A stretch of DNA of 64,000 nt from a virus (lineage: Duplodnaviria; Heunggongvirae; Uroviricota; Caudoviricetes), in the IMG/VR virus record IMGVR_UViG_3300046692_000144, positions 85,621-149,620 of that record; one strand, written 5' to 3'. The position numbers were made by a program, and so were the translations under genes. This document shows positions 1 through 64,000 of this stretch, piece by piece. The notes under the pieces were generated by a model. The model ran no database searches, was not told where the DNA came from, and saw only the letters and a list, made by a program, of their open reading frames with translations. Numbering within the stretch: the stretch's first letter is position 1; each line of letters opens with the position of its first letter.

Positions 1-2498
1 TCCAGGATACCGACGCCTTCCAGCATATTCACATCTTTACCGATAGAATCACTTAAGCCTTTGCGAATCCTATCTGCCTTAGTGGACTTCTCTACTGGAT
101 CTACCAGAGAAGTTTCCGAAGATAGAATCTGATCTACTAACCGGTTCTTACGACCCGAAGTCAATGGATCACCTAGCTTCTTATCTGCGTTCAATCTGTC
201 GATAGCTGCGGCACGATCTTCTCGTGGGCTATTTGGGTTAGTAGCAATTCGTGCGTCTTTATCTCCGTTACGGGCCAGCTCATTCAATGCATCTACGTGT
301 TTAACGTTACTAGTCATGAACTGAGATGCGCCAAGCTTACCGTTAGGGTCTGACGCAAACTCGTACATGCTGTTGACTACTTTGCCGAAGGGGTTAGCGT
401 TGAACATACCTTTAGCACGTTCACCTAGCGACGACCTCACTTCGTATCCACCACTACGAGATTCTGAACCTCCTACACCCTCGAAGTCATTGAATGAAGT
501 AGGTTCGGTGCCACCAGTGAGCGATCCGAAACGAGCGTTAGTCACACCGCTAGCGAGGTAGTCTTTTACCGAACCCGCTCCCTCGATTACGCTACCAACG
601 GAATCAGATCCACCTGCCTTAAAGCTCTTCCAGGCAGTTGCCACCGGATAAGTGATAGTGTTGAAACGGCCACCGTTAAGACCTTCTTGCTCAAGATACT
701 TCATTACGTCAGATTGCATTTGGCCATGAAGAGCTTTGGTATTCTGCTCTCCCGTACCGGAATAGCTCTGAACTTCCTTGAGCATAGCCTTGGCTTCCAT
801 ATCCGGAAGGCCCATGTACGTGGTCATAAGCATGTGAGCCTTTTCCACGTCAATGGAGCCATCAGGATTCTTCATTCCAGGCATTACGTCTGCGATTTGT
901 TTGATCTGATCAAGGAATGCACCAGAGCCTTTCTGCATCAATTGCTTACTGGTCATCTCGCCTTTGTAATAACCCATGGCACCGGCGATACCCATAGGAT
1001 CACCAGCAGCCATCTGACCGAAGCCGGACAGGTTGTTAACTACAGAGTTACCGTTCCCCTTACCAAAGTTCTCATTCATGAGCATCATTTGGTTGTACGG
1101 AGTCTGGGCAGCATTCACATGGCCGGTAACAGCAAGTTGAGTAGCACCTTCTCGACCCCCGAACTGAGCCATAGTGGAATCACTAATCAGACCCATTCGA
1201 TACGCAGAGGAGAACGCACCGTACGTAGATGCTGCTTGGGTTTGACCAAGGTATGGAGTCAGGCCGTTAGACTGGTAGATGTACTGACCCTGAGCACCAA
1301 CGGTGTTCATCATCTTCTGTACAGACACGCCCGCAATAGCAGACGATCCTGCGATATTCTGTAGAACCTTACCTACGCTTCCCGCACCGGCACCCGCAAC
1401 TTTCAGCTCAGACATCATCTCCATAGCTGCTCGAAAGTCTGGTTCGTTGGCCACCCGCATCATGACCTTGACCTGCTTGCCGAGTTGCTTCATGCGGCTT
1501 TCGATCTGCTCAAGCTTTACGTCATCGAGCTGTCCCGAACGAGCAGCAAGGTCCGTAAGATCACCCATGCCATAGGTGTCAAACGTCATGTCCTTGATAC
1601 TTGCGTGAGTCAGTTTCGAGGCTAGCTTGGCAGAGAACTTATCAGACATGCCGAAGCCGTTAACGGAGTTACCGTTAGAGCCATCACCACCCATGATATG
1701 TTGGAAGTTGCTATTAAGACCTCGTTGAGCATTACGAGTAGCAGAATACGGAGTAAACAGAGCCGCGTCAGCTACGCCAGTGATAGCTTCACCCACAACT
1801 AGACCGCTCGCTACCGCACCAATACCTGCACCAACTAGACCTGCTCCTCCAATGAACCCACGAGCACCAAAACCACCAGCCTCTACTCCCATGCCTCGTG
1901 CAAGACCACCCGCAAGGCCTTGACCCACTGAAGAACCGAATCTTGCACCAAGACCCATTTCGCCTGCGGATACGGCGTTCTTAGCCAGTTCACGTTGAAG
2001 CGTTGCGTGTGAAGCACCAGAAGCAGCACCGCTAGCCATACGACCTGCATGGCGAACATGGCTCCAGGAGTTGTTCCACCCCTGCATAGTTGCTGAGTAG
2101 GCAGCACTGTTAGACGTTACTTTTACCGAAGAGGCCTTCATACCCGCTGCAAAAGCAAGCGCAGGCACGATAACTCTCTGGGTTGCCCAGGTAGCATTGT
2201 CTAATGGCCGATAGGCCATAGCGGAATAGTAAGGATCGTCTTGAGATACAGGATCACCATACATATGGCTATTGCCAAATGGAGTCATGGTGTTGTAGAC
2301 AGAGGTCCCAAAACCTACGTTTTGACTTGGAGGAGGAGCCCCCTGTGGACCTTGATACTGCGGACGATATGGTGCTGCGTAACTCGGGGTGAGGTACGTA
2401 GGATCTATGCCCCAAGAACCCTGAGTCGTGTTGAAAGGGTTCAGCGGATCTTGAAAGGAGTTATTGGCAACGTTCGCAGTAGTTTGAAACAAGCTCAC
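1..2498 (-). CDS. Tape-measure-like tail protein, truncated by the window edge; absent from the ORF track
   Basis: Manual translation of sampled segments shows one frame from GTG 2498 (MSLFQTTANVANN...WGIDPTYLTPSY) still open at base 1. Gly/Ala-rich helical sequence, directly downstream of the frameshifting chaperone pair. Confidence 0.7.
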   Translation of the reverse strand, partial: MSLFQTTANVANNSFQDPLNPFNTTQGSWGIDPTYLTPSYAAPYRPQYQGPQGAPPPSQNVGFGTSVYNTMTPFGNSHMYGDPVSQDDPYYSAMAYRPLDNATWATQRVIVPALAFAAGMKASSVKVTSNSAAYSATMQGWNNSWSHVRHAGRMASGAASGASHATLQRELAKNAVSAGEMGLGARFGSSVGQGLAGGLARGMGVEAGGFGARGFIGGAGLVGAGIGAVASGLVVGEAITGVADAALFTPYSATRNAQRGLNSNFQHIMGGDGSNGNSVNGFGMSDKFSAKLASKLTHASIKDMTFDTYGMGDLTDLAARSGQLDDVKLEQIESRMKQLGKQVKVMMRVANEPDFRAAMEMMSELKVAGAGAGSVGKVLQNIAGSSAIAGVSVQKMMNTVGAQGQYIYQSNGLTPYLGQTQAASTYGAFSSAYRMGLISDSTMAQFGGREGATQLAVTGHVNAAQTPYNQMMLMNENFGKGNGNSVVNNLSGFGQMAAGDPMGIAGAMGYYKGEMTSKQLMQKGSGAFLDQIKQIADVMPGMKNPDGSIDVEKAHMLMTTYMGLPDMEAKAMLKEVQSYSGTGEQNTKALHGQMQSDVMKYLEQEGLNGGRFNTITYPVATAWKSFKAGGSDSVGSVIEGAGSVKDYLASGVTNARFGSLTGGTEPTSFNDFEGVGGSESRSGGYEVRSSLGERAKGMFNANPFGKVVNSMYEFASDPNGKLGASQFMTSNVKHVDALNELARNGDKDARIATNPNSPREDRAAAIDRLNADKKLGDPLTSGRKNRLVDQILSSETSLVDPVEKSTKADRIRKGLSDSIGKDVNMLEGVGIL

Positions 2499-2520
2499 AG
2501 GAGGTACTCGTATCTATGTT

Positions 2521-2868
2521 TTATAGCCCTTCCACACTTAGAATGCCGTTAGTACTGACAAGCTTCACGTTTCTGGACTTCATGGCTTCGTATTCTTTGA
2601 GCCAACGCATTTCGTCTTCTTCTCTGGACGGGCCAGCCTTCTTCTGAACTTCTCCACCAATCTCAAGGGCTACCAACTCTTCCCACAATTCCTTAAGAAC
2701 TCGTTTGTTCTCAGGTCCTGCTGCAATAGCGGCTATCGTCCAATTGATCTGTTCTGACTTGAGTCTCCGAAGAGTCTCATGCTCCATGAACCCTCGTAGG
2801 ATTTTGTCCTTGATCGACCCTAGGCCAGGCAGCTTGACTCCGGACGTGAACATCCGAAGTCTTTGCAT
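2521..2868 (-). CDS. Tail assembly chaperone, C-terminal (GT-like) part, probably reached by -1 frameshift
   Basis: Lies in the -1 frame of 2883..3425 and is open from the A AAT TTT heptamer; precedes the tape measure gene. Confidence 0.65.
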   Translation of the reverse strand: MQRLRMFTSGVKLPGLGSIKDKILRGFMEHETLRRLKSEQINWTIAAIAAGPENKRVLKELWEELVALEIGGEVQKKAGPSREEDEMRWLKEYEAMKSRNVKLVSTNGILSVEGL

Positions 2869-2882
2869 TGCCCAGGGTCGTT

Positions 2883-3425
2883 TTAAAAATTTTCTTCGCC
2901 GTGGGCTACGGCTGCCTCCACCTTCAAATCGAACTTGACCAAAGCCTTGATCATTGCCCCGATTACAGCAGAAGGCATATCTTCGATGAGTTCCAGTTTC
3001 TTCTCGAAGGTTTCGCCAGAAATGTCCTTACCATTGACGATAACGGTAGACTGGACGAGGTTGCAAAGAGCACGCATGCTCTCCATGGTCAAGCCCATCT
3101 GATAACGAGATTTGTCCAGTAGCTCAACAATGCTGCGGATCTCTTTACCGGTACGTGTTTTCAGAGTCAAGGTCAGACGACCACCGATCTTTACTTCTTC
3201 CATGTACGCGTTATCGAACATCAATGCATCGAAGATTGAATCCAGCTCGGCTTCATCATACTCCGGGCTACCACCCTCTACTACGTGGACTTGCTCACCA
3301 ACCGCTTCTTCTCTAGCCGGAGTCACTGCCTCTTCCTTCAAAGTAGGAGTCTCTTTTGGGGTCTTGGCACTACGACCGCCTTTGATCACTGGCTCTTCTT
3401 TTGGGAACTCAAAATCGTTGTTCAT
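2883..3425 (-). CDS. Tail assembly chaperone (G-like)
   Basis: 180 aa acidic ORF ending at a slippery heptamer upstream of the tape measure gene. Confidence 0.6.
   Translation of the reverse strand: MNNDFEFPKEEPVIKGGRSAKTPKETPTLKEEAVTPAREEAVGEQVHVVEGGSPEYDEAELDSIFDALMFDNAYMEEVKIGGRLTLTLKTRTGKEIRSIVELLDKSRYQMGLTMESMRALCNLVQSTVIVNGKDISGETFEKKLELIEDMPSAVIGAMIKALVKFDLKVEAAVAHGEENF
2886..2892 (-). other. -1 slippery heptamer A AAT TTT
   Basis: X XXY YYZ pattern in the correct frame just before TAA; a shift gives ...EENF-LKRPWA-MQRL. Confidence 0.7.
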
Positions 3426-3448
3426 TTTTACTCTCTGATATTTTAGGT

Positions 3449-5146
3449 CTAGTAGTCTTCACGGCCCAAGCCGCCAAACATATTATCGTCGTCATCACCT
3501 GCACCCCAAGCATCTTTGTCGTCAAAACCGCCAGCGACAACACCGTGTGGAATGTGGGACCCAACTTCGAGCCCTTCGACGTATTTGAATTCTTGACGAA
3601 GAATCATTAATCCGATATTAGCAAAGACAACACTGTGAAGCCAGTCGTCTGGAATATCAGGATTCTTACAGTAGATCCTTCGCCCTGCCCGGGTCTCCTC
3701 TTCATGTACGCTCAGTGCATCTCTCCAGAACCCTGCCGTCTTCTCCCAGCTTGGGGTTTCGAAGCTATTGCGGCCAAGCTTCATCTTCATGATAACGGAG
3801 TCTATACACATTGTACGATCCGCTGCGAAGTACTGACCTTCTTTGTCCCAACGAAGAGCGGACTTAGATGCCACGTAGTTGATTGGTGCTACAAAGTCAC
3901 GACCCATCTCATTCTGCAACAACTGACACTGTAGAACACCAACCCCACGGTCGGAGGCAATGATCTGAGCCTTATACTTACGAGCTATGTACATTACGTG
4001 ACGGACTTGGTCCAAGATGTCTACACCGTTCAGACGCTCAGAATACAGTAGAAAGGTCTTGCCAAGCATGTTGGTCCCGATCACCGTAATGATCGTGTAG
4101 GACTTCGATGCAGAGGTTACAGACCAGTCCACCCCCAAAGACACTTGTAGGATACCCCGATCATCCGTAGGCCAGCCTTCTTCAAACTCAGTCCTCTCAG
4201 TGTTGCAGCAAAGCATGGCCTCTCGCTGAGTAAGGATCTTACCACCCATACCCGCTGCTAAGCCGAATACTTCGTTGGCTAGTTTCTGAGGGTTATACAT
4301 GGTGAGCTTGTCTTGCAGCTCCCTCCATTTCTTCGGCTTGGTACGAGCACCAATGATGAACTGAGGAATGTGTAGACCAATGCTGCGGGTAATCTCAGGG
4401 TTGAACGAAACCCAAGCACCTTTCGTAACGTCGATTACGTGATGGCAATACGGGCAGCCAGGACCGCCTTTATGCTCAAGGATCTTCATGCAGGTGTCGT
4501 AGTCATAAGCTGCGATATGACGACTGCACCCCTGACACTTCATAACCCATTCACACTGATTGCTCGCACGCCACTTTATCTCAAGGGTGTTGTTCTCAGT
4601 CTTGGCGGTGCCGGTAAGACGCTTGTAAGCGTAATCAGATGCGGAGAGGGTTTCGTACAGTACAGGCAGAGCGTCCAAACTCACGTCTTGGATTTCATCC
4701 ACGCAAAGCAAGTCGGCGTTGACTCCTCGAATACGGTCGGCGTCGGCTTCCGTCTCGGCGTATCCCAGATAGATCGTGGATTTGTTCTTGAAGGACTTCT
4801 GGAAAACGTTCTTCCGGGAAGAGGTGTCTCGATAGTACTTCTGGAGCAACGGTGACTCCATGAAGGTATCTAGGTAGCCAGTTGAGAAACGACTTGTCTG
4901 CTGGCTTAGAGGAGCGATGTACAAGGAGTTGAAATAGCTAGTCGAGGCACTGTTGGATACGAGCGCTCCTGAAAGGGACACCGACTTCCCTATCTGACGC
5001 CCGCACTTAAGCACCATCTCATCTGGGTACAGATCGTACACGTCAATGAAAGGTAAGTACTCATCGAAGGACAAAGGCTTACCTTTGATCTCTAGGAGAG
5101 CGGTTGCAAGTTGTGCCCGCGTAAGGGCCGTAGGTTTGTTGGTCAT
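3449..5146 (-). CDS. terL: Terminase large subunit
   Basis: Walker A GRQIGKS, Walker B LCVDEIQD, nuclease motifs LGVDW and PDDWLHS, CxxC...CxxC insert. Confidence 0.9.
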   Translation of the reverse strand: MTNKPTALTRAQLATALLEIKGKPLSFDEYLPFIDVYDLYPDEMVLKCGRQIGKSVSLSGALVSNSASTSYFNSLYIAPLSQQTSRFSTGYLDTFMESPLLQKYYRDTSSRKNVFQKSFKNKSTIYLGYAETEADADRIRGVNADLLCVDEIQDVSLDALPVLYETLSASDYAYKRLTGTAKTENNTLEIKWRASNQCEWVMKCQGCSRHIAAYDYDTCMKILEHKGGPGCPYCHHVIDVTKGAWVSFNPEITRSIGLHIPQFIIGARTKPKKWRELQDKLTMYNPQKLANEVFGLAAGMGGKILTQREAMLCCNTERTEFEEGWPTDDRGILQVSLGVDWSVTSASKSYTIITVIGTNMLGKTFLLYSERLNGVDILDQVRHVMYIARKYKAQIIASDRGVGVLQCQLLQNEMGRDFVAPINYVASKSALRWDKEGQYFAADRTMCIDSVIMKMKLGRNSFETPSWEKTAGFWRDALSVHEEETRAGRRIYCKNPDIPDDWLHSVVFANIGLMILRQEFKYVEGLEVGSHIPHGVVAGGFDDKDAWGAGDDDDNMFGGLGREDY

Positions 5147-5152
5147 GCTATC

Positions 5153-5158
5153 AGTTTA
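5153..5158 (-). promoter_or_regulatory. Late promoter-like hexamer TAAACT
   Basis: Exactly 6 nt before the terL ATG. Confidence 0.55.
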
Positions 5159-5357
5159 CTACTCCGCTAGCCCTATCTCATTGGTAGCCCCTAGGAGCGC
5201 TCCTGGCGATAGTAATACGTGAAGGACTACCGTTGGGTACACCGTAGCTCTATCAGTCCTCCAGCAGCCTCTCAGGAGCTCGTATACGAATCAGGAGCAT
5301 GCTCTACGGATCATATACGGACCAACCTCCAAAACGCCTCCCGGAGACCATTGATCT

Positions 5358-5975
5358 AGAGCCTGCGCGGAACGAGGCCTTGATCTACGTGGCTTGCAGA
5401 GGAGCGTCTAAGCCGTAGACAAAACATGTCTACGCTAAGAGGCCCGTGCTAGAGCCTTTAGACAGAATCTTAGACATCTAGACAAAGTTTTGTCTAAGTC
5501 ATGTCTACGGCTGTAAGCCACGGCCCGTATGGCTTTGAGTGGTGCGCTAGACATTTAGACATGAATTTTCTCCACACAAGCACTAGGGCTCAGAAACCAG
5601 GAAATAAAAAACAAGAAATGGAGACAGTCATATACATACATATATATATTTATATATTTATAACTATATTAATGTACCCATGACATGGCTATGGCTCGTA
5701 GGTAGGGATCACAGAGTTGTTTTTTTATTTGTGTGTTTCCAAGCTCTGGGTGCTCGTGCGGAGAAAATTCATGTCTAAATGTCTAGCGCACCCCTCAAAG
5801 CCATACGGGCCGTGGCTTACAGCCGTAGACATGACTTAGACAAAACTTTGTCTAGATGTCTAAGATTTTGTCTAAAGGCTCTAGCACGGGCTTCTTAGCG
5901 TAGACATGGTTTGTCTACGGTTTAGACATGCCTCTGGAGGCCCCGTATATCAAGCCTTGTAGCCGCGCAGGCTCT
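5358..5975. repeat. Large imperfect palindrome (copy 1) with TAGAC/GTCTA iterons and AT-rich asymmetric core; origin-like
   Basis: Arms of about 255 bp (5358-~5613 vs ~5717-5975) are reverse complements; about 20 TAGAC pentamers; core 5615-5715. Confidence 0.95.
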
Positions 5976-6041
5976 ATATCGCGTGTTTCCGCGTGTATAC
6001 GCAATATTATCGAAATAAAATTCAATAATTCCCATAAGTCT

Positions 6042-6048
6042 GGTATAA
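6042..6048 (+). promoter_or_regulatory. Early-type promoter motif GGTATAA
   Basis: Recurrent motif upstream of plus-strand genes; precedes the Ubl operon. Confidence 0.7.
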
Positions 6049-6116
6049 CTATTGTGTAGCGGGGAACATATCGTTCTTATTGTTACACAACCTTTTAGAC
6101 TATTAGGAGTTTCACC

Positions 6117-6314
6117 ATGGCTATCACTTCGACCAAGATCGTTATCAGCACCACTGGCCAGACCTTCATCGTTCCTGGCGCCAGCACTGCTGAACAGGTC
6201 AAAAACCTGTACGGTTCTTCGGTTCCTGCCATCAACTCGATGGACGCCGACGTAAGCGATGACGGCGAAGTCCGTACCATCACCTTCCGTGCTCGTACCG
6301 GCACCAAAGGCTAA
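6117..6314 (+). CDS. Prokaryotic ubiquitin-like protein (PRTRC protein C-like)
   Basis: 65 aa, ends RARTGTKG, AGGAG SD, first gene of an E2/JAB/E1 operon. Confidence 0.8.
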   Translation: MAITSTKIVISTTGQTFIVPGASTAEQVKNLYGSSVPAINSMDADVSDDGEVRTITFRARTGTKG

Positions 6315-6344
6315 TTCCGAACCCTCGGTCTTAGCTTGATTGAG

Positions 6345-6376
6345 AAAGCCTCCCTAGTGGAGGCTTTTTCTTTTAG
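6345..6376 (+). terminator. Intrinsic terminator after the Ubl gene
   Basis: AAAGCCTCC-CTAGT-GGAGGCTTT plus T-tract. Confidence 0.8.
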
Positions 6377-6393
6377 TCATCTGGAGGATTTTC

Positions 6394-7329
6394 ATGTTTT
6401 CATTTGATGAGAACGGGAACGTTCTAATTGACACTGAGCAGTCTGATGCGATTACTCGTGCGACTAGCAACCGCACAATCTCTGCTCGTGCAACTGCACT
6501 TACCCGTGGGCAGTACGTTCCGATCAACCCAATCACCGCTAGTACTCTGCAACCGTTTCTGACGAGCTTGGGTGAACGTTACAAAGCTGTTTGCAACAAT
6601 CTTCGTGGTGGCGCTTCCAGGATTGCCTACCCACGGAGTCCGTCTGATCTTGACGTAATCAGTAACCGTGCAGTTGCTGACTGGGTGTCCGTAGAACTAC
6701 AAGGGTTTGAAGGGCCTCTGCCTATCCTGGAAGTGGAAGGGGTTCGCACTATTGATTTCTTGCTTCCTGCGGACGGCGCGGTGATTCGTTACCTGGGCCG
6801 ACTGCTACACAACTCGAAAGGGTTGGTCCATGCGGAGATCGTTGTTAACGGGGATCGTCGTCCAAGTGCAGTCCGTACTCTGGACGCCTCGGAAGCGGTT
6901 AACCCTAACGGAGACCACACCATGCGTCTTCGTATTTTCATGCGGTATTCCCATGGAACTTCCGGGCGTTTTGAAAACGCTGTTCCTGATACGTTGGTGG
7001 CTCTTCTGAAGATGATGGATATCGAGGAGGAGTTTCCGGCTCTGCCACGAGTACTGAGAACTCTGTCTCGCAAGCTTCGTAGCACTACTGGCAACTGGGG
7101 TGAAGAACCTCGATTCCCGGTAGTTAACTTTCGAGGCAAGATGGATGGCTACATGAGCAACGGGCGAGTTGAACTCTCTCTCATCCATCACTTGTTTCAT
7201 GGTAACCGTTCTCAGATGTACTCCGACAAGAGTGTCTACGCGGTGATGGACGAAAACATGAAGCAACCACTCCTAGCCACTAAACCAATAACTTCAACTG
7301 GAGCTGCCCAATGGATAACGCCAGCGTAG
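6394..7329 (+). CDS. Hypothetical protein in the Ubl operon
   Basis: 311 aa ORF with GGAGG SD; no family recognised. Confidence 0.75.
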   Translation: MFSFDENGNVLIDTEQSDAITRATSNRTISARATALTRGQYVPINPITASTLQPFLTSLGERYKAVCNNLRGGASRIAYPRSPSDLDVISNRAVADWVSVELQGFEGPLPILEVEGVRTIDFLLPADGAVIRYLGRLLHNSKGLVHAEIVVNGDRRPSAVRTLDASEAVNPNGDHTMRLRIFMRYSHGTSGRFENAVPDTLVALLKMMDIEEEFPALPRVLRTLSRKLRSTTGNWGEEPRFPVVNFRGKMDGYMSNGRVELSLIHHLFHGNRSQMYSDKSVYAVMDENMKQPLLATKPITSTGAAQWITPA

Positions 7330-7799
7330 CTGTAGAAGTAACTCGTTTCGACGGTCTTAACTTTGGTCAGGCATGCGCTCTTCTGTTTGCAGAGTGTAAG
7401 TCGAGCGCCCCAGAGGTAGACGGGTTTCAGAACCTCATCACGTATGTGAAGAGCATGCATGAGACTCTGGGTCTTGAGTTCAAGGTAGAGGAGTACTGGA
7501 ATCCGGAAACGGTTTCGGGTACGTACCCGGTGTGGCCTGACGCTATTGCTCGGTGGCAGCCTTCTGAGGCTATCGCAGGCCCAGTTACTCGGGAGAGCAC
7601 TCAAGCCCTTCTGAAAATACTGAGAGATACAACTCGGCTGGCAGATACTTACCGTCGAGGTATCGACGCTGTCAGTCAAAACTCTCAACGACGTGGTCGT
7701 GAAGGTCTCATCGATCCGAACATGCTCGTCCGTGCGGTTAACACCGCCCCTCTGTTCGTACCGGAAGCGTCTGAAGACGATGAAGATGACTTCCTCTAA
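7311..7799 (+). CDS. Hypothetical protein in the Ubl operon
   Basis: 162 aa ORF overlapping the previous stop; acidic C-terminus. Confidence 0.7.
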   Translation: MDNASVAVEVTRFDGLNFGQACALLFAECKSSAPEVDGFQNLITYVKSMHETLGLEFKVEEYWNPETVSGTYPVWPDAIARWQPSEAIAGPVTRESTQALLKILRDTTRLADTYRRGIDAVSQNSQRRGREGLIDPNMLVRAVNTAPLFVPEASEDDEDDFL

Positions 7800-7813
7800 C
7801 TGGGGGAGTTCCT

Positions 7814-7820
7814 GGTATAA
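7814..7820 (+). promoter_or_regulatory. Early-type promoter motif GGTATAA
   Basis: Upstream of the E2 gene. Confidence 0.7.
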
Positions 7821-7858
7821 GCATTATGCAAGAGAAATCTTTAGCAATAGGAGGCTAA

Positions 7859-8545
7859 ATGTCTAATCAACTTTTGGATATCAAACTTTTTGATACCCAT
7901 GCTTTGATCACTCGACCCGGATCGAAGCTTGCAAAACCAGTTGGGGTTAAGGATCTGGTGAGTGTTCTGAGTGAGTCTGCTCAGAACGTTCTCAACTACT
8001 CCCGATCAGAAACTCTGCGTCTGCCGAGCAATGTCTACATGACGAGCTACGCAGGCAACATGCTGAACCTCTGCATGTATTTCGAACAACGTCCGCTCAA
8101 GGTTCGTCACATCGACGATAGCAAGGGCAAGGACTACGAGATCATGATGCCTAACGTGGTTATCCACTTGGCGCTCAAGGTCAGCAACAACGGCGGCAAA
8201 CACGAAGTAACCGGTGCATGGTACTACTGCACTCCGGAGACTCGTGACAACCTGCCGACAGTAATCCCGGGGAAACTGAAGGGCATCTTCGGCTGGTTGC
8301 CTTTCCCGAACTGCTACGAGAACTTCACTCTCTGCTATGGCCGAAACAGTGTGTTCCACGCAGTAGAAGGCGGTGACCTTCGTATCTTCAACGTCTACTA
8401 CGACGTGCTCGTCAACAGTGCGTTTAACAACGACCTGCGTCTGATGGGTGTGAACTTCGATGGTCGTAACCGTGACTGGTTCGCCAAGATGGCTGAGGTT
8501 TACAAAACCGAACAACGTTTCCCCTACGAACTGATTAAATTCTAA
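7859..8545 (+). CDS. Prokaryotic E2-like conjugating enzyme (PRTRC protein B / Prok-E2 family D-like)
   Basis: LPFPNCYENFTLCYG matches the PF.N....G.iC.G active-site region; MPNVV strand; operon context. Confidence 0.75.
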   Translation: MSNQLLDIKLFDTHALITRPGSKLAKPVGVKDLVSVLSESAQNVLNYSRSETLRLPSNVYMTSYAGNMLNLCMYFEQRPLKVRHIDDSKGKDYEIMMPNVVIHLALKVSNNGGKHEVTGAWYYCTPETRDNLPTVIPGKLKGIFGWLPFPNCYENFTLCYGRNSVFHAVEGGDLRIFNVYYDVLVNSAFNNDLRLMGVNFDGRNRDWFAKMAEVYKTEQRFPYELIKF

Positions 8546-8558
8546 GAGGTCCTGAACA

Positions 8559-9581
8559 ATGACTCTACAAGTAGTATTGCCGCATTTCTCGTGCATCGTC
8601 TCCAGCGACGAGGCTCTCAAGCAAGCTGAAGAAGAAGGCTACTGCGAGATCTTCATCATCTCCCAGACTGGTCTGTTCAAACGTACTGGCTTGACCCACG
8701 GTCGTAGCGTTACTGTTCCTTGTGCAGCGCTTCCAGGTAACGTTTCCCTGCCGAAAAGCGGTCAAGACGTTTCCAAGTTTTTCCCTGCTGGCAAGATCCC
8801 TAAGCACTTCCTGGCAAAGATCATCAGCTTCTTCAAAGCAGTAATGGTCGAAAACAAAGGCACCAACCTGGAAGCACAAGCGTTCGTAATCTGGAACCCG
8901 GAACTGGGCTACCACATTCGAATCCCTGAGCAGACTGTTGCCGGTGCTTCGGTAAGCTACTCCTGGGAAAACTTCCTGGGTCCAAACGATGTGGTTGTTC
9001 TGGACATGCACTCCCACAACAACATGAACGCGTTCTTCAGCGGCACCGACGACCGCGACGACAATGGCAACTGCACCATCTCAGGTGTAGTAGGCAAGCT
9101 GAGCACCACCTGTGAATTGGTGTTCCGCTTCAACCTGCCTGGCAACCTGAAGATCAACCCTCTGGGCATGGACTTCATCTTCGCAGAAGAGGAGGACAAC
9201 TTCGAAGTCCCAAAGGACTGGCTGAACAACGTTAAGCGTCAGGTGTACGTTCCGCCTGTTGTTCCGGTTGGTGGCTACAACTACGGCGGCAACGGCTACA
9301 ACAAACGTAACTACGGCAAGAACGCGACCGCTGGGGGTGTCGTCCACAACGAAAGCTTTCGCGGACAGAATGGCCAAATGGCCATGGATGATGCTGGACT
9401 AAGCCAGGACGACGCGGAGGTGCTGGCCAGTTTCGGTCACCCTTTTCCGTTTAGCGGTGAAGGAGGTAACCAACCCCCTTTCACCGAGCGCCCGCTGACA
9501 AAGGGGCGCAAAACTCAGAAGCAAGCGAGCAAGGTAACTCGGCTGAAAACGAAGGCTCGCAGCCCCCGGATTATTATCTGA
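8559..9581 (+). CDS. JAB/MPN metallopeptidase (PRTRC protein A-like), unshifted isoform
   Basis: Upstream Glu (EAQA) and DMHSHNNMNAFFSGTDDRDD zinc motif. Confidence 0.85.
   Translation: MTLQVVLPHFSCIVSSDEALKQAEEEGYCEIFIISQTGLFKRTGLTHGRSVTVPCAALPGNVSLPKSGQDVSKFFPAGKIPKHFLAKIISFFKAVMVENKGTNLEAQAFVIWNPELGYHIRIPEQTVAGASVSYSWENFLGPNDVVVLDMHSHNNMNAFFSGTDDRDDNGNCTISGVVGKLSTTCELVFRFNLPGNLKINPLGMDFIFAEEEDNFEVPKDWLNNVKRQVYVPPVVPVGGYNYGGNGYNKRNYGKNATAGGVVHNESFRGQNGQMAMDDAGLSQDDAEVLASFGHPFPFSGEGGNQPPFTERPLTKGRKTQKQASKVTRLKTKARSPRIII
9460..9509 (+). other. Putative -1 programmed frameshift signal (SD, C CCT TTC, hairpin)
   Basis: GGAGG 9462-9466, heptamer 9476-9482, GCGCCC/GGGCGC stem 9488-9509. Confidence 0.7.
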
Positions 9582-9856
9582 CGGGCGAAGATGGCTTTGC
9601 GAAGCTTGACTGGAAAAACCCAGCCGTAGCAGACGCAGCGCTGCCTCTGTTGGACGTGGACGAGGATGATGACTTCTGGGTTCTCCAGGAGACAGAAGGC
9701 CTGAACACGGCGATGGCGTACACCGTGGGTAAAAACTGTATCGACGCGATGCTTGCAGAAGGTCAGCTTGATTGGCTTTCCGAGCTTCTAGACTACGCAG
9801 AAGATACTCTCGGCTTGGACGCTCTCGCAGCAGAAGCGGGTGCCGAAAAGAGTTAA
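9479..9856 (+). CDS. Acidic C-terminal extension of JAB in the -1 frame (the track's 9650..9856 ORF is its tail)
   Basis: Frame open from 9470 to TAA 9856, with no start codon at SD distance from the GGAGG. Confidence 0.6.
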   Translation, partial: FHRAPADKGAQNSEASEQGNSAENEGSQPPDYYLTGEDGFAKLDWKNPAVADAALPLLDVDEDDDFWVLQETEGLNTAMAYTVGKNCIDAMLAEGQLDWLSELLDYAEDTLGLDALAAEAGAEKS

Positions 9857-9861
9857 AGCTT

Positions 9862-9868
9862 GGTATAA
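9862..9868 (+). promoter_or_regulatory. Early-type promoter motif GGTATAA
   Basis: Upstream of the E1 gene. Confidence 0.7.
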
Positions 9869-9922
9869 CTAAGGTAGTGGAGGATACCCTCCCTACCTTT
9901 TGTCTTTTGGAGAGGCTCAGTA

Positions 9923-11188
9923 ATGTCTACGAATTTTACGTTTCAACTACCATACATTCCACAGACCGTAGTCGTATTCGGTTGCGGTGGTACGGGCAGT
10001 CGATTGGTTCCACCGATTGCTCAACTGATGTCCACCCTCCAAACTCTGGTTGCTCCTGAGCTGGTTCTGGTGGACTTCGACGAAGTAGAGGAGAAGAACC
10101 TCGCTCGTCAAAACTTCGCCAAGTCCGACATCGGCAAGAACAAGGCTACTGCCCTGGCATCTCGTTACTCTAAAGCGTATCCGACTCTGAAGATCACTCC
10201 GATCACAGTAGCTGCGGGTACTCCGGAGTATGGCGAAGCGCTGGGTATGTTCAACCTGCAAGACCGTCTGACGGGTCCAGCAGCGTATATCCTGGCGGTG
10301 GACTCGGCCAAAGCTCGTCGTGAGATCCTTGCAAGGGCTCTGTCTCCACAATCGGGTTCGGGTAACTCCAGTATCGTAATCGACGCTGGTAACGAAGACA
10401 TCTTCGGCCAGGTGAGCTTCTTCACCACGGGCAAGATCGGAAAGAATTCGGCCAAGGACCTGGAATTCATCTACAACTGGTATCAGGGCATTATCCCAGG
10501 TGACATGATCCTGAGCGAATTCCCAATCGACGTAATGGCTTATCTGAACATGCAGGAAGGCCAGTCCACTAAGTCGTGTGCTGATCTCGATCAGACCCTG
10601 GCGATCAACAACCTGATGGCCGCTCAGGTAGTGGCGTACGTTCAGAACTTCTTGATGGGTAAGCCTGTTCGTTCGTGGCGTACCAACTTCGATCTGTTCA
10701 ACGGCGTAAGCTACGACACGATTTCCGTTCCGGAGGTTCTTCGCCGAGCGGTAGAAGCGAAAACCAAAGGTCGTGAGGGTGAGACCTTCTTGAGTAACAT
10801 CCATCAGCGTATGCGTGCAAGCTCGGCTCCGATGGACGTGGTGTTCACTGACCTGAGCTCGTCTCTGGAAGATGAAATGCTTTCGGAAACTCCAACTCGC
10901 TACGAGACTGCGAAGATGATTCGTACCTCGTTGAACATGGGTCAGTTTGAACCGAGCTTGTTGTTCGAGGCGGACTTCCCTGACTACTACACCGACGCTT
11001 TCAAAGCTCTGTGGCGTAAAGGGTTCGAGCTTCCAGAAACTTCGGAAGACGAACGCAATACCTACCAGGTTGCTCTGAAGATCATGGAGGAGATGCAAGC
11101 AGAGGTAGCCGCAGCGGCTGCCGCAACTCAAGTCCCTACCATGGCAACTACCGAAGCTGAAGAAGAGGAAGAAGCCGACGAAGATTGA
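9923..11188 (+). CDS. ThiF/E1-like activating enzyme (PRTRC ThiF-like)
   Basis: GCGGTGS loop, D..VEEKNLARQ, IDAGN, KSCAD candidate catalytic Cys. Confidence 0.9.
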   Translation: MSTNFTFQLPYIPQTVVVFGCGGTGSRLVPPIAQLMSTLQTLVAPELVLVDFDEVEEKNLARQNFAKSDIGKNKATALASRYSKAYPTLKITPITVAAGTPEYGEALGMFNLQDRLTGPAAYILAVDSAKARREILARALSPQSGSGNSSIVIDAGNEDIFGQVSFFTTGKIGKNSAKDLEFIYNWYQGIIPGDMILSEFPIDVMAYLNMQEGQSTKSCADLDQTLAINNLMAAQVVAYVQNFLMGKPVRSWRTNFDLFNGVSYDTISVPEVLRRAVEAKTKGREGETFLSNIHQRMRASSAPMDVVFTDLSSSLEDEMLSETPTRYETAKMIRTSLNMGQFEPSLLFEADFPDYYTDAFKALWRKGFELPETSEDERNTYQVALKIMEEMQAEVAAAAAATQVPTMATTEAEEEEEADED

Positions 11189-11204
11189 TTTCGTCGAGTC
11201 AAGG

Positions 11205-11235
11205 AAAAGCCAGGATCACTCCTGGCTTTTTTTAG
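11205..11235 (+). terminator. Bidirectional intrinsic terminator
   Basis: AAAAGCCAGGA-TCAC-TCCTGGCTTTT between convergent genes. Confidence 0.85.
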
Positions 11236-11246
11236 TCTCTCTACGG

Positions 11247-11645
11247 TTAGATAGAGATACGGGAGTACGCAAGTTCAAGAGTGTCGTCAGCCGTATAGAT
11301 CCCAAGGACAGAACCATCTTGACGATACATGGTCATGACCTTTGTAGACTTGTCCCACTCCCATGCACCAAGGGCTTGGTCCTCTAGATTACGGAGGATA
11401 GATAACTGACTACGACCTACGACTTCAAACGATTCAATCTTCTGACCATCAACGATAAGGTCGAAGACTCCGGTCTCAACTGGAGTGAAAGAAGCAGAGT
11501 ACCAATCAGTACCCACGATAGAAGTGCAGGTCACCGCAGTTGCATCCAAGGCCCCGTCTTTAAAAACAAACGACGTTACTGGGGCAGAACTTGAGTAAAG
11601 AGAGGCCCTAGCAGCAGAGCCTAGCTGTAGTTGCATCATGTCCAA
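11247..11645 (-). CDS. Hypothetical (probable virion) protein
   Basis: 132 aa, beta-rich, end of a late operon. Confidence 0.65.
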   Translation of the reverse strand: MDMMQLQLGSAARASLYSSSAPVTSFVFKDGALDATAVTCTSIVGTDWYSASFTPVETGVFDLIVDGQKIESFEVVGRSQLSILRNLEDQALGAWEWDKSTKVMTMYRQDGSVLGIYTADDTLELAYSRISI

Positions 11646-12163
11646 GACTCCATATGTTCGATGTACTTAGCCACTGCTTCGGCCTTGGCGGTACGGTCTT
11701 CGATTTCTTGTCCTTGTACAAGGCGATCCGGGAAGCAGACTTCTTGCAGGGCAATAGGTGCCTCCGAGTAACCTTCTTCATTCAGAAGCTTAGTTACCCC
11801 GATGCGGACTTCATCGTCGAATTCACCGTCTACAACGTTGTGAATCTCTACCGCAGCCCAAGCGATTTGTAGACTGTTTGGAAGAGGGAAGGTCTCAAAG
11901 TCAGCAGGGATGTTGTTAAAGACATCTGTAGCATGCAGGAAGAACAGAAGGTCCTGATAGAACATTTCAGGCTCCAGGACAAGAATACGAAGAACGTTGA
12001 TCTTGTCTAGGAGCAAAGGGCTCAAGGCCAATTCCATGTCGAGACTGATCGTCTCTGGTTCCAGGTCTACCCATTCCTCACCGTACTTAGAAGTGAGGAT
12101 TTTCAGTAGTGTCGGGAGGCGCACATTATCTGTGCCCTCCGAAGGTGATTTCAAATCGATCAA
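11636..12163 (-). CDS. Hypothetical protein
   Basis: 175 aa ORF coupled to its neighbours. Confidence 0.7.
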   Translation of the reverse strand: MIDLKSPSEGTDNVRLPTLLKILTSKYGEEWVDLEPETISLDMELALSPLLLDKINVLRILVLEPEMFYQDLLFFLHATDVFNNIPADFETFPLPNSLQIAWAAVEIHNVVDGEFDDEVRIGVTKLLNEEGYSEAPIALQEVCFPDRLVQGQEIEDRTAKAEAVAKYIEHMESWT

Positions 12164-13020
12164 ACGAATCTCCCCAAGGCATTCTTCTCGTCAAGAGGCA
12201 GGGATTCCAGAACAGCCTTGTCATTACCGTAATCACCGGTCAGAGCGTCGGCTACGTCTTTACCCAGGATATCTCCAATATGGGCCGAACCCAGACGGGC
12301 GATCTTTTCAAATGGGACAGTCTTGCTGCCAAGGTTGATGTTGTATGAGGCTTCCTTTACGAATGCTTCTTTGTAGAAGTCCCCGTTATAGAAGTGTTCC
12401 TGATCTAGACTTACTACGGCCTTAGCTACGCTTGCACGTTTCTCTTGACCGCCCAGGTTAAGGCTTTCAACACCGAACTCGGTAACCACGGTAAGGATGT
12501 CGTTGTAGCGAGTATCACCTGTCTCGTAGGCACGCTTCTGCAATGCATTAGACACTTCGGATTCACCGAAAGGAAGACCGGCAGAGTACAGGCTGGTTTC
12601 GTAACCGAATGCTTGGCCATTGAATCGTGCAGTGATGTCTTCGGCGTAGCTAGCAACCTTGATCAGATCCTGGTGGAAGCCCAGGCTGCCACGAAGCACT
12701 TCTTCTTGTAGCTGCAAGCTCTCCTGAGCGTTGTAGAGCGACGCTTGCTTCTCGGCCATACCGAAGGCCTCGATACGAGATGCAAGCTTCTCAAGCTCAT
12801 CAGAGAGGCCGTAGGCCAAGACAGCACGGGAGACACGTTCTTGAGTTGCGTAGTCAACGGACTCACCAGCAACTTTGGTCAGGTAGGAGATTTGCAGACC
12901 GGACGCCAGAGCGGAGTCACGACTGTCTACTGGGAACTCTTCTGACAGGGAGGCTTCTTTTACCATCCCGACAGCTTCAGGGACGATTTGCAGAATGTTG
13001 TTTAGATCGTAGGCAAGCAT
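12160..13020 (-). CDS. Probable head protein rich in K-x-A motifs
   Basis: KEAS, EKLAS, EKQAS, EKRAS, VKEAS, EKIA. Confidence 0.65.
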   Translation of the reverse strand: MLAYDLNNILQIVPEAVGMVKEASLSEEFPVDSRDSALASGLQISYLTKVAGESVDYATQERVSRAVLAYGLSDELEKLASRIEAFGMAEKQASLYNAQESLQLQEEVLRGSLGFHQDLIKVASYAEDITARFNGQAFGYETSLYSAGLPFGESEVSNALQKRAYETGDTRYNDILTVVTEFGVESLNLGGQEKRASVAKAVVSLDQEHFYNGDFYKEAFVKEASYNINLGSKTVPFEKIARLGSAHIGDILGKDVADALTGDYGNDKAVLESLPLDEKNALGRFV

Positions 13021-13022
13021 TG

Positions 13023-13538
13023 TTAGCTCCGGGTAATTACGTTGAGTGCATCTTCTTGGGTATTAGAACCCGGTTGGTCTTTTAGCATGCTCTTGACCAT
13101 ATTCATATTCTTACGGGCGTTCATAGCAGTATAGAACTTTGGAACTGCAATACCTGCACCGGCTGCTCGTACGGCAAGATCTGTTATACCTTTGCTTTTG
13201 AATACGGGTGCAGGCTCATTGAATGGTTCTCCTGCCCCGAGAGCTTCATACTTGGAGACTGAATGGTGGTACGCATTCATTGTTCCTTTTACGGTATCCA
13301 AGATAGGGTCTGCCAATATTAACGCAGTACCTGCAACTCCTAACCCAATATCCTTCCAGAACCGACTATCGGTTTTAGCACCTGCACGGATAGTATGCCC
13401 GTGATCCGTTAGGAGTTCGACCTTCTCGGAAAGTGGCAACGCCTTAAATCTAGGATCGGTAATAACACGATCCAAGCTTAGACCAGAAGCTTGATAATTA
13501 CTAATAAGCTTAAGGAACATGTCTTCATGTAGGGTCAT
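13023..13538 (-). CDS. Hypothetical late protein with hydrophobic Gly/Ala segments
   Basis: 171 aa; IGLGVAGTALILA segment. Confidence 0.65.
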   Translation of the reverse strand: MTLHEDMFLKLISNYQASGLSLDRVITDPRFKALPLSEKVELLTDHGHTIRAGAKTDSRFWKDIGLGVAGTALILADPILDTVKGTMNAYHHSVSKYEALGAGEPFNEPAPVFKSKGITDLAVRAAGAGIAVPKFYTAMNARKNMNMVKSMLKDQPGSNTQEDALNVITRS

Positions 13539-14482
13539 ACAGTATCCAGTTCACCGTCAGCATCTCCGTTGTAGACAGGCTGACGTAGTTTTGTACCAGT
13601 AGGCGTCATCGCCTCAACCTGGATCAGCTTGTTTAACCAAGCGTTAGGGTGTTTGAAAATGTCTTCTCTGGTTCTACGGTCAAACCCCGTACCTACTTTG
13701 CCAACCTCACGTCCGGTAGCATCTTCCAACAGGAGAGCACCCGCACTAGGCTTAGGCTTACCGGAGATATCCTTCTCTTGAAGAATGGCTTTGACCTTTA
13801 GATTATAGTGGTTCTTATGCTTAAGTTTAACCCTCGGGTTCTTTGCCTCTGGAGCAGTAGGATCAAGGGTTATGACGCCTTCACGGCCTTCTTTTTTAGA
13901 TTTCTCAATGAGAGCGTTCATCCCCTCCACACCATGAGCATACTCAGGATGGAACATGAGATTGGTATCTCCGAAATCAGAGATCAATCCTTGTATGTGA
14001 GGAAGCTTATCGTTGAAGGTACTTACTCTAGGTTCGATCATGTCGAACACTACTGCTCGGATAGGACCGTCTTGAGACTGTTCCCTAATAGAACGCTCAG
14101 GAAGAGAGTTAAGTAGGCCAGATACTCGGGCATGTGACTCAAGGGCATAAGGATCGTGACCTGTATGAATAAGCTCTACGTTGTAAACCTTTCCTGCCTG
14201 AGACGGCAAAGTCTTGGCCAAGTGAGGAACTCGGTCAGCCTTCTCTATAACTGCACCTGTCACGGAAGGCCTACGGGAAACAAACGTAGGAATTCCGTAA
14301 TGGTCATAGCATAGAAAATACGAAGCGCCATCATATTTCAATGACGATAGCTTTGGTTTGTCATCACTACCTTTCTTGAAAGTGTCGTTGTATTTAGCAC
14401 GGGAATGCATAGAAGCAGATTTCTCCAGGTACGGGTTTGGATGTGGTGAGTTCATTGTAGTACCTGGAGAAGTATTGGTCAT
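13535..14482 (-). CDS. lig: Minimal ATP-dependent DNA ligase with N-terminal NPYLEKSAS tag
   Basis: KYDG motif I, YNVEL, VVFDMI, EGVI, RVKLK, OB-fold GKVGTGF. Confidence 0.9.
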   Translation of the reverse strand: MTNTSPGTTMNSPHPNPYLEKSASMHSRAKYNDTFKKGSDDKPKLSSLKYDGASYFLCYDHYGIPTFVSRRPSVTGAVIEKADRVPHLAKTLPSQAGKVYNVELIHTGHDPYALESHARVSGLLNSLPERSIREQSQDGPIRAVVFDMIEPRVSTFNDKLPHIQGLISDFGDTNLMFHPEYAHGVEGMNALIEKSKKEGREGVITLDPTAPEAKNPRVKLKHKNHYNLKVKAILQEKDISGKPKPSAGALLLEDATGREVGKVGTGFDRRTREDIFKHPNAWLNKLIQVEAMTPTGTKLRQPVYNGDADGELDTV

Positions 14483-15024
14483 TTAGAAAGAGAAGCTGCT
14501 TTCTGCAAATATTGGTTATGAACGCCTTCTAGGTATTCATCCGCCTTCTCTTCGCCACGGCCAAGAGCATGCTTAGTAGCAGAGTAAGCACCAAGACCCA
14601 TACCTGTGATACCTGCACCCATGATTACCAACGGATGCTTGGTCAGCAGCCTTGCCGAAGCCACCCCACCTACTCCACCCAAAAGCATTGCCCCTGCACC
14701 TTTCCAGGAAGCACCGTTATGAGCAAGACCGTCTGCCTTTCTGACCACGTCACTGCCGTAGTCTCGTTCAATGGTAGCGTTGATGTGACGGGTCTTCATT
14801 CGATCACGGACTAGACCATTCAGATCGGGTGTTACAACGTCACCGTTCTCATCTACGTAAGTCTCATCACGGAAGTCAGCGATAGCCTTCTGAGTTATAC
14901 GGCCTGGAATATGTCCTGCCCAATCACGGTGGTAGATCTCGTCAGCTTCTCGGTTGAGATTCTTACGGTAGTCTTTGAGATCTTGGTAGTGGCCTGCGAG
15001 TTTCTCTAGGTAGACGTTGGTCAT
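14479..15024 (-). CDS. NxYLEK-tagged probable internal head protein
   Basis: Starts MTNVYLEKLAG, ends NQYLQKAAS; glycine-zipper-like helices. Confidence 0.7.
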   Translation of the reverse strand: MTNVYLEKLAGHYQDLKDYRKNLNREADEIYHRDWAGHIPGRITQKAIADFRDETYVDENGDVVTPDLNGLVRDRMKTRHINATIERDYGSDVVRKADGLAHNGASWKGAGAMLLGGVGGVASARLLTKHPLVIMGAGITGMGLGAYSATKHALGRGEEKADEYLEGVHNQYLQKAASLSK

Positions 15025-15774
15025 TTACTTGTTCGCCTTTTCAATAGCTTTATTCTTTACATGCTTCGCCCAAGAAGCTGCGCCTACACCAGTTGCAGTA
15101 GCAGCTAAGTACGTACCGTATGCAGGGGCCATTTTCTTTAGGAACTTCTTAGCCACGCTGGCACCACGAGTCTTCAGGAGGTGTTTTGCAGGACTGAGAG
15201 ATGCTTGAGCCTCTTCCACTAGCATTGGTAGTGCAGAAGCAGCGACTGCGTACGGGGCTGCCTTTCGAACTTTCTCGTTATCGGAAGTAGCAGCATAACC
15301 GCCAGCCAATGCTCCTAGACCAAGAGCCGATCTTTGAGAAAGGGAGTGCATTATGAATTTACCCCTGACGCCTTTTCCACCGATGGCCTTCCGATACTTG
15401 TTGAAGCTGTGAGCGTGGCCATACTCATGCATTGCAAGGTCAGCACCTTTAGCATTTACGGTTGGACGCTTTACCCCCCTGAATCCAGGAGGGAGGTAGT
15501 GAGCAGCAAGCTCATGGTCGAACATCCCATTACCGCCCCTAATGACATGTCGTAGGTTTTTACTTTTCCGATAGGAGTTTACGTCTGACTCCGTAACTGC
15601 GGAGTTCCCTGCCAGGCCTTTGTGTGCGGCTCGTACCAGTCCATGGTTTATCGGGGTGGATAGGGCTATGGCCCCCGCAGTCGTCCCAACGACCGTACCG
15701 GTACGGGTCCACCCGTGTATGTGGTCCCTCTTTTTTTCAGTTGAAGCGATTTTCTCCAAGTAGATATTCATCAC
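15025..15774 (-). CDS. NxYLEK-tagged probable internal head protein, possible zincin-like metallopeptidase
   Basis: Starts MMNIYLEKIAS; contains HEYGH and a downstream EE.QAS. Confidence 0.6.
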   Translation of the reverse strand: MMNIYLEKIASTEKKRDHIHGWTRTGTVVGTTAGAIALSTPINHGLVRAAHKGLAGNSAVTESDVNSYRKSKNLRHVIRGGNGMFDHELAAHYLPPGFRGVKRPTVNAKGADLAMHEYGHAHSFNKYRKAIGGKGVRGKFIMHSLSQRSALGLGALAGGYAATSDNEKVRKAAPYAVAASALPMLVEEAQASLSPAKHLLKTRGASVAKKFLKKMAPAYGTYLAATATGVGAASWAKHVKNKAIEKANK

Positions 15775-16622
15775 TTCTTATCCGAAAGTACGCCTACGAT
15801 AAATTCTCGTGCTCCGTCACCAGGTTCACGTTTCTTAGCGACCTTCTCCAAGAAGACGTTAGACTCGCTCGCCTTTTTATCATGCCCCTTATACGCTCGG
15901 TAGGCCGCATGTCCTATCATGGCCACACCTGTACCGATAGCTACCTTGCGAGTTACCTTGGCCGCAATATTTGCACGATCTACCATCTTCGAGTTCGTAG
16001 TGGCCCCGGTCACAAGCTCAGACATGTATCCTTTTGAAAATGGCTTTCCAGCAGCTTTTGCCTTAGCCATATAGTTTTCACGATGCAGTTCAATAGCAGG
16101 CTTCATCTTCTCCGCTACCTTCTTACCAAGGTACTTCGAGCTTGCAGCAAGGCCGAGGCCAGCATAGCCTTCCATCGCTACGGACGCATCGTTGTTCTTA
16201 GCAGCAGCGGCCTTTTCAAGGTAGGGGTTCTTGTCGTCCAACGCTTTCTTCCTGAGAAATAGCCAAGCCTTCTCACCGTAATGTTCAGGGGCTTTTTTGA
16301 TTAAGAAACGATCACCGTTGTTTAGCTCAAGATGATAGTCATTGTTGATTGTCTGGGAACTACCTTTCTGAGCGTAGTCTATTACTTGGGTACCTGCCCC
16401 GTACTGACCGTCAGGGATAACGATGCTTGGAGTAGTGGCGTAATGGGCCGTATGGACTGGCTGCTCCCATAGGATCGTAGGTTTACCTACTTCCGGGAAC
16501 TCCTTTTTAGACGCCCACGAAAAAGCTTTGTCATCAATTACGATTCTATAGTCGTAATGTAATCCCGCTCGTTTAGCGTCGTGCTTCTGTCTAACGAAAA
16601 GTACTGGGGTCGGATTCTTCAT
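15771..16622 (-). CDS. LigD-type 3'-phosphoesterase domain fused to a tagged basic C-terminal segment
   Basis: QKHDAKRAGLHYDYRI..SWA, PVHTAHY, IPDGQYGAG; internal NPYLEKAAA and NVFLEKVAK. Confidence 0.85.
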   Translation of the reverse strand: MKNPTPVLFVRQKHDAKRAGLHYDYRIVIDDKAFSWASKKEFPEVGKPTILWEQPVHTAHYATTPSIVIPDGQYGAGTQVIDYAQKGSSQTINNDYHLELNNGDRFLIKKAPEHYGEKAWLFLRKKALDDKNPYLEKAAAAKNNDASVAMEGYAGLGLAASSKYLGKKVAEKMKPAIELHRENYMAKAKAAGKPFSKGYMSELVTGATTNSKMVDRANIAAKVTRKVAIGTGVAMIGHAAYRAYKGHDKKASESNVFLEKVAKKREPGDGAREFIVGVLSDKK

Positions 16623-16628
16623 TTTTCT

Positions 16629-16634
16629 ATTTTA
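16629..16634 (-). promoter_or_regulatory. Late promoter-like hexamer TAAAAT
   Basis: Exactly 6 nt before ATG 16622. Confidence 0.6.
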
Positions 16635-16654
16635 ACGGCGACCCTACCTTGATT

Positions 16655-16661
16655 GGTATAA
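16655..16661 (+). promoter_or_regulatory. Early-type promoter motif GGTATAA
   Basis: Back-to-back with the late motif at 16629. Confidence 0.7.
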
Positions 16662-16680
16662 GAGATATGGATAACAACAC

Positions 16681-17067
16681 ATGGGGAGATTTCGCATGCA
16701 ATCCAAAAGATACATATCTGATCTTGCAAGACTTACGTACATAGGTAAGGAAAAACTCTTAAGTCTATTTCGAGTGAAGCCTACAAAACCTGTGGATATC
16801 ATAAAGGCGGAACTGGAAGCAATGGTTACCCGTCTTGCTCAGGATCATAAGACCTCAGAAGAGGCTATCAAAAATCTCATGACGGAGGCCTCGGAGTTAC
16901 TAGAGGAGCTCAGAGTTCGTGAGGAAGAAGAGATGAAACAGTGGAGGGCCAATGCAAGTGAGTGGCTGCTTAAGGCAGGAGTCGATTCAAAATGTGTTGA
17001 GGAGTTCCTCAAAAATCCTACATTGGCAAACCTCGAAGAGTTACGTAAAAAATACCCTTGCTCTTAA
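16681..17067 (+). CDS. Hypothetical coiled-coil protein
   Basis: 128 aa between promoter motif and terminator. Confidence 0.7.
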   Translation: MGRFRMQSKRYISDLARLTYIGKEKLLSLFRVKPTKPVDIIKAELEAMVTRLAQDHKTSEEAIKNLMTEASELLEELRVREEEEMKQWRANASEWLLKAGVDSKCVEEFLKNPTLANLEELRKKYPCS

Positions 17068-17080
17068 AAGTAAGGGACTG

Positions 17081-17107
17081 GAGGCCCGTAACTGGGCTTC
17101 TTTTAGC
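17081..17107 (+). terminator. Intrinsic terminator
   Basis: GAGGCCC-GTAACT-GGGCTTC plus TTTTAGC. Confidence 0.75.
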
Positions 17108-17130
17108 CTGTCAATAAAACAAACCGTTTT

Positions 17131-17137
17131 GGTATAA
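17131..17137 (+). promoter_or_regulatory. Early-type promoter motif GGTATAA heading the RT operon
   Basis: GGTATAACTAAAGTGTAG. Confidence 0.7.
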
Positions 17138-17152
17138 CTAAAGTGTAGCACC

Positions 17153-17389
17153 TTGTTTTACGATGAGAAGCCCACTCAAGGAAATTGTAAACCAAACCCA
17201 ACCCTCAAAGAAAAACTAAATACGGTAAACATGACTATGAACGCAGGCACTTTTGATTTTTCCGCAATGTCCTCTGAACAACTGCTCGCCCTTGTCAAAC
17301 ATCTGGCCTTGGAAGTATGGGCTAGATCTAGCGGGGTGAGAAAGGTAGTTGTACATGTTGTGAAACGAATCAAAGGCTGGTTTATCTAA
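17153..17389 (+). CDS. Small hypothetical protein (start uncertain; may be ATG 17231)
   Basis: First ORF of the RT operon. Confidence 0.5.
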   Translation: MFYDEKPTQGNCKPNPTLKEKLNTVNMTMNAGTFDFSAMSSEQLLALVKHLALEVWARSSGVRKVVVHVVKRIKGWFI

Positions 17390-17410
17390 CCGAGCTTAGG
17401 AGGCTCTCTA

Positions 17411-17908
17411 ATGGCGATTCGCCCTAGCACCACCGCTTCACCTCGGGATACGTTGAAATGTCTTCGACCTCACAAGGGTCTTATGTGTTTTAACTCCGAG
17501 GCAGGCCACTACGAGAAATACGCAGTGGTCACGGGAACCCCTAACAACGCGGGGTTCGTTCCTCTTGAAAAGCATGTAGGAGTAGTGCGCCTTGGCGTTA
17601 TCTACTTGAAGAATATCGGATCTGTTCGGAGTGGTTTCTATGCTGTCTTCCCTCGTGACATCTACCGTCGAAGAATCGACGCAAGACCCGTTCGACGACT
17701 CTCAATTGAGGAAGCAACTCTCCTCCTTGGAGGGAACCTTGATCACCTTGGATTGCCAGAAGCAACCCTTGGAGAACTCGATGCCTCAATCGAACCGCGA
17801 ACTATCGAAACTTCTCAGAGTGCAGAGCTCAGCGACGCTGACGTATGCTTCGAAGAACAAATCCGATCACTACAAGCTTCTGAAGATTCCGAAGAAGGGT
17901 GGTTATAG
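17411..17908 (+). CDS. Hypothetical RT-associated protein overlapping the RT gene
   Basis: AGGAGG SD; 165 aa with beta-rich core and acidic tail; 3' end overlaps the RT start. Confidence 0.65.
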   Translation: MAIRPSTTASPRDTLKCLRPHKGLMCFNSEAGHYEKYAVVTGTPNNAGFVPLEKHVGVVRLGVIYLKNIGSVRSGFYAVFPRDIYRRRIDARPVRRLSIEEATLLLGGNLDHLGLPEATLGELDASIEPRTIETSQSAELSDADVCFEEQIRSLQASEDSEEGWL

Positions 17909-18743
17909 GGTCGTTTACAACCCAAGCAATCTCATGCGTTTGTTGCAGTTCCGAATCTTGAAGGAGGTCCTAGAGAAGTACTTCGAGATCCCGGATTACA
18001 TTTACGCTTTCGAACGGGATAAATCTATCCCGGTCATGGCGAAGATGCATGAGGGTAGCTTGCAAGTTGTAAGCCTTGACATCAAGGACTACTTTCCGAG
18101 CATTAAGCAAAACGTTCTGAAAGACTTGATGCAAAGCGTCGGCTTCGGAGAGTCTCCGGCCCGCACCTTGTCGGAGCTTATGACCTTAGGGCCAAATGTT
18201 CCGCAGGGTGGATTGACCAGTCCAAAGATTAGCAACGTGGTTGCCTCTAGGACTTTCGGGCCTGTGGTAAAGAAGTTCTGCGAAGACAGGGGCCTGGCCC
18301 TTACCATCTACGCAGATGACATCACGATTTCTTCGAAGGCAGACTTCAACGCCCAAGAAGCTATCGAGTTCGTGTCTGGGGTTCTCGTCGGCTTTGGCTT
18401 CCGGGTCAATAAGGCTAAGACGAAAGTAATGAAGAAAGGTACTCGACGCAGTCGTTTGTATGTGTGCGGTACCGTTGTGAACGAGAAGGTGAATCTCCTC
18501 CGGAACGAGCGTCTTCGGTTAAGAGCCGTCGTTCACAACAGTGTTAAAAATGGTCTGGAAGCAGAAGCGTCTAAGACCGGTCTCACCGCAAACGAATTCT
18601 TAATGAGAGTTCGTGGCAAGCTCAACTGGTTTGGACAGCTAAACCCTGAAGGGTCTTCGAAACTCATCGAACGATTCCAAGGGGCATGCACGGATTGGGA
18701 AGTGATCAACCGATCAACTCCTTACCAACACCAGCCTGGGTAA
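17781..18743 (+). CDS. Retron-type reverse transcriptase (frame open from 17610; ATG 17781 has a GGAG SD)
   Basis: IPKKGGYR, AFERDKS, SLDIKDYFPSI, VPQGGLTSP, YADD, GFRVN..KT, YVCGTVVN. Confidence 0.9.
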   Translation: MPQSNRELSKLLRVQSSATLTYASKNKSDHYKLLKIPKKGGYRVVYNPSNLMRLLQFRILKEVLEKYFEIPDYIYAFERDKSIPVMAKMHEGSLQVVSLDIKDYFPSIKQNVLKDLMQSVGFGESPARTLSELMTLGPNVPQGGLTSPKISNVVASRTFGPVVKKFCEDRGLALTIYADDITISSKADFNAQEAIEFVSGVLVGFGFRVNKAKTKVMKKGTRRSRLYVCGTVVNEKVNLLRNERLRLRAVVHNSVKNGLEAEASKTGLTANEFLMRVRGKLNWFGQLNPEGSSKLIERFQGACTDWEVINRSTPYQHQPG

Positions 18744-18860
18744 AACGCTGTACAACGCAAACTGTTTGGAATCTGAACATGAACAGTAAGCTATGGGCTT
18801 CTCAAGATTCGATCAAAGAAAACACTGTGCTTCAACACCAATAAAGACTACACCCGTTTT

Positions 18861-18898
18861 GAGGATTCCTCGGCGAAAGCCGGGGGCCTCGTTTTAGC
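18861..18898 (+). terminator. Intrinsic terminator of the RT operon
   Basis: Long GC stem with GAAA loop plus GTTTTAGC. Confidence 0.75.
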
Positions 18899-18918
18899 CC
18901 AGATGAGGTCTCTAAATT

Positions 18919-18925
18919 GGTATAA
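18919..18925 (+). promoter_or_regulatory. Early-type promoter motif GGTATAA
   Basis: Upstream of 18959. Confidence 0.7.
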
Positions 18926-18958
18926 GTATTATGTAATGAAACTAGAGGTTGTACGCTA

Positions 18959-19345
18959 ATGAAAACCGTAATCTGGAATCGTCGCCTGATTGATGGATCA
19001 ATTCAGGAAGTCAGTTTTACAGCACTGTTTTCGGAAGATCACCAGTCTGTAGATACCTACTTAGAAGAAATGGCCAGGAGGGCAGGGGTTATCCGAAGCA
19101 AGGCAACATTCACGGAGGAGATGAGCCGAATTGAGCTTGCGTATGAAATCGATCTAATCTTTGCTAAAGACAGAGACGATATCATTAAGGCCAGTGAATA
19201 CTATACTGCCAAGGCGATGATCTTGGTGGTGCGATACGCCCTCTCGGACGAAAGGGATTCGCAGGAAGTAGCGCAGGAAACATTCAAACACTTCCTTGCC
19301 AAGGTTAAATTCAACCCGTCATCTGATGTTGAGATGGCTGCATGA
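18959..19345 (+). CDS. Hypothetical protein
   Basis: 128 aa with its own promoter motif and terminator. Confidence 0.7.
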   Translation: MKTVIWNRRLIDGSIQEVSFTALFSEDHQSVDTYLEEMARRAGVIRSKATFTEEMSRIELAYEIDLIFAKDRDDIIKASEYYTAKAMILVVRYALSDERDSQEVAQETFKHFLAKVKFNPSSDVEMAA

Positions 19346-19348
19346 ACT

Positions 19349-19370
19349 GAGGGCTTCCGCCCTCTTTTAA
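19349..19370 (+). terminator. Intrinsic terminator
   Basis: GAGGGC-TTCC-GCCCTC-TTTT. Confidence 0.7.
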
Positions 19371-20509
19371 CCTAGCTGAACCCCCGCAGGAGTGATGTGT
19401 ACGAAGTGGCCACCAGAGGCGTCCATGAGGATAGAGTCAACCAGGACCTGTGTAACGGTACTTCCTTTTTTAGTAACTACGCCAGTAGCATTGATCGTCA
19501 CAGAAGAGTCGTTGTTGTAATTCAGAACAATGGTGTCCTTTACTACGCTAACGGTGCAGAAGGTGCCGTTGGTTGTGGTTACGGCCCAAGCAGCGTTGGT
19601 ATTGTTGACTGCACTTGTGCTAGTACCGTCAGTAGTAGTCATTGTCCACGCACCGTTGGTATTGACCATGGTGCTGTAGTGGGAACCGTCTGGAGTTTTA
19701 GTAGTGGTGGTTACGTTCCCGAGGAGGTCAGTCTCTTCGATACGAAGAGTGGCACCGGTACCATCTACAACCATGACTCGTTTTAGAGGCCCGCCTGGGG
19801 TTGCAGAGCCACCGGCTGAACCTAGTTCATAGGTGTCCTTCAGAGCCGCAGCAGTATCCACGTCTCCGTACATTTCTTGGTAACGGAAAATACCTGACCG
19901 AGCTTCTGCTACGGTTCGAGCGTAAGCAGAGTACTTGTATACTGTTCCTTTTACCGAAGCGTATACATCGACGCCCACCTCAGACATAAACTCTAGGTTC
20001 CGACCTACGAGTCGAACACAGTCATCGAACTTACTAATGATGATCTGAGCGAGGACGCTGGCCTTAAGCAGAACCGTGCCTGCACGAAGAACACCCATCA
20101 TGCCACCGCCCTCAGAAGAGAGGATGGTATCTCCTGCCATCATATCTCCGGCCTTACCGGAGTTGTACGAGTCACCAGAGAGTGGGGTGAGCTTGCCGGT
20201 ATCTCCGAAAGAGGAGCCCGTGTCAATTGCCAGAGGCGTAGATGGATCTCGGTCGATTCTAGGAAGGAATCCGTCAATGACGGGATAACCAAGACCGGTA
20301 GATAGCTTTACCCGATCACCCATCTTTGGAGTGAACGAAGATGAAGCCCGGCCACCACCACCAGACGGAGATACCCAGATAACGTTGTCGTAACGTTGAC
20401 CTTGAATGGTTTTAACGGTGCAGCAATACCGCTGAGCATCTACGCTCAGAACTGTGCCTTCGAGGACGTCCCGGGAAACCGGAGTGGTTTGATTGAATAT
20501 GCTACTCAT
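19367..20509 (-). CDS. Baseplate central spike / gpV-VgrG-like protein
   Basis: N-terminal OB-fold-like region (GTVLSVD..RY.CTV...P..GDRV); Thr/Val-rich beta-helix-like C-terminus. Confidence 0.65.
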   Translation of the reverse strand: MSSIFNQTTPVSRDVLEGTVLSVDAQRYCCTVKTIQGQRYDNVIWVSPSGGGGRASSSFTPKMGDRVKLSTGLGYPVIDGFLPRIDRDPSTPLAIDTGSSFGDTGKLTPLSGDSYNSGKAGDMMAGDTILSSEGGGMMGVLRAGTVLLKASVLAQIIISKFDDCVRLVGRNLEFMSEVGVDVYASVKGTVYKYSAYARTVAEARSGIFRYQEMYGDVDTAAALKDTYELGSAGGSATPGGPLKRVMVVDGTGATLRIEETDLLGNVTTTTKTPDGSHYSTMVNTNGAWTMTTTDGTSTSAVNNTNAAWAVTTTNGTFCTVSVVKDTIVLNYNNDSSVTINATGVVTKKGSTVTQVLVDSILMDASGGHFVHITPAGVQLG

Positions 20510-20515
20510 AATCTC

Positions 20516-20521
20516 AGTTTA
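20516..20521 (-). promoter_or_regulatory. Late promoter-like hexamer TAAACT
   Basis: Exactly 6 nt before ATG 20509. Confidence 0.55.
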
Positions 20522-20535
20522 ACGTTGTCCATTCG

Positions 20536-20542
20536 GGTATAA
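20536..20542 (+). promoter_or_regulatory. Early-type promoter motif GGTATAA
   Basis: Precedes two micro-ORFs. Confidence 0.65.
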
Positions 20543-20580
20543 GTAAGGTAGATAAAACTATTACTAACCTAGGAGGAGTC

Positions 20581-20679
20581 ATGAAAGTGTTCTTGATGCT
20601 GGTGAGAGATCTTACCATCGCAGCACTACTGCTCTATGCTCTGTCCCTCACTATCCTATACTTGGTGTTAAAAGTATGA
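20581..20679 (+). CDS. 32 aa hydrophobic peptide (not in track)
   Basis: AGGAGG SD; MKVFLMLVRDLTIAALLLYALSLTILYLVLKV. Confidence 0.65.
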   Translation: MKVFLMLVRDLTIAALLLYALSLTILYLVLKV

Positions 20680-20783
20680 CCCACCTGATTTTCAACTTCG
20701 TTACAGAACATCCCATCAGCATGATCGCTATCGTAGCTGCCTTGATACTTTGGGGGGCGGATATGGTGATAGGCTCTAAGTAG
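20676..20783 (+). CDS. 35 aa hydrophobic peptide (not in track)
   Basis: ATGA overlap with the previous ORF; MTHLIFNFVTEHPISMIAIVAALILWGADMVIGSK. Confidence 0.6.
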   Translation: MTHLIFNFVTEHPISMIAIVAALILWGADMVIGSK

Positions 20784-21630
20784 AAGAACCCGTCGCGTGC
20801 GATATTGCAGCGGCGGTTCTTTTTAGGTGTGCAGAAGTAGGATTACCTAGATACTTATACGCTTCATGCTTAAAGCCGCCTACCGGAACCTTAGACTCTG
20901 CACCATGTTTGAGAGGGTTTGTGATGAAAGTCTTCTTGAGGAAATCTACGGCTTTCTTACCGTACTTGTTTCCTTGAACAGCCTTGCTCCCTGCAAGAGC
21001 TTTTGCACCGTCGAGAATAGCTGCACCAGGTTCAATAGGAGCTACGGACATTGCGCTTAGCAACGGCAGTGCCTGAGTGTGCTTGCCGGGAACAAAGTTA
21101 GATCCTACTGGGACCTTACCATGACCAATGTTCTTAGCAATGTTACTGAGCAACGGATGACTTTTGTCCTTCCACAGTTTTGACAATTCACCTAAGTGCT
21201 TATCGCTAAGGTTTTTGATCGTCGGCAGGTGCTTCTGAAGAACTCCGTGAACCGCCTTAACTACGGGGTCCTCGTGCATATTCAGTTTCTTAAGCGTATC
21301 GAACTTACCTTCTACAGCCATTCGTGCAGCAGCTCGTTGACGTTTGGTAGCACCATGAAGGACTTCACTGAGATGACCGCCAGCCTCATGAGCAGCGGTG
21401 TGAGCCGCAGCCACGTCTGGGGTAATTACCGACGTTGCACTCCTCGCAGCCTTTGCTTTGAAAGATTTGTTTACTACACCGTGGTATCCCTCAGTAAAAG
21501 AGTTGGCGAGGTACTTCGCAACCTTCTTACTCTTGAGAGCTTGGTTGGTAGCGATGTTCTGTGCAAGGTGAGAAATGGCAGTACCAGCCAAGAGGCTAGA
21601 CTGTTTCTCCAGGTAGGGGTTCTTAGTCAT
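20776..21630 (-). CDS. NxYLEK-tagged basic probable internal head protein
   Basis: Starts MTKNPYLEKQSS; rich in Lys, His and Ala. Confidence 0.7.
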   Translation of the reverse strand: MTKNPYLEKQSSLLAGTAISHLAQNIATNQALKSKKVAKYLANSFTEGYHGVVNKSFKAKAARSATSVITPDVAAAHTAAHEAGGHLSEVLHGATKRQRAAARMAVEGKFDTLKKLNMHEDPVVKAVHGVLQKHLPTIKNLSDKHLGELSKLWKDKSHPLLSNIAKNIGHGKVPVGSNFVPGKHTQALPLLSAMSVAPIEPGAAILDGAKALAGSKAVQGNKYGKKAVDFLKKTFITNPLKHGAESKVPVGGFKHEAYKYLGNPTSAHLKRTAAAISHATGSST

Positions 21631-21636
21631 GGATGA

Positions 21637-21642
21637 ATTTTA
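21637..21642 (-). promoter_or_regulatory. Late promoter-like hexamer TAAAAT
   Basis: Exactly 6 nt before ATG 21630. Confidence 0.6.
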
Positions 21643-21646
21643 GCGC

Positions 21647-21796
21647 AAAAGAAAACCCGTACTAGACGGGTTGAAGTGGTTAAGACCTGTTTGTTTCGTG
21701 GCGGAATTCCCTCTGGAAAACCCTAAGACCCCAATTAGGGTCAGACCCCGCCTCTACCTCTCGCGGTAAAGTACGGCAGGAATGTTTCTATTAGAC
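21647..21796 (-). ncRNA. Candidate ~150 nt structured late small RNA
   Basis: Own TAAAAT motif (21803-21808), several stems, own terminator (21647-21672), no plausible ORF. Confidence 0.5.
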
Positions 21797-21810
21797 GGTA
21801 ATATTTTAAC

Positions 21811-21896
21811 AAAAAGAAACCCGCATTGCACGGGCCTTAGGGCACTCACTAGGCTGAAGCTAGGAGGAAGGTGGGTGAAAGCTAGGCTATCACGTT
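21811..21896 (-). ncRNA. Candidate ~86 nt small RNA containing an anti-SD-like CUUCCUCCUA
   Basis: GTTAATAT promoter variant (21903-21908) and terminator 21811-21836. Confidence 0.3.
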
Positions 21897-21930
21897 GAGG
21901 GTATATTAACTCAATATCTGAAAACGGTTT

Positions 21931-21937
21931 GGTATAA
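21931..21937 (+). promoter_or_regulatory. Early-type promoter motif GGTATAA
   Basis: Upstream of the Bro-N gene. Confidence 0.7.
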
Positions 21938-21984
21938 CTAGATTGAGGAAGAACCTCACTACTATTCTCTACGAGACCTTACCA

Positions 21985-22746
21985 ATGAACCAACTTGCTT
22001 TAGCTGTTCAGGCTCCAAACCCGCTCGACATCTTCAACTTCGAAGGTAACGAAGTCCGGACCTCCTTGATAAACGGAGAGCCTTGGTTCGTATGCGCTGA
22101 TGTATGTGCGGCGTTGGATATCGGTAATAATCGAATGGCGATATCTCGACTAGACGAGGAAGACCGGGGCGTAACTACTACTGACACCCCCTCCGGACGG
22201 CAGGAGATGGGGGTAATTAATGAATCAGGTCTTTACTCCCTGATCTTCAAAAGCAGAAAACCAGAAGCTATACGGTTCAAGCGCTGGGTGACTTCTGTTC
22301 TTATCCCTGGAATTCGCAAGAAGGAATTCGTACACGTTTCCGAAGCTCAAGTCCCAGTCAGTGTTCTTACTCAGGTCCTGGCAGCGTTCGAAACCTTGCG
22401 AAGCGACATGGCTGATATCCGTAAGGAGCTTCATGACTCCAGGCCACAAGTACCTGCGATTGCTGCTCCGGTTCTCAGTAAACCTGCTCGTGAACCTGTG
22501 AAAAGCCATCTCTTCTCAACTGCAAAGTTGGCGAACAAGCTAGGGGTTACGGCATCCCGTTTGAACGCAATCTTTGAAGTTCTCGGCTATCACACTCGGG
22601 TAGCCAACCGCTATGCTCCAACCCAGAAAGCTATGAGAATGGCTGAGGTAGTTGGTAAGACCATAGATCGTGGCCAAGGTGCCAGAGACAAGTACCTCTG
22701 GAAAGAAGAGATCATCTCCAAGATTCCAAAGAAATACTACATGTAA
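21985..22746 (+). CDS. Bro-N domain / antirepressor-like DNA-binding protein
   Basis: FNFEGNEVRT..INGEPWFVCADVC..L, INESGLYSLIFKSRKPEA..FKRWV; KilA-C/ANT-like C-terminus. Confidence 0.9.
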   Translation: MNQLALAVQAPNPLDIFNFEGNEVRTSLINGEPWFVCADVCAALDIGNNRMAISRLDEEDRGVTTTDTPSGRQEMGVINESGLYSLIFKSRKPEAIRFKRWVTSVLIPGIRKKEFVHVSEAQVPVSVLTQVLAAFETLRSDMADIRKELHDSRPQVPAIAAPVLSKPAREPVKSHLFSTAKLANKLGVTASRLNAIFEVLGYHTRVANRYAPTQKAMRMAEVVGKTIDRGQGARDKYLWKEEIISKIPKKYYM

Positions 22747-22777
22747 AGTACAACTAGCTCCATTGGAGCGGGTTAAC

Positions 22778-22812
22778 AAAAACCCCAGCCTAGGCCGGGG
22801 TTCTTTTTTAGC
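22778..22812. terminator. Bidirectional intrinsic terminator
   Basis: A-tract, GC stem-loop and T-tract between Bro-N and the tube gene. Confidence 0.8.
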
Positions 22813-22838
22813 TTATGGTACTCAAATCTGAGTACCTT

Positions 22839-23513
22839 TTAAGTAATGCTAACCGGGACAGGTCGGTCATACTGAATCGAAACACCTTCGACGATAACTG
22901 GGGACTGAGCGTTGACCGAGAAGTTGTAGCCTTCGATCATGCAGTATTCCAGGTATACGGCGGTCAGGGTTTTGCCGTAGCCATCAGAGTCACCACCACG
23001 GGTCTTGAACACCAGAAGCAGACCGAAAGGAACTGCGAAGTACTCAGAGTCCAAGTTCATCATGATGCTTGGAGTAGGTGACTCGGCACCGGAAGCTTTC
23101 ATGCCGTCTGTGTTCATCAATGGACGGTAAGCGTTACGGCTCAGAGCGTACAAGATGTTACCGTTGTCAGCCAGCATTCGACCGAACGATATGGAGCTTG
23201 CAGTCTTACCGCGAGTGAAGAACGCACGGTTAGAACCAATCTCGTACAGACGAGCCAGGTTTGCGCTAGCGCCGTATTGGATGCCGTCGGTAAGACCGAT
23301 TGGAACCAAGTCGGAAGTAGAGTTAGACAGGCCGGTATAACGGGCAGGACCTGCGAACATCAAGGTGGTATCTGGGGATGCAGAAAACTGACTGAAACGT
23401 TCGTAACCGTCATCAGCTAGCTTGCTTACATAGTCCCCTTTCCAGTCCCAGCCAGTGCTGAAACCGTAGTCGGCTGTTGAGCCGAGCTGATCGTTTTGCT
23501 TAGTTACAGACAT
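22839..23513 (-). CDS. Tail tube protein
   Basis: 224 aa downstream of the sheath; beta-strand pattern (LYEIGS..., YLEYCMIEGYNFSV). Confidence 0.65.
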   Translation of the reverse strand: MSVTKQNDQLGSTADYGFSTGWDWKGDYVSKLADDGYERFSQFSASPDTTLMFAGPARYTGLSNSTSDLVPIGLTDGIQYGASANLARLYEIGSNRAFFTRGKTASSISFGRMLADNGNILYALSRNAYRPLMNTDGMKASGAESPTPSIMMNLDSEYFAVPFGLLLVFKTRGGDSDGYGKTLTAVYLEYCMIEGYNFSVNAQSPVIVEGVSIQYDRPVPVSIT

Positions 23514-23525
23514 GATCTGAAATCC

Positions 23526-23696
23526 TTAGTGAAGAGAAGCTTTGATTCGTTGGATCAACGGCGTTTTGGCCATTGAGTGAAACCCGAAATTGCGTTTCAT
23601 CGAGCCCGCAGACCGAATGAGACCGGCAGCTCCACCAACCTTAGTAACCGGCAGCTTCAGGATCGAAGCCGCCTTCTCTAGATACCGATTATCCAT
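23526..23696 (-). CDS. 56 aa NxYLEK-tagged basic peptide (not in track)
   Basis: TAATG overlap with the sheath stop; starts MDNRYLEKAAS. Confidence 0.7.
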   Translation of the reverse strand: MDNRYLEKAASILKLPVTKVGGAAGLIRSAGSMKRNFGFHSMAKTPLIQRIKASLH

Positions 23697-26305
23697 TAGA
23701 TGATCAGGTAAAGGTTGGTGTAGTTGTTCGGGTACACGACCGAGATGTTCAGGCGGACATCAATGTTATCTTTGTTGACGGTGCTCTGAGCAATACTGGT
23801 CAGCTTGTAGTCAACCAACGGAGGCCCGATCTTCGGCAGTTTCTTAGACTTCAGCAGTTCAGCAGAAGCGGTAATGGTCTGACGAATGTTGTTCAGGGTA
23901 TCGGTGGTGATGTTCCAGCTACCAATGAACGGCTTCAACTTATCGTAGAAGTAGTAGCTCAGGAAGTCCCAGTTCTTCACTACGAGGAATTCACGATATT
24001 CCAGTACGGAGATATCAGTGGTCATCGCGTGGCGAACATACGGGGTTCCGCCTTGTACGTCTTGAACGATCAAGAAGGTACCAGTCTCAGCCATACGGTC
24101 CATCTGAGAGCGGGTGAAGTAGAAGTTACTACGCTTCAGATCGGTGATACCGGCTAGGCCGATGTTGGTGAAGCCTTGCTGAACTGCGAAACCAGCGGTC
24201 ATACCGGCAACGGCACAAGCCAGGTAGTAGCCAGGCAGGTACTGAGTAACACCGCCGATGCTAACACCACAAGTATCCGGCTGGATGTTGATAACACGCT
24301 TGTCGTTGAACTGAGCGGAAGTCTCTGCTACCCATTCTGCCTTCTGAGTTTTGGTCAGAGTGCGGGAAGCCCAGTAAGTGATACCGGTAGCTGCCTGAGT
24401 TGCATCTACTACTACTTGCTGGTTGCTGACTACCTGCTGAACAACGTAGGTATTGATAGCGCCAGAAGGAGTCGCAGCAGTAACGTTGATGATGTCACCT
24501 GGAACCATGCCGTCGCTCAGGAAAGCTGCGTTGGCTGCGTGCAGAACAAACTTACCAGCGATGTTATCGATGGTGATGCCTGCTGCGGAGTTCTGGAAAT
24601 CAACAGAGTACTGACCGATGGACTGTGCATCTGGAGTCTTAACGTTTATCAGGGCCACACGCCACGAAGCTTTCTCAGGAACCGACAGTTGGTCGCAGTG
24701 AGTTTTTAGAGCGTTGATGATTGCGATGTCTTGGGTCAGTGGAACCAGTGCGTATAGACGCATGTTCTCTGCCAGCTCAAGAGCAACTTGGTAACCGATC
24801 AGGTCGTTCGACGGAACGGAGATGCAGCGAACCGAGGTAGCAGTGTTGGCTAGAGCCAGTTGCACGCCAAGGGACAGCGGGTTAGTGACGGTAGGGGCAC
24901 CAAGTACGCCTTCCAGGTCATTAACGTCTGCGATTTCCATTACAGTGCCAGCCAGGTCAGTACGCAGAGCACGGTAGCCAACGTGTACTTCAGCCGAGAT
25001 GATTGGGCCGTATACCAGTTCAGGAGCAGCATTGATAGTGAACTGAGAGAAAGTGCCGATATCATCAGTAGCGTAGTTGGTGCCGGTGGTCAGGGGCTTG
25101 TTCAGAGGAAGCAGTTGATCGCTGTAACCCTTCTGGACAAACACAGTAGCGGTATTCAAGGAGTAAACCTGAACGCCTGCTTGGGTTGCCGGAATGGAAT
25201 CTGCCAGAGTGAACACCGAGCCTGCGATACCAACGATGGAGCTGTAGATATCGAAGCCAGTACCTACGACACGGACCTTTCCATTAACGCTGAAGCCGGT
25301 TGGGCTTGCAACAGTAATGGCAGCAGTGCTAACTACGGTAGAAGCAGTAGTCTTTGCACTCAGATCGGTAGGCAGAGCGTCAGTCAGCGACAGGTTAGTG
25401 ATACCACCAGCCGAAGTAGTTACGCTTTGTACCAGAGTAGTGAAGATCGAGGAGACAGCCGAAGTGTTGGTGTAAGCAACTTTCAGGGTATCGCCAGGCT
25501 CAGCAACGTAGGTATTGGTCAGTGGGTTGACCGACAGCGGGTTGTTCTTGGTTACGGCAGCGCTCGCAACGGTGGTAACGATTGGGGTGGCGATGGTGAT
25601 CACCGAACCGACAATGTTAACGATCTTCGAAACGAGGTTCACGCCAGAAGCGCCTGCGCCTGCAACGGTAATACGATCACCGATTACAAAGCCGGTAGCA
25701 CTTGCAACAGTAACAGTCGAAGCGGCAGCAGTGGCAGCGCCAGTGGTAGCAGCAGCGGTTACGGTCAGTACGTTACCTTGGTTGTGACCCGACGCCTGAG
25801 TAGTCATGGTATTAACCAGGACGTTGTTCAGGTAGACCTTGGTTTCTGGAGCAACAACTACCATGCCTGGTTTAACGCCTGGCAGAGAGTAAGTGTTAGG
25901 GACAGAAGCGTTCACCAAGAGGCCTTTCTTGGACAGTGGCGAACTGGTAACTGCGGTAACAACTGCGGTGTCGATAGTAACTACGTTACCTACGACAGAA
26001 ACTACGGTAGCGGCCAGCGGTCCAGCGGATGCAGCAGCACCTTCCAGAATCACGCTGTCACCAGCGAAGAAACCAGAGATGGAAGCAACGGTAATATCTT
26101 TACTACCTACGATTGCGGTACCCGTAGTAGTGGTTGACGATTTGGCCGAGGTGAGAACCAAGGCGTCAGTCGATCCAGCTACGTAAGTGACTTCGGTGTA
26201 GCAAGGGCCAATGATGCACGCGTGCAGATCCGGGGTCGAATTGAGTACGCCACCGCTGTTCTCCAGTTGTTGGTATACTAAAACGGAGGGGGTTACGTAA
26301 GCCAT
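23696..26305 (-). CDS. Contractile tail sheath protein
   Basis: MAYVTPSVLVYQQ N-terminus; C-terminal YVRHAMTTD..NWDF..PFIG..NIT; Thr/Val-rich insertion domains. Confidence 0.8.
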   Translation of the reverse strand: MAYVTPSVLVYQQLENSGGVLNSTPDLHACIIGPCYTEVTYVAGSTDALVLTSAKSSTTTTGTAIVGSKDITVASISGFFAGDSVILEGAAASAGPLAATVVSVVGNVVTIDTAVVTAVTSSPLSKKGLLVNASVPNTYSLPGVKPGMVVVAPETKVYLNNVLVNTMTTQASGHNQGNVLTVTAAATTGAATAAASTVTVASATGFVIGDRITVAGAGASGVNLVSKIVNIVGSVITIATPIVTTVASAAVTKNNPLSVNPLTNTYVAEPGDTLKVAYTNTSAVSSIFTTLVQSVTTSAGGITNLSLTDALPTDLSAKTTASTVVSTAAITVASPTGFSVNGKVRVVGTGFDIYSSIVGIAGSVFTLADSIPATQAGVQVYSLNTATVFVQKGYSDQLLPLNKPLTTGTNYATDDIGTFSQFTINAAPELVYGPIISAEVHVGYRALRTDLAGTVMEIADVNDLEGVLGAPTVTNPLSLGVQLALANTATSVRCISVPSNDLIGYQVALELAENMRLYALVPLTQDIAIINALKTHCDQLSVPEKASWRVALINVKTPDAQSIGQYSVDFQNSAAGITIDNIAGKFVLHAANAAFLSDGMVPGDIINVTAATPSGAINTYVVQQVVSNQQVVVDATQAATGITYWASRTLTKTQKAEWVAETSAQFNDKRVINIQPDTCGVSIGGVTQYLPGYYLACAVAGMTAGFAVQQGFTNIGLAGITDLKRSNFYFTRSQMDRMAETGTFLIVQDVQGGTPYVRHAMTTDISVLEYREFLVVKNWDFLSYYFYDKLKPFIGSWNITTDTLNNIRQTITASAELLKSKKLPKIGPPLVDYKLTSIAQSTVNKDNIDVRLNISVVYPNNYTNLYLII

Positions 26306-26387
26306 CAGGCTAAGACTCCTTGGGGGTTAACTATAGACCTGCGTTTGGCAAGCCCTTGATGAATTTCTGAATCTATTTTAGCTAGGA

Positions 26388-26972
26388 CTATGCCTTACTA
26401 AACGTTATGAATAGATCTCTGAGTTTCAAAGCATCATTCTCTGCGTTCCACGCTTCTTCAATCGTGTAGGGAACAGAGATTTCAACCATGAAGAATTCAG
26501 TGTCTATCTTGCTTTGATGGGTGGGGCTTATCTGCATTGGCAATGCAAAGTCCTTGAATCCCAGCACGTCACAAATGTGAGGGCGGGACCATTGAAGGAT
26601 GTGCATTACCATGTCAGTGAGAACTTCGGCACTGCCTTCGTTACGTGACTTCACGATAACGGTTGCTTGGCCGTTGTATATGAGAAGGTTTCTACGTTTG
26701 TATAGACCTTGTGTCTCAGACATTGGTTGGGCATCAAGCATGTTATCGCTTAACCCTGTCTTCTGAACTGTGACGCTTCCACGGTTTACGAGGATCTGCA
26801 TGTCGTTATCGACATCTTCTTTGTTGATGTCATTGACCATGGAGATATCTATTTTAGACTTCTTCGCATCCGGGTCCCAGTAAAACTGAGCGGCTGGACT
26901 GTAATTGTGGAAGAAGTGTCGAATAGGCTCAAGGATTAGTCGGCCAACGCCTATAGGGGACATCCGTCTCAT
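26388..26972 (-). CDS. Tail terminator/completion-like protein
   Basis: 194 aa between neck genes and sheath; assigned by position. Confidence 0.45.
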   Translation of the reverse strand: MRRMSPIGVGRLILEPIRHFFHNYSPAAQFYWDPDAKKSKIDISMVNDINKEDVDNDMQILVNRGSVTVQKTGLSDNMLDAQPMSETQGLYKRRNLLIYNGQATVIVKSRNEGSAEVLTDMVMHILQWSRPHICDVLGFKDFALPMQISPTHQSKIDTEFFMVEISVPYTIEEAWNAENDALKLRDLFITFSKA

Positions 26973-27814
26973 AGGTTGTAGTTCTCAGATAATTGGTACT
27001 CTACGTAGTTCTTCGGAAGTTCAACCAATTGAAATCTCTGGCTGACACCCTTGGTCATAAGCTCAGTACTGGCTACTGCATCGATCCGATACATCCTGCG
27101 GTCTTTCTGACGGAACACGATGTCCCACTCATCAAGGTTTGGGAATGAGATCGTCACACCTTGAATGGTGTTGGGCTCACTACGACCAAGCTCAGTAAGG
27201 TTCGTTGCGTTAGGAGTGGCATCGAACTGGATGAGAGTCTTGTACGGTTCCATGTAGCCACCGCTCCATCCTGTGCCAAAGCACTCTGGACACCTATCGT
27301 TGGTTACTTTTAGGTTGCGGTCGTCCCAGCAGGTAGCACATCTCATACCGAAGTTCTTACGTTTGAAAACGTACGACTCTACGCCCATGAACTTACGGAG
27401 CATCAACCAGAAACGTCTCTGGATCTCAATGCTTCGTAGCTCCACCCAACGACTTTGATGACGCTGCCAGGTAGTAGGGACTGAACGCAGAAGAGCATCG
27501 TTCTTATCGTGGAGTATGACTTCGACGATGAAATAGGACTCGTGATACTTCGAGAACTTACGGTGAGAGGTATCTACGAAGAACAGACCCGTGATGGGTG
27601 TGGCGTTCATCTTCTCGAATGAGCCTGTCTCGGAATCACTCTTGTAAACGTTGAATGAGCAATTACCCCAGTCAGAGGGGATCTTCCAAGTTAGATCTGC
27701 TGACTCAAACCAATGAGGAAGAACGTCAACATCTATCTTTGGATTCTCAATGGTTGCAAGAGCCCCGCCCTTATAGAAGAACGAGGAGTACAGTACTCCG
27801 GGACGCAGTCTCAT
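26969..27814 (-). CDS. Neck / head-completion-like protein with zinc finger
   Basis: RCATCW...RCPECFGTGW; position in the head-tail cluster. Confidence 0.5.
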   Translation of the reverse strand: MRLRPGVLYSSFFYKGGALATIENPKIDVDVLPHWFESADLTWKIPSDWGNCSFNVYKSDSETGSFEKMNATPITGLFFVDTSHRKFSKYHESYFIVEVILHDKNDALLRSVPTTWQRHQSRWVELRSIEIQRRFWLMLRKFMGVESYVFKRKNFGMRCATCWDDRNLKVTNDRCPECFGTGWSGGYMEPYKTLIQFDATPNATNLTELGRSEPNTIQGVTISFPNLDEWDIVFRQKDRRMYRIDAVASTELMTKGVSQRFQLVELPKNYVEYQLSENYNL

Positions 27815-27818
27815 TTAC

Positions 27819-28265
27819 TCACCAAAGAGGGAAGCTAGCTTGGTCACTACTTACGCTACCCCAGCCATCTTCGATGTTGAGGTGTTGCTTCAACCGTCCT
27901 ACCGAAGATAGGAAGGTAGACTGAAATTGGGCTGCCATACCTTGGTATAGCTGCATACGTTCTTCGATTGGCAGAGTGATACCGCCATCGCTGTAGCTCA
28001 TAGTGTTACGAGCCAAAAGGGCAGCCTGGCCTTCGAACAGTTTCCAGAGAACCCCAGACATGAGGATCGCCTTGCCTGCCCGAAGGAAGCTGTTTATCGA
28101 GACCGCACCGATAGGCGGGGTCATATTGTATTCCGAGATTGCCAACTCAGCGGCCAGTGAAATGCGGGTGTCGCTGAACTCAACGCCATCAAGTAAATGG
28201 TTATTTTCGACGTAATCAGCGATAAACTCTCGGACTTCATCTGGGGTTATTACTGGAGTTGACAT
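27819..28265 (-). CDS. Head-tail adaptor-like protein
   Basis: 148 aa helical; position downstream of the capsid gene. Confidence 0.45.
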   Translation of the reverse strand: MSTPVITPDEVREFIADYVENNHLLDGVEFSDTRISLAAELAISEYNMTPPIGAVSINSFLRAGKAILMSGVLWKLFEGQAALLARNTMSYSDGGITLPIEERMQLYQGMAAQFQSTFLSSVGRLKQHLNIEDGWGSVSSDQASFPLW

Positions 28266-28278
28266 CTCGGAATCTCAA

Positions 28279-28662
28279 TTATTCAGCAGTAGGTGCAGCT
28301 TTGGCTTTATTAGCTTTCTTAGTGGCCGGAGCCTCTTCGACTTCTTTAGCTTCCACTACTGCTTCCGGCTCAGCTTCTGGAGCAGGTGCAGGCTCAGATA
28401 CTGCTGGGACGATTGGCTTTGCTTCACCAGGATATTCCGAAGTGCCTGCAGAAGGGGATACTTCGAAAGTCTGGCCACCGTCACCGAAGGAGATCTCCGC
28501 AGGGACTTCGTCATGCAGACTTGCCCAGCGAGCACGCAGAGCGTATGCAGTCTCTTCCGATTCCAGAATGTAGGCATCGGCGTGAAGGTATTTGCCTGGT
28601 TTGATTTCGGCGTATTTACCGACGCTCAGGATGGTGTTGGTAAGGTTGAGAATGTAGGCCAT
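28279..28662 (-). CDS. Hypothetical virion protein with Pro/Ala/Glu-rich tail
   Basis: 127 aa with GAGG SD. Confidence 0.65.
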   Translation of the reverse strand: MAYILNLTNTILSVGKYAEIKPGKYLHADAYILESEETAYALRARWASLHDEVPAEISFGDGGQTFEVSPSAGTSEYPGEAKPIVPAVSEPAPAPEAEPEAVVEAKEVEEAPATKKANKAKAAPTAE

Positions 28663-28677
28663 GTTGTCCTCTTACAA

Positions 28678-29370
28678 TTAGTAGTAATACGATTGAGGAA
28701 GAGCTTCGCTCTTCTTTTTGCCATTGGCGTAAGCGAGACTGATACCTGCAATTCCACCGTAGGCACCTACTCTTGCTTTGCTCTGTTGGCCATGTAGCTT
28801 CTTTAGTTTATCAAGGTTTGCACCAGTCACCATGTCTTTTTGAGACTTTCTTTTGGCGCTGACGAATTTATGATAAGCAGGAGTATTATCCCCGAAAGTA
28901 TCCAAGCCCATTTGTTTGATCTTACCGCCATTGGCAGTGTTCAAAACATCCAGACCAGTGTTAACAACTTTTGCAGTACCCTTGGCAGCCAAGCTACCTG
29001 CTTTTTTAGCGTAGGTCACAGTCTTCTTTGCGAGGCTGACTGAGTTAGAAGCAACTCCCGCCTGCTTGTTCAAGAAGAGTTCTTGCATGTTCTTTGAGGC
29101 TATTCGGTTCTGGTGTTCTCGGTACGCACTCGCCCCGTAGATACCGGCAGCAGCAATCGCAGCCAGCCCTCCACTGGTCTTCATTCTGGCCTTGAAGGTC
29201 CTTTGTCCAGAATTGTGGATGCGCTTAGTCAGACCCTCGACCGTATCATTGTTGGCAATCGCTCGCTCAAAGTGATACTTCCGGGCCGTAAGGTCCTTGT
29301 GTTCTTTACCAGTTAAGTCCTTCCAAAAGTCATACATGGAAGCGGCTTTTTCGAGATATGGATTTGACAT
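28678..29370 (-). CDS. NxYLEK-tagged basic probable internal head protein
   Basis: Starts MSNPYLEKAAS; two Gly/Ala hydrophobic helices. Confidence 0.7.
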   Translation of the reverse strand: MSNPYLEKAASMYDFWKDLTGKEHKDLTARKYHFERAIANNDTVEGLTKRIHNSGQRTFKARMKTSGGLAAIAAAGIYGASAYREHQNRIASKNMQELFLNKQAGVASNSVSLAKKTVTYAKKAGSLAAKGTAKVVNTGLDVLNTANGGKIKQMGLDTFGDNTPAYHKFVSAKRKSQKDMVTGANLDKLKKLHGQQSKARVGAYGGIAGISLAYANGKKKSEALPQSYYY

Positions 29371-29376
29371 GTTTCT

Positions 29377-29382
29377 ATTTTA
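29377..29382 (-). promoter_or_regulatory. Late promoter-like hexamer TAAAAT
   Basis: Exactly 6 nt before ATG 29370. Confidence 0.6.
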
Positions 29383-29403
29383 CCTCGCTAATCTACAGAT
29401 ACG

Positions 29404-29430
29404 AAAAAGGCCCCAAACGAGGGGCCTTTC
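29404..29430 (-). terminator. Intrinsic terminator after the capsid gene
   Basis: AGGCCCC stem-loop followed by a T-tract on the minus strand. Confidence 0.8.
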
Positions 29431-29457
29431 TCTGATTTGCCTTTCGGCCAACTTTGA

Positions 29458-30345
29458 TTAGAAGTTGATAACAGCAGCGCCGTTGACGTTGCCGAAACCG
29501 ATGCCGACAGACTCGTAAGTCTTGAAGGATAGCAGGTCAGCTTCAGTCTTCAGATATACCATCGCGTCTTGCATGATGTACATCTGACCCAGGTACTGGG
29601 TAGGAGCGAAAACGATCATCTGGTTGTTCGGCAGGATATCGTTCTTGTTGGTAACGATGATCTGGTTGCCGTACGGGGTAGCTACACCAGTTTGGCCCAT
29701 GAACAGAGCCGAAGCTGCGTCCGAACCGATCTGGGTGGCTGGCTGAGCCATGAAGTCAGCATACATTTCCTGAGTCATCAGGATCTTGCCGACAGGCAGT
29801 TGCTTAGCCAATAGTTTCTTCACGCCAGCTTGGAAGTTGACCATGTTGAAACCACCAGAGATGGTGTAAACGTTGCTAGCAGCGGTAGCCATTGCCAGGA
29901 CGTTAGCGTAGAAGCTGGTATCTTCTACCTTTTGGATATCTTTAACACTGTTCTCTTGCAGAACGGTGCGGATATCGGTGCGGTAGGTAGCCAGTTCGAA
30001 CTTCGACTTCTTGAACTCTTTACTCTCGATCTTCGAGAAGTTCACGGCGTAACGATCGCCTTTGAAGTAGCGCAGTTCTGCACGACCACGGAAGCCCATC
30101 GAGGCTGCTACCGAATCAGGTTCTTTCTCGATGATGATCTGAGGTTCGTCGGTCAGACCACGATCCAGATCAGCAGCGGTAACCATTTGCGGTTCCATGA
30201 TTTTGCGGGTAAAGCCGTCTTCACGAAGCTTCTGACGCACGAATGCGCTAGCAGCTACCGAAGCTTCCTTCTCCATGCCGTTATCGACCTTATCGATGAA
30301 CGATTGGTTGAGGAATTGAACGTTAGTAGTTTCAGTACCGTACAT
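29458..30345 (-). CDS. Major capsid protein (HK97-like)
   Basis: 295 aa, biased codon usage, strong SD and terminator, downstream of protease, scaffold and decoration genes; N-terminal MEKEAS. Confidence 0.8.
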   Translation of the reverse strand: MYGTETTNVQFLNQSFIDKVDNGMEKEASVAASAFVRQKLREDGFTRKIMEPQMVTAADLDRGLTDEPQIIIEKEPDSVAASMGFRGRAELRYFKGDRYAVNFSKIESKEFKKSKFELATYRTDIRTVLQENSVKDIQKVEDTSFYANVLAMATAASNVYTISGGFNMVNFQAGVKKLLAKQLPVGKILMTQEMYADFMAQPATQIGSDAASALFMGQTGVATPYGNQIIVTNKNDILPNNQMIVFAPTQYLGQMYIMQDAMVYLKTEADLLSFKTYESVGIGFGNVNGAAVINF

Positions 30346-30355
30346 GAGTCGCTCC

Positions 30356-30772
30356 TTATTTAACCAAGATAATCAGTGAGTTATCTTCGGCAACGATTTC
30401 CAGAACGGAGCCAACAACCGGGTCAGTACCAGCTACGCCAAGGGCGAACTTGCCGGACTTAGCAGTGACTTCAGAACCAGGAACGTAGGCACCGGCTGCA
30501 TAGCCAGTCGAAGCGACACGAGCAATGTAGTTGCTCCACAGAACTACGCACTTGCCAACTTGGGCAGACGAAGAACTGTCACCATTACCTTGAACAACAA
30601 CGCCAACTTTGTTAGAGGCGGATGCGCCCGACAGGTCAACGGTACCGTCAGTTTGTTTAGCAACAACATCACCGTTCTTAAGGGTAACGCCTGCTTTGAT
30701 GGGCTCGACGCGATCCAGGGCACCGTCTTGTGGGTAACCGCGAACTACTTCGAAGGCATATTCCATCTTCAT
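30356..30772 (-). CDS. Head decoration/cement protein
   Basis: 138 aa (IKAGVTLKNGDVV...) directly upstream of the capsid gene. Confidence 0.65.
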   Translation of the reverse strand: MKMEYAFEVVRGYPQDGALDRVEPIKAGVTLKNGDVVAKQTDGTVDLSGASASNKVGVVVQGNGDSSSSAQVGKCVVLWSNYIARVASTGYAAGAYVPGSEVTAKSGKFALGVAGTDPVVGSVLEIVAEDNSLIILVK

Positions 30773-30836
30773 ACTAGTTTTCTCTCCTAAAGAGTTTTAC
30801 TAATCTAGGATTAATTCCTAGACTAAGACTGTCCTG

Positions 30837-31361
30837 TCACCGACCTAAACAGAAACGTTCAATCGGGTCCAGTGAATCAGCAGTTGGGCTGCCTGAGCTG
30901 TGACCCATTTCCCACGGGGAACCCGTGATGTGCGCCATTTTTTCCAAAATTCCAGTGTCAGCCATGATCTTAACTTGGTCATTGCTGAAACCGTACGATT
31001 GGAGGTTTTCTGCATCAGGACCAGAAATGGCGGCTGCCTTACTGAACCCTTCGCTATTTTTAATTTTAACTTGCAGATCTGCAATAGTTCCTTCAAGCTC
31101 CTCAATATATGAAGCTGACTTCTCTAATACAGTTACTACAAACTGAGGCTCAATAGTCACCGGTAGGGGAGCCAGGTCTTTAAGCTCTTCAGCTTGTTTG
31201 ACCATGGACAACGAATCTTCCGGGCTAACCCCAGCTTCCACCAAAGCTTCGGCAGCGGCCAGAGTAGTCTGCTCAAAGAGCGCAACTTGCTCAGCCTGCT
31301 TTTCGAGTTGTTCGGTGATTTGCTCCGCTTGTTCACGAAGCAGTTGTGAAATCTCAGACAT
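30837..31361 (-). CDS. Scaffold-like head protein
   Basis: Acidic coiled coil with EKQA/VKQA/EKSAS motifs; start at MSEISQ has a GAGGA SD. Confidence 0.55.
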   Translation of the reverse strand: MSEISQLLREQAEQITEQLEKQAEQVALFEQTTLAAAEALVEAGVSPEDSLSMVKQAEELKDLAPLPVTIEPQFVVTVLEKSASYIEELEGTIADLQVKIKNSEGFSKAAAISGPDAENLQSYGFSNDQVKIMADTGILEKMAHITGSPWEMGHSSGSPTADSLDPIERFCLGR

Positions 31362-31390
31362 CTGGGTGTGTCCTCTGCTATGCATGTATT

Positions 31391-31768
31391 TTAATGCGTC
31401 GAAACAAGTTCGGCTGCTTTGTGAAGGTATTTGTTCTTTCGAGAGTCATCAAGAGCGGCAACGCCCTTCATCGCCCCGTAAGAACCGATAGCTCCTAAAA
31501 CGTGGGCACCGACTTCGCTACCTAGGTGAGTACCTGTGATAACTGCGTCCTTACCGAACAATTTTCGACCTATGGCTTGAGCCATTGGTTTAGCAGCGAT
31601 TAGTTTACCCAGAGGTTTTGAACCTAGACGCCCGCCTATAAGGCCACCGGCAAGACCTGCGGCCACGCCAAGACCTTCTGACAGAGCAAAGGTTTTCTCA
31701 GTACTTGTGCGTTTCGGATTAAGAGGGAGTACCGCTTCAGCGATCTTCTCTAGATATACGTTTGACAT
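31391..31768 (-). CDS. NxYLEK-tagged glycine-zipper protein
   Basis: Starts MSNVYLEKIAE, ends NKYLHKAAE. Confidence 0.7.
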   Translation of the reverse strand: MSNVYLEKIAEAVLPLNPKRTSTEKTFALSEGLGVAAGLAGGLIGGRLGSKPLGKLIAAKPMAQAIGRKLFGKDAVITGTHLGSEVGAHVLGAIGSYGAMKGVAALDDSRKNKYLHKAAELVSTH

Positions 31769-31777
31769 GGTTCACCG

Positions 31778-31800
31778 AAAAAAGGCCCCGAAGGGCCTTC
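31778..31800 (-). terminator. Intrinsic terminator
   Basis: AGGCCC stem with TTCG loop (minus strand) and T-tract. Confidence 0.75.
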
Positions 31801-31807
31801 GTTTGTC

Positions 31808-32227
31808 TTACAGAGAAGCTTGGATCAGAGCAACAGCGTCGTCGAACGAATAACCTTCTTCGGTCAGTTCGTTGAAAGCAGCTTCTTTCTGAAGCTCAAG
31901 ATCGGCATCAGCAACTTGACCGAAAGCGGAGTAGAAATCCATACCACTTTCAACTAGCTCGTTCAGAGCAGCAGCCTTCTGAAGCTCAGCAACACGGTCG
32001 GTAGGAACCACTTCAGCAGATTGAGTTGCCAGGCCACGTTGCAGGGACTCAATAGTCTGGCCTTCAATGGTGTTACCCGATTGAAGAGCCGAGGCATTGA
32101 TAGCCTGTTGAGCAGCAGCGGTAGCTGCGTTCTGTGCGTGATGCAGTTGAGGTTGGGCAGGACCCTGAGTGCCTTCGGAGGCTTCTTTGATCAGGGCACG
32201 GATGTTTTGCATAAGGATATCGGACAT
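31808..32227 (-). CDS. Scaffold-like repeat protein, paralog of part of 32244..33683
   Basis: Two KxAA..EL...G.SF.DA repeats; DNA similarity to ~33030-33300. Confidence 0.65.
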   Translation of the reverse strand: MSDILMQNIRALIKEASEGTQGPAQPQLHHAQNAATAAAQQAINASALQSGNTIEGQTIESLQRGLATQSAEVVPTDRVAELQKAAALNELVESGMDFYSAFGQVADADLELQKEAAFNELTEEGYSFDDAVALIQASL

Positions 32228-32243
32228 TTTGTTCTCTCGGAGA

Positions 32244-33683
32244 TTAGGCCTGGACAGCGGCCAGAGCTTGGTTAAAGGTGTAGCCGTCGTTCATCAGTTC
32301 ACTCATGGCGGCTTCTTTGGTCATAGCTTTTTTAGCTGCTACGCCAGCACCGGCTGCAACAGCAGTACCACCGGCTACGGCAAGTTTACCCTTGTTACGC
32401 TTAACAGCGTTAGAGGCCATATGCTTACCACGAATTTTAGCCATGGTTGGATTGGTTTTGCGCAAACTCTTATATTTAGCCACATCTTTGCCTAGTTGGC
32501 CAACTTCTTTTCGAAGAGGGTCTGCAACTTTGTTAGCAAGACTTTTAATGGTGGAGCCTACGCTAGCTTCTTTGACCAGTTCAACTGCATCATCAAACGA
32601 GTGACCTTCGGCCAAAAGTTCAGACAGTGCAGCTTGCTTGCTCATAGCTTTGTTTACACCTGCGGTAACTGCACCAGCAGCAAGAGATCCACCGGCTACG
32701 CTCAGAGGAATAACGTTGCGCTTCAAAGCACTTTTCAAACGAGCTTTACCGACGGTTGAGGCATCGCCTGGCGAGTGCTGCTTCATGTACTTGTACGCAG
32801 AGACGTCATCTTTAAGGTTGCGACCCTCGGCCTTAACTGCGCCAACAGCAGCGCCGCCTTTAGCCTTGATGGTGTTCAGGGCGCCTTTAGCGAGGTCACC
32901 TAGACCAGCTTCTTTGATCATCTCAGCAGCGTCTTCGAAGCGGTAGCCTTCATCTAGCAGACCCTGGAAAGCAGCTTGCTTGTCCATTTCTTCGTACTGG
33001 GATTCTTCAACTTCAGAAGCAGCTTTGATCAGGGCAACTGCGTCGTCAACCGAATAACCTTCTTCGGTCAAAGCGTGGAAGGCAGCTTCTTTCTGAAGCT
33101 CTTCGTCAGCCATAGATACCAGAGAAGCAGCATCATAGAAAGAGTGGCCTTGGGTGACCAGTTCGGTAACCGCAGCAGCTTTCTGCATGTTGTCTTCTAC
33201 ACGGTCAACGAGGTCTACGCTGGTAGCGGTAGCAGATGGAGTGGTCAAACCTTTCTGAATAGACTCAGTTGTCTGAGATTCAACAGTGCCACCGCTTTGT
33301 TCAGCGTTAGCATTTACTTGGGTCTGGGCAGCGGCGAGTTCAGCATTTTCTTGGTGAGCAAGATGCGGCTGTGCTTCGACGGTGCTGGCTTCTTTGACCA
33401 AAGTGGTTTGTACGGAAGCAGCAAGCTCAGAAAGCTTATCGCCCAGAATTACTTCGGGTTCAGCGACAACTTCAGATGCAGCTTTCTCCATCAGACGTTG
33501 GGCCAGTTGACGGCCTAGGTCACTAGCTTCACCGGCAAGGGCGGAAGCAGACTTAGTCATCAGGGCTGACCGCAGCTCTTCGGCAACGTTCGGAACGTTG
33601 ACTTCAGGAGCTTCGCTAGCCTGCTTCTCTTGACCTTCCGAACCGGACAGATCAGCGATAAGCTGGTTGATATCAAAATTCAT
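32244..33683 (-). CDS. Scaffold/core-like repeat polyprotein
   Basis: Five KxAA..EL..EG.SF.DA repeats and two basic Gly/Ala inserts. Confidence 0.65.
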   Translation of the reverse strand: MNFDINQLIADLSGSEGQEKQASEAPEVNVPNVAEELRSALMTKSASALAGEASDLGRQLAQRLMEKAASEVVAEPEVILGDKLSELAASVQTTLVKEASTVEAQPHLAHQENAELAAAQTQVNANAEQSGGTVESQTTESIQKGLTTPSATATSVDLVDRVEDNMQKAAAVTELVTQGHSFYDAASLVSMADEELQKEAAFHALTEEGYSVDDAVALIKAASEVEESQYEEMDKQAAFQGLLDEGYRFEDAAEMIKEAGLGDLAKGALNTIKAKGGAAVGAVKAEGRNLKDDVSAYKYMKQHSPGDASTVGKARLKSALKRNVIPLSVAGGSLAAGAVTAGVNKAMSKQAALSELLAEGHSFDDAVELVKEASVGSTIKSLANKVADPLRKEVGQLGKDVAKYKSLRKTNPTMAKIRGKHMASNAVKRNKGKLAVAGGTAVAAGAGVAAKKAMTKEAAMSELMNDGYTFNQALAAVQA

Positions 33684-33757
33684 TCTAATTCCTCGTTTCT
33701 TAACCCGGAGTATGGGGCTTAGTTAAGCAAGCCAGGTGCCTGCTACTGATTTCTAGT

Positions 33758-35353
33758 TTAACTCGGATTACCTTTGACGATTTGACTATGAGCTGCGCTA
33801 AGCACCTTCAAAGCCACTGTCAATTTAGCATTTCCTTTACTTGGAGACTGTAACGCAGATACTGCCTTGGACAGAGCCTTGAGCGGTACGGTAGCCTTAC
33901 GATCTTCAAAAGACATTTCATGTGCAGCAGACATGCTTGCCATCTTAACAATGGTAGGCATACTACGTTCCTGGGACTGAGCGAGACGCTTCTCGATTAT
34001 AGAGTTAATGTACGCTTTTGCCCATAGAGCAGCACCGCCAATAGCAATAAGAGTCGAGATCGGATTCTCCGCAGCAGCCTGAAGTAAAGTGCGTTCAGGA
34101 TTCGCCAAGTGTCTCTGGCGATCCAGGTCTCTACGAATATCTTCTTCTCTGATAGGGATTTTAGGACCCATACCGGAATAACCAGTAGTAGTAACGTATG
34201 CACGCTTCTCTACGAACTCAGGGAATAGTGAACTAGTGTCCTGGTACTTACTAAGTACCTGACTAACCAGAGGACTCACTTTACGATCTACGTTCATCTC
34301 AGTATCTGGAATAGAAATACCAGAAAGCTTTGATTCGTGCAGGGCCTTGAGAACCTTCGAACCAATTCCAGGGCCGCCGTGGCCCATACGGAATGCAATG
34401 ATCTCCGCAAGGAACTTCAGGCTAGGGCTGATGCCTAGTTCACCGAAGGTCTGGAAGAGTTCATCCATAGGCACTGATTCGAGCTTACGAACATCCTCAA
34501 TGTCTGGGTCCTGAATCTGAGCAAGGATATTCTCCATGTTCTTATCAGTGCCCTGAACGTAGCCTTCGATCTCTTTGATTAGTTCGGAGACTTTGGCAAG
34601 GGATGCTTTCTTAACTCGATCTTCGCCATAGCTAAGACCTTCTTCTTCACCCAGCAACGCAGAGGATACTGCACCATCTTCGTTTGCAACTTTCTGCAAT
34701 ACCGAGCTGGTGATGTCCGCAGGTTTAACTACGATACTGATGTCGAAGAAACGCAGTGGAGCAGAGTTAATAGACATGACCCGACGGCCATCCGGCATTA
34801 CGCGACCCAAGTGTTGTTTCAGGTGGACGCAGTACTCTTGACGGGTGTGGGCTTTGTTATGGCAAATAGAGCAAACATCGTAGGGTGTCTTACACGCCAT
34901 GGATGTTGCTGGGAAATCACCGGCTGCAATACGACTCTCCACGTCAGAACCAAGACCGCGATCTACTTCTGCAACCAATTCAACTCGGTGCATGCGTTCG
35001 TTGTACAAGGCAAAGATAACCCGACCGATAGCACGGGCAGGATCTTTGTTGATGTGGTGACGGAAAACGTGGGCCGGGGAGGTCTCAAAAGTCTTGTAGT
35101 AGAGCTTCAGAGTTTCTTCAGGGAAGTAGTCGCCATTGCGGTTAGGGCCGTAGAACTCACCGGCCCCCATCGCATTGATATGCAGATACATTTTCCCAGG
35201 CTGAATCTTTAGGTTGTCCATGACGTACGATTTGACTCGATCGTCAGCGGCAGCCTTGGTCAGTTCTTCCTGAATGCCGGGACCGCTCAGGATAGTTACC
35301 TGGAGATCTTCAGCGTCGAAGAATGAACTGCTATCAATGAGTTTGTACATCAA
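33758..35353 (-). CDS. Prohead maturation protease-like protein
   Basis: NRNGDYF, VFRHHINKD...IGRV, ATSMAC..YDVCSIC; heads the head operon. Confidence 0.75.
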   Translation of the reverse strand: MMYKLIDSSSFFDAEDLQVTILSGPGIQEELTKAAADDRVKSYVMDNLKIQPGKMYLHINAMGAGEFYGPNRNGDYFPEETLKLYYKTFETSPAHVFRHHINKDPARAIGRVIFALYNERMHRVELVAEVDRGLGSDVESRIAAGDFPATSMACKTPYDVCSICHNKAHTRQEYCVHLKQHLGRVMPDGRRVMSINSAPLRFFDISIVVKPADITSSVLQKVANEDGAVSSALLGEEEGLSYGEDRVKKASLAKVSELIKEIEGYVQGTDKNMENILAQIQDPDIEDVRKLESVPMDELFQTFGELGISPSLKFLAEIIAFRMGHGGPGIGSKVLKALHESKLSGISIPDTEMNVDRKVSPLVSQVLSKYQDTSSLFPEFVEKRAYVTTTGYSGMGPKIPIREEDIRRDLDRQRHLANPERTLLQAAAENPISTLIAIGGAALWAKAYINSIIEKRLAQSQERSMPTIVKMASMSAAHEMSFEDRKATVPLKALSKAVSALQSPSKGNAKLTVALKVLSAAHSQIVKGNPS

Positions 35354-35790
35354 TCTTCCTTCCTAATAATCGAAGGCCAGTAATCGCCAGCGACATGATT
35401 CCGATACAGATAACTCTTCACAGGACCCTCGGTAGCCGATTCACTGTCCAGAGTCTGAACATTTCCTGCGGAGGCCAGTCCAATGCCAGATACAGCACCC
35501 AAACCATAGCCTATGCCAGCACCTATAACGGAGTTAAGAACTCTGCCTTTCCAAGAACTCGCCATCAATGGTGATGTACCAATTAAACCACCTAGACCTG
35601 CTCCGATTACTCCGAAAACTTTAGCACCATCACTCTTCTGACTTTGGAAGTGGGGTTGCAACTGGGATATAGCAATGCGACGTCTAGCCGCATCCGTCAC
35701 ATGAAACTCCCACTCCCTATCCGGGTCGTTGTACACCCCGTCTTCCAGAGAGACCATTGCTGCAATTTTCTCAAGATAGACGTTAGTCAT
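35350..35790 (-). CDS. NxYLEK-tagged glycine-zipper protein
   Basis: Starts MTNVYLEKIAA; two GxxxG-rich helices. Confidence 0.7.
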   Translation of the reverse strand: MTNVYLEKIAAMVSLEDGVYNDPDREWEFHVTDAARRRIAISQLQPHFQSQKSDGAKVFGVIGAGLGGLIGTSPLMASSWKGRVLNSVIGAGIGYGLGAVSGIGLASAGNVQTLDSESATEGPVKSYLYRNHVAGDYWPSIIRKED

Positions 35791-35800
35791 TAAAACGACC

Positions 35801-36352
35801 TTAAGTCAAATGCTTAGGCTGGAAGCTGTTGCGGCCTGGGCCATAACGTTCTTCAAGACGGGTGATGGTCTCGATAGTGTTAGGGTCAACGCCTTCACCG
35901 TGAATTGCGTTAGCCAGGAGTTGGCTAAGCAGGTTCACATCAGAAGCAACGTGTGGAGCAAATTTGAAAATGGTTTCGGCGTACGACATGACTTTGTTAC
36001 GGTCGGCGTTACGAACGATGCGATTGGACTCAACCACAGTCTTCAACGACTCGGTGAACTTGCGATACAGCAAGGAGTCTTTAGCAGAGCCTACTAGGGA
36101 AGCGATGCCGCTAACAACTGAGTTGACTGCCAGGTTACCGATACCACCGCCGATGCTCTTGCCGAAGCTGTCACCAATGCCTTTAACTACGTCTTGACCT
36201 AGAGTGCCGCCAGGAGATTTGTCACCGCCAGTGCGAGTTTCATAGTCAAACATAGAAGCTTCTTTAACGAAGCCCTCTACAAAGGCGTCAGCCTGTGCAT
36301 CAGTGAAGCCCATCTTTTCTTGAGCTTCTTTGCGGAGTTCTAGAACGTCCAT
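35801..36352 (-). CDS. Probable head protein
   Basis: RKEA and VKEAS motifs; Gly-rich helix. Confidence 0.65.
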   Translation of the reverse strand: MDVLELRKEAQEKMGFTDAQADAFVEGFVKEASMFDYETRTGGDKSPGGTLGQDVVKGIGDSFGKSIGGGIGNLAVNSVVSGIASLVGSAKDSLLYRKFTESLKTVVESNRIVRNADRNKVMSYAETIFKFAPHVASDVNLLSQLLANAIHGEGVDPNTIETITRLEERYGPGRNSFQPKHLT

Positions 36353-36365
36353 TGAATTTCCTCAG

Positions 36366-37382
36366 TTATTCGTAAATGTTGGACCAGACATCGTTTGAAC
36401 GTCCGGTACGTTGATTGACAGGTGGCGTGTAAGAGGCCGCTGAAATACCAACGGTAGCCACGGCCCCAAGACCGATTCTATTACGTAGTTTATACGTATG
36501 CTTGGCAGCGTTAGTAGGGTCAGGTATTTTCTTTGCGACTATGGCACGAGCGGCTTTGAAGGTCCCGCTAGCAGCAGCGGTTGGGACGTAGGTTGCGGCA
36601 GAGGCAAGTCCTTTGACGGGGTCTTTCACAAACGCTGATGCACCCCCGACTACGGATTTACCCATGCCTAGCAGCTTTCCCAGAGCAAACCCTGCCTTCT
36701 TTTCCAGGTCTTCCAATTCGGAACGTTTGGTTTGAAGTTCAGCGGCTTGTTTGATGAGGCTGACAACGGCAGTAGCAACTTCAAGTTCACGACCTACGAA
36801 GACCATGTCATTCAGGCTAGCAGCCTTCTCAAAACCACTCTTGCCAAAGGCAGTCATGATTCGGTCGAAGTCTTCCTTAGCTGCGAATTCAAGTCGTTCC
36901 TGCCAGTGAGCCTGCTTAACCAAAACTGGGATAGCTCGCTCAAGATCAGATACACAGTTGTAGTGTTCCTGAGCAACCTTCTCCAGGTCTGCTTTCAGAT
37001 GAGCAGCAACCTTGAACAGCGTCTGATGACGTTGATCTTCTGGAATTTCCGAGGTCACAGAGAAGGCGACTTTATCCAGAGTTGAACACTCCGGACCTGT
37101 CACGTCCACGTAGGCACGATCTTGGAAATTACCGAGGATTGCGTCCATGACTCCTGGGAAGCTTGCGACTTGGAATTCAAAGGTCTTATCCTCTGCACCA
37201 TCTCGTAGCTTTAGGAAAGCGATAACGTTGGTCGATTCGACTACCCGTTTCACTTGGTCTTCGTTCAACTTCAAGGACTTCGCTTTTTCCGCGATGGATA
37301 CATCGAGGGGAACTTTGTTCGAAACGAACTGTTGTACGGCGTAAACCGAAAGTTCCTTGATAGTGTCTTGATCAAATTGCAT
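36366..37382 (-). CDS. Probable head protein rich in K-x-A motifs
   Basis: FKVAA, EKVAQ, EKAAS, IKQAA, EKKAG. Confidence 0.65.
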   Translation of the reverse strand: MQFDQDTIKELSVYAVQQFVSNKVPLDVSIAEKAKSLKLNEDQVKRVVESTNVIAFLKLRDGAEDKTFEFQVASFPGVMDAILGNFQDRAYVDVTGPECSTLDKVAFSVTSEIPEDQRHQTLFKVAAHLKADLEKVAQEHYNCVSDLERAIPVLVKQAHWQERLEFAAKEDFDRIMTAFGKSGFEKAASLNDMVFVGRELEVATAVVSLIKQAAELQTKRSELEDLEKKAGFALGKLLGMGKSVVGGASAFVKDPVKGLASAATYVPTAAASGTFKAARAIVAKKIPDPTNAAKHTYKLRNRIGLGAVATVGISAASYTPPVNQRTGRSNDVWSNIYE

Positions 37383-37384
37383 AG

Positions 37385-38098
37385 TTAGTCCGGGGTCTCT
37401 TCATCACTCTCGATAGGCACATCAACATCAGCCGCTTTACTTCTCACGTCTTCGAACAGGTCTTTGAAAGTGTCAACGGAAGGGAATGTTGCGATAACTT
37501 CCTTAACCCGTATCTCAAGTTCTTTCTGAGCTTCGTTACCATCAGTGGACCAGGCCTTCAAGAGACGGGCTACGTCCATGGATAACTTCACCCATTTAGT
37601 GCTTTCTTGAGCTGCTTTAGATTCACTGCTGTTAAAAAAAGCCTCTTTGGCTTTGAACAGGCAAGTATCGAATAGCTGCTTCAACCCATCCAGAGGAGGG
37701 GTCACATCAGTTCTCTTTCCAAGCCTCCATGCCAAAAACGTAAGGCCTTCTGTTAGGCCCCAAAGCTTGAGAGTACTTTCTTCTTTGTTCCTGACATTGG
37801 CCATCTGGAGTTTATCCAGCCGATCCATGTCATCTGTGATGTAGTATATTTTAGAGTAGAACTCAATCAACTCTGGACTGATGTCGAGAATCCTGCCGAT
37901 CTCCGTAAAGTTAGAAGAAGCAAGTAGGCAGGCCTCTATGTAGTGACGCTTTAGGTCACTTTCGTTCAACGGTTTGACTCTCTGAAATAGCAGGCCGTTT
38001 TCCCCAGTGGGGTTTGTGAGGATATCATCGACCATCTCATCCTCACCGACCTGCTCCTTACGTAGAAGAATCTCCCGGTAGTTATGACGCTTTGACAT
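37385..38098 (-). CDS. Hypothetical protein (HTH-like segment; small terminase possible but unsupported)
   Basis: NFTEIGRILDISPELI resembles a helix-turn-helix. Confidence 0.55.
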   Translation of the reverse strand: MSKRHNYREILLRKEQVGEDEMVDDILTNPTGENGLLFQRVKPLNESDLKRHYIEACLLASSNFTEIGRILDISPELIEFYSKIYYITDDMDRLDKLQMANVRNKEESTLKLWGLTEGLTFLAWRLGKRTDVTPPLDGLKQLFDTCLFKAKEAFFNSSESKAAQESTKWVKLSMDVARLLKAWSTDGNEAQKELEIRVKEVIATFPSVDTFKDLFEDVRSKAADVDVPIESDEETPD

Positions 38099-39992
38099 TG
38101 GAGATTAGCTGCTCCAGTTTAACCAGGTTATCTCCAAGGTTGCGGTATACAGCCTTAACCGATGCAATTGTAGACATTGCCGAGTCACTACCGCTAGCCT
38201 GGATAAGTTGATCCATGCGTACACGACTCATGAACAGAATCCGGCCTAGGCGATCAACTGCTTCATTGATATCAGGGAGGTACTCTGCGATCACGCTGAA
38301 CAAGTCAGGTGACTGCAAGAGCTCAGAAATAACCATTGCGTCTGCAATCTGTTTATCCCCGGAGTCAAGTGCTTGTCCGATATTAGCAGAACTCATCTTG
38401 GTTTCGGCTTGTGGCTGAGGTTTTTCTCCAAACTCTGGGATTTCTCCAGGACTGAAATCAGCTTTCTTCGACATCAAAACATTGCATTTACGAGTCAGGG
38501 CGGCACGCTTAACCAATGACTCCGCACGGGAAGGCTCCACGCCTTCATTGACTATTAGCATCTCGATTGCTTTGTGGGCTGGGCCGACAGAAGAACCGTT
38601 GAAGCCGAAGTCCACACCGTCATGAGTAATGCTCAGACGATCCTGTAGAGTAACCATTGCCTGTGCAGACAACAGAGCCTTAGCAGTGTTGACGCTCATG
38701 TCGTCAATGCTACGGGCCTCTTCTTCATCCTCGTAGTTACGACCGAGTTGCAGAACTGGGTAGCCATCTGGAATGCAGATAACTCCAGAAGCATCAGTAA
38801 GTACCGACTTCAGTCCCTTGATGAAAGAAACCTTAACAGCACCGTCGGTAGTATCGACATCAACAGTTACTGCATCTTGGCGGATATTCACTTTACGAGT
38901 AGTGCCCGTAACGAGGATTCCCAAGCCTGGGGTCAGAACTGCAACTCGCTGATGCGACTGTAGGTCACGACAAGTAGTGATAGGGTTAGTAGCACTGAAC
39001 TTGCTCAGAATACGGGATACGACTTCCAGATTGCTTTCCTGACCTACAAGCTCATCACCGACCGCGATGAATCGAGTCAGAGGAAGGGCACGACCTGAAG
39101 AAGTAACCACGAAGCCACGACGAACTACTGGTGTGTTAGAACGCAGACTTGGTTCGTGTGGAGACTTCAATTTGGTAGGAACTCGGATCTCTTCCTTGGC
39201 CACATAGGCTTCAACGATGTTGCCATCGGAAGTCATGAGACGGAAACATTTACCTTGTTCAGTAGCAGTAGTCAGTTGGTGCAGTTGACCATGGTACTCA
39301 AACTCTTCCTGAGGAATAGCCACACGACTTGCGTGAGGATACGAGTGATTCAGGGAGTAACCTTTGTCCAGCACTTCTTTGACCTGAGCGTCATCCAAAG
39401 CATCACCGTAAGTGAGAACAGCCTTGGCATCAATTTCATGGCGTTGAGGAGCTTCGACTTCAACGTCTTTCAGGGCGTTGATGAAGTCTTCGATTCCGTA
39501 GATCTTGTGGATCTTGTTAGCCAATTCGGAGTCGTCACGAACGCGAGTACGAACAAAAGCTTTGATGTGATTAGGAGTAGATGCCAGAAACTCGGTAACT
39601 CGACTGTCACTTGCATATACAAATTTGCCGGTACGTGGTGGATTTACCAAGTCGTAAACGCTTGGGTTACGGGATACGCCCTTAGGAACTTTGGCTTTCT
39701 TACCCGGATCAATCTTGCTAGCGTTAAGGATACGGCTAACAGTACTCTTCGACAGAGGGCGGAATTTCCGCTCGTCACAGAAGAACACCGAATCGATAGG
39801 GTGGGTAGTGTGGTCTTTTTTAATTACAGGGATGTAATACGAAGAAGCCCCAGACTGAAGAATGAACGCACCCACGGTAACGTCAATCTCCGCAGATGCC
39901 TCCTCTGAAATGTCGCGGAAGGCGACGATTAGGTTAACCAGTTCAGGGGCAGTCTGGCTAAGCTTTTGCATTGCGATTTCGGGGAAATCCAT
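38082..39992 (-). CDS. Large probable head/virion protein
   Basis: 636 aa, first gene after the late motif at 40030-40035; KKAD and C-terminal VKAS. Confidence 0.65.
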   Translation of the reverse strand: MDFPEIAMQKLSQTAPELVNLIVAFRDISEEASAEIDVTVGAFILQSGASSYYIPVIKKDHTTHPIDSVFFCDERKFRPLSKSTVSRILNASKIDPGKKAKVPKGVSRNPSVYDLVNPPRTGKFVYASDSRVTEFLASTPNHIKAFVRTRVRDDSELANKIHKIYGIEDFINALKDVEVEAPQRHEIDAKAVLTYGDALDDAQVKEVLDKGYSLNHSYPHASRVAIPQEEFEYHGQLHQLTTATEQGKCFRLMTSDGNIVEAYVAKEEIRVPTKLKSPHEPSLRSNTPVVRRGFVVTSSGRALPLTRFIAVGDELVGQESNLEVVSRILSKFSATNPITTCRDLQSHQRVAVLTPGLGILVTGTTRKVNIRQDAVTVDVDTTDGAVKVSFIKGLKSVLTDASGVICIPDGYPVLQLGRNYEDEEEARSIDDMSVNTAKALLSAQAMVTLQDRLSITHDGVDFGFNGSSVGPAHKAIEMLIVNEGVEPSRAESLVKRAALTRKCNVLMSKKADFSPGEIPEFGEKPQPQAETKMSSANIGQALDSGDKQIADAMVISELLQSPDLFSVIAEYLPDINEAVDRLGRILFMSRVRMDQLIQASGSDSAMSTIASVKAVYRNLGDNLVKLEQLISNVKAS

Positions 39993-40053
39993 AGTTGATC
40001 CACTTTCCGGCTAGGAAGCTAATGTGTCTATTTTAACGATTGATGGGTAGTGT

Positions 40054-40060
40054 GGTATAA
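40054..40060 (+). promoter_or_regulatory. Early-type promoter motif GGTATAA
   Basis: Upstream of the lipoprotein gene. Confidence 0.7.
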
Positions 40061-40096
40061 CCACTATGTAACCCCAATAACTCAGGACTAATAGCG

Positions 40097-40711
40097 ATGT
40101 TTACAAAATCTGCTCTTGCTCTTTCGGTACTTACTGCAACTTTGACCCTCGCTGGTTGTGACGGAGAAGAGCCGTCTACTGATGACGTTCATGACTATGT
40201 CGAACAAGAGACAAAGTCTCAGACTATGGAGTCTATCTCTAAAGAGGAGGTAGAACTCAAAAAGTCTTTAGAAGAACTCCATAGAACTGATCCTTCCGTA
40301 AAAGATCTGTACTACTCCTCGGATGAGAACGGCGGGAGACAATTACACGTCGTTCGAGACGCTCCTACCAAGGAGTCTGCTTCTTCAGTGTCAGAAACGG
40401 TCTGGCCTATTTTAGGAGGAGTCGCCGCAGGTGCATTGGTGAGCCACATGATAAGCTCAGGCGGGGTTAGTAACTACACAAGAAGCAACCCCCCATTCAG
40501 CGATTCATATTACAGCCAGGAAGACCAGAGGAAGAAAAAGAACGAATATACCTCTGGTTACGTAAATTCAATGGTAGCTCAGAATAGAACACGACTATAC
40601 GCAAGCCCAGGCTTATCTAGCAACGTAAGGGCTGCGGTAAGCTCGCGTTCAAGTGGCGTATTTGCTTCCTCATCTTCTGCTCGCTCTGGCGGCTATGGTA
40701 TGGGTTCCTAA
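40097..40711 (+). CDS. Lipoprotein, DUF1190/YgiB-like
   Basis: Lipobox LAGC; Ser-rich tail ending RSGGYGMGS; upstream of a GSP-synthase-like gene. Confidence 0.7.
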   Translation: MFTKSALALSVLTATLTLAGCDGEEPSTDDVHDYVEQETKSQTMESISKEEVELKKSLEELHRTDPSVKDLYYSSDENGGRQLHVVRDAPTKESASSVSETVWPILGGVAAGALVSHMISSGGVSNYTRSNPPFSDSYYSQEDQRKKKNEYTSGYVNSMVAQNRTRLYASPGLSSNVRAAVSSRSSGVFASSSSARSGGYGMGS

Positions 40712-40713
40712 TA

Positions 40714-42012
40714 ATGAATTTCGAAAGATACAAAATTAACTTCGACATCGAAAACGTCCTCCCTACACATCTTCCGTATCTGAGCGAGTTTTATAACTCT
40801 ACTCAAGAATTACGAAATGACGTGAAAGATCTGTTTTCGTTCCCACTGGCTAACAAGGAGGCAATGCCTTTCTACACAATCAGTGGCATAGCTTGTGATG
40901 ATATTGCGACCGTTGCTGAAGACGTCTACGGTGCGATGATCAACGCAGTCGATTACTTGTTTGAAAACCCAGTTCTGATTCCTCAGTTCTACGACTGTGA
41001 AATGCTCCGTTCAAACGAAGGTCTAGCCTTTATAGACTATGCTCAGCACACGTTCCGTCAAAAGAACATGCTGAGCCAAGCTTTGTACGGTAGATTCGAT
41101 ATGGCCATTGATCCGAAGACAGACCGAGTTACTGGAGTCTATGAGTTCAACGGCGATACTCCCGTGATGCTATTCGAGTCCACTGCTTTAGAGAGTGACT
41201 TCGTTCGTCAGATCGATATTACGGGTGAGTCTCAATTCAACGAGTACTACGAACGTATCTCCGAGTCTCTTCGTCAGCATCGACTAGGCCTCTGCGATAA
41301 GTTTGCAATTGTTTTTAACTCCGACTACATCGAGGATATGGCTACTTGCGAAATCCTTACCGAGCTCTTGGGTCAGCACGTAACTGCTTTCATGGTTGAT
41401 ATCAAAGAGCTAGATTACGATCATGCAGGCGGTAGTAAACCTTTCATATACAGTGATATCGTTCTCGATGGCATGTTCGTTCTTTCCCCGTGGGAAGAAA
41501 TGGTGACGGCGTTCCCTGCTGCATTCCTTAACTGGAAGCAATGGGCAGACTCAGTTGTAATCATGGAACCGTCTTGGAGATGGTTCATGTCGAACAAAGG
41601 TGTATGGGCGTTAATGACATGCATGATGTCTGAAGAATCACGTTGGGCTCATGCCTGGAAGGACCTCCCCTTACTCAAGACGTACATGAGCAAAGAACCC
41701 CTTCTCGGCAATCCACAAGTGTCCAAACCTTCTCTTGGTCGCCTATCCTCCAACATCGAATTTCTCGGTGCGGATGGTGAAGTAATCGTATCTAGTGAAG
41801 GGTACTACGGTGACACAGAACGGGTGTATCAAGAACTCTGCCCTGCTGGTAGTGTACGTCAAGGCAAGAACTTCATCGCAGGTGTTTGGATGGCCCCACA
41901 CTGTTCTCGAAACAACCTCTACGCTCGTGCAGGTACTCTGTGCTTCCGAGAGTTTGATAACGAAATCATTGAGACAATGAACGAACGGTTCATTCCTCAT
42001 TTGGTTGTGTAA
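40714..42012 (+). CDS. Glutathionylspermidine synthase-like ATP-grasp ligase (YgiC/YjfC-like)
   Basis: LYGRFD, YEFNGDTP..LFES, ED..T, WEE, EP.W..FMSNKG, SKP.LGR..SNI. Confidence 0.85.
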   Translation: MNFERYKINFDIENVLPTHLPYLSEFYNSTQELRNDVKDLFSFPLANKEAMPFYTISGIACDDIATVAEDVYGAMINAVDYLFENPVLIPQFYDCEMLRSNEGLAFIDYAQHTFRQKNMLSQALYGRFDMAIDPKTDRVTGVYEFNGDTPVMLFESTALESDFVRQIDITGESQFNEYYERISESLRQHRLGLCDKFAIVFNSDYIEDMATCEILTELLGQHVTAFMVDIKELDYDHAGGSKPFIYSDIVLDGMFVLSPWEEMVTAFPAAFLNWKQWADSVVIMEPSWRWFMSNKGVWALMTCMMSEESRWAHAWKDLPLLKTYMSKEPLLGNPQVSKPSLGRLSSNIEFLGADGEVIVSSEGYYGDTERVYQELCPAGSVRQGKNFIAGVWMAPHCSRNNLYARAGTLCFREFDNEIIETMNERFIPHLVV

Positions 42013-42013
42013 T

Positions 42014-42046
42014 AAAAACCGGGCTTAATCGCCCGGTTCTTTTTAG
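42014..42046. terminator. Bidirectional intrinsic terminator
   Basis: AAAAACCGGGC-TTAATC-GCCCGGTTCTTTTT. Confidence 0.8.
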
Positions 42047-42831
42047 GATGGAGTCACTCCGCAGCCCGGTGAGGTACCTGGGCGGTACCCAGTACTTTGT
42101 GCAACCTTAACCGAGTTATTAGATACGCCCATGTACTTAGATGAACCCCCTGCATAAGAGTTTGCACTGTTCATTACTCGGGACAAGTAGTCGCCGGAGG
42201 AAATGCCTGTGACGGCGTCAACTGAGTTTGGGTCTCCGAGGTGTGATCGGATAGTAGCCTCAATTGCAGCAGTTTTGTTACCTGGATACTTCTTCAGGAA
42301 TATTTTGTAGTTGGTCTCTAGAATACAAAGACCTGCAAATAAACCCCTCCGAAGTCCATCCGCATCTTGAGTAAACCTAGCCGTAATGGACTCCCCAGGA
42401 TTTACCAGAAGATCCATGGCCTCAGCAACTGACTTGTAGTTGTTCTGTACGTGCCCGAACCCTTTAGGTCCTAGCTGTAATCCCCGGATAAGATAGGCGC
42501 CCATCGTTCCAAGCAAGGATTGAGCTAATCGACCCTGACTCAGATTTGACTGGTTGACCGCCAAGCTTTTACGTGCGTTCTGAGTTACTTGGTGTTGTTC
42601 AAACGATAAGCCGAAGCCTGACGTCGCAGGAACCATTCTGTGAGCAACGTCAACGTTGCCCCAGTTTAGTCCTGCACCCGATTCAGTAGCGATAACACCT
42701 ACGATGATCTTATCTACATCTTGGTATGAACCGAGAATAGAGAAGTTACCCCCAAGCTGAATATCCATTTCAGATTGGAGGGCTTGGCGGAACGCACTTG
42801 AAGAAGTAGGACCTGCTGCTGCACTAGCCAT
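42043..42831 (-). CDS. Possible lytic transglycosylase-like virion protein
   Basis: GVIATESG resembles the SLT catalytic Glu motif; other motifs weak. Confidence 0.4.
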   Translation of the reverse strand: MASAAAGPTSSSAFRQALQSEMDIQLGGNFSILGSYQDVDKIIVGVIATESGAGLNWGNVDVAHRMVPATSGFGLSFEQHQVTQNARKSLAVNQSNLSQGRLAQSLLGTMGAYLIRGLQLGPKGFGHVQNNYKSVAEAMDLLVNPGESITARFTQDADGLRRGLFAGLCILETNYKIFLKKYPGNKTAAIEATIRSHLGDPNSVDAVTGISSGDYLSRVMNSANSYAGGSSKYMGVSNNSVKVAQSTGYRPGTSPGCGVTPS

Positions 42832-44651
42832 TAATACTCCCCAGGATTGCCTTGGCCAAAGTCTCGGCCCATTACATACGGAGTGATAGGATCAGTATCA
42901 TGGATTTTCGAAGAAGATCCAATAGCAGCCGATTCCTGGATGGTGGAGCGGATCTTGTTGAAGGCCAGTTTAGAGATCCAGTTAGGGTCAAGAAGCTTAG
43001 CCGACTGAAGACCTGGGACCAACGGAGTCACTTTCAAACCTGAAGTCGTTGCATGGATAGAGCTGATCCCACGCATTGCCAAGCTATCAACGTGGTTCTG
43101 AGTCAGGTAGGTACCAGGTACTTCTTCCAGAACGCCGTGTGACAGAGTACGTCCAACTGCGCTGTGGATTGGAACTGCTTCACTGTTCTTTGCCAGCTCA
43201 TCTTGGATCTGGTTAACGTCTATCTCTTGTCCCGGCAGGAACCCGGTTTCACCAGGATCGTTTACCTTGACGTATTTGATGAGGTTACGAGCAATCAAAT
43301 CAAAGTGACGAGTATCCAGACCTGAGCCGTAGATATCACGGAGTTTGTTAGCCATGTACAGACGACCCGCACCAACCCCTTTCAAGGATACGAGCTTACG
43401 AGGGTTGACTGTACCGGTAGACATCTGATCACCGGCCTTCATTTCCTGACCTTTCTTAACCGTCAAGTCCTGCTCTCGGCTTACGAAGTGAGGTACGCCA
43501 TTGACGTAGATCTCATGGTCTTTCAGTGCTGTCTGACGAATCTCAGATACAGTACCATTCAACTTGGAAATTGTAGCCTCATCCTGGAAGTTATCCGCAG
43601 GGTTGTTCAGAAGGTTACTTGCCTCTTCATACGCATTTCGCTTTTTACCCGCAACACCACCGGAGTGCTTAGTACCCAGCATCGCTTGGGTGAGACGTTC
43701 GGACACAGATTGAGATGCGATAACACCTACGTTAGTACCGATGGTAACGAGATGACCGTCTGAAGCTTGACCGTAGCATTTCTGGCATACGCCTTTCTTC
43801 GCTTCGCAAGTCATGGTGTTACGAACTTTCACCTGTTTATGGCTTTGCTCAAGTTCACGTTGATACGTTTCGTCAATGAACTTGTTAGTTCCTGCTTCGT
43901 ATCGACCGATCAAAGCCTTCCGATCAGTTGATGGAGTCATCACACCGTTCACGGTATGGCAGTCAGGGACCGTCACAACCTCGTGGTAGACGTTCGGAGT
44001 CAGCTTCTTAAACAGGGCACCGGGTAGAGACGTAGATAGCTGTGCGGCTACGGTAGAGGCTCGACCGGCGTAAGACATCGCCAAGTACTCGCCAGGAGTA
44101 AGTCCCTCAGCAAAGGAGTGCATCACCGCGATTGGTACCGGCATACCCCGTACGTCTGCCGCCATGAGTGGAGAGGATGTACCCCAAGCCAACTGAGACG
44201 GGTTACCACGAGCACCAGTAGCAGCCATCTTCGCTGCGGTAGAGCCTCGGCTGGCCAAGTAGTTGATGTTCTGCTTACTGATCTTGCCCGACATATCTGC
44301 GGCAAGAGTAGACAGGGCATTCGACTTCTCCTGAGTCGAAACCTTGCTTTTTAGAATCTCTGCAACCTTGTGCTCGAACTCCCCCAGCAAAGCAGCTCGC
44401 TCGCTGGAATCGTTGATGTAGTCAGAGAGAGGAGTCGAAGCCCCGATCTCAGTGGCCTTGCCAAAGAACAGTCGAGCGAGATCGTTGATGACTTCGAAGT
44501 CAGAATCTTCGTTCTTGATGAGTAGCTGAATAAGTCCTTGCACCCCACCCTTATCTAGGACGCGGTGTAGATCGTACTTCTCCCGAGCACCTACAGGAAG
44601 CATGTGCTTGATCATTACTGAGCCGGGAGTTGTGTATTTTTGGTCTGCCAT
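42831..44651 (-). CDS. rpoC: RNA polymerase beta-prime, C-terminal piece
   Basis: EGLT..EY..MSYAGR bridge helix, Zn site (CHT..CEAKKGVCQKCYG), SQSVSERLTQAMLGTKHSGG trigger loop. Confidence 0.85.
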   Translation of the reverse strand: MADQKYTTPGSVMIKHMLPVGAREKYDLHRVLDKGGVQGLIQLLIKNEDSDFEVINDLARLFFGKATEIGASTPLSDYINDSSERAALLGEFEHKVAEILKSKVSTQEKSNALSTLAADMSGKISKQNINYLASRGSTAAKMAATGARGNPSQLAWGTSSPLMAADVRGMPVPIAVMHSFAEGLTPGEYLAMSYAGRASTVAAQLSTSLPGALFKKLTPNVYHEVVTVPDCHTVNGVMTPSTDRKALIGRYEAGTNKFIDETYQRELEQSHKQVKVRNTMTCEAKKGVCQKCYGQASDGHLVTIGTNVGVIASQSVSERLTQAMLGTKHSGGVAGKKRNAYEEASNLLNNPADNFQDEATISKLNGTVSEIRQTALKDHEIYVNGVPHFVSREQDLTVKKGQEMKAGDQMSTGTVNPRKLVSLKGVGAGRLYMANKLRDIYGSGLDTRHFDLIARNLIKYVKVNDPGETGFLPGQEIDVNQIQDELAKNSEAVPIHSAVGRTLSHGVLEEVPGTYLTQNHVDSLAMRGISSIHATTSGLKVTPLVPGLQSAKLLDPNWISKLAFNKIRSTIQESAAIGSSSKIHDTDPITPYVMGRDFGQGNPGEY

Positions 44652-44722
44652 GAATGTATTGGCCTGGTGAAGGTTAGGTATCTGGGATTTTAACTGAGGT
44701 TCAATTACGAGGATGCCATTGA

Positions 44723-44729
44723 GGTATAA
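44723..44729 (+). promoter_or_regulatory. Early-type promoter motif GGTATAA
   Basis: Upstream of 44792. Confidence 0.7.
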
Positions 44730-44791
44730 GTACTGTGTAGAAGGAGTACCTCCTATTCACGAATGCTTCCCCACATCACTGGAGAATCAGA

Positions 44792-45256
44792 ATGCGCTAC
44801 GGTCACGAAACTAATTCAGAAGCAGCAGGCAACTACGGTGCAGCAGTGTTCATGACAGGCATGGCACTCGTATTTGCAGCCACGGGTATCGGATACCTCA
44901 AGGCAGCACTCTTCCCACGGAAGAAACAACAAGACATCGGCGACTTCTTTGCTGAAGAACTCAGCAACGTTGCGAAGGAGCTCTTGGCCAAGAAGGCAGT
45001 CACCATGCCTAACGGCGAAAGTATCGTACAGGAGAACCTGGAAAACCCAATAACCTTCTATGTAAAGAAGGCGTATAAACCGGAAGTCAAGTTGGGTGAC
45101 TTGATTCCGGAAACCCACCTCGTCGTGAAGACGGATTCCATTACTGAAAAGGACTGGTCTGAAATGGAAAACGTTAAGTTCATTTGCCGACGAAAAGTAG
45201 TAATCAACGGCAAATCTTCACTGTTTGAAGTTGGTGAGTTCGTCGGAATTCAATAA
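44792..45256 (+). CDS. Single-pass membrane protein
   Basis: N-terminal TM helix NYGAAVFMTGMALVFAATGIG. Confidence 0.7.
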   Translation: MRYGHETNSEAAGNYGAAVFMTGMALVFAATGIGYLKAALFPRKKQQDIGDFFAEELSNVAKELLAKKAVTMPNGESIVQENLENPITFYVKKAYKPEVKLGDLIPETHLVVKTDSITEKDWSEMENVKFICRRKVVINGKSSLFEVGEFVGIQ

Positions 45257-45271
45257 CAAGGTAGCGGTTCA

Positions 45272-45278
45272 GGTATAA
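45272..45278 (+). promoter_or_regulatory. Early-type promoter motif GGTATAA
   Basis: Upstream of 45330. Confidence 0.7.
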
Positions 45279-45329
45279 GGATAGTGTAGAAGGAATATAT
45301 CTCTTCAACAATAAATAGCAGGTGAGACG

Positions 45330-45503
45330 ATGGCCGAGATAATGGGTTTGGATTCATACCCTCAGGAAACACGTTCTGAGGCGGTAGTGAACTACGCAGC
45401 AGCAGCATTCCTCGTTGGGTTGGCAGTTCTTGCCATTGGTTCCGGCGTCGGCATCCTCGTTGGTAAATTCAAAACACCGAAAACCGAACCGAACGCTTCG
45501 TAA
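45330..45503 (+). CDS. 57 aa membrane peptide (not in track), paralog of the 44792 N-terminus
   Basis: ETRSEAVVNYAAAAFLVGLAVLAIGSGVG vs ETNSEAAGNYGAAVFMTGMALVFAATGIG. Confidence 0.7.
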   Translation: MAEIMGLDSYPQETRSEAVVNYAAAAFLVGLAVLAIGSGVGILVGKFKTPKTEPNAS

Positions 45504-45545
45504 TAACCAGGGCCTTGATACTGAGGCCCTACAACTTAACAACTC

Positions 45546-45782
45546 ATGGGAGGATGCATGAGAGCCCCACTTGAACACTTGGAGTCCAGCACTCCCATGG
45601 GTGCCGGAGAAGGTGCGGTATACGTCTTGATGGCAGGGGCACTAGTCGGACTAGGTGCTCTGGCAGGATACGCAAAGGCCTCATTCAGCAACTCTCGTAA
45701 AGAGAAAGAGCGGAAAGAGGAAGAACTTGCCAGGCTCAAACGGAGCAGTCGAGCTCACAATCAACGCGGTACCCGCAACTAA
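45546..45782 (+). CDS. Small single-pass membrane protein
   Basis: GxxxG TM helix followed by a basic tail. Confidence 0.6.
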   Translation: MGGCMRAPLEHLESSTPMGAGEGAVYVLMAGALVGLGALAGYAKASFSNSRKEKERKEEELARLKRSSRAHNQRGTRN

Positions 45783-45827
45783 TTCAACCAACAACCACTA
45801 AAACTAAATTTCAACAAGGGTAACATC

Positions 45828-46088
45828 ATGAACGAAGCAATGGGCACTGACGTAATGAACACTGAAACTCCTGTCGAGGAGTCCGGTGTAGGTAAATACA
45901 TCGCTATCGGCATCGCTACCGCATTCGTTGCGATTGGCACTGGCATCGGCTTCGTAGTCGGCACCAAGCGCGGCGCAAAGAAAGGCGAAGAAGCGGCAAA
46001 GGCAAAGCTGGACGCAGCCGTCACAAAGATTACTGAAACCGTTCAGGCAGCAACCGGTGCAGCTCCGGAAACTCCTGCGGCTAAGTAA
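45828..46088 (+). CDS. Small single-pass membrane protein
   Basis: YIAIGIATAFVAIGTGIGFVVG then Lys-rich. Confidence 0.7.
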   Translation: MNEAMGTDVMNTETPVEESGVGKYIAIGIATAFVAIGTGIGFVVGTKRGAKKGEEAAKAKLDAAVTKITETVQAATGAAPETPAAK

Positions 46089-46094
46089 TAACTA

Positions 46095-46125
46095 AGAGAG
46101 GAGGGCCAACCCCTCTCTTTTTAGC
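46095..46125 (+). terminator. Intrinsic terminator
   Basis: AGAGAG..GGG-CCAA-CCC..CTCTCT plus TTTTAGC. Confidence 0.7.
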
Positions 46126-46136
46126 TGAGCGTGATT

Positions 46137-46143
46137 GGTATAA
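46137..46143 (+). promoter_or_regulatory. Early-type promoter motif GGTATAA
   Basis: Upstream of 46176. Confidence 0.7.
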
Positions 46144-46175
46144 GATGTATGGAATCATATAAGGGAGTACACGCC

Positions 46176-46580
46176 ATGCTGAAAGTTGCAATGCCTGCTG
46201 GGAAATACGGAGAAGCACTTCAACGCTGTATGGAGGATGTCGTAGAGAACATGCGAGGAGATCTGTCTGCTCATGCAGAGGGCGTTCGTATGTACCCAGA
46301 AGACATCTCGGAGTGTACCGTCTGGGTAGAGCAACTTTGGGATCAAATCCACGATCTCCGAAATGCGGCGTCATTCTCCCTGAGTAACCTTGTTGATCTC
46401 GGAGAGTCCTACGACCTCTCCCCTGAAGACCCTCTGATGGTGGTGACGAAGAACGCACTACTGCTTGAGTTCGTGGATATCGAAATCGGACTGAATAAAA
46501 GAAACCCTATCAGCATTGTCCTAGGGTATATCCTGTTCAATCCGAATTTCCCAGATGGTGGACCCAGAGTCTACCACTGA
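46176..46580 (+). CDS. Hypothetical acidic protein
   Basis: ATG 46176 with AAGGGA SD inside the track ORF 46131..46580. Confidence 0.65.
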   Translation: MLKVAMPAGKYGEALQRCMEDVVENMRGDLSAHAEGVRMYPEDISECTVWVEQLWDQIHDLRNAASFSLSNLVDLGESYDLSPEDPLMVVTKNALLLEFVDIEIGLNKRNPISIVLGYILFNPNFPDGGPRVYH

Positions 46581-47822
46581 GAGATATTCAAGGCCCTGAC
46601 ACTGTCGGGGCTTTTCTTTTAGTCTGCGTAGGGTTTTGCGATCAAAGTAGTGACGACCAGGGTTCACATTCATGTGCTTCAAGAACCCCGCAGCAGAGAA
46701 ATCACCTACGGTGAACTCCGGCCAGTCTAGACTCGTCTTCATCAGCATGACCCCCGACGTAACCATCAATCTGTGAATAGGCTTTATCCCGTATTCACTC
46801 CAACAGTCTATGGCTACCCCTTCTTTAACCCGGAACCCTGCTATAGGCTTACCACGAAGAATCAAATGGTAATCACCGGAGTATTCCTCCAGAGGGTACG
46901 ATGGACTTAGGTCAGGACAGGTGGCTGGGGAAAGTATCTTTCGAATCTTGGCCATCGTGTATTCTTTGTTCAGGTCCCAGTCAGACTCATAGACATGGAA
47001 CAAACGATACCCGGCCTGTCGTGCCTTCATGGTTTTGTTCTGGTGATACTCCGCAGCCTTTCCCACCTGCTCAGAGTGCCAAAAGATACCATTGAACTCG
47101 AAGGCAACCCGCTCAGCAGGAAGGGCTACATCTAGCTCTAAAGGCGGTATGATCTTACGAGAGTTTCTGACAATATCGAATCCCAATCCGTGAATGAAGT
47201 CTGCTAACTCGTTCTCCGGGGACGATCCGTTTGGTCTGCATTTTGGGCAACCACGTCCATGCACATGATCAGATGCCACGACAGTAAATGCTCCGTGAGT
47301 AGGGCACACTACGTCAATGTCATCTGACATGAATCGAAGAGATACCTCCGCATATCCGTAGGAGGAACCGTGACGTTCTACGGCGGAATCAAAGAAGTCT
47401 TGGTACATAACGCTTTGGGCATACCTGTTCTTCACTCTACCGCAAGAAGGGCAGCCACGTTTCTCCTGTATGTGTTTTACGGCTAAGGTACTGAACTCAC
47501 CGTGTATAGGGCAGAGGATGTCTATCTTACTCCTAGAAGAAACGTACACCGTTTTAGAGTAATCGTAAAAATCTTCATGAGCTTCGGTTGCTCTTCGAAT
47601 GAACTCCTCCTGAGTTATTCCAGAAACTCTGCCCTGGTTACTACGCCCACAGGAAGGACACCCTCTCCCACGCATATGGTGGTCGGGTGCCTGTAGGAAA
47701 TCTCCGTGCTGAGGACAACCAATCACTACCTTAGATTTGCTGGTAGTAACTTCCGACTTTGAATAGTCGTATCGGTGGCCATGTCTCAGAATTGACTTTG
47801 TTTCAAATTCAGAATGATCCAT
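46521..47822 (-). CDS. Zinc-ribbon repeat plus Vsr/DUF559-like endonuclease (homing-endonuclease-like)
   Basis: Three CPxHG.F....H...GCPxC repeats, then LELDV...VAFEFNGIFWHS. Confidence 0.8.
   Translation of the reverse strand: MDHSEFETKSILRHGHRYDYSKSEVTTSKSKVVIGCPQHGDFLQAPDHHMRGRGCPSCGRSNQGRVSGITQEEFIRRATEAHEDFYDYSKTVYVSSRSKIDILCPIHGEFSTLAVKHIQEKRGCPSCGRVKNRYAQSVMYQDFFDSAVERHGSSYGYAEVSLRFMSDDIDVVCPTHGAFTVVASDHVHGRGCPKCRPNGSSPENELADFIHGLGFDIVRNSRKIIPPLELDVALPAERVAFEFNGIFWHSEQVGKAAEYHQNKTMKARQAGYRLFHVYESDWDLNKEYTMAKIRKILSPATCPDLSPSYPLEEYSGDYHLILRGKPIAGFRVKEGVAIDCWSEYGIKPIHRLMVTSGVMLMKTSLDWPEFTVGDFSAAGFLKHMNVNPGRHYFDRKTLRRLKEKPRQCQGLEYLSVVDSGSTIWEIRIEQDIP
46591..46623 (+). terminator. Intrinsic terminator (near-inverted copy of the 49281/49882 terminators)
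   Basis: GGCCCTGAC-ACT-GTCGGGGC plus TTTTCTTTTAGT. Confidence 0.75.
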
Positions 47823-47869
47823 GAGTCAGAGGTTAACCCTACCCTATGGAAAGTCAAGGACGTAGTTTT

Positions 47870-47948
47870 GGTATAAGTACTGTAAGCAGCTAGTCATGGA
47901 GTCCGACCGACACCGTAGATTACATACGGGAAGCTCGTTTAGGTATAA
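47870..47948 (+). promoter_or_regulatory. Two tandem early-type GGTATAA motifs
   Basis: 47870-47876 and 47942-47948. Confidence 0.65.
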
Positions 47949-47996
47949 GAATAGTGTAAGAGGAATATCATCTTCTACTAACACGAGACCTTTGAA

Positions 47997-48554
47997 ATGA
48001 CTCCATCTATCCTTGTCCAAGAGCAATCCAAGAAAGTACTTCAAGTACTTGCTGGAGAACAACCACTGCTCAAACGACTCCATGAAATCACCATGCAAGA
48101 ACTGGCAAAGACAACGCCAAATCTGACGGAGGTAACTGAAGGTATTCTCCGAAGTGGTGATCGTACTGTTCGTTTGTCATCGGAACTCATCAACCTGCTT
48201 CTCGAAAGCATGTCTGTTGAGGAACTACAGCCACAACTGGACTACATCTTTACGGTATGTCTGGAAAACAAATCAGAGGAACACATCTCTGCTCTCGAAC
48301 CCGAGCTCGCAGAGTTGGTCCGTTCCCACCTTGCGTTCACGGATGGCCTCAATAACGAGATCACCCGAACGTACGGTCCAAAGGCCATGGAAAAGGCGCT
48401 TGCGAAAACCCACTCGCTTGAAGACTTTATCGATAGCGTCAAGGACATTCCAGGCTTCGAGGAAATGGCGCGGAAGATCTCCGACGATGGCGATGCACTC
48501 GCAACTGAAATGGCACCGGTAGTAGAAGGCTTGGCGAAAGGCGACATCATCTGA
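47997..48554 (+). CDS. Hypothetical helical protein, paralog family member 1
   Basis: ELAKTTPNLTEV; shares motifs with 48672. Confidence 0.7.
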   Translation: MTPSILVQEQSKKVLQVLAGEQPLLKRLHEITMQELAKTTPNLTEVTEGILRSGDRTVRLSSELINLLLESMSVEELQPQLDYIFTVCLENKSEEHISALEPELAELVRSHLAFTDGLNNEITRTYGPKAMEKALAKTHSLEDFIDSVKDIPGFEEMARKISDDGDALATEMAPVVEGLAKGDII

Positions 48555-48671
48555 TGTAAACGGGGATCTGATCTCAGGTCCCCAGTTTCAATTCCAAGAT
48601 ACAAATGCTGATATAAGTAAAGTAGAGGAAGAATATACTTTCTCACAATCCCAATAGAAGAGACCTTAATC

Positions 48672-49265
48672 ATGTTCAATACCAATCTGCAAAACGTACT
48701 GAAACAAGCAATGGCCAAAAACTTGGAGTTCCGTCCAGAAATGGTCGCAGCTCAGCGTCTCACCGAAGTTGAGTTGGCCAAAGAAACACCGGATATGAAA
48801 GAGTTAATCCGCTGCTCTGCGGAATTGACTGCCCGCATCATGAAACACAGCATTGATATGGAAAGTGCTCTGGCTAACTCCGGGTCTTTACCAGAAGAAC
48901 TATTAATGGTACCCAACGTAGTTAACGGGTCTGTTAACCGCAGTGAATACGTGGATCACGAACTGGTTGCTATCTTCGAAGAAAATGAACAGTTTGGTTC
49001 GGAACTTTCCCAACCAATGGTGGAGATGTACGGCGATCGTGCCCGCACTATCCTCATGGAAAAACTTGAAGAGCAGGGGTTGATCGGTGAGTTCACCGAT
49101 GCAATCACTAAAGCTGTCGAGTCCGCTGCACCGTCTGAAAGTGACAAGGAAAGTCTTGCACGAGTATGGACAAAAGAAAACGTAGCAAAAGCCTGCCCAA
49201 AGCTTGCCGACGATTTCAATAAGGGCTGGGACCTGGCAGCGTCGCAAGATGCCACTAAGCACTAA
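48672..49265 (+). CDS. Hypothetical helical protein, paralog family member 2
   Basis: ELAKETPDMKEL; YGDRA vs YGPKA. Confidence 0.7.
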   Translation: MFNTNLQNVLKQAMAKNLEFRPEMVAAQRLTEVELAKETPDMKELIRCSAELTARIMKHSIDMESALANSGSLPEELLMVPNVVNGSVNRSEYVDHELVAIFEENEQFGSELSQPMVEMYGDRARTILMEKLEEQGLIGEFTDAITKAVESAAPSESDKESLARVWTKENVAKACPKLADDFNKGWDLAASQDATKH

Positions 49266-49280
49266 GCACTAAGCACTAAG
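49253..49280. repeat. Tandem heptamer (CACTAAG)x4
   Basis: Four exact copies across the stop codon of 48672..49265. Confidence 0.95.
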
Positions 49281-49320
49281 TAACAAAGAAAAGCCCCGAC
49301 TTCTGTCAGGGCTTTTTAGC
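49281..49320. terminator. Intrinsic terminator, identical to 49882-49921
   Basis: 40 nt exact direct repeat. Confidence 0.85.
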
Positions 49321-49364
49321 CTATCAACACGCTCAGTAAGTTTCAATTTCAATACATCAGAATC

Positions 49365-49371
49365 GGTATAA
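49365..49371 (+). promoter_or_regulatory. Early-type promoter motif GGTATAA
   Basis: Leader closely similar to that at 48610. Confidence 0.7.
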
Positions 49372-49428
49372 GTAAAGTACAGAAAGAATATACTTTCTCA
49401 ATCATAACTAATAGAAGAGACCTTTGAC

Positions 49429-49884
49429 ATGAACAAATATAGCCAAGAAGTACAAAACATCCTGCGTACATTCTTCATGGAACTGAACGCAAACCGTTCT
49501 GCAATGGCGAACATGGGCCAATCCCTGAGTGCCGAACTGGACGCTGAAGTTAAAACCCCTGAGGTGTTCCTCAAGGAAATCTTGAGTACCGTAAAAACGT
49601 TAACTTCGGTTACTTCCAAAGTTGCTCACGGGCTGCAAGAGCTTAATATGGACTTGCAGGATGCAGGCGAGCTGTGTGACGTCATGGAGTGGGATGAAGA
49701 TCTCTGTGCAAAACTCGACGACGATCTGGTAGCCACTCGTAATGAGTACCTGTTGTTCAAGGAAGACCTGGAATCCGGGTACAAAGAAAATTACGGAAAA
49801 GATGCTGATCCCCTCATGGTGTACTTGACCGAAACCGGGAAACTTGAATACTTCTTCGAGCTACTCAGTAACCCGGAAGCGTAA
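49429..49884 (+). CDS. Hypothetical acidic helical protein, possible distant paralog 3
   Basis: Same promoter/leader/terminator cassette as 48672. Confidence 0.7.
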   Translation: MNKYSQEVQNILRTFFMELNANRSAMANMGQSLSAELDAEVKTPEVFLKEILSTVKTLTSVTSKVAHGLQELNMDLQDAGELCDVMEWDEDLCAKLDDDLVATRNEYLLFKEDLESGYKENYGKDADPLMVYLTETGKLEYFFELLSNPEA

Positions 49885-49921
49885 CAAAGAAAAGCCCCGA
49901 CTTCTGTCAGGGCTTTTTAGC
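49882..49921. terminator. Bidirectional intrinsic terminator
   Basis: Identical to 49281-49320; lies between convergent genes. Confidence 0.85.
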
Positions 49922-49925
49922 TTCC

Positions 49926-51077
49926 TCATTTTTTAAGTGAGATGGTGATCGGTGTATTCTCGTCCACCGTACCCGCCTTGAGTGCTGCAAGGACGTGCTC
50001 TTCACTTTCAAAGTGCTGGGGCTTTTTGTCCATATCCGCTTCAGTCAAGTGAACCGAACCAAGGATAGCTTCGTGGCCAGGTGCAATCAGAGATTCCCCG
50101 TAACCCATACGGGCGTCGTAGATCTGCTTCGAAGGCATGAGCTTATCTCGTGCTTCTTTAACCGCAGCAGGACCCATAGGCAAGAACAAGGACAATGCGT
50201 CACCGTCGTAGTCCCCTGCGAACATTGGTAGGTGCAGAGGGTTTACACCAATGGAGTTACCTTCAACCGGAACTGGGAAGAACGCCGAGATGTTGGACTT
50301 CATCAGAGTAGGGTTACGGTTGGCAATGATCGGAACTTCTTTGATGATCTTACCGAATGAAGAAGTAGCCGAATCGTTTCGCTCACTGTACGCCTTCTCA
50401 GCGTTCATGTACGAGTGACCTTGACGGGTCATATCTCGAATGACGTGAAATTTGTACATGGACCAAAGTGTATCTTTCGGAATCGCCATCTCGTTGAAGC
50501 CAAGACGTGGTTCAGCATAGATAGTGCCTCGACCCGAGAAGTCCTGTTTCTTACTCAAAATCTTGCTGTGGAAGAGACCCGCCTTTGGCGAACCTTTACC
50601 AGCAATCTGAACCAGCAACCCTTTTAGATCACGGCCACGAGAGTTAGGGGAGATAGGGTCACCCAAACCAACAACTGCTTTCAGACCGTTGTACATCTCC
50701 TTCCGAGCATTGACCAGCATAGTAGATTCGTCCGGCAAAACGCCTTTCAAACCTTTGAAGGTCTCGTTTGAAACGATGTGGTCACGGTAGAGCTGGTTGA
50801 CGTCAGAGTATTCAAGACGGCCTCCGCCCTGAACCATCATAGGACGAGTAACGGGAGGAACCACTGCTACGTTGCGAACAACGTAGGCTTGGTCCGGGGT
50901 AACGCCCATTTTCTTAAGGCCCGCAAGATACTTGATCTTCTTAATGGCCTTGTCTCTTTTAGCTACCGAAGTAGCATGCACTGCTTCATGTGAGTTGTCT
51001 TTCAAACTCTGGTCAATGTTGATTGCACCAAGGAGGGCCTCAAAGGCCGCTCCCCCCATCAGTACTGGTTCTGTCAC
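49926..51077 (-). CDS. rpoC: RNA polymerase beta-prime, catalytic middle piece
   Basis: VAVVPPVTRP, SKKQDFSGR, NRNPTL, catalytic FAGDYDGD. Confidence 0.9.
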   Translation of the reverse strand: MTEPVLMGGAAFEALLGAINIDQSLKDNSHEAVHATSVAKRDKAIKKIKYLAGLKKMGVTPDQAYVVRNVAVVPPVTRPMMVQGGGRLEYSDVNQLYRDHIVSNETFKGLKGVLPDESTMLVNARKEMYNGLKAVVGLGDPISPNSRGRDLKGLLVQIAGKGSPKAGLFHSKILSKKQDFSGRGTIYAEPRLGFNEMAIPKDTLWSMYKFHVIRDMTRQGHSYMNAEKAYSERNDSATSSFGKIIKEVPIIANRNPTLMKSNISAFFPVPVEGNSIGVNPLHLPMFAGDYDGDALSLFLPMGPAAVKEARDKLMPSKQIYDARMGYGESLIAPGHEAILGSVHLTEADMDKKPQHFESEEHVLAALKAGTVDENTPITISLKK

Positions 51078-54000
51078 ATCGTCACCTTCTTAATCACCTT
51101 ACTGTCGTCACCATGGGTAACAAGATGGAACTCTTTGTCCCCTACCTTTTTCAGACCGAGTTCACCAGAAGCGAGCTTGTCGAATTCAGTAGATGTTAGA
51201 CCTGTAAGGTGCTTAACCGCGTTCTCGAAGACTGGGTTTACGACAGGCTCTGCAAGCTTGTAGTGTCCCCACTTCTGACCACGAATACCACCAGTGATAC
51301 TCATGTCGAACAGACCGCCTTCTTCTGGCTCCATGTTCTTGGCAGCAACGAAGTCAGCGTTCTTGATCTCACCGTTGCTCATCTCAAGTATGTCTTTGTC
51401 CATGAGAGGAGAGGCAGTGATGTGTTCGCTATCCACGTTTACCTTGACGCCAGAACCATGCAGGTAGTCGATGAACTTCTTAGTAGCAAAGGTAGTGTCC
51501 GGCTTAGGCAGAGGCTGACCGCGCAGAAACTTTGTCCAGTACTCCGAGTTTTCTTGAGACTTGGAAGTACCGATTTCTTGCAGGTTGTGGTTTGCACCTG
51601 AGCCCAGCAGACCGAGGAACTCCATGTAACCAACAGACTTCGAACCTTCGTGACCACCCTTGGTAGGTTGGAGTACGTTGTCGTAGCCACCCACGTTACG
51701 AGCCGACAAGTTCTGGTCAGTAGTCTTATAGAGTTTCATCATGTACTGAGGACCGGCCAGGACTTTTGGATAAGTCTTGCCATTCTCAGGATCTACTACT
51801 TCATCCGTGTCGCTCAACCCATGCGCTTTCAGTTCGTCAGTCAACTCTTGAACGTTGGAGTTCTTCGAGAAGTTGTGAACTAGGTACGGAGAACCTTTCT
51901 TACGAGCAATCTTCGCCGCAGCTACTTCCATCAACTGACCAAGGTTTACCCGGCTGGTTACAGAGGCAGGGTTGAGCAAGAGATCGTATGGCTTACCGGT
52001 TTCTTTGTTGTATGGCATTTTCTCATCTGGCAGGATAAGAGACACGATACCTTTGTTACCATGCATACCAGTCAGCTTGTCACCGATTTCCAGTTGCTTA
52101 ACTGCACGAAGAATTACACGAATCTCTTTGGCATCGACGTGACGGTCAACTACCTCAGCAGGGTCATCGTAGCCCCACAGATCTGCGTTAACACGGTAAG
52201 GGTTAACCAGTGTCTTATGTAGACGTCCAAGCATACGGTCTTCAGCCGTCGGCTCTCTTTTTTCAAGTACCGCATACACCGGGTCTCCGTGTTTCAAGAT
52301 AGAGCCCACGGTTGCAACGCCTTGTTCATCCAAGTGGCTCAGTTGTTCTGCTGTGAACTTACCTGGGAAGTAACGTTTAAGCAATGATTTACGAGGAACG
52401 GAGTACTCCATGATGTTGTAATCGACTTTGTATGCGTGATGGCTAGACAAGCTATCAGAGGCAGTCTGGGAGATTACCAATCCGTCTTCGTGGTTGAAGC
52501 CCTTGTAAGGGATGTAGGCGACGTCCAGGTTCCTACCTAGGGCAAGGACACCATTCTTAGTGTAGTTGTTCTCAGCGACGATCTGGCCTGCCTTCACGGC
52601 CTCACCAACCGCAACGTGAGGAGCCTCGTCATCCAGGAAACCTTTCATGTTGAACGGAAGGTTCTTAACAAGGTTCACTTTGTGGACGGTTCCGGTGCTG
52701 CTCTCAATATGAACTTCAGTAGGGGTGATCTTGCGAATAGTGCCGTCTACTGGGGATTTCGTACTGAACACATTAGCGATAGACTTCACAAAGGAAGTGC
52801 CGCTACCGGTAGCAGTCTGAACCAAAGGCTCTTCACGATTAACCAAAGACAGCGCCTGAGGAATAGCCTTACCAGCCATGGTCAGACGACCCGGGTGGTT
52901 ACTGTTCAGGAACGGTACAAGGTTAGTAGTTACGGTGTACAGGCTGTTACCACTTGCAAACCAATACTGTACCTTGCTCCGATCAACTTCAGAAAGTACG
53001 CCATGGTCTTGGGCCTGAACTCTGGCCTTGCCCTCTTGGTTTGGGAAGCCAACGACCGAGGTCATCAAATCGTGAACAGAGAGAGTGTGCTTCCCACCCT
53101 TGTTATCTACGACCGTCGAGTAAAGAGTTCCGTAATCGTCGCGATGAGCAGAAATTGTAAAGCGTAGATCAACACCAGCGTGATCAGACTCAGGAGTACG
53201 ACTAGGGTCAAGAATCCCAGTATGAGACGCATCGATATTTCGAGCAGATTTAGGAACGGCTCGAATATTGGAAATACCACCTTCTTGAGCGCCAAGAACC
53301 GTAACCTTGCCCACGTTCTCAATCGATTCGATAGCATTGGTTTCCTCCGGGGTGGATACCAGGGTGGATTTCAGGATGTAGTCTTGGTAGATCTTGTTGA
53401 ACGGCTTGGCAGGAATCACCTTACGGATCTTCGGATCAGCGTGGTCTACACGTTCAAGGTTGAAACCAAGTTTGTTCTTAACCTTAGTAACACTTTCGTG
53501 CTCACGGCCAGTTTCAAAACGACGAGCCAGGAAGTCTGGAAGGTTCTGTACACGCTTGAACTGAAGGCTATCCCGGTTATCTTCCTCACGATCACCACGA
53601 CGTACTGCAACCATGTTGGCCATAGCACGCAACAGGGTCTCATGGGTGATGTTCGAAAAAGGTTTACCAAGAGTGATCTCAGTAGATTTCGCAGAAAGAG
53701 TGGAGCCCGCAAACGCTTCCTGCAAGGCAACGATCATGTCTTCGTACGACAGGGTTTTATCCTGTTTGAACTTGGAAGTCAGTTGACCATACAAAGTCTT
53801 GATTGCTTTCTGTTCTTGTCCTTTTGCAGCCGCAACGTTTCGCTCCCACAATTCTTCCGGGAGGTACTGAAGAATCTCCTTAGGCGAAATGTGAAAGATC
53901 TGCGTGAAGATCGGGGCTACCAGTACACGAGAGGTGGACTTATCCGCATTCAGATAAATCAACTCGTGCTCCGGGTCAAGAGTCAGCGAGAAGCTACGGC

Positions 54001-54430
54001 CTTTCTGGGTGTTGAAGTGAGCCTCCAGTTCTCCGTTTTCCTTGGTGCGAGTAAACACACCAGGACTCAGTTGGAGCTGGTTGGCAACAATGTAGTTGTT
54101 ACCCTTGTAGAGCATCGTGTGCTTCCCAGTAAGGAAGAACGAGTCCATCAAAGGGAAGTCCTTCTCCTTATCGACTACTGCACCAGTGGCCTTATGGATC
54201 ATGGTCAAAGTACCCTTGATAGGGTACGTCAACGATTTGGAACGGAGGATTGCATCCTTCTCATCCTTCTGGTCGAACTCCTTACGGTCCACATGCACAT
54301 CACTCAGGTGAAGCTGATAGTGCTTGTTCTCGATAGGGAAGTGAGACGTCAGCCCATTTACGAGAGCTGCGTCTGCCTTATCATTGATCGACCGTGGATC
54401 AGAGAAAATCGGGTATGGGGTATTCGGCAT
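51074..54430 (-). CDS. rpoB: RNA polymerase beta subunit fused to the beta-prime N-terminal segment
   Basis: RTPES, PFLNSNHPGRLTM, GFNHEDG, GDKLTGMHGNKG, NPASV.SRVNLGQ; then beta-prime-like SNGEI..EGGLFD..GHYKLAEPV. Confidence 0.9.
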   Translation of the reverse strand: MPNTPYPIFSDPRSINDKADAALVNGLTSHFPIENKHYQLHLSDVHVDRKEFDQKDEKDAILRSKSLTYPIKGTLTMIHKATGAVVDKEKDFPLMDSFFLTGKHTMLYKGNNYIVANQLQLSPGVFTRTKENGELEAHFNTQKGRSFSLTLDPEHELIYLNADKSTSRVLVAPIFTQIFHISPKEILQYLPEELWERNVAAAKGQEQKAIKTLYGQLTSKFKQDKTLSYEDMIVALQEAFAGSTLSAKSTEITLGKPFSNITHETLLRAMANMVAVRRGDREEDNRDSLQFKRVQNLPDFLARRFETGREHESVTKVKNKLGFNLERVDHADPKIRKVIPAKPFNKIYQDYILKSTLVSTPEETNAIESIENVGKVTVLGAQEGGISNIRAVPKSARNIDASHTGILDPSRTPESDHAGVDLRFTISAHRDDYGTLYSTVVDNKGGKHTLSVHDLMTSVVGFPNQEGKARVQAQDHGVLSEVDRSKVQYWFASGNSLYTVTTNLVPFLNSNHPGRLTMAGKAIPQALSLVNREEPLVQTATGSGTSFVKSIANVFSTKSPVDGTIRKITPTEVHIESSTGTVHKVNLVKNLPFNMKGFLDDEAPHVAVGEAVKAGQIVAENNYTKNGVLALGRNLDVAYIPYKGFNHEDGLVISQTASDSLSSHHAYKVDYNIMEYSVPRKSLLKRYFPGKFTAEQLSHLDEQGVATVGSILKHGDPVYAVLEKREPTAEDRMLGRLHKTLVNPYRVNADLWGYDDPAEVVDRHVDAKEIRVILRAVKQLEIGDKLTGMHGNKGIVSLILPDEKMPYNKETGKPYDLLLNPASVTSRVNLGQLMEVAAAKIARKKGSPYLVHNFSKNSNVQELTDELKAHGLSDTDEVVDPENGKTYPKVLAGPQYMMKLYKTTDQNLSARNVGGYDNVLQPTKGGHEGSKSVGYMEFLGLLGSGANHNLQEIGTSKSQENSEYWTKFLRGQPLPKPDTTFATKKFIDYLHGSGVKVNVDSEHITASPLMDKDILEMSNGEIKNADFVAAKNMEPEEGGLFDMSITGGIRGQKWGHYKLAEPVVNPVFENAVKHLTGLTSTEFDKLASGELGLKKVGDKEFHLVTHGDDSKVIKKVTM

Positions 54431-54432
54431 GG

Positions 54433-54708
54433 TTAGATTCGTTTCTGATAGTAGCGAAGAACTACGAAGAAGCGTCCTTCGAAAGAATAGGTCTGACGGT
54501 CAGTAAGCACAATATCATCACCACGAAGCCCTACGGTTTCGATACGTTGCAGTTCCAAGGTTTCACTAGGTTCATCTAGGTCCGCCCGGAAGTACTTAAC
54601 TGTGTAACTAGCCGCGATCTCATCTTCGAACTGACGATCTGGGAGCATGGACGGCATAGAAGCCGTCCCGTGCGCCTGTTGCTGTTTGTTCATATCTTTG
54701 TTGTTCAT
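54433..54708 (-). CDS. Small hypothetical protein between portal and RNAP
   Basis: 91 aa, coupled on both sides. Confidence 0.65.
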   Translation of the reverse strand: MNNKDMNKQQQAHGTASMPSMLPDRQFEDEIAASYTVKYFRADLDEPSETLELQRIETVGLRGDDIVLTDRQTYSFEGRFFVVLRYYQKRI

Positions 54709-56471
54709 TGGTCTTCACCCTGTGGCTTTTCGGATTTTCCAGAGGCCTGCTGACCTGGGCTTCCGCCCTCTTGTCCAGGAGCCTGACCTTGCTGTGCAGC
54801 AATAGCGTTTGCACCTGCGACCTGAATACCCTCAAGCAAAGCACGGATCTTGATGGACATTGCAGGATCTTCTACATCCATCATGCTCAACTGAAGCTCA
54901 ACTTCTTGAGGGTCCATGGCCATGAATTCCATCGCCTGAGTAATACAGGTACGCATGAACTCAGCTTGCTCCGAAGAAGTCTCGGCATTACGAGTAGAGA
55001 TTTTACGAGCAGCAGTCGTAGTAGCCTCACCAGTTTCGATCTGAATTTCGACAGCCATAACTGCACGGTCGATAGCTTCTTTCTTCTGGTTAGCCATCTC
55101 CTCGTCATAGTCCTCACCGATACTATCGAAGAACTTACGCATCGACATCTTGCCCTGAGTAGCCAGGTTGGCAAACATCTGCTGCATAGTAGTGTCATCG
55201 ATCAGCTTGAATTCTTTCAAGGTAACCTTCGCAGGCTCTAGACTCAGATACTGAGACATCTTACCGAACATCCACTCTAGGAGAGAGTTCAGTTGAGCCA
55301 CGTAGGCATCCATGCTGTTTTCCATCAGTCGAAGACCGACAGTAGACGAAGTCCAGTTAGTAGTACCGCTAAGCAACTCACGAGAAACGCCAAGACTCAG
55401 AAGCATCGTTTCTTCAGCCTGCTGGATCTCCTGGTTTACAAGAAGAGCACGGCCTTCGCCAGTAATAGTCCCGTAACCGATAGGGCCAGGAGCAACCACG
55501 ATGTGAGCACCGTCACGCTTGTGCTTCTTAAGTGCCGCCTCCATATTCCCACGGAAGTTACGCATACTCATGCTAACGGATGGATCTGCGGAACCGTTTG
55601 GAAGAGGGTACACGACACGCAATGGGTGCAGGAACTCGGTAGCAATCGATTCGTTAGCCTTGCGCAGAGTCTGTTGATAGAACACAAGACCGAACAAGGA
55701 GATCAGCGGAGGTACTGCAATACCGTTAAGACTGTGGGTAGTCAGTGACGGGGCCTTCAGGTGATAGATACCATCATCATCGAATTTGTAATCTTGGTTC
55801 GACTTAACTGCCTCGATGAACGACCACGGCGTAGACGAAAGGAAAAGCATATCGCCATCAGCAATCTTCCGACGAATCTCATTCGGGATAGAGTAGTAGT
55901 ACTCAGAGCGACCGGTGATCGGATTGTTGTTCACGATGATGTTCAGAGCATCCCACTGGATGATGTTCATATCGCGGATGTCCATAGACTTACGATCGAT
56001 ACGCTGGAAGACACCATTGTGGTTGCAATGAGGGCAAACACCTAGGAACTCGTATTTCTTGAACTTAACAAACCCAGCCTTACGCATCGGGTAGTCAGTC
56101 TCGCACGCAGTACACCGAAGTACGCGAGTGATGGGGTAGTAGATCGAGATGAAGACGTTACCCAGCGTGTGGTAGCCAAACCCAATTTCTTGGAGGTTCT
56201 GGCGGAGACGCAGGCACTTGAATACTTCTTTGTATTTCTCAGTAGTAGTCTTTTCTTTCGAATCAACGACAAAGTCAGTGATCGGATAGGACGACAGCTT
56301 CCTGATTACCTCAGTGGTAGTCGGGGACTGAGTGGTGATGTACTTCGACCAACGAATGACGTCGTGTAGGTTCCTTGGCAGGAACTGGTTGGCAACAGTG
56401 AACCACGGGCTAGGAGTCTGCCCGGCATTCATAGTATTGCCGAAGGAGGGATTTAGGTAATCAGTGCTCAT
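54705..56471 (-). CDS. Portal protein with zinc-finger insert
   Basis: 588 aa; LGNVF, IYHLK..GIAVPPL, coiled-coil and acidic tail; CTAC...CPHC. Confidence 0.7.
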   Translation of the reverse strand: MSTDYLNPSFGNTMNAGQTPSPWFTVANQFLPRNLHDVIRWSKYITTQSPTTTEVIRKLSSYPITDFVVDSKEKTTTEKYKEVFKCLRLRQNLQEIGFGYHTLGNVFISIYYPITRVLRCTACETDYPMRKAGFVKFKKYEFLGVCPHCNHNGVFQRIDRKSMDIRDMNIIQWDALNIIVNNNPITGRSEYYYSIPNEIRRKIADGDMLFLSSTPWSFIEAVKSNQDYKFDDDGIYHLKAPSLTTHSLNGIAVPPLISLFGLVFYQQTLRKANESIATEFLHPLRVVYPLPNGSADPSVSMSMRNFRGNMEAALKKHKRDGAHIVVAPGPIGYGTITGEGRALLVNQEIQQAEETMLLSLGVSRELLSGTTNWTSSTVGLRLMENSMDAYVAQLNSLLEWMFGKMSQYLSLEPAKVTLKEFKLIDDTTMQQMFANLATQGKMSMRKFFDSIGEDYDEEMANQKKEAIDRAVMAVEIQIETGEATTTAARKISTRNAETSSEQAEFMRTCITQAMEFMAMDPQEVELQLSMMDVEDPAMSIKIRALLEGIQVAGANAIAAQQGQAPGQEGGSPGQQASGKSEKPQGEDQ

Positions 56472-56546
56472 TTAGAAGAAGTGTCCTTGATTGATCTCGA
56501 TTTTAACGGAAAGAAGCCAAGTACTCAATAGCACATATACGTCCCT

Positions 56547-56553
56547 GGTATAA
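56547..56553 (+). promoter_or_regulatory. Early-type promoter motif GGTATAA
   Basis: Upstream of 56604. Confidence 0.7.
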
Positions 56554-56603
56554 GAGTAGTGCAAGAGAATACTTAACCGCCGACCTTTGGAGCTATAACA
56601 ATT

Positions 56604-57149
56604 ATGGGAGCAGCGGCAAAATCTGGTGATGGGGGGAATAAGGAGTTGGAAGACCTTATCCATCAGCTATCCGACAGGGTCGTGGGGAAGATGATTGTTG
56701 TAAACGGCAAGACGGGTGAACGTTCCCAGATGGTGTCCTTTGATTTTGATGCTCGGGATTCCATCGAAGTAATGTTCGAAGGCGTTCCTCCAGTGGAGGG
56801 GGAGGAAGAAATCTTCACTTATAGCTTTCCGAAAGAATCTGACAATGCTGAGGCTGATCTAGAAATGGCTAGAGATGGATATCGTAAGGGCGGAAACTCC
56901 TCAGCAGAGACTCTGGAGGCTGCCTTAGGCGAGGCGCTTCGGGAAAGCGATCTCGAAAACAGGGAACCTACGTACGAGGATTTCCTTATCAACATTGACA
57001 TTCATTTTGAGGACCTGAGCCAACCAGAGAAAAATAAAGCCATGATCCATGACCTTGATGACTTGCTGGACCTGTACGAAAGCCTCGGTTACTCCGAGGA
57101 GGAAAAGAAGAAGACTAAGAAAGGCTTCTTCTCAAAGATGTTCTCTTAG
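56604..57149 (+). CDS. Hypothetical acidic protein
   Basis: 181 aa followed by a TTCG hairpin. Confidence 0.65.
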   Translation: MGAAAKSGDGGNKELEDLIHQLSDRVVGKMIVVNGKTGERSQMVSFDFDARDSIEVMFEGVPPVEGEEEIFTYSFPKESDNAEADLEMARDGYRKGGNSSAETLEAALGEALRESDLENREPTYEDFLINIDIHFEDLSQPEKNKAMIHDLDDLLDLYESLGYSEEEKKKTKKGFFSKMFS

Positions 57150-57162
57150 GCAAATAGACATG

Positions 57163-57182
57163 CCGGACCCTTCGGGGTCCGG
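57163..57182 (+). terminator. GC hairpin with TTCG loop (terminator-like, weak T-tract)
   Basis: CCGGACCC-TTCG-GGGTCCGG. Confidence 0.55.
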
Positions 57183-57767
57183 TTCTAGACAAAACTAGAC
57201 AAAGTCATGTCTACGCTGAGAGGCCCGTCCTAGAGCCTTCTAGACAAAATTTAGACATTTCCAAAAGTTCACGTCTAAGGCATGTCTACGGCTGCAGCCC
57301 AGGTGGGCCGTGGCTTCCAGCCTTTTTTAGACAAAAAGACATGAATTTTCCCCGCACGAGCACCCAGAGCTTGGAAACACGGAAATAAAAAAACAACTCT
57401 GTGATCCGTACCTACGAGCCATAGCCATGTCATGGGTACATTAATATAGTTATAAATATATAAATATATATATGTATGTATATGACTGTCTCCATTTCTG
57501 TTTTTATTTAGTGGAGAATCTGAGCCCCAGTGCTTGTGCCAGGAAAATTCATGTCTAAATGTCTAGCGCACCACTCAAAGCCATACGGGACGTGGCTTAC
57601 AGCCGTAGACATGACTTAGACAAAACTTTTCAGAAATGTCTTAGATTCTGTCTAACCGCTCTAGTCCGGGCCTCTTAGCCTAGACATGGTTTGTCTACGG
57701 CTTAGACATTCCTCTGAAGGCCGCGTAGATCAAGGCCTCGTTCCGCGCGGTGTCTAGATCAATGGTT
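57183..57767. repeat. Large imperfect palindrome (copy 2), inverted relative to 5358-5975
   Basis: Core 57398-57498 is the reverse complement of 5615-5715 at 100/101; TAGAC-rich arms are diverged. Confidence 0.95.
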
Positions 57768-57818
57768 TCAGAGTGGGCATGAGAAGGTGTAAACTAGACC
57801 TCACTAGGAGATCACTAC

Positions 57819-58157
57819 ATGAACTACGACTTTTCCATTGAGAACCCACAGATCAAAGGTTGGCTTAACCGAGAGAACGACCTCGTACCTGTCAGGGAAT
57901 TCGTCTACCTGCATGACCACCCACTGATTCGACCGAACTTCCTTTCCGACATTGAGGTGCTTATTTTTGTCACCGGGCAGCATATGCTTGCTCGCGGTAT
58001 CTCTGGTGCAGCAGGCAAGCGCCTCCTCGCCTTCTCTGAGACGTTTGCCAATCGACTTGAGGTCTTCGTTAGGGAGAAGTCGGAAAACGTCGCTAAGGAG
58101 GTCTTAGAGAGTCTGAGAGAGATCTATCTCCTCTGCGAGAAGATTCGGAAGATGTAA
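57819..58157 (+). CDS. Hypothetical protein
   Basis: 112 aa with AGGAG SD and a terminator. Confidence 0.7.
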   Translation: MNYDFSIENPQIKGWLNRENDLVPVREFVYLHDHPLIRPNFLSDIEVLIFVTGQHMLARGISGAAGKRLLAFSETFANRLEVFVREKSENVAKEVLESLREIYLLCEKIRKM

Positions 58158-58158
58158 C

Positions 58159-58192
58159 AAAAACCCCGCCTTATGAGCGGGGTTTTTTTAGC
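58159..58192. terminator. Bidirectional intrinsic terminator
   Basis: AAAAACCCCGC-CTTATGA-GCGGGGTTTTT. Confidence 0.85.
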
Positions 58193-58202
58193 CTTCTAAG
58201 AC

Positions 58203-59177
58203 TCAGTCGGTGTAGAACTCGATGATTCCCAGGTAGGCAGGGGAGCTTGCACTGATAATTACGTTACCCGATGCAAACACCGTTACCGTTACGCTTCCGC
58301 TACCCCCGTTAGAGGCCCCGAAGGCGTTATTGGTTAGAGGTCGGAATCCCGCTGGTAGGGTAAAAGCTACGGAACCTGCGGAACCGCTCTGCAACGCACC
58401 TCGGATGATAACTTTGCTGCCCACCCGCTTGTACTGAACTGCTTGGTAGCTGGAGACGTTCACCCAGGAGTTGACCAGAGTAGGGGTGACCCATTGTTCT
58501 TCAGCTACAGTCTGGATCAGACGGGTAGGAGACGAAGCGTTAATGGTAATAACCGGTGAAGACCCAGATACGCTAACTACGGTATAGAGTGGGTAGAAAC
58601 CTGGAGTTACCGAAGGCGCTATCGAAGTGCCGGTGTTCGCCTGAGCGCCTGCTACAACGTTTACAGTCAGGTAGCCGTTCAGCAAGTTTGACTGCAACAG
58701 TGGGTTGGCGGAATCGAAGTTAGGATACGAGGTAGTGCCAGTGAACTCAGTGAATCCAGCCTGGACGATGTAGGTCATCTCTTGGCCCAAAGTTACGGGG
58801 GCAGGAGTGTTCAAGGTTACAGTGGTGTGGCTACCCGCTACCCGAAGGATAGGAGTGGCATCCGCAACCGAGATTGCTCCTGGCAGCATCATTGCACCTG
58901 GAGCTACTGATACCGTGGAAGCAGAAGCAACGGATGCACGAAGTCCTACCAGAGACTGCCCGGAACCGTACATACCGGATTGCAACGCAGAGGCTCTCAG
59001 GGCTTCGATTAGGACACCGCGACGACCGGCATCTGCTGCGTTTGCTAGGCTACTGGAGTTGGTGCTTAGGTCCTGAAGCGGGCGGTTATCAATGGTGTAG
59101 TAGTACGGGTCCAGCTCAGTATAGAGGCGAACCGAAGTAAAGTTCGATGAGGAAGACGTGAAAGATGGGGTAGACAC
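58203..59177 (-). CDS. Tail-fibre-like / receptor-binding virion protein
   Basis: C-terminal W..PTL.NSW...QYKR.G..V.IRG...FTLPAGFRP domain. Confidence 0.65.
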   Translation of the reverse strand: MSTPSFTSSSSNFTSVRLYTELDPYYYTIDNRPLQDLSTNSSSLANAADAGRRGVLIEALRASALQSGMYGSGQSLVGLRASVASASTVSVAPGAMMLPGAISVADATPILRVAGSHTTVTLNTPAPVTLGQEMTYIVQAGFTEFTGTTSYPNFDSANPLLQSNLLNGYLTVNVVAGAQANTGTSIAPSVTPGFYPLYTVVSVSGSSPVITINASSPTRLIQTVAEEQWVTPTLVNSWVNVSSYQAVQYKRVGSKVIIRGALQSGSAGSVAFTLPAGFRPLTNNAFGASNGGSGSVTVTVFASGNVIISASSPAYLGIIEFYTD

Positions 59178-59312
59178 TAAGTAGCTCCTGAGTGTTTGAG
59201 ATGACGATATTCGTGCATTTTAAGAGGCAGAGGTCTTTGTTGGTACAAGAGAGGTGGACCACCGCAGATTATCTGCGTAAACTCATGCTTCTAGAAAATT
59301 GGTAACTATGCT

Positions 59313-59867
59313 ATGTGGAATTTTAACAAGGTGGGTAGGGTAATAAATACTCGAACCATCCAGCGTGGCTTGAAAGTAGAACTCCAATGGGTATGGCCTT
59401 GGAAACGTTCTACGTTGAATCTCTGCAAACCATACTTGGTCACGGTTACAAATCCTCAGGGTATCCGAGTTCATCATCAAGAGGCTGATGACAAGCTTTG
59501 CTTTAAACAAGTAGTTCTGGACTACTACCGAAAAAGCATACCTCTTGAAATGCACGATGAGGACGTTCAGGTTTGGGCCTTCAACCTTGAAACATCCCTT
59601 GAGCAGTATCTTGAGCGGTTTCTTCCTGACGGTGACTTTTTAGTACACGTACCTGTTTCAGAGAAGGCTAGTAGGAACTTCTGGAAGAAGAGGGTTGGGG
59701 TTGAGGAATCTAATGCTAGTCATCTTGATTGCGCTGTTACTAATATTACTGGCTATGACAAGCCTGCTATCTATCTCGCCTCACGGGCGAACCCACAGCA
59801 ACCAGGTAGATATCTCCTTATCACGGTTAGTGACGGCCACGTTAAGACCACGGTAAACCTCCTATGA
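59313..59867 (+). CDS. Hypothetical protein
   Basis: 184 aa coupled to the helicase gene. Confidence 0.65.
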   Translation: MWNFNKVGRVINTRTIQRGLKVELQWVWPWKRSTLNLCKPYLVTVTNPQGIRVHHQEADDKLCFKQVVLDYYRKSIPLEMHDEDVQVWAFNLETSLEQYLERFLPDGDFLVHVPVSEKASRNFWKKRVGVEESNASHLDCAVTNITGYDKPAIYLASRANPQQPGRYLLITVSDGHVKTTVNLL

Positions 59868-61630
59868 GACTGATCTCCAGCGGTAAGTACATCGAGGCTA
59901 TACCTCAGACTTCCAAGGAGATTTCTCAGATGGAGAAGTTTCCGGGCTTCTTCCGTAGTGGCCCTCGATACTTCGCAGTTAAGAAGACTCTGGTAGTTCA
60001 GAACTTGGCAAAGCGTTTAAAGGCTCACTTCGGGGCTCTGGACGTAGACCGAGAGGTGTTCAGCATTGCCAAAGGATCATTGAAGCTCAAGGACATCCCT
60101 GAGGACTTTGTATTCCACACTACTCCGCTAACTCCTCAGATGATTGCCCTGAGGTTCTTGTACACCCTTGAAAGTGCGGGGTTGCTTTTAGAACCGGGTA
60201 TGGGTAAGACCAAGATCTACCTGGACTACATCTTCCTGATGAAGTTCCGTCGTAGTTTGGTGGTATGTCCTATGGCTTTGCTGGGTACCTGGGAGGATGA
60301 GGTTGCAGTCCACCGACCTGAGCTGAATGTCTACCTTGTCAGGACTACGAACTGGGCCGAAGAGCTTCCGAAGATGAAAGAGGCTGATCTAGTGGTTATC
60401 AACTACGATAAAGCCGTTCGTCTGTACGAAGGTCTTAGCACGGAAATCCAGTTCGACTCGATGAACATCGACGAGGGCCTCATCAAGTCTCCGACTACGG
60501 CTCGAACCAAGTGTCTGACTGCTATTGGTCAGGAGGTGAAACATAAGGTAATCAACTCCGGCACCTTGATCAACAACTCCCCTCTCGATCTGTTTGCTCC
60601 TGTGCGTTACTTGGAGCCATCTTTGGTTGGCCGGGACTACAAGGTATTCAAAGAGCTCTACGCAATCGAGAGCAAGAAAGGTAAAGACGCTAGTGGTAAG
60701 CCGTTACGTCAGTTCGTAGTTGGCTATAAAAACGTCGAGGAGATGCGAGATACTCTTGAGTCTTGCTGCATCGTTATGAAGAAGTCGGAATGGTTGAAAG
60801 ACCTGCCTGAGAAGACTTTCCATATCGTAGATGTGAAGGCTTCCGAGGAACAGAAACGTGTCTTCGGGGAGTTGCAGTCCAACTTCATGGCTCTGTTCCA
60901 AGATCGATACGTGGAAGTTCCCAGCCCTCTTGTACTGGCAGCTAAGCAGTGCCAGGTTGCTAACGGATTCATCTATTACACCGAAAGTAAGGACATTCTT
61001 GCAGATGATCTCGATTATTTCAGTGAAGCTCAATTCAGTCGGATAAAGAAGAAGGAGAAGCTTGCAGTAAAACGAGAGACCTTATTCTTCCCGGAACAAC
61101 CGAAGCTTACCGAGTTGATGAGATTACTTCAGGTTCAGATGCCTGAAAGACGGGTCATGGTCTGGTACAACTCTCAAGCTGAGCGTGTTCTTATTGAGAG
61201 TGAATTCAACAACGTAGGCCTAGAGTTCCTCACCATTGCAGGTGGGGAAAAAGATACCTCGGGTAAGGTCCGTCTCTTTAACCGTGACAAGAAATACAAG
61301 GTTCTGCTATGCCAGGCCAAAGCTGTTAACTATGGCGTAACTGTCCTCGGCCACAAAGAGGATCATGAAGTAGATGTTGATACGGTATTCCGTGAGGTTG
61401 ACAGCACGGTCTACACGCAGATCTTCTACAGCCTGAACTTTAGCCTTGAGGTGTTCCTACAGCAACAGGATCGGGTTCACCGCATTGGTCAGAAGAAGGC
61501 ATGTGATTACTTCATTCTATTGACAGACTTCGACATAGAGAGGTATGTTTACAAGGTTCTCGGCGATAAAGAAGACGTGAAGGACACCATGATGGTGGAC
61601 TTCGTCAAAAGCCGAAAGGTAGACCTATGA
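59864..61630 (+). CDS. SNF2-family (SF2) helicase/ATPase
   Basis: EPGMGKT, IDEG, SGTLINNSPLDL, QQQDRVHRIGQ. Confidence 0.9.
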   Translation: MRLISSGKYIEAIPQTSKEISQMEKFPGFFRSGPRYFAVKKTLVVQNLAKRLKAHFGALDVDREVFSIAKGSLKLKDIPEDFVFHTTPLTPQMIALRFLYTLESAGLLLEPGMGKTKIYLDYIFLMKFRRSLVVCPMALLGTWEDEVAVHRPELNVYLVRTTNWAEELPKMKEADLVVINYDKAVRLYEGLSTEIQFDSMNIDEGLIKSPTTARTKCLTAIGQEVKHKVINSGTLINNSPLDLFAPVRYLEPSLVGRDYKVFKELYAIESKKGKDASGKPLRQFVVGYKNVEEMRDTLESCCIVMKKSEWLKDLPEKTFHIVDVKASEEQKRVFGELQSNFMALFQDRYVEVPSPLVLAAKQCQVANGFIYYTESKDILADDLDYFSEAQFSRIKKKEKLAVKRETLFFPEQPKLTELMRLLQVQMPERRVMVWYNSQAERVLIESEFNNVGLEFLTIAGGEKDTSGKVRLFNRDKKYKVLLCQAKAVNYGVTVLGHKEDHEVDVDTVFREVDSTVYTQIFYSLNFSLEVFLQQQDRVHRIGQKKACDYFILLTDFDIERYVYKVLGDKEDVKDTMMVDFVKSRKVDL

Positions 61631-61923
61631 AACTTACTGAATACGAATTGGATCTGTTATCACATTCCTTAGAAGCTGACGGTAATCGTGATCGTTACTA
61701 CGAAGCTTCTAAAGACACTTTGAAACTCGCCACGTCTCTGAACAAGTATGCAATCGGTCTTACCACTGAACGTAACCTTGCCAGAGACATCGGGGGTCTG
61801 TTCGTTGAGCTGAATCGATTGGTGCTTACTATGGAGGAGCCTTGGCTTGTCCAGATAAACATCAATCGTCGTATTTCCCAAGTTCGGGAAACCTACCTTG
61901 AAGCTCAAGGAGAGGCACAATGA
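61627..61923 (+). CDS. Possible inactive MazG-like paralog
   Basis: Aligns by eye with the next ORF but lacks its EE..E / E..D acidic residues. Confidence 0.45.
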   Translation: MKLTEYELDLLSHSLEADGNRDRYYEASKDTLKLATSLNKYAIGLTTERNLARDIGGLFVELNRLVLTMEEPWLVQININRRISQVRETYLEAQGEAQ

Positions 61924-62231
61924 GTCTTGTTCTTGATGATACCTTGGTTCTTCAAAACGCATTGGATACTTGGGGTTACGATGCTCAGCTAGGTATGGCT
62001 AACGAAGAGTTAGCAGAGCTGATCACCGCCATTAACCAGTGGAAACGTGGACGAATTACCAAAGAGCAATTGGCGAGCGAGGTTGCAGACTCGTTCATTA
62101 TGGTTACTCAGATGGCAATCATGGTGGGTGAAGAGTTGGTTCAGGACCACGTCCTCTTCAAGGTGAACCGGTTGAAACAACGTCTTGAAGATTACAATGC
62201 TCCAAAGGGTCTTGGTATAAGAGAAGTGTAG
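61920..62231 (+). CDS. MazG-like all-alpha NTP pyrophosphohydrolase
   Basis: ANEELAELI...LASEVAD. Confidence 0.8.
   Translation: MSLVLDDTLVLQNALDTWGYDAQLGMANEELAELITAINQWKRGRITKEQLASEVADSFIMVTQMAIMVGEELVQDHVLFKVNRLKQRLEDYNAPKGLGIREV
62214..62220 (+). promoter_or_regulatory. Early-type promoter motif GGTATAA
   Basis: Upstream of 62266. Confidence 0.7.
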
Positions 62232-62265
62232 AAGAACTTACTCTTATTAGAAAAGGACCTTACCG

Positions 62266-62586
62266 ATGAACCTGCAAAACTCTGATCGCACCTCCCTTTC
62301 CGCCGTACGCGTTTTGGATACGCCTGTCGAAGTAAACACTGGTAAGTCGGTAATGTTCGATCCGCTTTGTGCGGACCACCGAAATGCTTTCCGGATCATG
62401 ATCCTTGCCGGTAAGCAGACCGATATTCGGTTTGACCTGGAGGGGTTTACATCTGTACCTGCAATGATGCTATACAAGATGGCCGTATTCGGAGCAGGTG
62501 CTCTTGATACTGTTTCCCGAGACACGCGTGCCAACCTTGAGAAGCGTGTACATTTACACGTAGTTCCTTCCTACCGTCGAACCTAA
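62266..62586 (+). CDS. Hypothetical protein
   Basis: 106 aa with an AGGACC-N6-ATG leader. Confidence 0.65.
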   Translation: MNLQNSDRTSLSAVRVLDTPVEVNTGKSVMFDPLCADHRNAFRIMILAGKQTDIRFDLEGFTSVPAMMLYKMAVFGAGALDTVSRDTRANLEKRVHLHVVPSYRRT

Positions 62587-62640
62587 CAAAACAAACCTTA
62601 AGAGGCCTAGGATAGTCTAGGCCTCGGCAAGAGTGTGTCT

Positions 62641-62880
62641 ATGAGATTACTTCATTTAGTCTTCGCAGCAATTGCGGTAGTTACACCAACCCTTCCATCT
62701 CGTGCGGAAGACCCTATCAAGGTTCAAGCACCTGCTCCTGAGAAGAAGAGTGCAAGGCCTGTGGTTAGAAATTTCATGGTTACTGAATGTACGAAGAAAA
62801 CAGGATGCTTAATGAAGATGCGTCCTCACGAAAAGATCCTTGCTAAAGATGGTTCAATTACGTGGCGGAAAATTCAATAA
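62641..62880 (+). CDS. Small secreted/membrane protein
   Basis: Signal-peptide-like MRLLHLVFAAIAVV. Confidence 0.5.
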   Translation: MRLLHLVFAAIAVVTPTLPSRAEDPIKVQAPAPEKKSARPVVRNFMVTECTKKTGCLMKMRPHEKILAKDGSITWRKIQ

Positions 62881-62893
62881 TTTGCAATACACT

Positions 62894-62900
62894 GGTATAA
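62894..62900 (+). promoter_or_regulatory. Early-type promoter motif GGTATAA
   Basis: Upstream of 62974. Confidence 0.7.
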
Positions 62901-62973
62901 CAATAGTGCGAGAGAGTACTTACTTATTAGACTCTCCGCACTAAACCTTTCGAAAGTTTTTAGGAGTCTCAAA

Positions 62974-63369
62974 ATGAGTGCACTGAACCTGTCCGGCGTA
63001 TTTGGCGTTGCTTTCCAAGCTAACAAAGAACTGGCCAAAACCGCCGCGTACTTCGAAGCAGGCCGCATCATCAACAACAAGCTGGTTGGCCTGATCGTTC
63101 CGAAGCTGCCAATGATGATCCGTGGTTACGCGCAAACCGCTTTCGGCAAGCTGGCTCTGGCCAACCTGTTCCTGGTCGGCGTCCAGAAGTTCAAGCCTGA
63201 AAACGATCTGCTGGCCAAACTGGGCTACGCCGCCGTTACCAACGCTTACACCGAAGCGTTCCAAGACCTGAACATCGAAGGCCTGATCGACTCCTTCCTG
63301 GGCGACAGCAACATCGCCAAAGCAATCGGCCTGGTCGATGCTGCGGTAGCTGAAACCGCTGCTCAGTAA
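62974..63369 (+). CDS. Hypothetical protein, probably highly expressed
   Basis: AGGAG SD, strongly biased codons, own terminator. Confidence 0.75.
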   Translation: MSALNLSGVFGVAFQANKELAKTAAYFEAGRIINNKLVGLIVPKLPMMIRGYAQTAFGKLALANLFLVGVQKFKPENDLLAKLGYAAVTNAYTEAFQDLNIEGLIDSFLGDSNIAKAIGLVDAAVAETAAQ

Positions 63370-63391
63370 TTTCTGAGCGGCTTGACTTGAG

Positions 63392-63409
63392 GAGCCCCTA
63401 ACGGGGCTC
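63392..63409 (+). terminator. Intrinsic terminator hairpin
   Basis: GAGCCCC-TAAC-GGGGCTC followed by a T-rich tract. Confidence 0.7.
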
Positions 63410-63463
63410 TTCTCGTTTCTATCTTTCTGTTTTCTTTAGCCTCTTAGAGCTTTGGAGAAGAAT

Positions 63464-64000
63464 ATGAGTAGCGTACTTGCGTTTGTAATTGTTGACGCCT
63501 ACGAAGGCGTAATGAACTACGACGATCTTCGTGGTTTGGGTTTCGTGGGTCCTACCCTGGAGAAAGAGTACCTCTCTGGTGCTCACGGTATCAACGGTCT
63601 GATCAACATCATGGGCAATGCCCCGATCAAGCAGTTCCTCATCGAAAATGAAATGAAGGTCGGTGCGGTAACCACTCCTTGGTACAAGGATGGTTCTCTG
63701 ATGACTGAGCCAGAGATCCATGTAGAAATCGTAGGTAGCGACGAAGATGAATTTCTTCTGACCTTCGAGGTCGCAAATAACCTCACTAAGCTGTGCCTGC
63801 CGGATGGTGACGACGACGGTGATAATCATGCCGTATGGGCGAAGGCCAGCGTAATGATGGCTACCTCGACTTACCCGGTTCTGCCCTTCGACCTTCTCGG
63901 TGCGCTCGATCAGGAGTTCGTTAAGAAGGCTAAGCCGAAGAAAAAGGCTCCGGAGTTCATCACTCCTGCACCAGCGCCGAGCATGGATATCCCTATGCCG
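63464..64000 (+). CDS. Hypothetical protein, truncated by the window edge (not in track)
   Basis: GGAG SD; ATG 63464 (MSSVLAFVIVDAYEG...) open to the window end. Confidence 0.7.
   Translation, partial: MSSVLAFVIVDAYEGVMNYDDLRGLGFVGPTLEKEYLSGAHGINGLINIMGNAPIKQFLIENEMKVGAVTTPWYKDGSLMTEPEIHVEIVGSDEDEFLLTFEVANNLTKLCLPDGDDDGDNHAVWAKASVMMATSTYPVLPFDLLGALDQEFVKKAKPKKKAPEFITPAPAPSMDIPMP

Follow-up and report, generated by a model that had tools for sequence, protein, structure and literature searches.

A recurrent N-x-Y-L-E-K-x-A tag on unrelated proteins of an uncultured Arash-like myophage: a candidate signal for capsid targeting and prohead protease processing

Results

Tagged genes at the locus

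The window, by which we mean the whole stretch of 64,000 nucleotides that was analysed, belongs to the complete 165,460-bp genome of an uncultured Arash-like myophage and contains an operon with an ATP-dependent DNA ligase gene as well as a head module with genes for scaffold-like proteins, a prohead protease and the major capsid protein (Table 1). A six-frame regular-expression scan of the window revealed nine sites of the strict form N-x-Y-L-E-K-x-[AS] and 12 of the loose form N-x-[YF]-L-x-K-x-[AS], the latter distributed over nine ORFs; every one is encoded by the minus strand, the outermost positions being 14414 and 35784, and 200 shuffles yielded chance counts of 0.0 and 0.14, respectively. 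Synonymous codons vary among the sites (AAC/AAT, TAC/TAT, five Leu codons, GAG/GAA, AAA/AAG), which indicates that selection acts on the peptide and not on a DNA element. Thus, the shared tag noticed in the preliminary description is real, and, as also stated there, its bearers are unrelated, since BLAST revealed no similarity among the tagged proteins of this genome. The scan of the full genome that had been proposed as a check was carried out with a scoring matrix built solely from the tags of relatives and gave 13 sites, set off by a gap in score (13.9, then 9.9). The thirteenth is the N-terminus of an SNF2 helicase encoded outside the window (genome positions 44816-46288), so that ten tagged proteins are present in this genome. 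The expression of the tagged genes had been described as late, as is suggested by their strand, their clustering and the neighbouring virion-protein genes.

Table 1. Tagged proteins, tag sites and proteins with core sites (hydrophobic-x-K-x-A-[SA]) in the window.
Feature	Position	Strand	Remarks
286-aa protein	12160..13020	-	5 core sites; last-but-one gene of ligase operon
ATP-dependent DNA ligase, 315 aa	13535..14482	-	KYDG adenylation motif; phrog_114, E 2e-20
Ligase tag NPYLEKSA	14414-14437	-	residue 16
Basic glycine-zipper protein, 181 aa (p181)	14479..15024	-	N-terminal and C-terminal tags
p181 C-terminal tag variant NQYLQKAA	14494-14517	-	
p181 N-terminal tag NVYLEKLA	14995-15018	-	
Metallopeptidase-like protein, 248 aa	15025..15771	-	HEYGH at residue 115
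248-aa protein tag NIYLEKIA	15745-15768	-	residue 2
LigD-PE protein, 283 aa	15771..16622	-	PF13298, E 2.8e-8, above Pfam cut-off
283-aa protein second internal tag NVFLEKVA	15837-15860	-	
283-aa protein first internal tag NPYLEKAA	16206-16229	-	
Basic protein, 284 aa	20776..21630	-	tag NPYLEKQS 21598-21621, residue 4
Basic protein, 56 aa	23526..23696	-	tag NRYLEKAA 23667-23690, residue 3
Basic protein, 230 aa	28678..29370	-	tag NPYLEKAA 29341-29364, residue 3
Major capsid protein, 295 aa	29458..30345	-	phrog_2522; core site MEKEAS, residues 24-29 (30259-30276)
Head-module protein, 182 aa	30837..31385	-	3 core sites
Glycine-zipper protein, 125 aa (p125)	31391..31768	-	N-terminal tag and C-terminal variant
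p125 C-terminal tag variant NKYLHKAA	31412-31435	-	
p125 N-terminal tag NVYLEKIA	31739-31762	-	
Scaffold paralog, 139 aa	31808..32227	-	2 core sites
Scaffold-like protein, 479 aa	32244..33683	-	Arash gp223 ortholog by position; 8 core sites [LM]-x-K-x-A-[SA]
Prohead protease with scaffold-like tail, 531 aa	33758..35353	-	phrog_18299, E 4.4e-8
Glycine-zipper protein, 146 aa	35350..35790	-	tag NVYLEKIA 35761-35784, residue 3
Two head-module proteins, 183 aa and 338 aa	35801..37382	-	1 and 2 core sites; Arash gp221 and gp220 orthologs by position

The statement that most tags are terminal needs two qualifications. The ligase gene is translationally coupled, its start overlapping the stop of the upstream gene (ATGA), and its tag lies further in, at residue 7 if counted from an internal Met; the two tags of the 283-aa protein are internal, the order being an N-terminal LigD 3'-phosphoesterase domain, a first tag, a glycine-zipper segment and a second tag; this protein is probably a polyprotein. 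The tag NRYLEKAAS, listed under 23696, belongs to a separate 56-aa ORF whose start coincides with the stop codon of the 869-aa gene for the sheath, and is not part of the sheath protein. For p181, neither Pfam nor PHROG gave a family. The ESM Atlas structure of the 248-aa protein matches a Zn_peptidase_2 cluster (TM 0.58/0.62), which we take as a lead only, and its family is also tagged in two relatives (L010 and L013). Similarly, the orthologs of the 284-aa and 56-aa proteins are tagged in the relative L003. The gene of the 230-aa protein comes directly after the major capsid gene, and that of the 146-aa protein, which gave a weak glycine-zipper match, overlaps the start of the protease gene. 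At the end of the ligase operon lie orthologs of Arash gp242 and gp243; the 286-aa protein is the ortholog of gp242 (35% identity, E 1.8e-43), for which GenBank gives the annotation 'structural protein'. No second ligase was detected in the genome, and the tagged enzyme, as the only one detected, may have a task beyond the capsid as well.

The tag across relatives

In MCP-related loci we collected 95 unique tagged proteins falling into 45 clusters with no BLAST similarity between them, and a search of all IMG/VR with the exact pattern MNKYLEKIA extended the set, for the clade closest to this genome, to 136 distinct proteins in 57 families lacking mutual BLAST similarity; about 0.03 chance matches to this pattern are expected, as estimated from approximately 42 bits and an assumed collection of approximately 10^11 bases. 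Among the first 95 proteins, 94 of the 106 tag sites are located within the first 12 residues and 83 of 106 at residues 2-4. The tag is kept while the remainder of the protein diverges, as in the comparison of the window with L003. In 85 tag sites of relatives, Lys occurs in 85, as the collecting pattern demanded, and Ala in 84. The other genomes of clade A, to which the present phage belongs and whose members are all uncultured, carry six to nine strict tags each, mostly clustered near head genes, and reversed-pattern controls gave none. N-terminal tags are found on 13.2% of ORFs in clade A versus 0.8% in clade B and 1.3% in clade C. The density of the core motif described below is alike in clades A and B.

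The core motif in head proteins

The core of the tag, hydrophobic-x-K-x-A-[SA], occurs 41 times genome-wide against 6.9 expected, and 24 of these sites fall into the head module, which accounts for 7% of the proteome. Lys and Ala are invariant in the core sites and Glu is not conserved. A like concentration is observed in Arash and Vibrio phage D69, both of which are devoid of tags. In the 479-aa scaffold-like protein several core sites open repeats of about 35 residues, of the type K-x-A-A...EGYSFDDA...LIK-x-AS. In the major capsid protein, an alignment with 27 relatives, down to 40% identity, shows G23, K26 and A28 to be invariant, and in the structural model MEKEAS is placed at the break between two N-terminal helices and starts the helix comprising residues 25-43.

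The prohead protease

The catalytic domain of the protease spans approximately residues 36-215, with H99 and S150 invariant in the alignment and an insertion containing C160, C163, C174 and H176. A sequence-level search of the PDB gave no match for the protease. Its structural model (pLDDT 77.7) can be superimposed on T4 gp21 (5jbl; Z 11.2, rmsd 3.0, 131 aligned residues) and on the assemblins of VZV and PRV (Z 10.4-11.0; 1vzv 11.0, 4v08 10.9), and by this model the enzyme has the T4 gp21/herpesvirus assemblin fold. Two core sites, LTKAAA at residue 31 and LQKVAN at residue 219, flank the domain, and two more, VEKRAY at 381 and IVKMAS at 468, reside in its tail. K-V-A at residue 219 is invariant across the protease family; the site is located on a predicted strand still aligning with the assemblin cores, and it may be conserved for structural reasons. 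Among the phage relatives of gp21, every specificity that has been mapped is for cleavage behind Glu (T4 L/I-x-E, phiKZ S/A-x-E, SPN3US A-x-E), so that specificity for K-x-A would be a departure for phage members of the fold.

Properties of the tagged proteins

The tagged proteins are strongly basic, with a median length of 129 aa and a median pI of 10.1; a pI above 9 is found for 92% of them versus 33% of genome ORFs, their Lys content is 11.3% versus 5.8%, and glycine-zipper patterns are frequent. This profile resembles that of internal or ejection proteins. An indirect link to virions comes from the SNF2 helicase, an ortholog of Arash gp217 (38% identity, E 4e-108), which is longer than the latter by some 21 residues at the N-terminus, and the tag lies within this addition. 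In Arash virions gp217 is abundant, with 38 unique peptides and 1148 spectra (PMC10585845). Arash gp217 is untagged, yet packaged. A tagged protein of the relative L010 gave a weak PARP/ART-like match (E 3e-4, below the Pfam cut-off).

Discussion

A possible role of the tag

The preliminary description had read the tag as a portable signal for head packaging and cleavage, and this is supported in part: it agrees with the presence of the tag in 57 unrelated families, the core motif in scaffold, protease and capsid proteins, the gp21/assemblin fold, the basic cargo and the gp217 ortholog. From sequence patterns, structural models and the T4 analogy we infer, at slightly better than even confidence, that the tag is the preferred site of the prohead protease, which, in the manner of the T4 capsid targeting sequence (CTS), has been put to a second use as an N-terminal peptide that directs proteins to the capsid and is then cleaved off. 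The minimal site, hydrophobic-x-K-x-A-small, would be ancestral in the whole Arash-like lineage and would mark proteins processed in head maturation, that is, the scaffold, the protease, the capsid N-terminus and portal-proximal proteins. In the subclade of this genome the site would have gained Asn and Tyr, giving N-x-Y-L-E-K-x-A-(S/A) as the optimal form of the recognition site, and would have been placed right behind the initiator Met of numerous very basic proteins that are unrelated to each other. It would most probably serve there as a short propeptide, which takes its protein into the scaffolding core of the prohead and is subsequently removed, and the cargo would stay in the head with the DNA, ready for host entry; C-terminal and internal copies would trim tails or split polyproteins. 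Our guess for the cut bond is that between Ala and Ser in K-x-A-S, as in assemblins, the alternative being a cut after Lys. That the tag defines an injected proteome, as had been proposed, is an extrapolation from this scheme.

Instead of being cut, the motif could have a structural or docking function, because it tends to open helices, as in the capsid model and the repeats of the scaffold. Worked out fully, this would make the tag an amphipathic helix of two turns with an N-cap, modelled on the helix with which the scaffold repeats begin; it would not be a protease substrate but would tether proteins to the scaffold, to the inside of the capsid or to DNA. Asn is a typical helix N-cap, the conserved Asn and Tyr exceed the core motif, and proteins tagged at both ends (p181 and p125) would bind bivalently. 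However, this leaves unexplained both the core sites that bracket the protease domain and recur in its tail, where assemblin-type fusions are cut, and the copies that lie inside likely polyproteins where domains meet, and we regard it as improbable. Slightly less probable still appears a role as cleavage site only, with the protease trimming or activating proteins that reach the prohead otherwise, or trimming with no part in targeting. The core motif alone would suffice for scaffold and capsid processing, and Arash packages its helicase ortholog without any tag; yet there is no evident reason to keep the removal of about nine residues on 57 unrelated families unless these residues act first, and the strict post-Met position together with the extra invariant Asn and Tyr points to a second function.

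A signal acting in the infected cell, such as a degron at the N-terminus or a signal for localisation or membrane targeting, would suit the N-terminal position, the glycine-zipper hydrophobic segments of many tagged proteins and the obvious intracellular roles of ligase and helicase, but the C-terminal and internal copies, the concentration of the core motif in head-assembly proteins and the location of the tagged genes among those for portal, protease, scaffold and capsid render it highly unlikely. Least likely of all, and hardly to be expected, is that the invariant Lys, with Asn and Glu nearby, accepts the ubiquitin-like conjugation of the clade or an HK97- or SpyTag-like isopeptide cross-link: the near-complete conservation of Lys (required by the pattern) and Ala would fit, but the ubiquitin-like cassette also occurs in relatives without N-terminal tags and thus does not co-vary, and processing by the protease covers the distribution without extra assumptions.

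Comparison with known systems

The T4 CTS of IPI-III and Alt, which is removed by gp21, is likewise an N-terminal peptide of about ten residues common to unrelated, basic proteins; the tag similarly ends in a motif that also marks the scaffold and capsid proteins of the phage, where cutting may occur, and the encoded prohead protease has, as modelled, the gp21 fold. In T4, the 10-residue CTS has separate targeting and processing residues, a cleavage-dead but intact CTS still targets, and Alt has propeptides at both termini (PMC9026906). Some cargo of the present phage also has the signal at both termini, and the weak PARP/ART-like match in L010 recalls Alt. In contrast, the tag is N-x-Y-L-E-K-x-A with invariant Lys and Ala, whereas T4 sites are L/I-x-E cut after Glu. 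Hence the T4 analogy drawn at the outset holds in its logic and fails in its motif, and the tag is to be considered an analogue of the CTS, not a member by sequence. The phage itself is not T4-like, with its small 295-aa capsid protein, its Arash-like lineage and a multi-subunit virion RNA polymerase, and unlike in T4 its tagged proteins include a DNA ligase, a LigD phosphoesterase, an SNF2 helicase and a metallopeptidase-like protein.

Assemblins are protease-scaffold fusions cut at sites of the YLQA-T and VQA-S type (PMC4498786). As in herpesvirus assemblin (pUL26/UL80a, with cleavage at Ala-Ser in the R- and M-sites), the protease domain is N-terminal and a long scaffold-like tail comes after it. 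The motif copies at residues 219, 381 and 468 of 531 may correspond to the release site behind the catalytic domain and the maturation site towards the C-terminus, and H99 and S150 are invariant candidates for members of a Ser-His-His catalytic triad. As in assemblin, too, the site consists of Ala and a small residue with an aromatic-aliphatic pair upstream (PrV YLQA-T versus YLEKIA-S here). However, two extra residues including the invariant Lys stand between Tyr-Leu and Ala, the protease domain carries the Cys/His insertion, and the herpesvirus site is not used as a portable cargo tag. phiKZ and SPN3US are, like the present phage, large myophages that package a multi-subunit RNA polymerase in the virion and have a gp21-like protease for the processing of many internal proteins, but the propeptides of their ejection and inner-body proteins are mostly long (111-254 aa), are cut at S/A-x-E and share no short tag. 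In phage P1, the antirestriction proteins DarA, DarB and Hdf are packaged into the head, among them enzymes of the helicase and methyltransferase type, and they enter the host together with the DNA, as is proposed here. Their loading is hierarchical and depends on partner proteins, and we know of no shared short consensus tag in P1. We found no paper describing the N-x-Y-L-E-K-x-A tag.

Taken jointly, it might tentatively be speculated, though we consider this rather doubtful as a whole, that a phage protease of the gp21/assemblin fold with herpesvirus-like specificity for K-x-A before Ser uses its site as an address label, by which membrane-active glycine-zipper proteins and a repair and remodelling kit for DNA ends (ATP-dependent ligase, LigD-type 3'-phosphoesterase, SNF2 helicase and metallopeptidase) would be delivered with the genome, and that the tag would be usable for foreign cargo. 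The eight-residue, highly conserved tag is a candidate tool for loading foreign proteins into phage capsids. An enzyme of the gp21 fold that cuts at K-x-A would join the phage and herpesvirus branches of these proteases not only by fold but also by specificity. Should the tag function in the proposed way, the capsid-carried, host-delivered protein set of this lineage would be readable from sequence alone, and phages that are not T4-like seldom offer this possibility. As cargo, the predicted set is unusual, and the ligase, 3'-phosphoesterase, helicase and putative metallopeptidase suggest that repair or anti-nuclease equipment arrives with the genome.

Distribution of the tag in the genome

The N-x-Y-L-E-K-x-A peptide noticed in the preliminary description recurs in the window far beyond expectation, a six-frame scan returning nine sites for the strict pattern N-x-Y-L-E-K-x-[AS] and 12 for the loose pattern N-x-[YF]-L-x-K-x-[AS], as opposed to 0.0 and 0.14 in 200 shuffles of the window. 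Synonymous codons vary from copy to copy; therefore, the conserved object is the peptide, and a DNA-level element is ruled out. As had been proposed, the tagged proteins are unrelated, with no mutual BLAST similarity among the ten, and the tags are mostly terminal: eight are located at or near an N-terminus (at residue 2-4 in seven ORFs, and at residue 16 of a translationally coupled ORF in the case of the ligase), two are C-terminal variants in which Gln or His replaces Glu, and two are internal, both within a protein carrying an N-terminal LigD 3'-phosphoesterase domain. The peptide NRYLEKAAS is a real tag, but it belongs to a 56-aa ORF starting at the sheath stop codon and is not part of the sheath. 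The window lies within a complete virus genome of 165,460 bp with direct terminal repeats, and the scan of the full genome suggested earlier, using a scoring matrix trained on the tags of relatives only, identified 13 sites with a clear gap before the next score. The thirteenth, beyond the window, lies at residue 2-4 of an SNF2 helicase, at its N-terminus. A degenerate tag-like N-terminus, M-x-x-NQRLEKLAD, on a 159-aa ORF scored 9.9, just under the clear tags.

PHROG matches comprise a tail sheath, a 295-aa major capsid protein, a head-maturation protease and RNA polymerase beta-like subunits. No match of the head region to known phages was obtained by megablast; the capsid protein shares 51-53% identity with its counterparts in Salmonella phage Arash and Vibrio phages D69, D181 and D148. 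The gene order of the head module is that of Arash gp218-gp226, relative to which the tagged genes are insertions between conserved head-module genes.

Coordinates of features (window positions unless stated otherwise)
Feature	Position	Strand	Remark
Ligase operon	16622 down to 11636		four overlapping stop/start junctions
All window tag sites	14414-35784	-	
Tagged protein, 248 aa	15025-15771		HEYGH at residue 115
267-aa gene	21943-22746	+	breaks minus-strand tail module between tube gene and tagged 284-aa gene; N-terminal part resembles, by eye, a Bro-N/antirepressor-type domain
GC-rich hairpin, then T run	31769-31800		terminator-like; directly upstream of tagged 125-aa gene, between it and scaffold paralog
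Scaffold-like proteins	32244-33683; 31808-32227		made of ~35-aa repeats
Prohead protease, 531 aa	33758-35353	-	
Protease domain with C-x2-C ... C-x-H cluster	34571-35350		cluster at residues 160-176, right after catalytic Ser strand
Split multi-subunit RNA polymerase beta/beta'-like genes	42831-44651; 51074-54430		without tags
159-aa ORF, whole genome, outside window	62038-62517	+	tag-like N-terminus
Tag-like peptide, in Vibrio phage D69 (L002) coordinates	23211-23666		Leu for Tyr

A core motif in head proteins and the prohead protease

The shorter core of the tag, hydrophobic-x-K-x-A-(S/A/G), is present in 41 copies in the genome versus 6.9 expected, and 24 of these reside in the head module, which represents 7% of the proteome. 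Eight sites were found in the 479-aa scaffold-like protein, two in its 139-aa paralog, three in a 182-aa head protein, three in the 183-aa and 338-aa head proteins together, four in the protease, and one each in a portal-region protein and in the capsid protein (residues 24-29). Arash and D69, both of which lack tags, show a like concentration of L-E-K-x-A in the head module of their complete genomes. Core density is similar in this genome's N-terminally tagged subclade (clade A) and in the more distant clade B. No variation at G23, K26 or A28 was seen in 27 capsid proteins, the most distant of them at 40% identity. The scaffold repeat reads K-x-A-A-hydrophobic ... E-G-Y-S-F-D-D-A ... L-I-K-x-A-S, and one unit terminates both scaffold-like proteins and their orthologs in Arash and D69; by analogy to the P22 scaffold, this terminal repeat may be a capsid-binding helix-turn-helix.

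The protease was identified by fold comparison only, since searches of its sequence against PDB and Pfam yielded nothing useful. The AlphaFold model of its domain (pLDDT 77.7) matched T4 gp21 (5jbl; Z 11.2, rmsd 3.0 over 131 residues) and the assemblins of VZV (1vzv; Z 11.0) and Pseudorabies virus (4v08, 4v07; Z 10.9, 10.4). Among 36 homologs, H99 and S150 are invariant, K220, V221 and A222, which follow the catalytic domain, show little or no variation, and a core site occurs near residue 31. The Cys/His cluster, invariant in all 36, looks from its sequence pattern like a zinc-binding insertion, and we know of no such feature in T4 gp21 or assemblins. Similar to assemblins, the protease domain of this phage is fused to a long tail bearing further sites. 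In assemblins, self-release occurs at YLQA-T type sites and scaffold cleavage at VQA-S type sites (PMC4498786). For those phage members of the gp21 fold whose sites have been mapped, the cut follows Glu (PMC9026906, PMC10052503), in contrast to the core described here, in which Lys and Ala are invariant and Glu is not conserved.

On balance, we lean towards the core being a prohead-protease site, the extended form of which is a portable, cleavable N-terminal propeptide that loads basic cargo into the prohead. As the simplest account, the core would be the recognition site of the protease, which in this clade would have been extended and turned into a propeptide carrying basic cargo into the prohead. 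By analogy, cleavage might occur between Ala and Ser/Ala, matching the assemblins, or alternatively after Lys. The logic of such a tag, targeting followed by processing, resembles that of the T4 capsid targeting sequence, a tag of 10 residues in which targeting and processing depend on separable positions; T4 Alt carries a propeptide at each end (PMC9026906). The main rival is that the tag acts as an uncleaved docking helix, as the motif opens helices in the scaffold repeats and in the capsid protein model, which does not decide on removal of residues 1-28. A predicted complex of the protease domain (residues 36-214) with the 56-aa tagged protein scored 0.09 against a mark of 0.32 and is informative neither way. 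A role of the tag as cleavage site only is less likely, as are a non-virion signal and a covalent-modification motif.

Putative cargo proteins and links to measured virions

With the tag left off, the 136 tagged proteins are 129 aa long at the median, and their median pI is 10.1; 92% have a pI >9 versus 33% among the ORFs of this genome as a whole, the Lys content is 11.3% versus 5.8%, and the frequency of glycine-zipper patterns is doubled. In addition to the LigD 3'-phosphoesterase domain and the SNF2 helicase, the tagged set includes an ATP-dependent DNA ligase with a KYDG motif, proteins with glycine zippers and, in a relative, a protein with a weak PARP-like match. The ESM Atlas model of the 248-aa protein resembles Zn_peptidase_2 (TM ~0.6), a lead towards a possible packaged metallopeptidase. 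No orthologs of the tagged ligase and the 248-aa protein were found in Arash or D69, an empty result of little weight. Pfam ligase models detected no ligase in the genome and missed even the tagged one, so that its designation as the only ligase is weakly grounded.

The tagged helicase is orthologous to Arash gp217 over the full length (38% identity) and has an extra N-terminal stretch of ~21 residues holding the tag; its ortholog in a related locus, L007, begins with MNKFLEKIA. In Arash, gp217 is among the most abundant virion proteins (38 unique peptides, 1148 spectra), accompanied by RNA polymerase subunits (PMC10585845). The last genes of the tagged ligase operon are orthologs of Arash gp242 and gp243, gene numbers that may differ slightly between paper and GenBank; gp242 is annotated as a structural protein in GenBank, and its ortholog here contains five core sites. 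The Arash counterparts of the split RNA polymerase genes are the most abundant virion proteins; as the polymerase here is untagged, it would be packaged by another route.

Occurrence of the tag among relatives

Among 80 IMG/VR loci retrieved with a capsid-protein profile, proteins beginning with M(x)NKYLEKIA[SAGE] are frequent in the clade whose capsid proteins are 61-94% identical, and 95 unique tagged proteins fell into 45 clusters without BLAST similarity. An IMG/VR-wide scan for exact MNKYLEKIA raised this to 136 proteins in 57 clusters; all 55 matching stretches reside on phage contigs of 4.6-193 kb, compared to ~0.03 chance matches, a figure that we estimated from the pattern's information content and an assumed ~10^11 bases in the collection. 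Other clade-A genomes possess 6-9 strict tags each, mostly clustered near head genes, and none in reversed-pattern controls. Compared to the closest relative, L003, the tags are retained while the remaining protein sequence has diverged. The tag string yielded nothing relevant in the literature searched, where we found no description of it.

A core site in the first residues occurs in 13.2% of capsid-flanking ORFs in the tag clade versus 0.8% and 1.3% in two more distant clades. The extended tag is absent from Arash, where N-x-Y-L-E-K has no matches, and from D69. Single N-terminal tag-like peptides with Leu for Tyr (MDNVDTLLEKIAA..., MSNALLEKVAA...) occur in D69 and in the related loci L052-L055, possibly as early versions of the tag. 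In its extended N-terminal form, the tag is a trait derived in this clade. The window contributes the putative enzyme cargo and the connection with a measured Arash virion protein.
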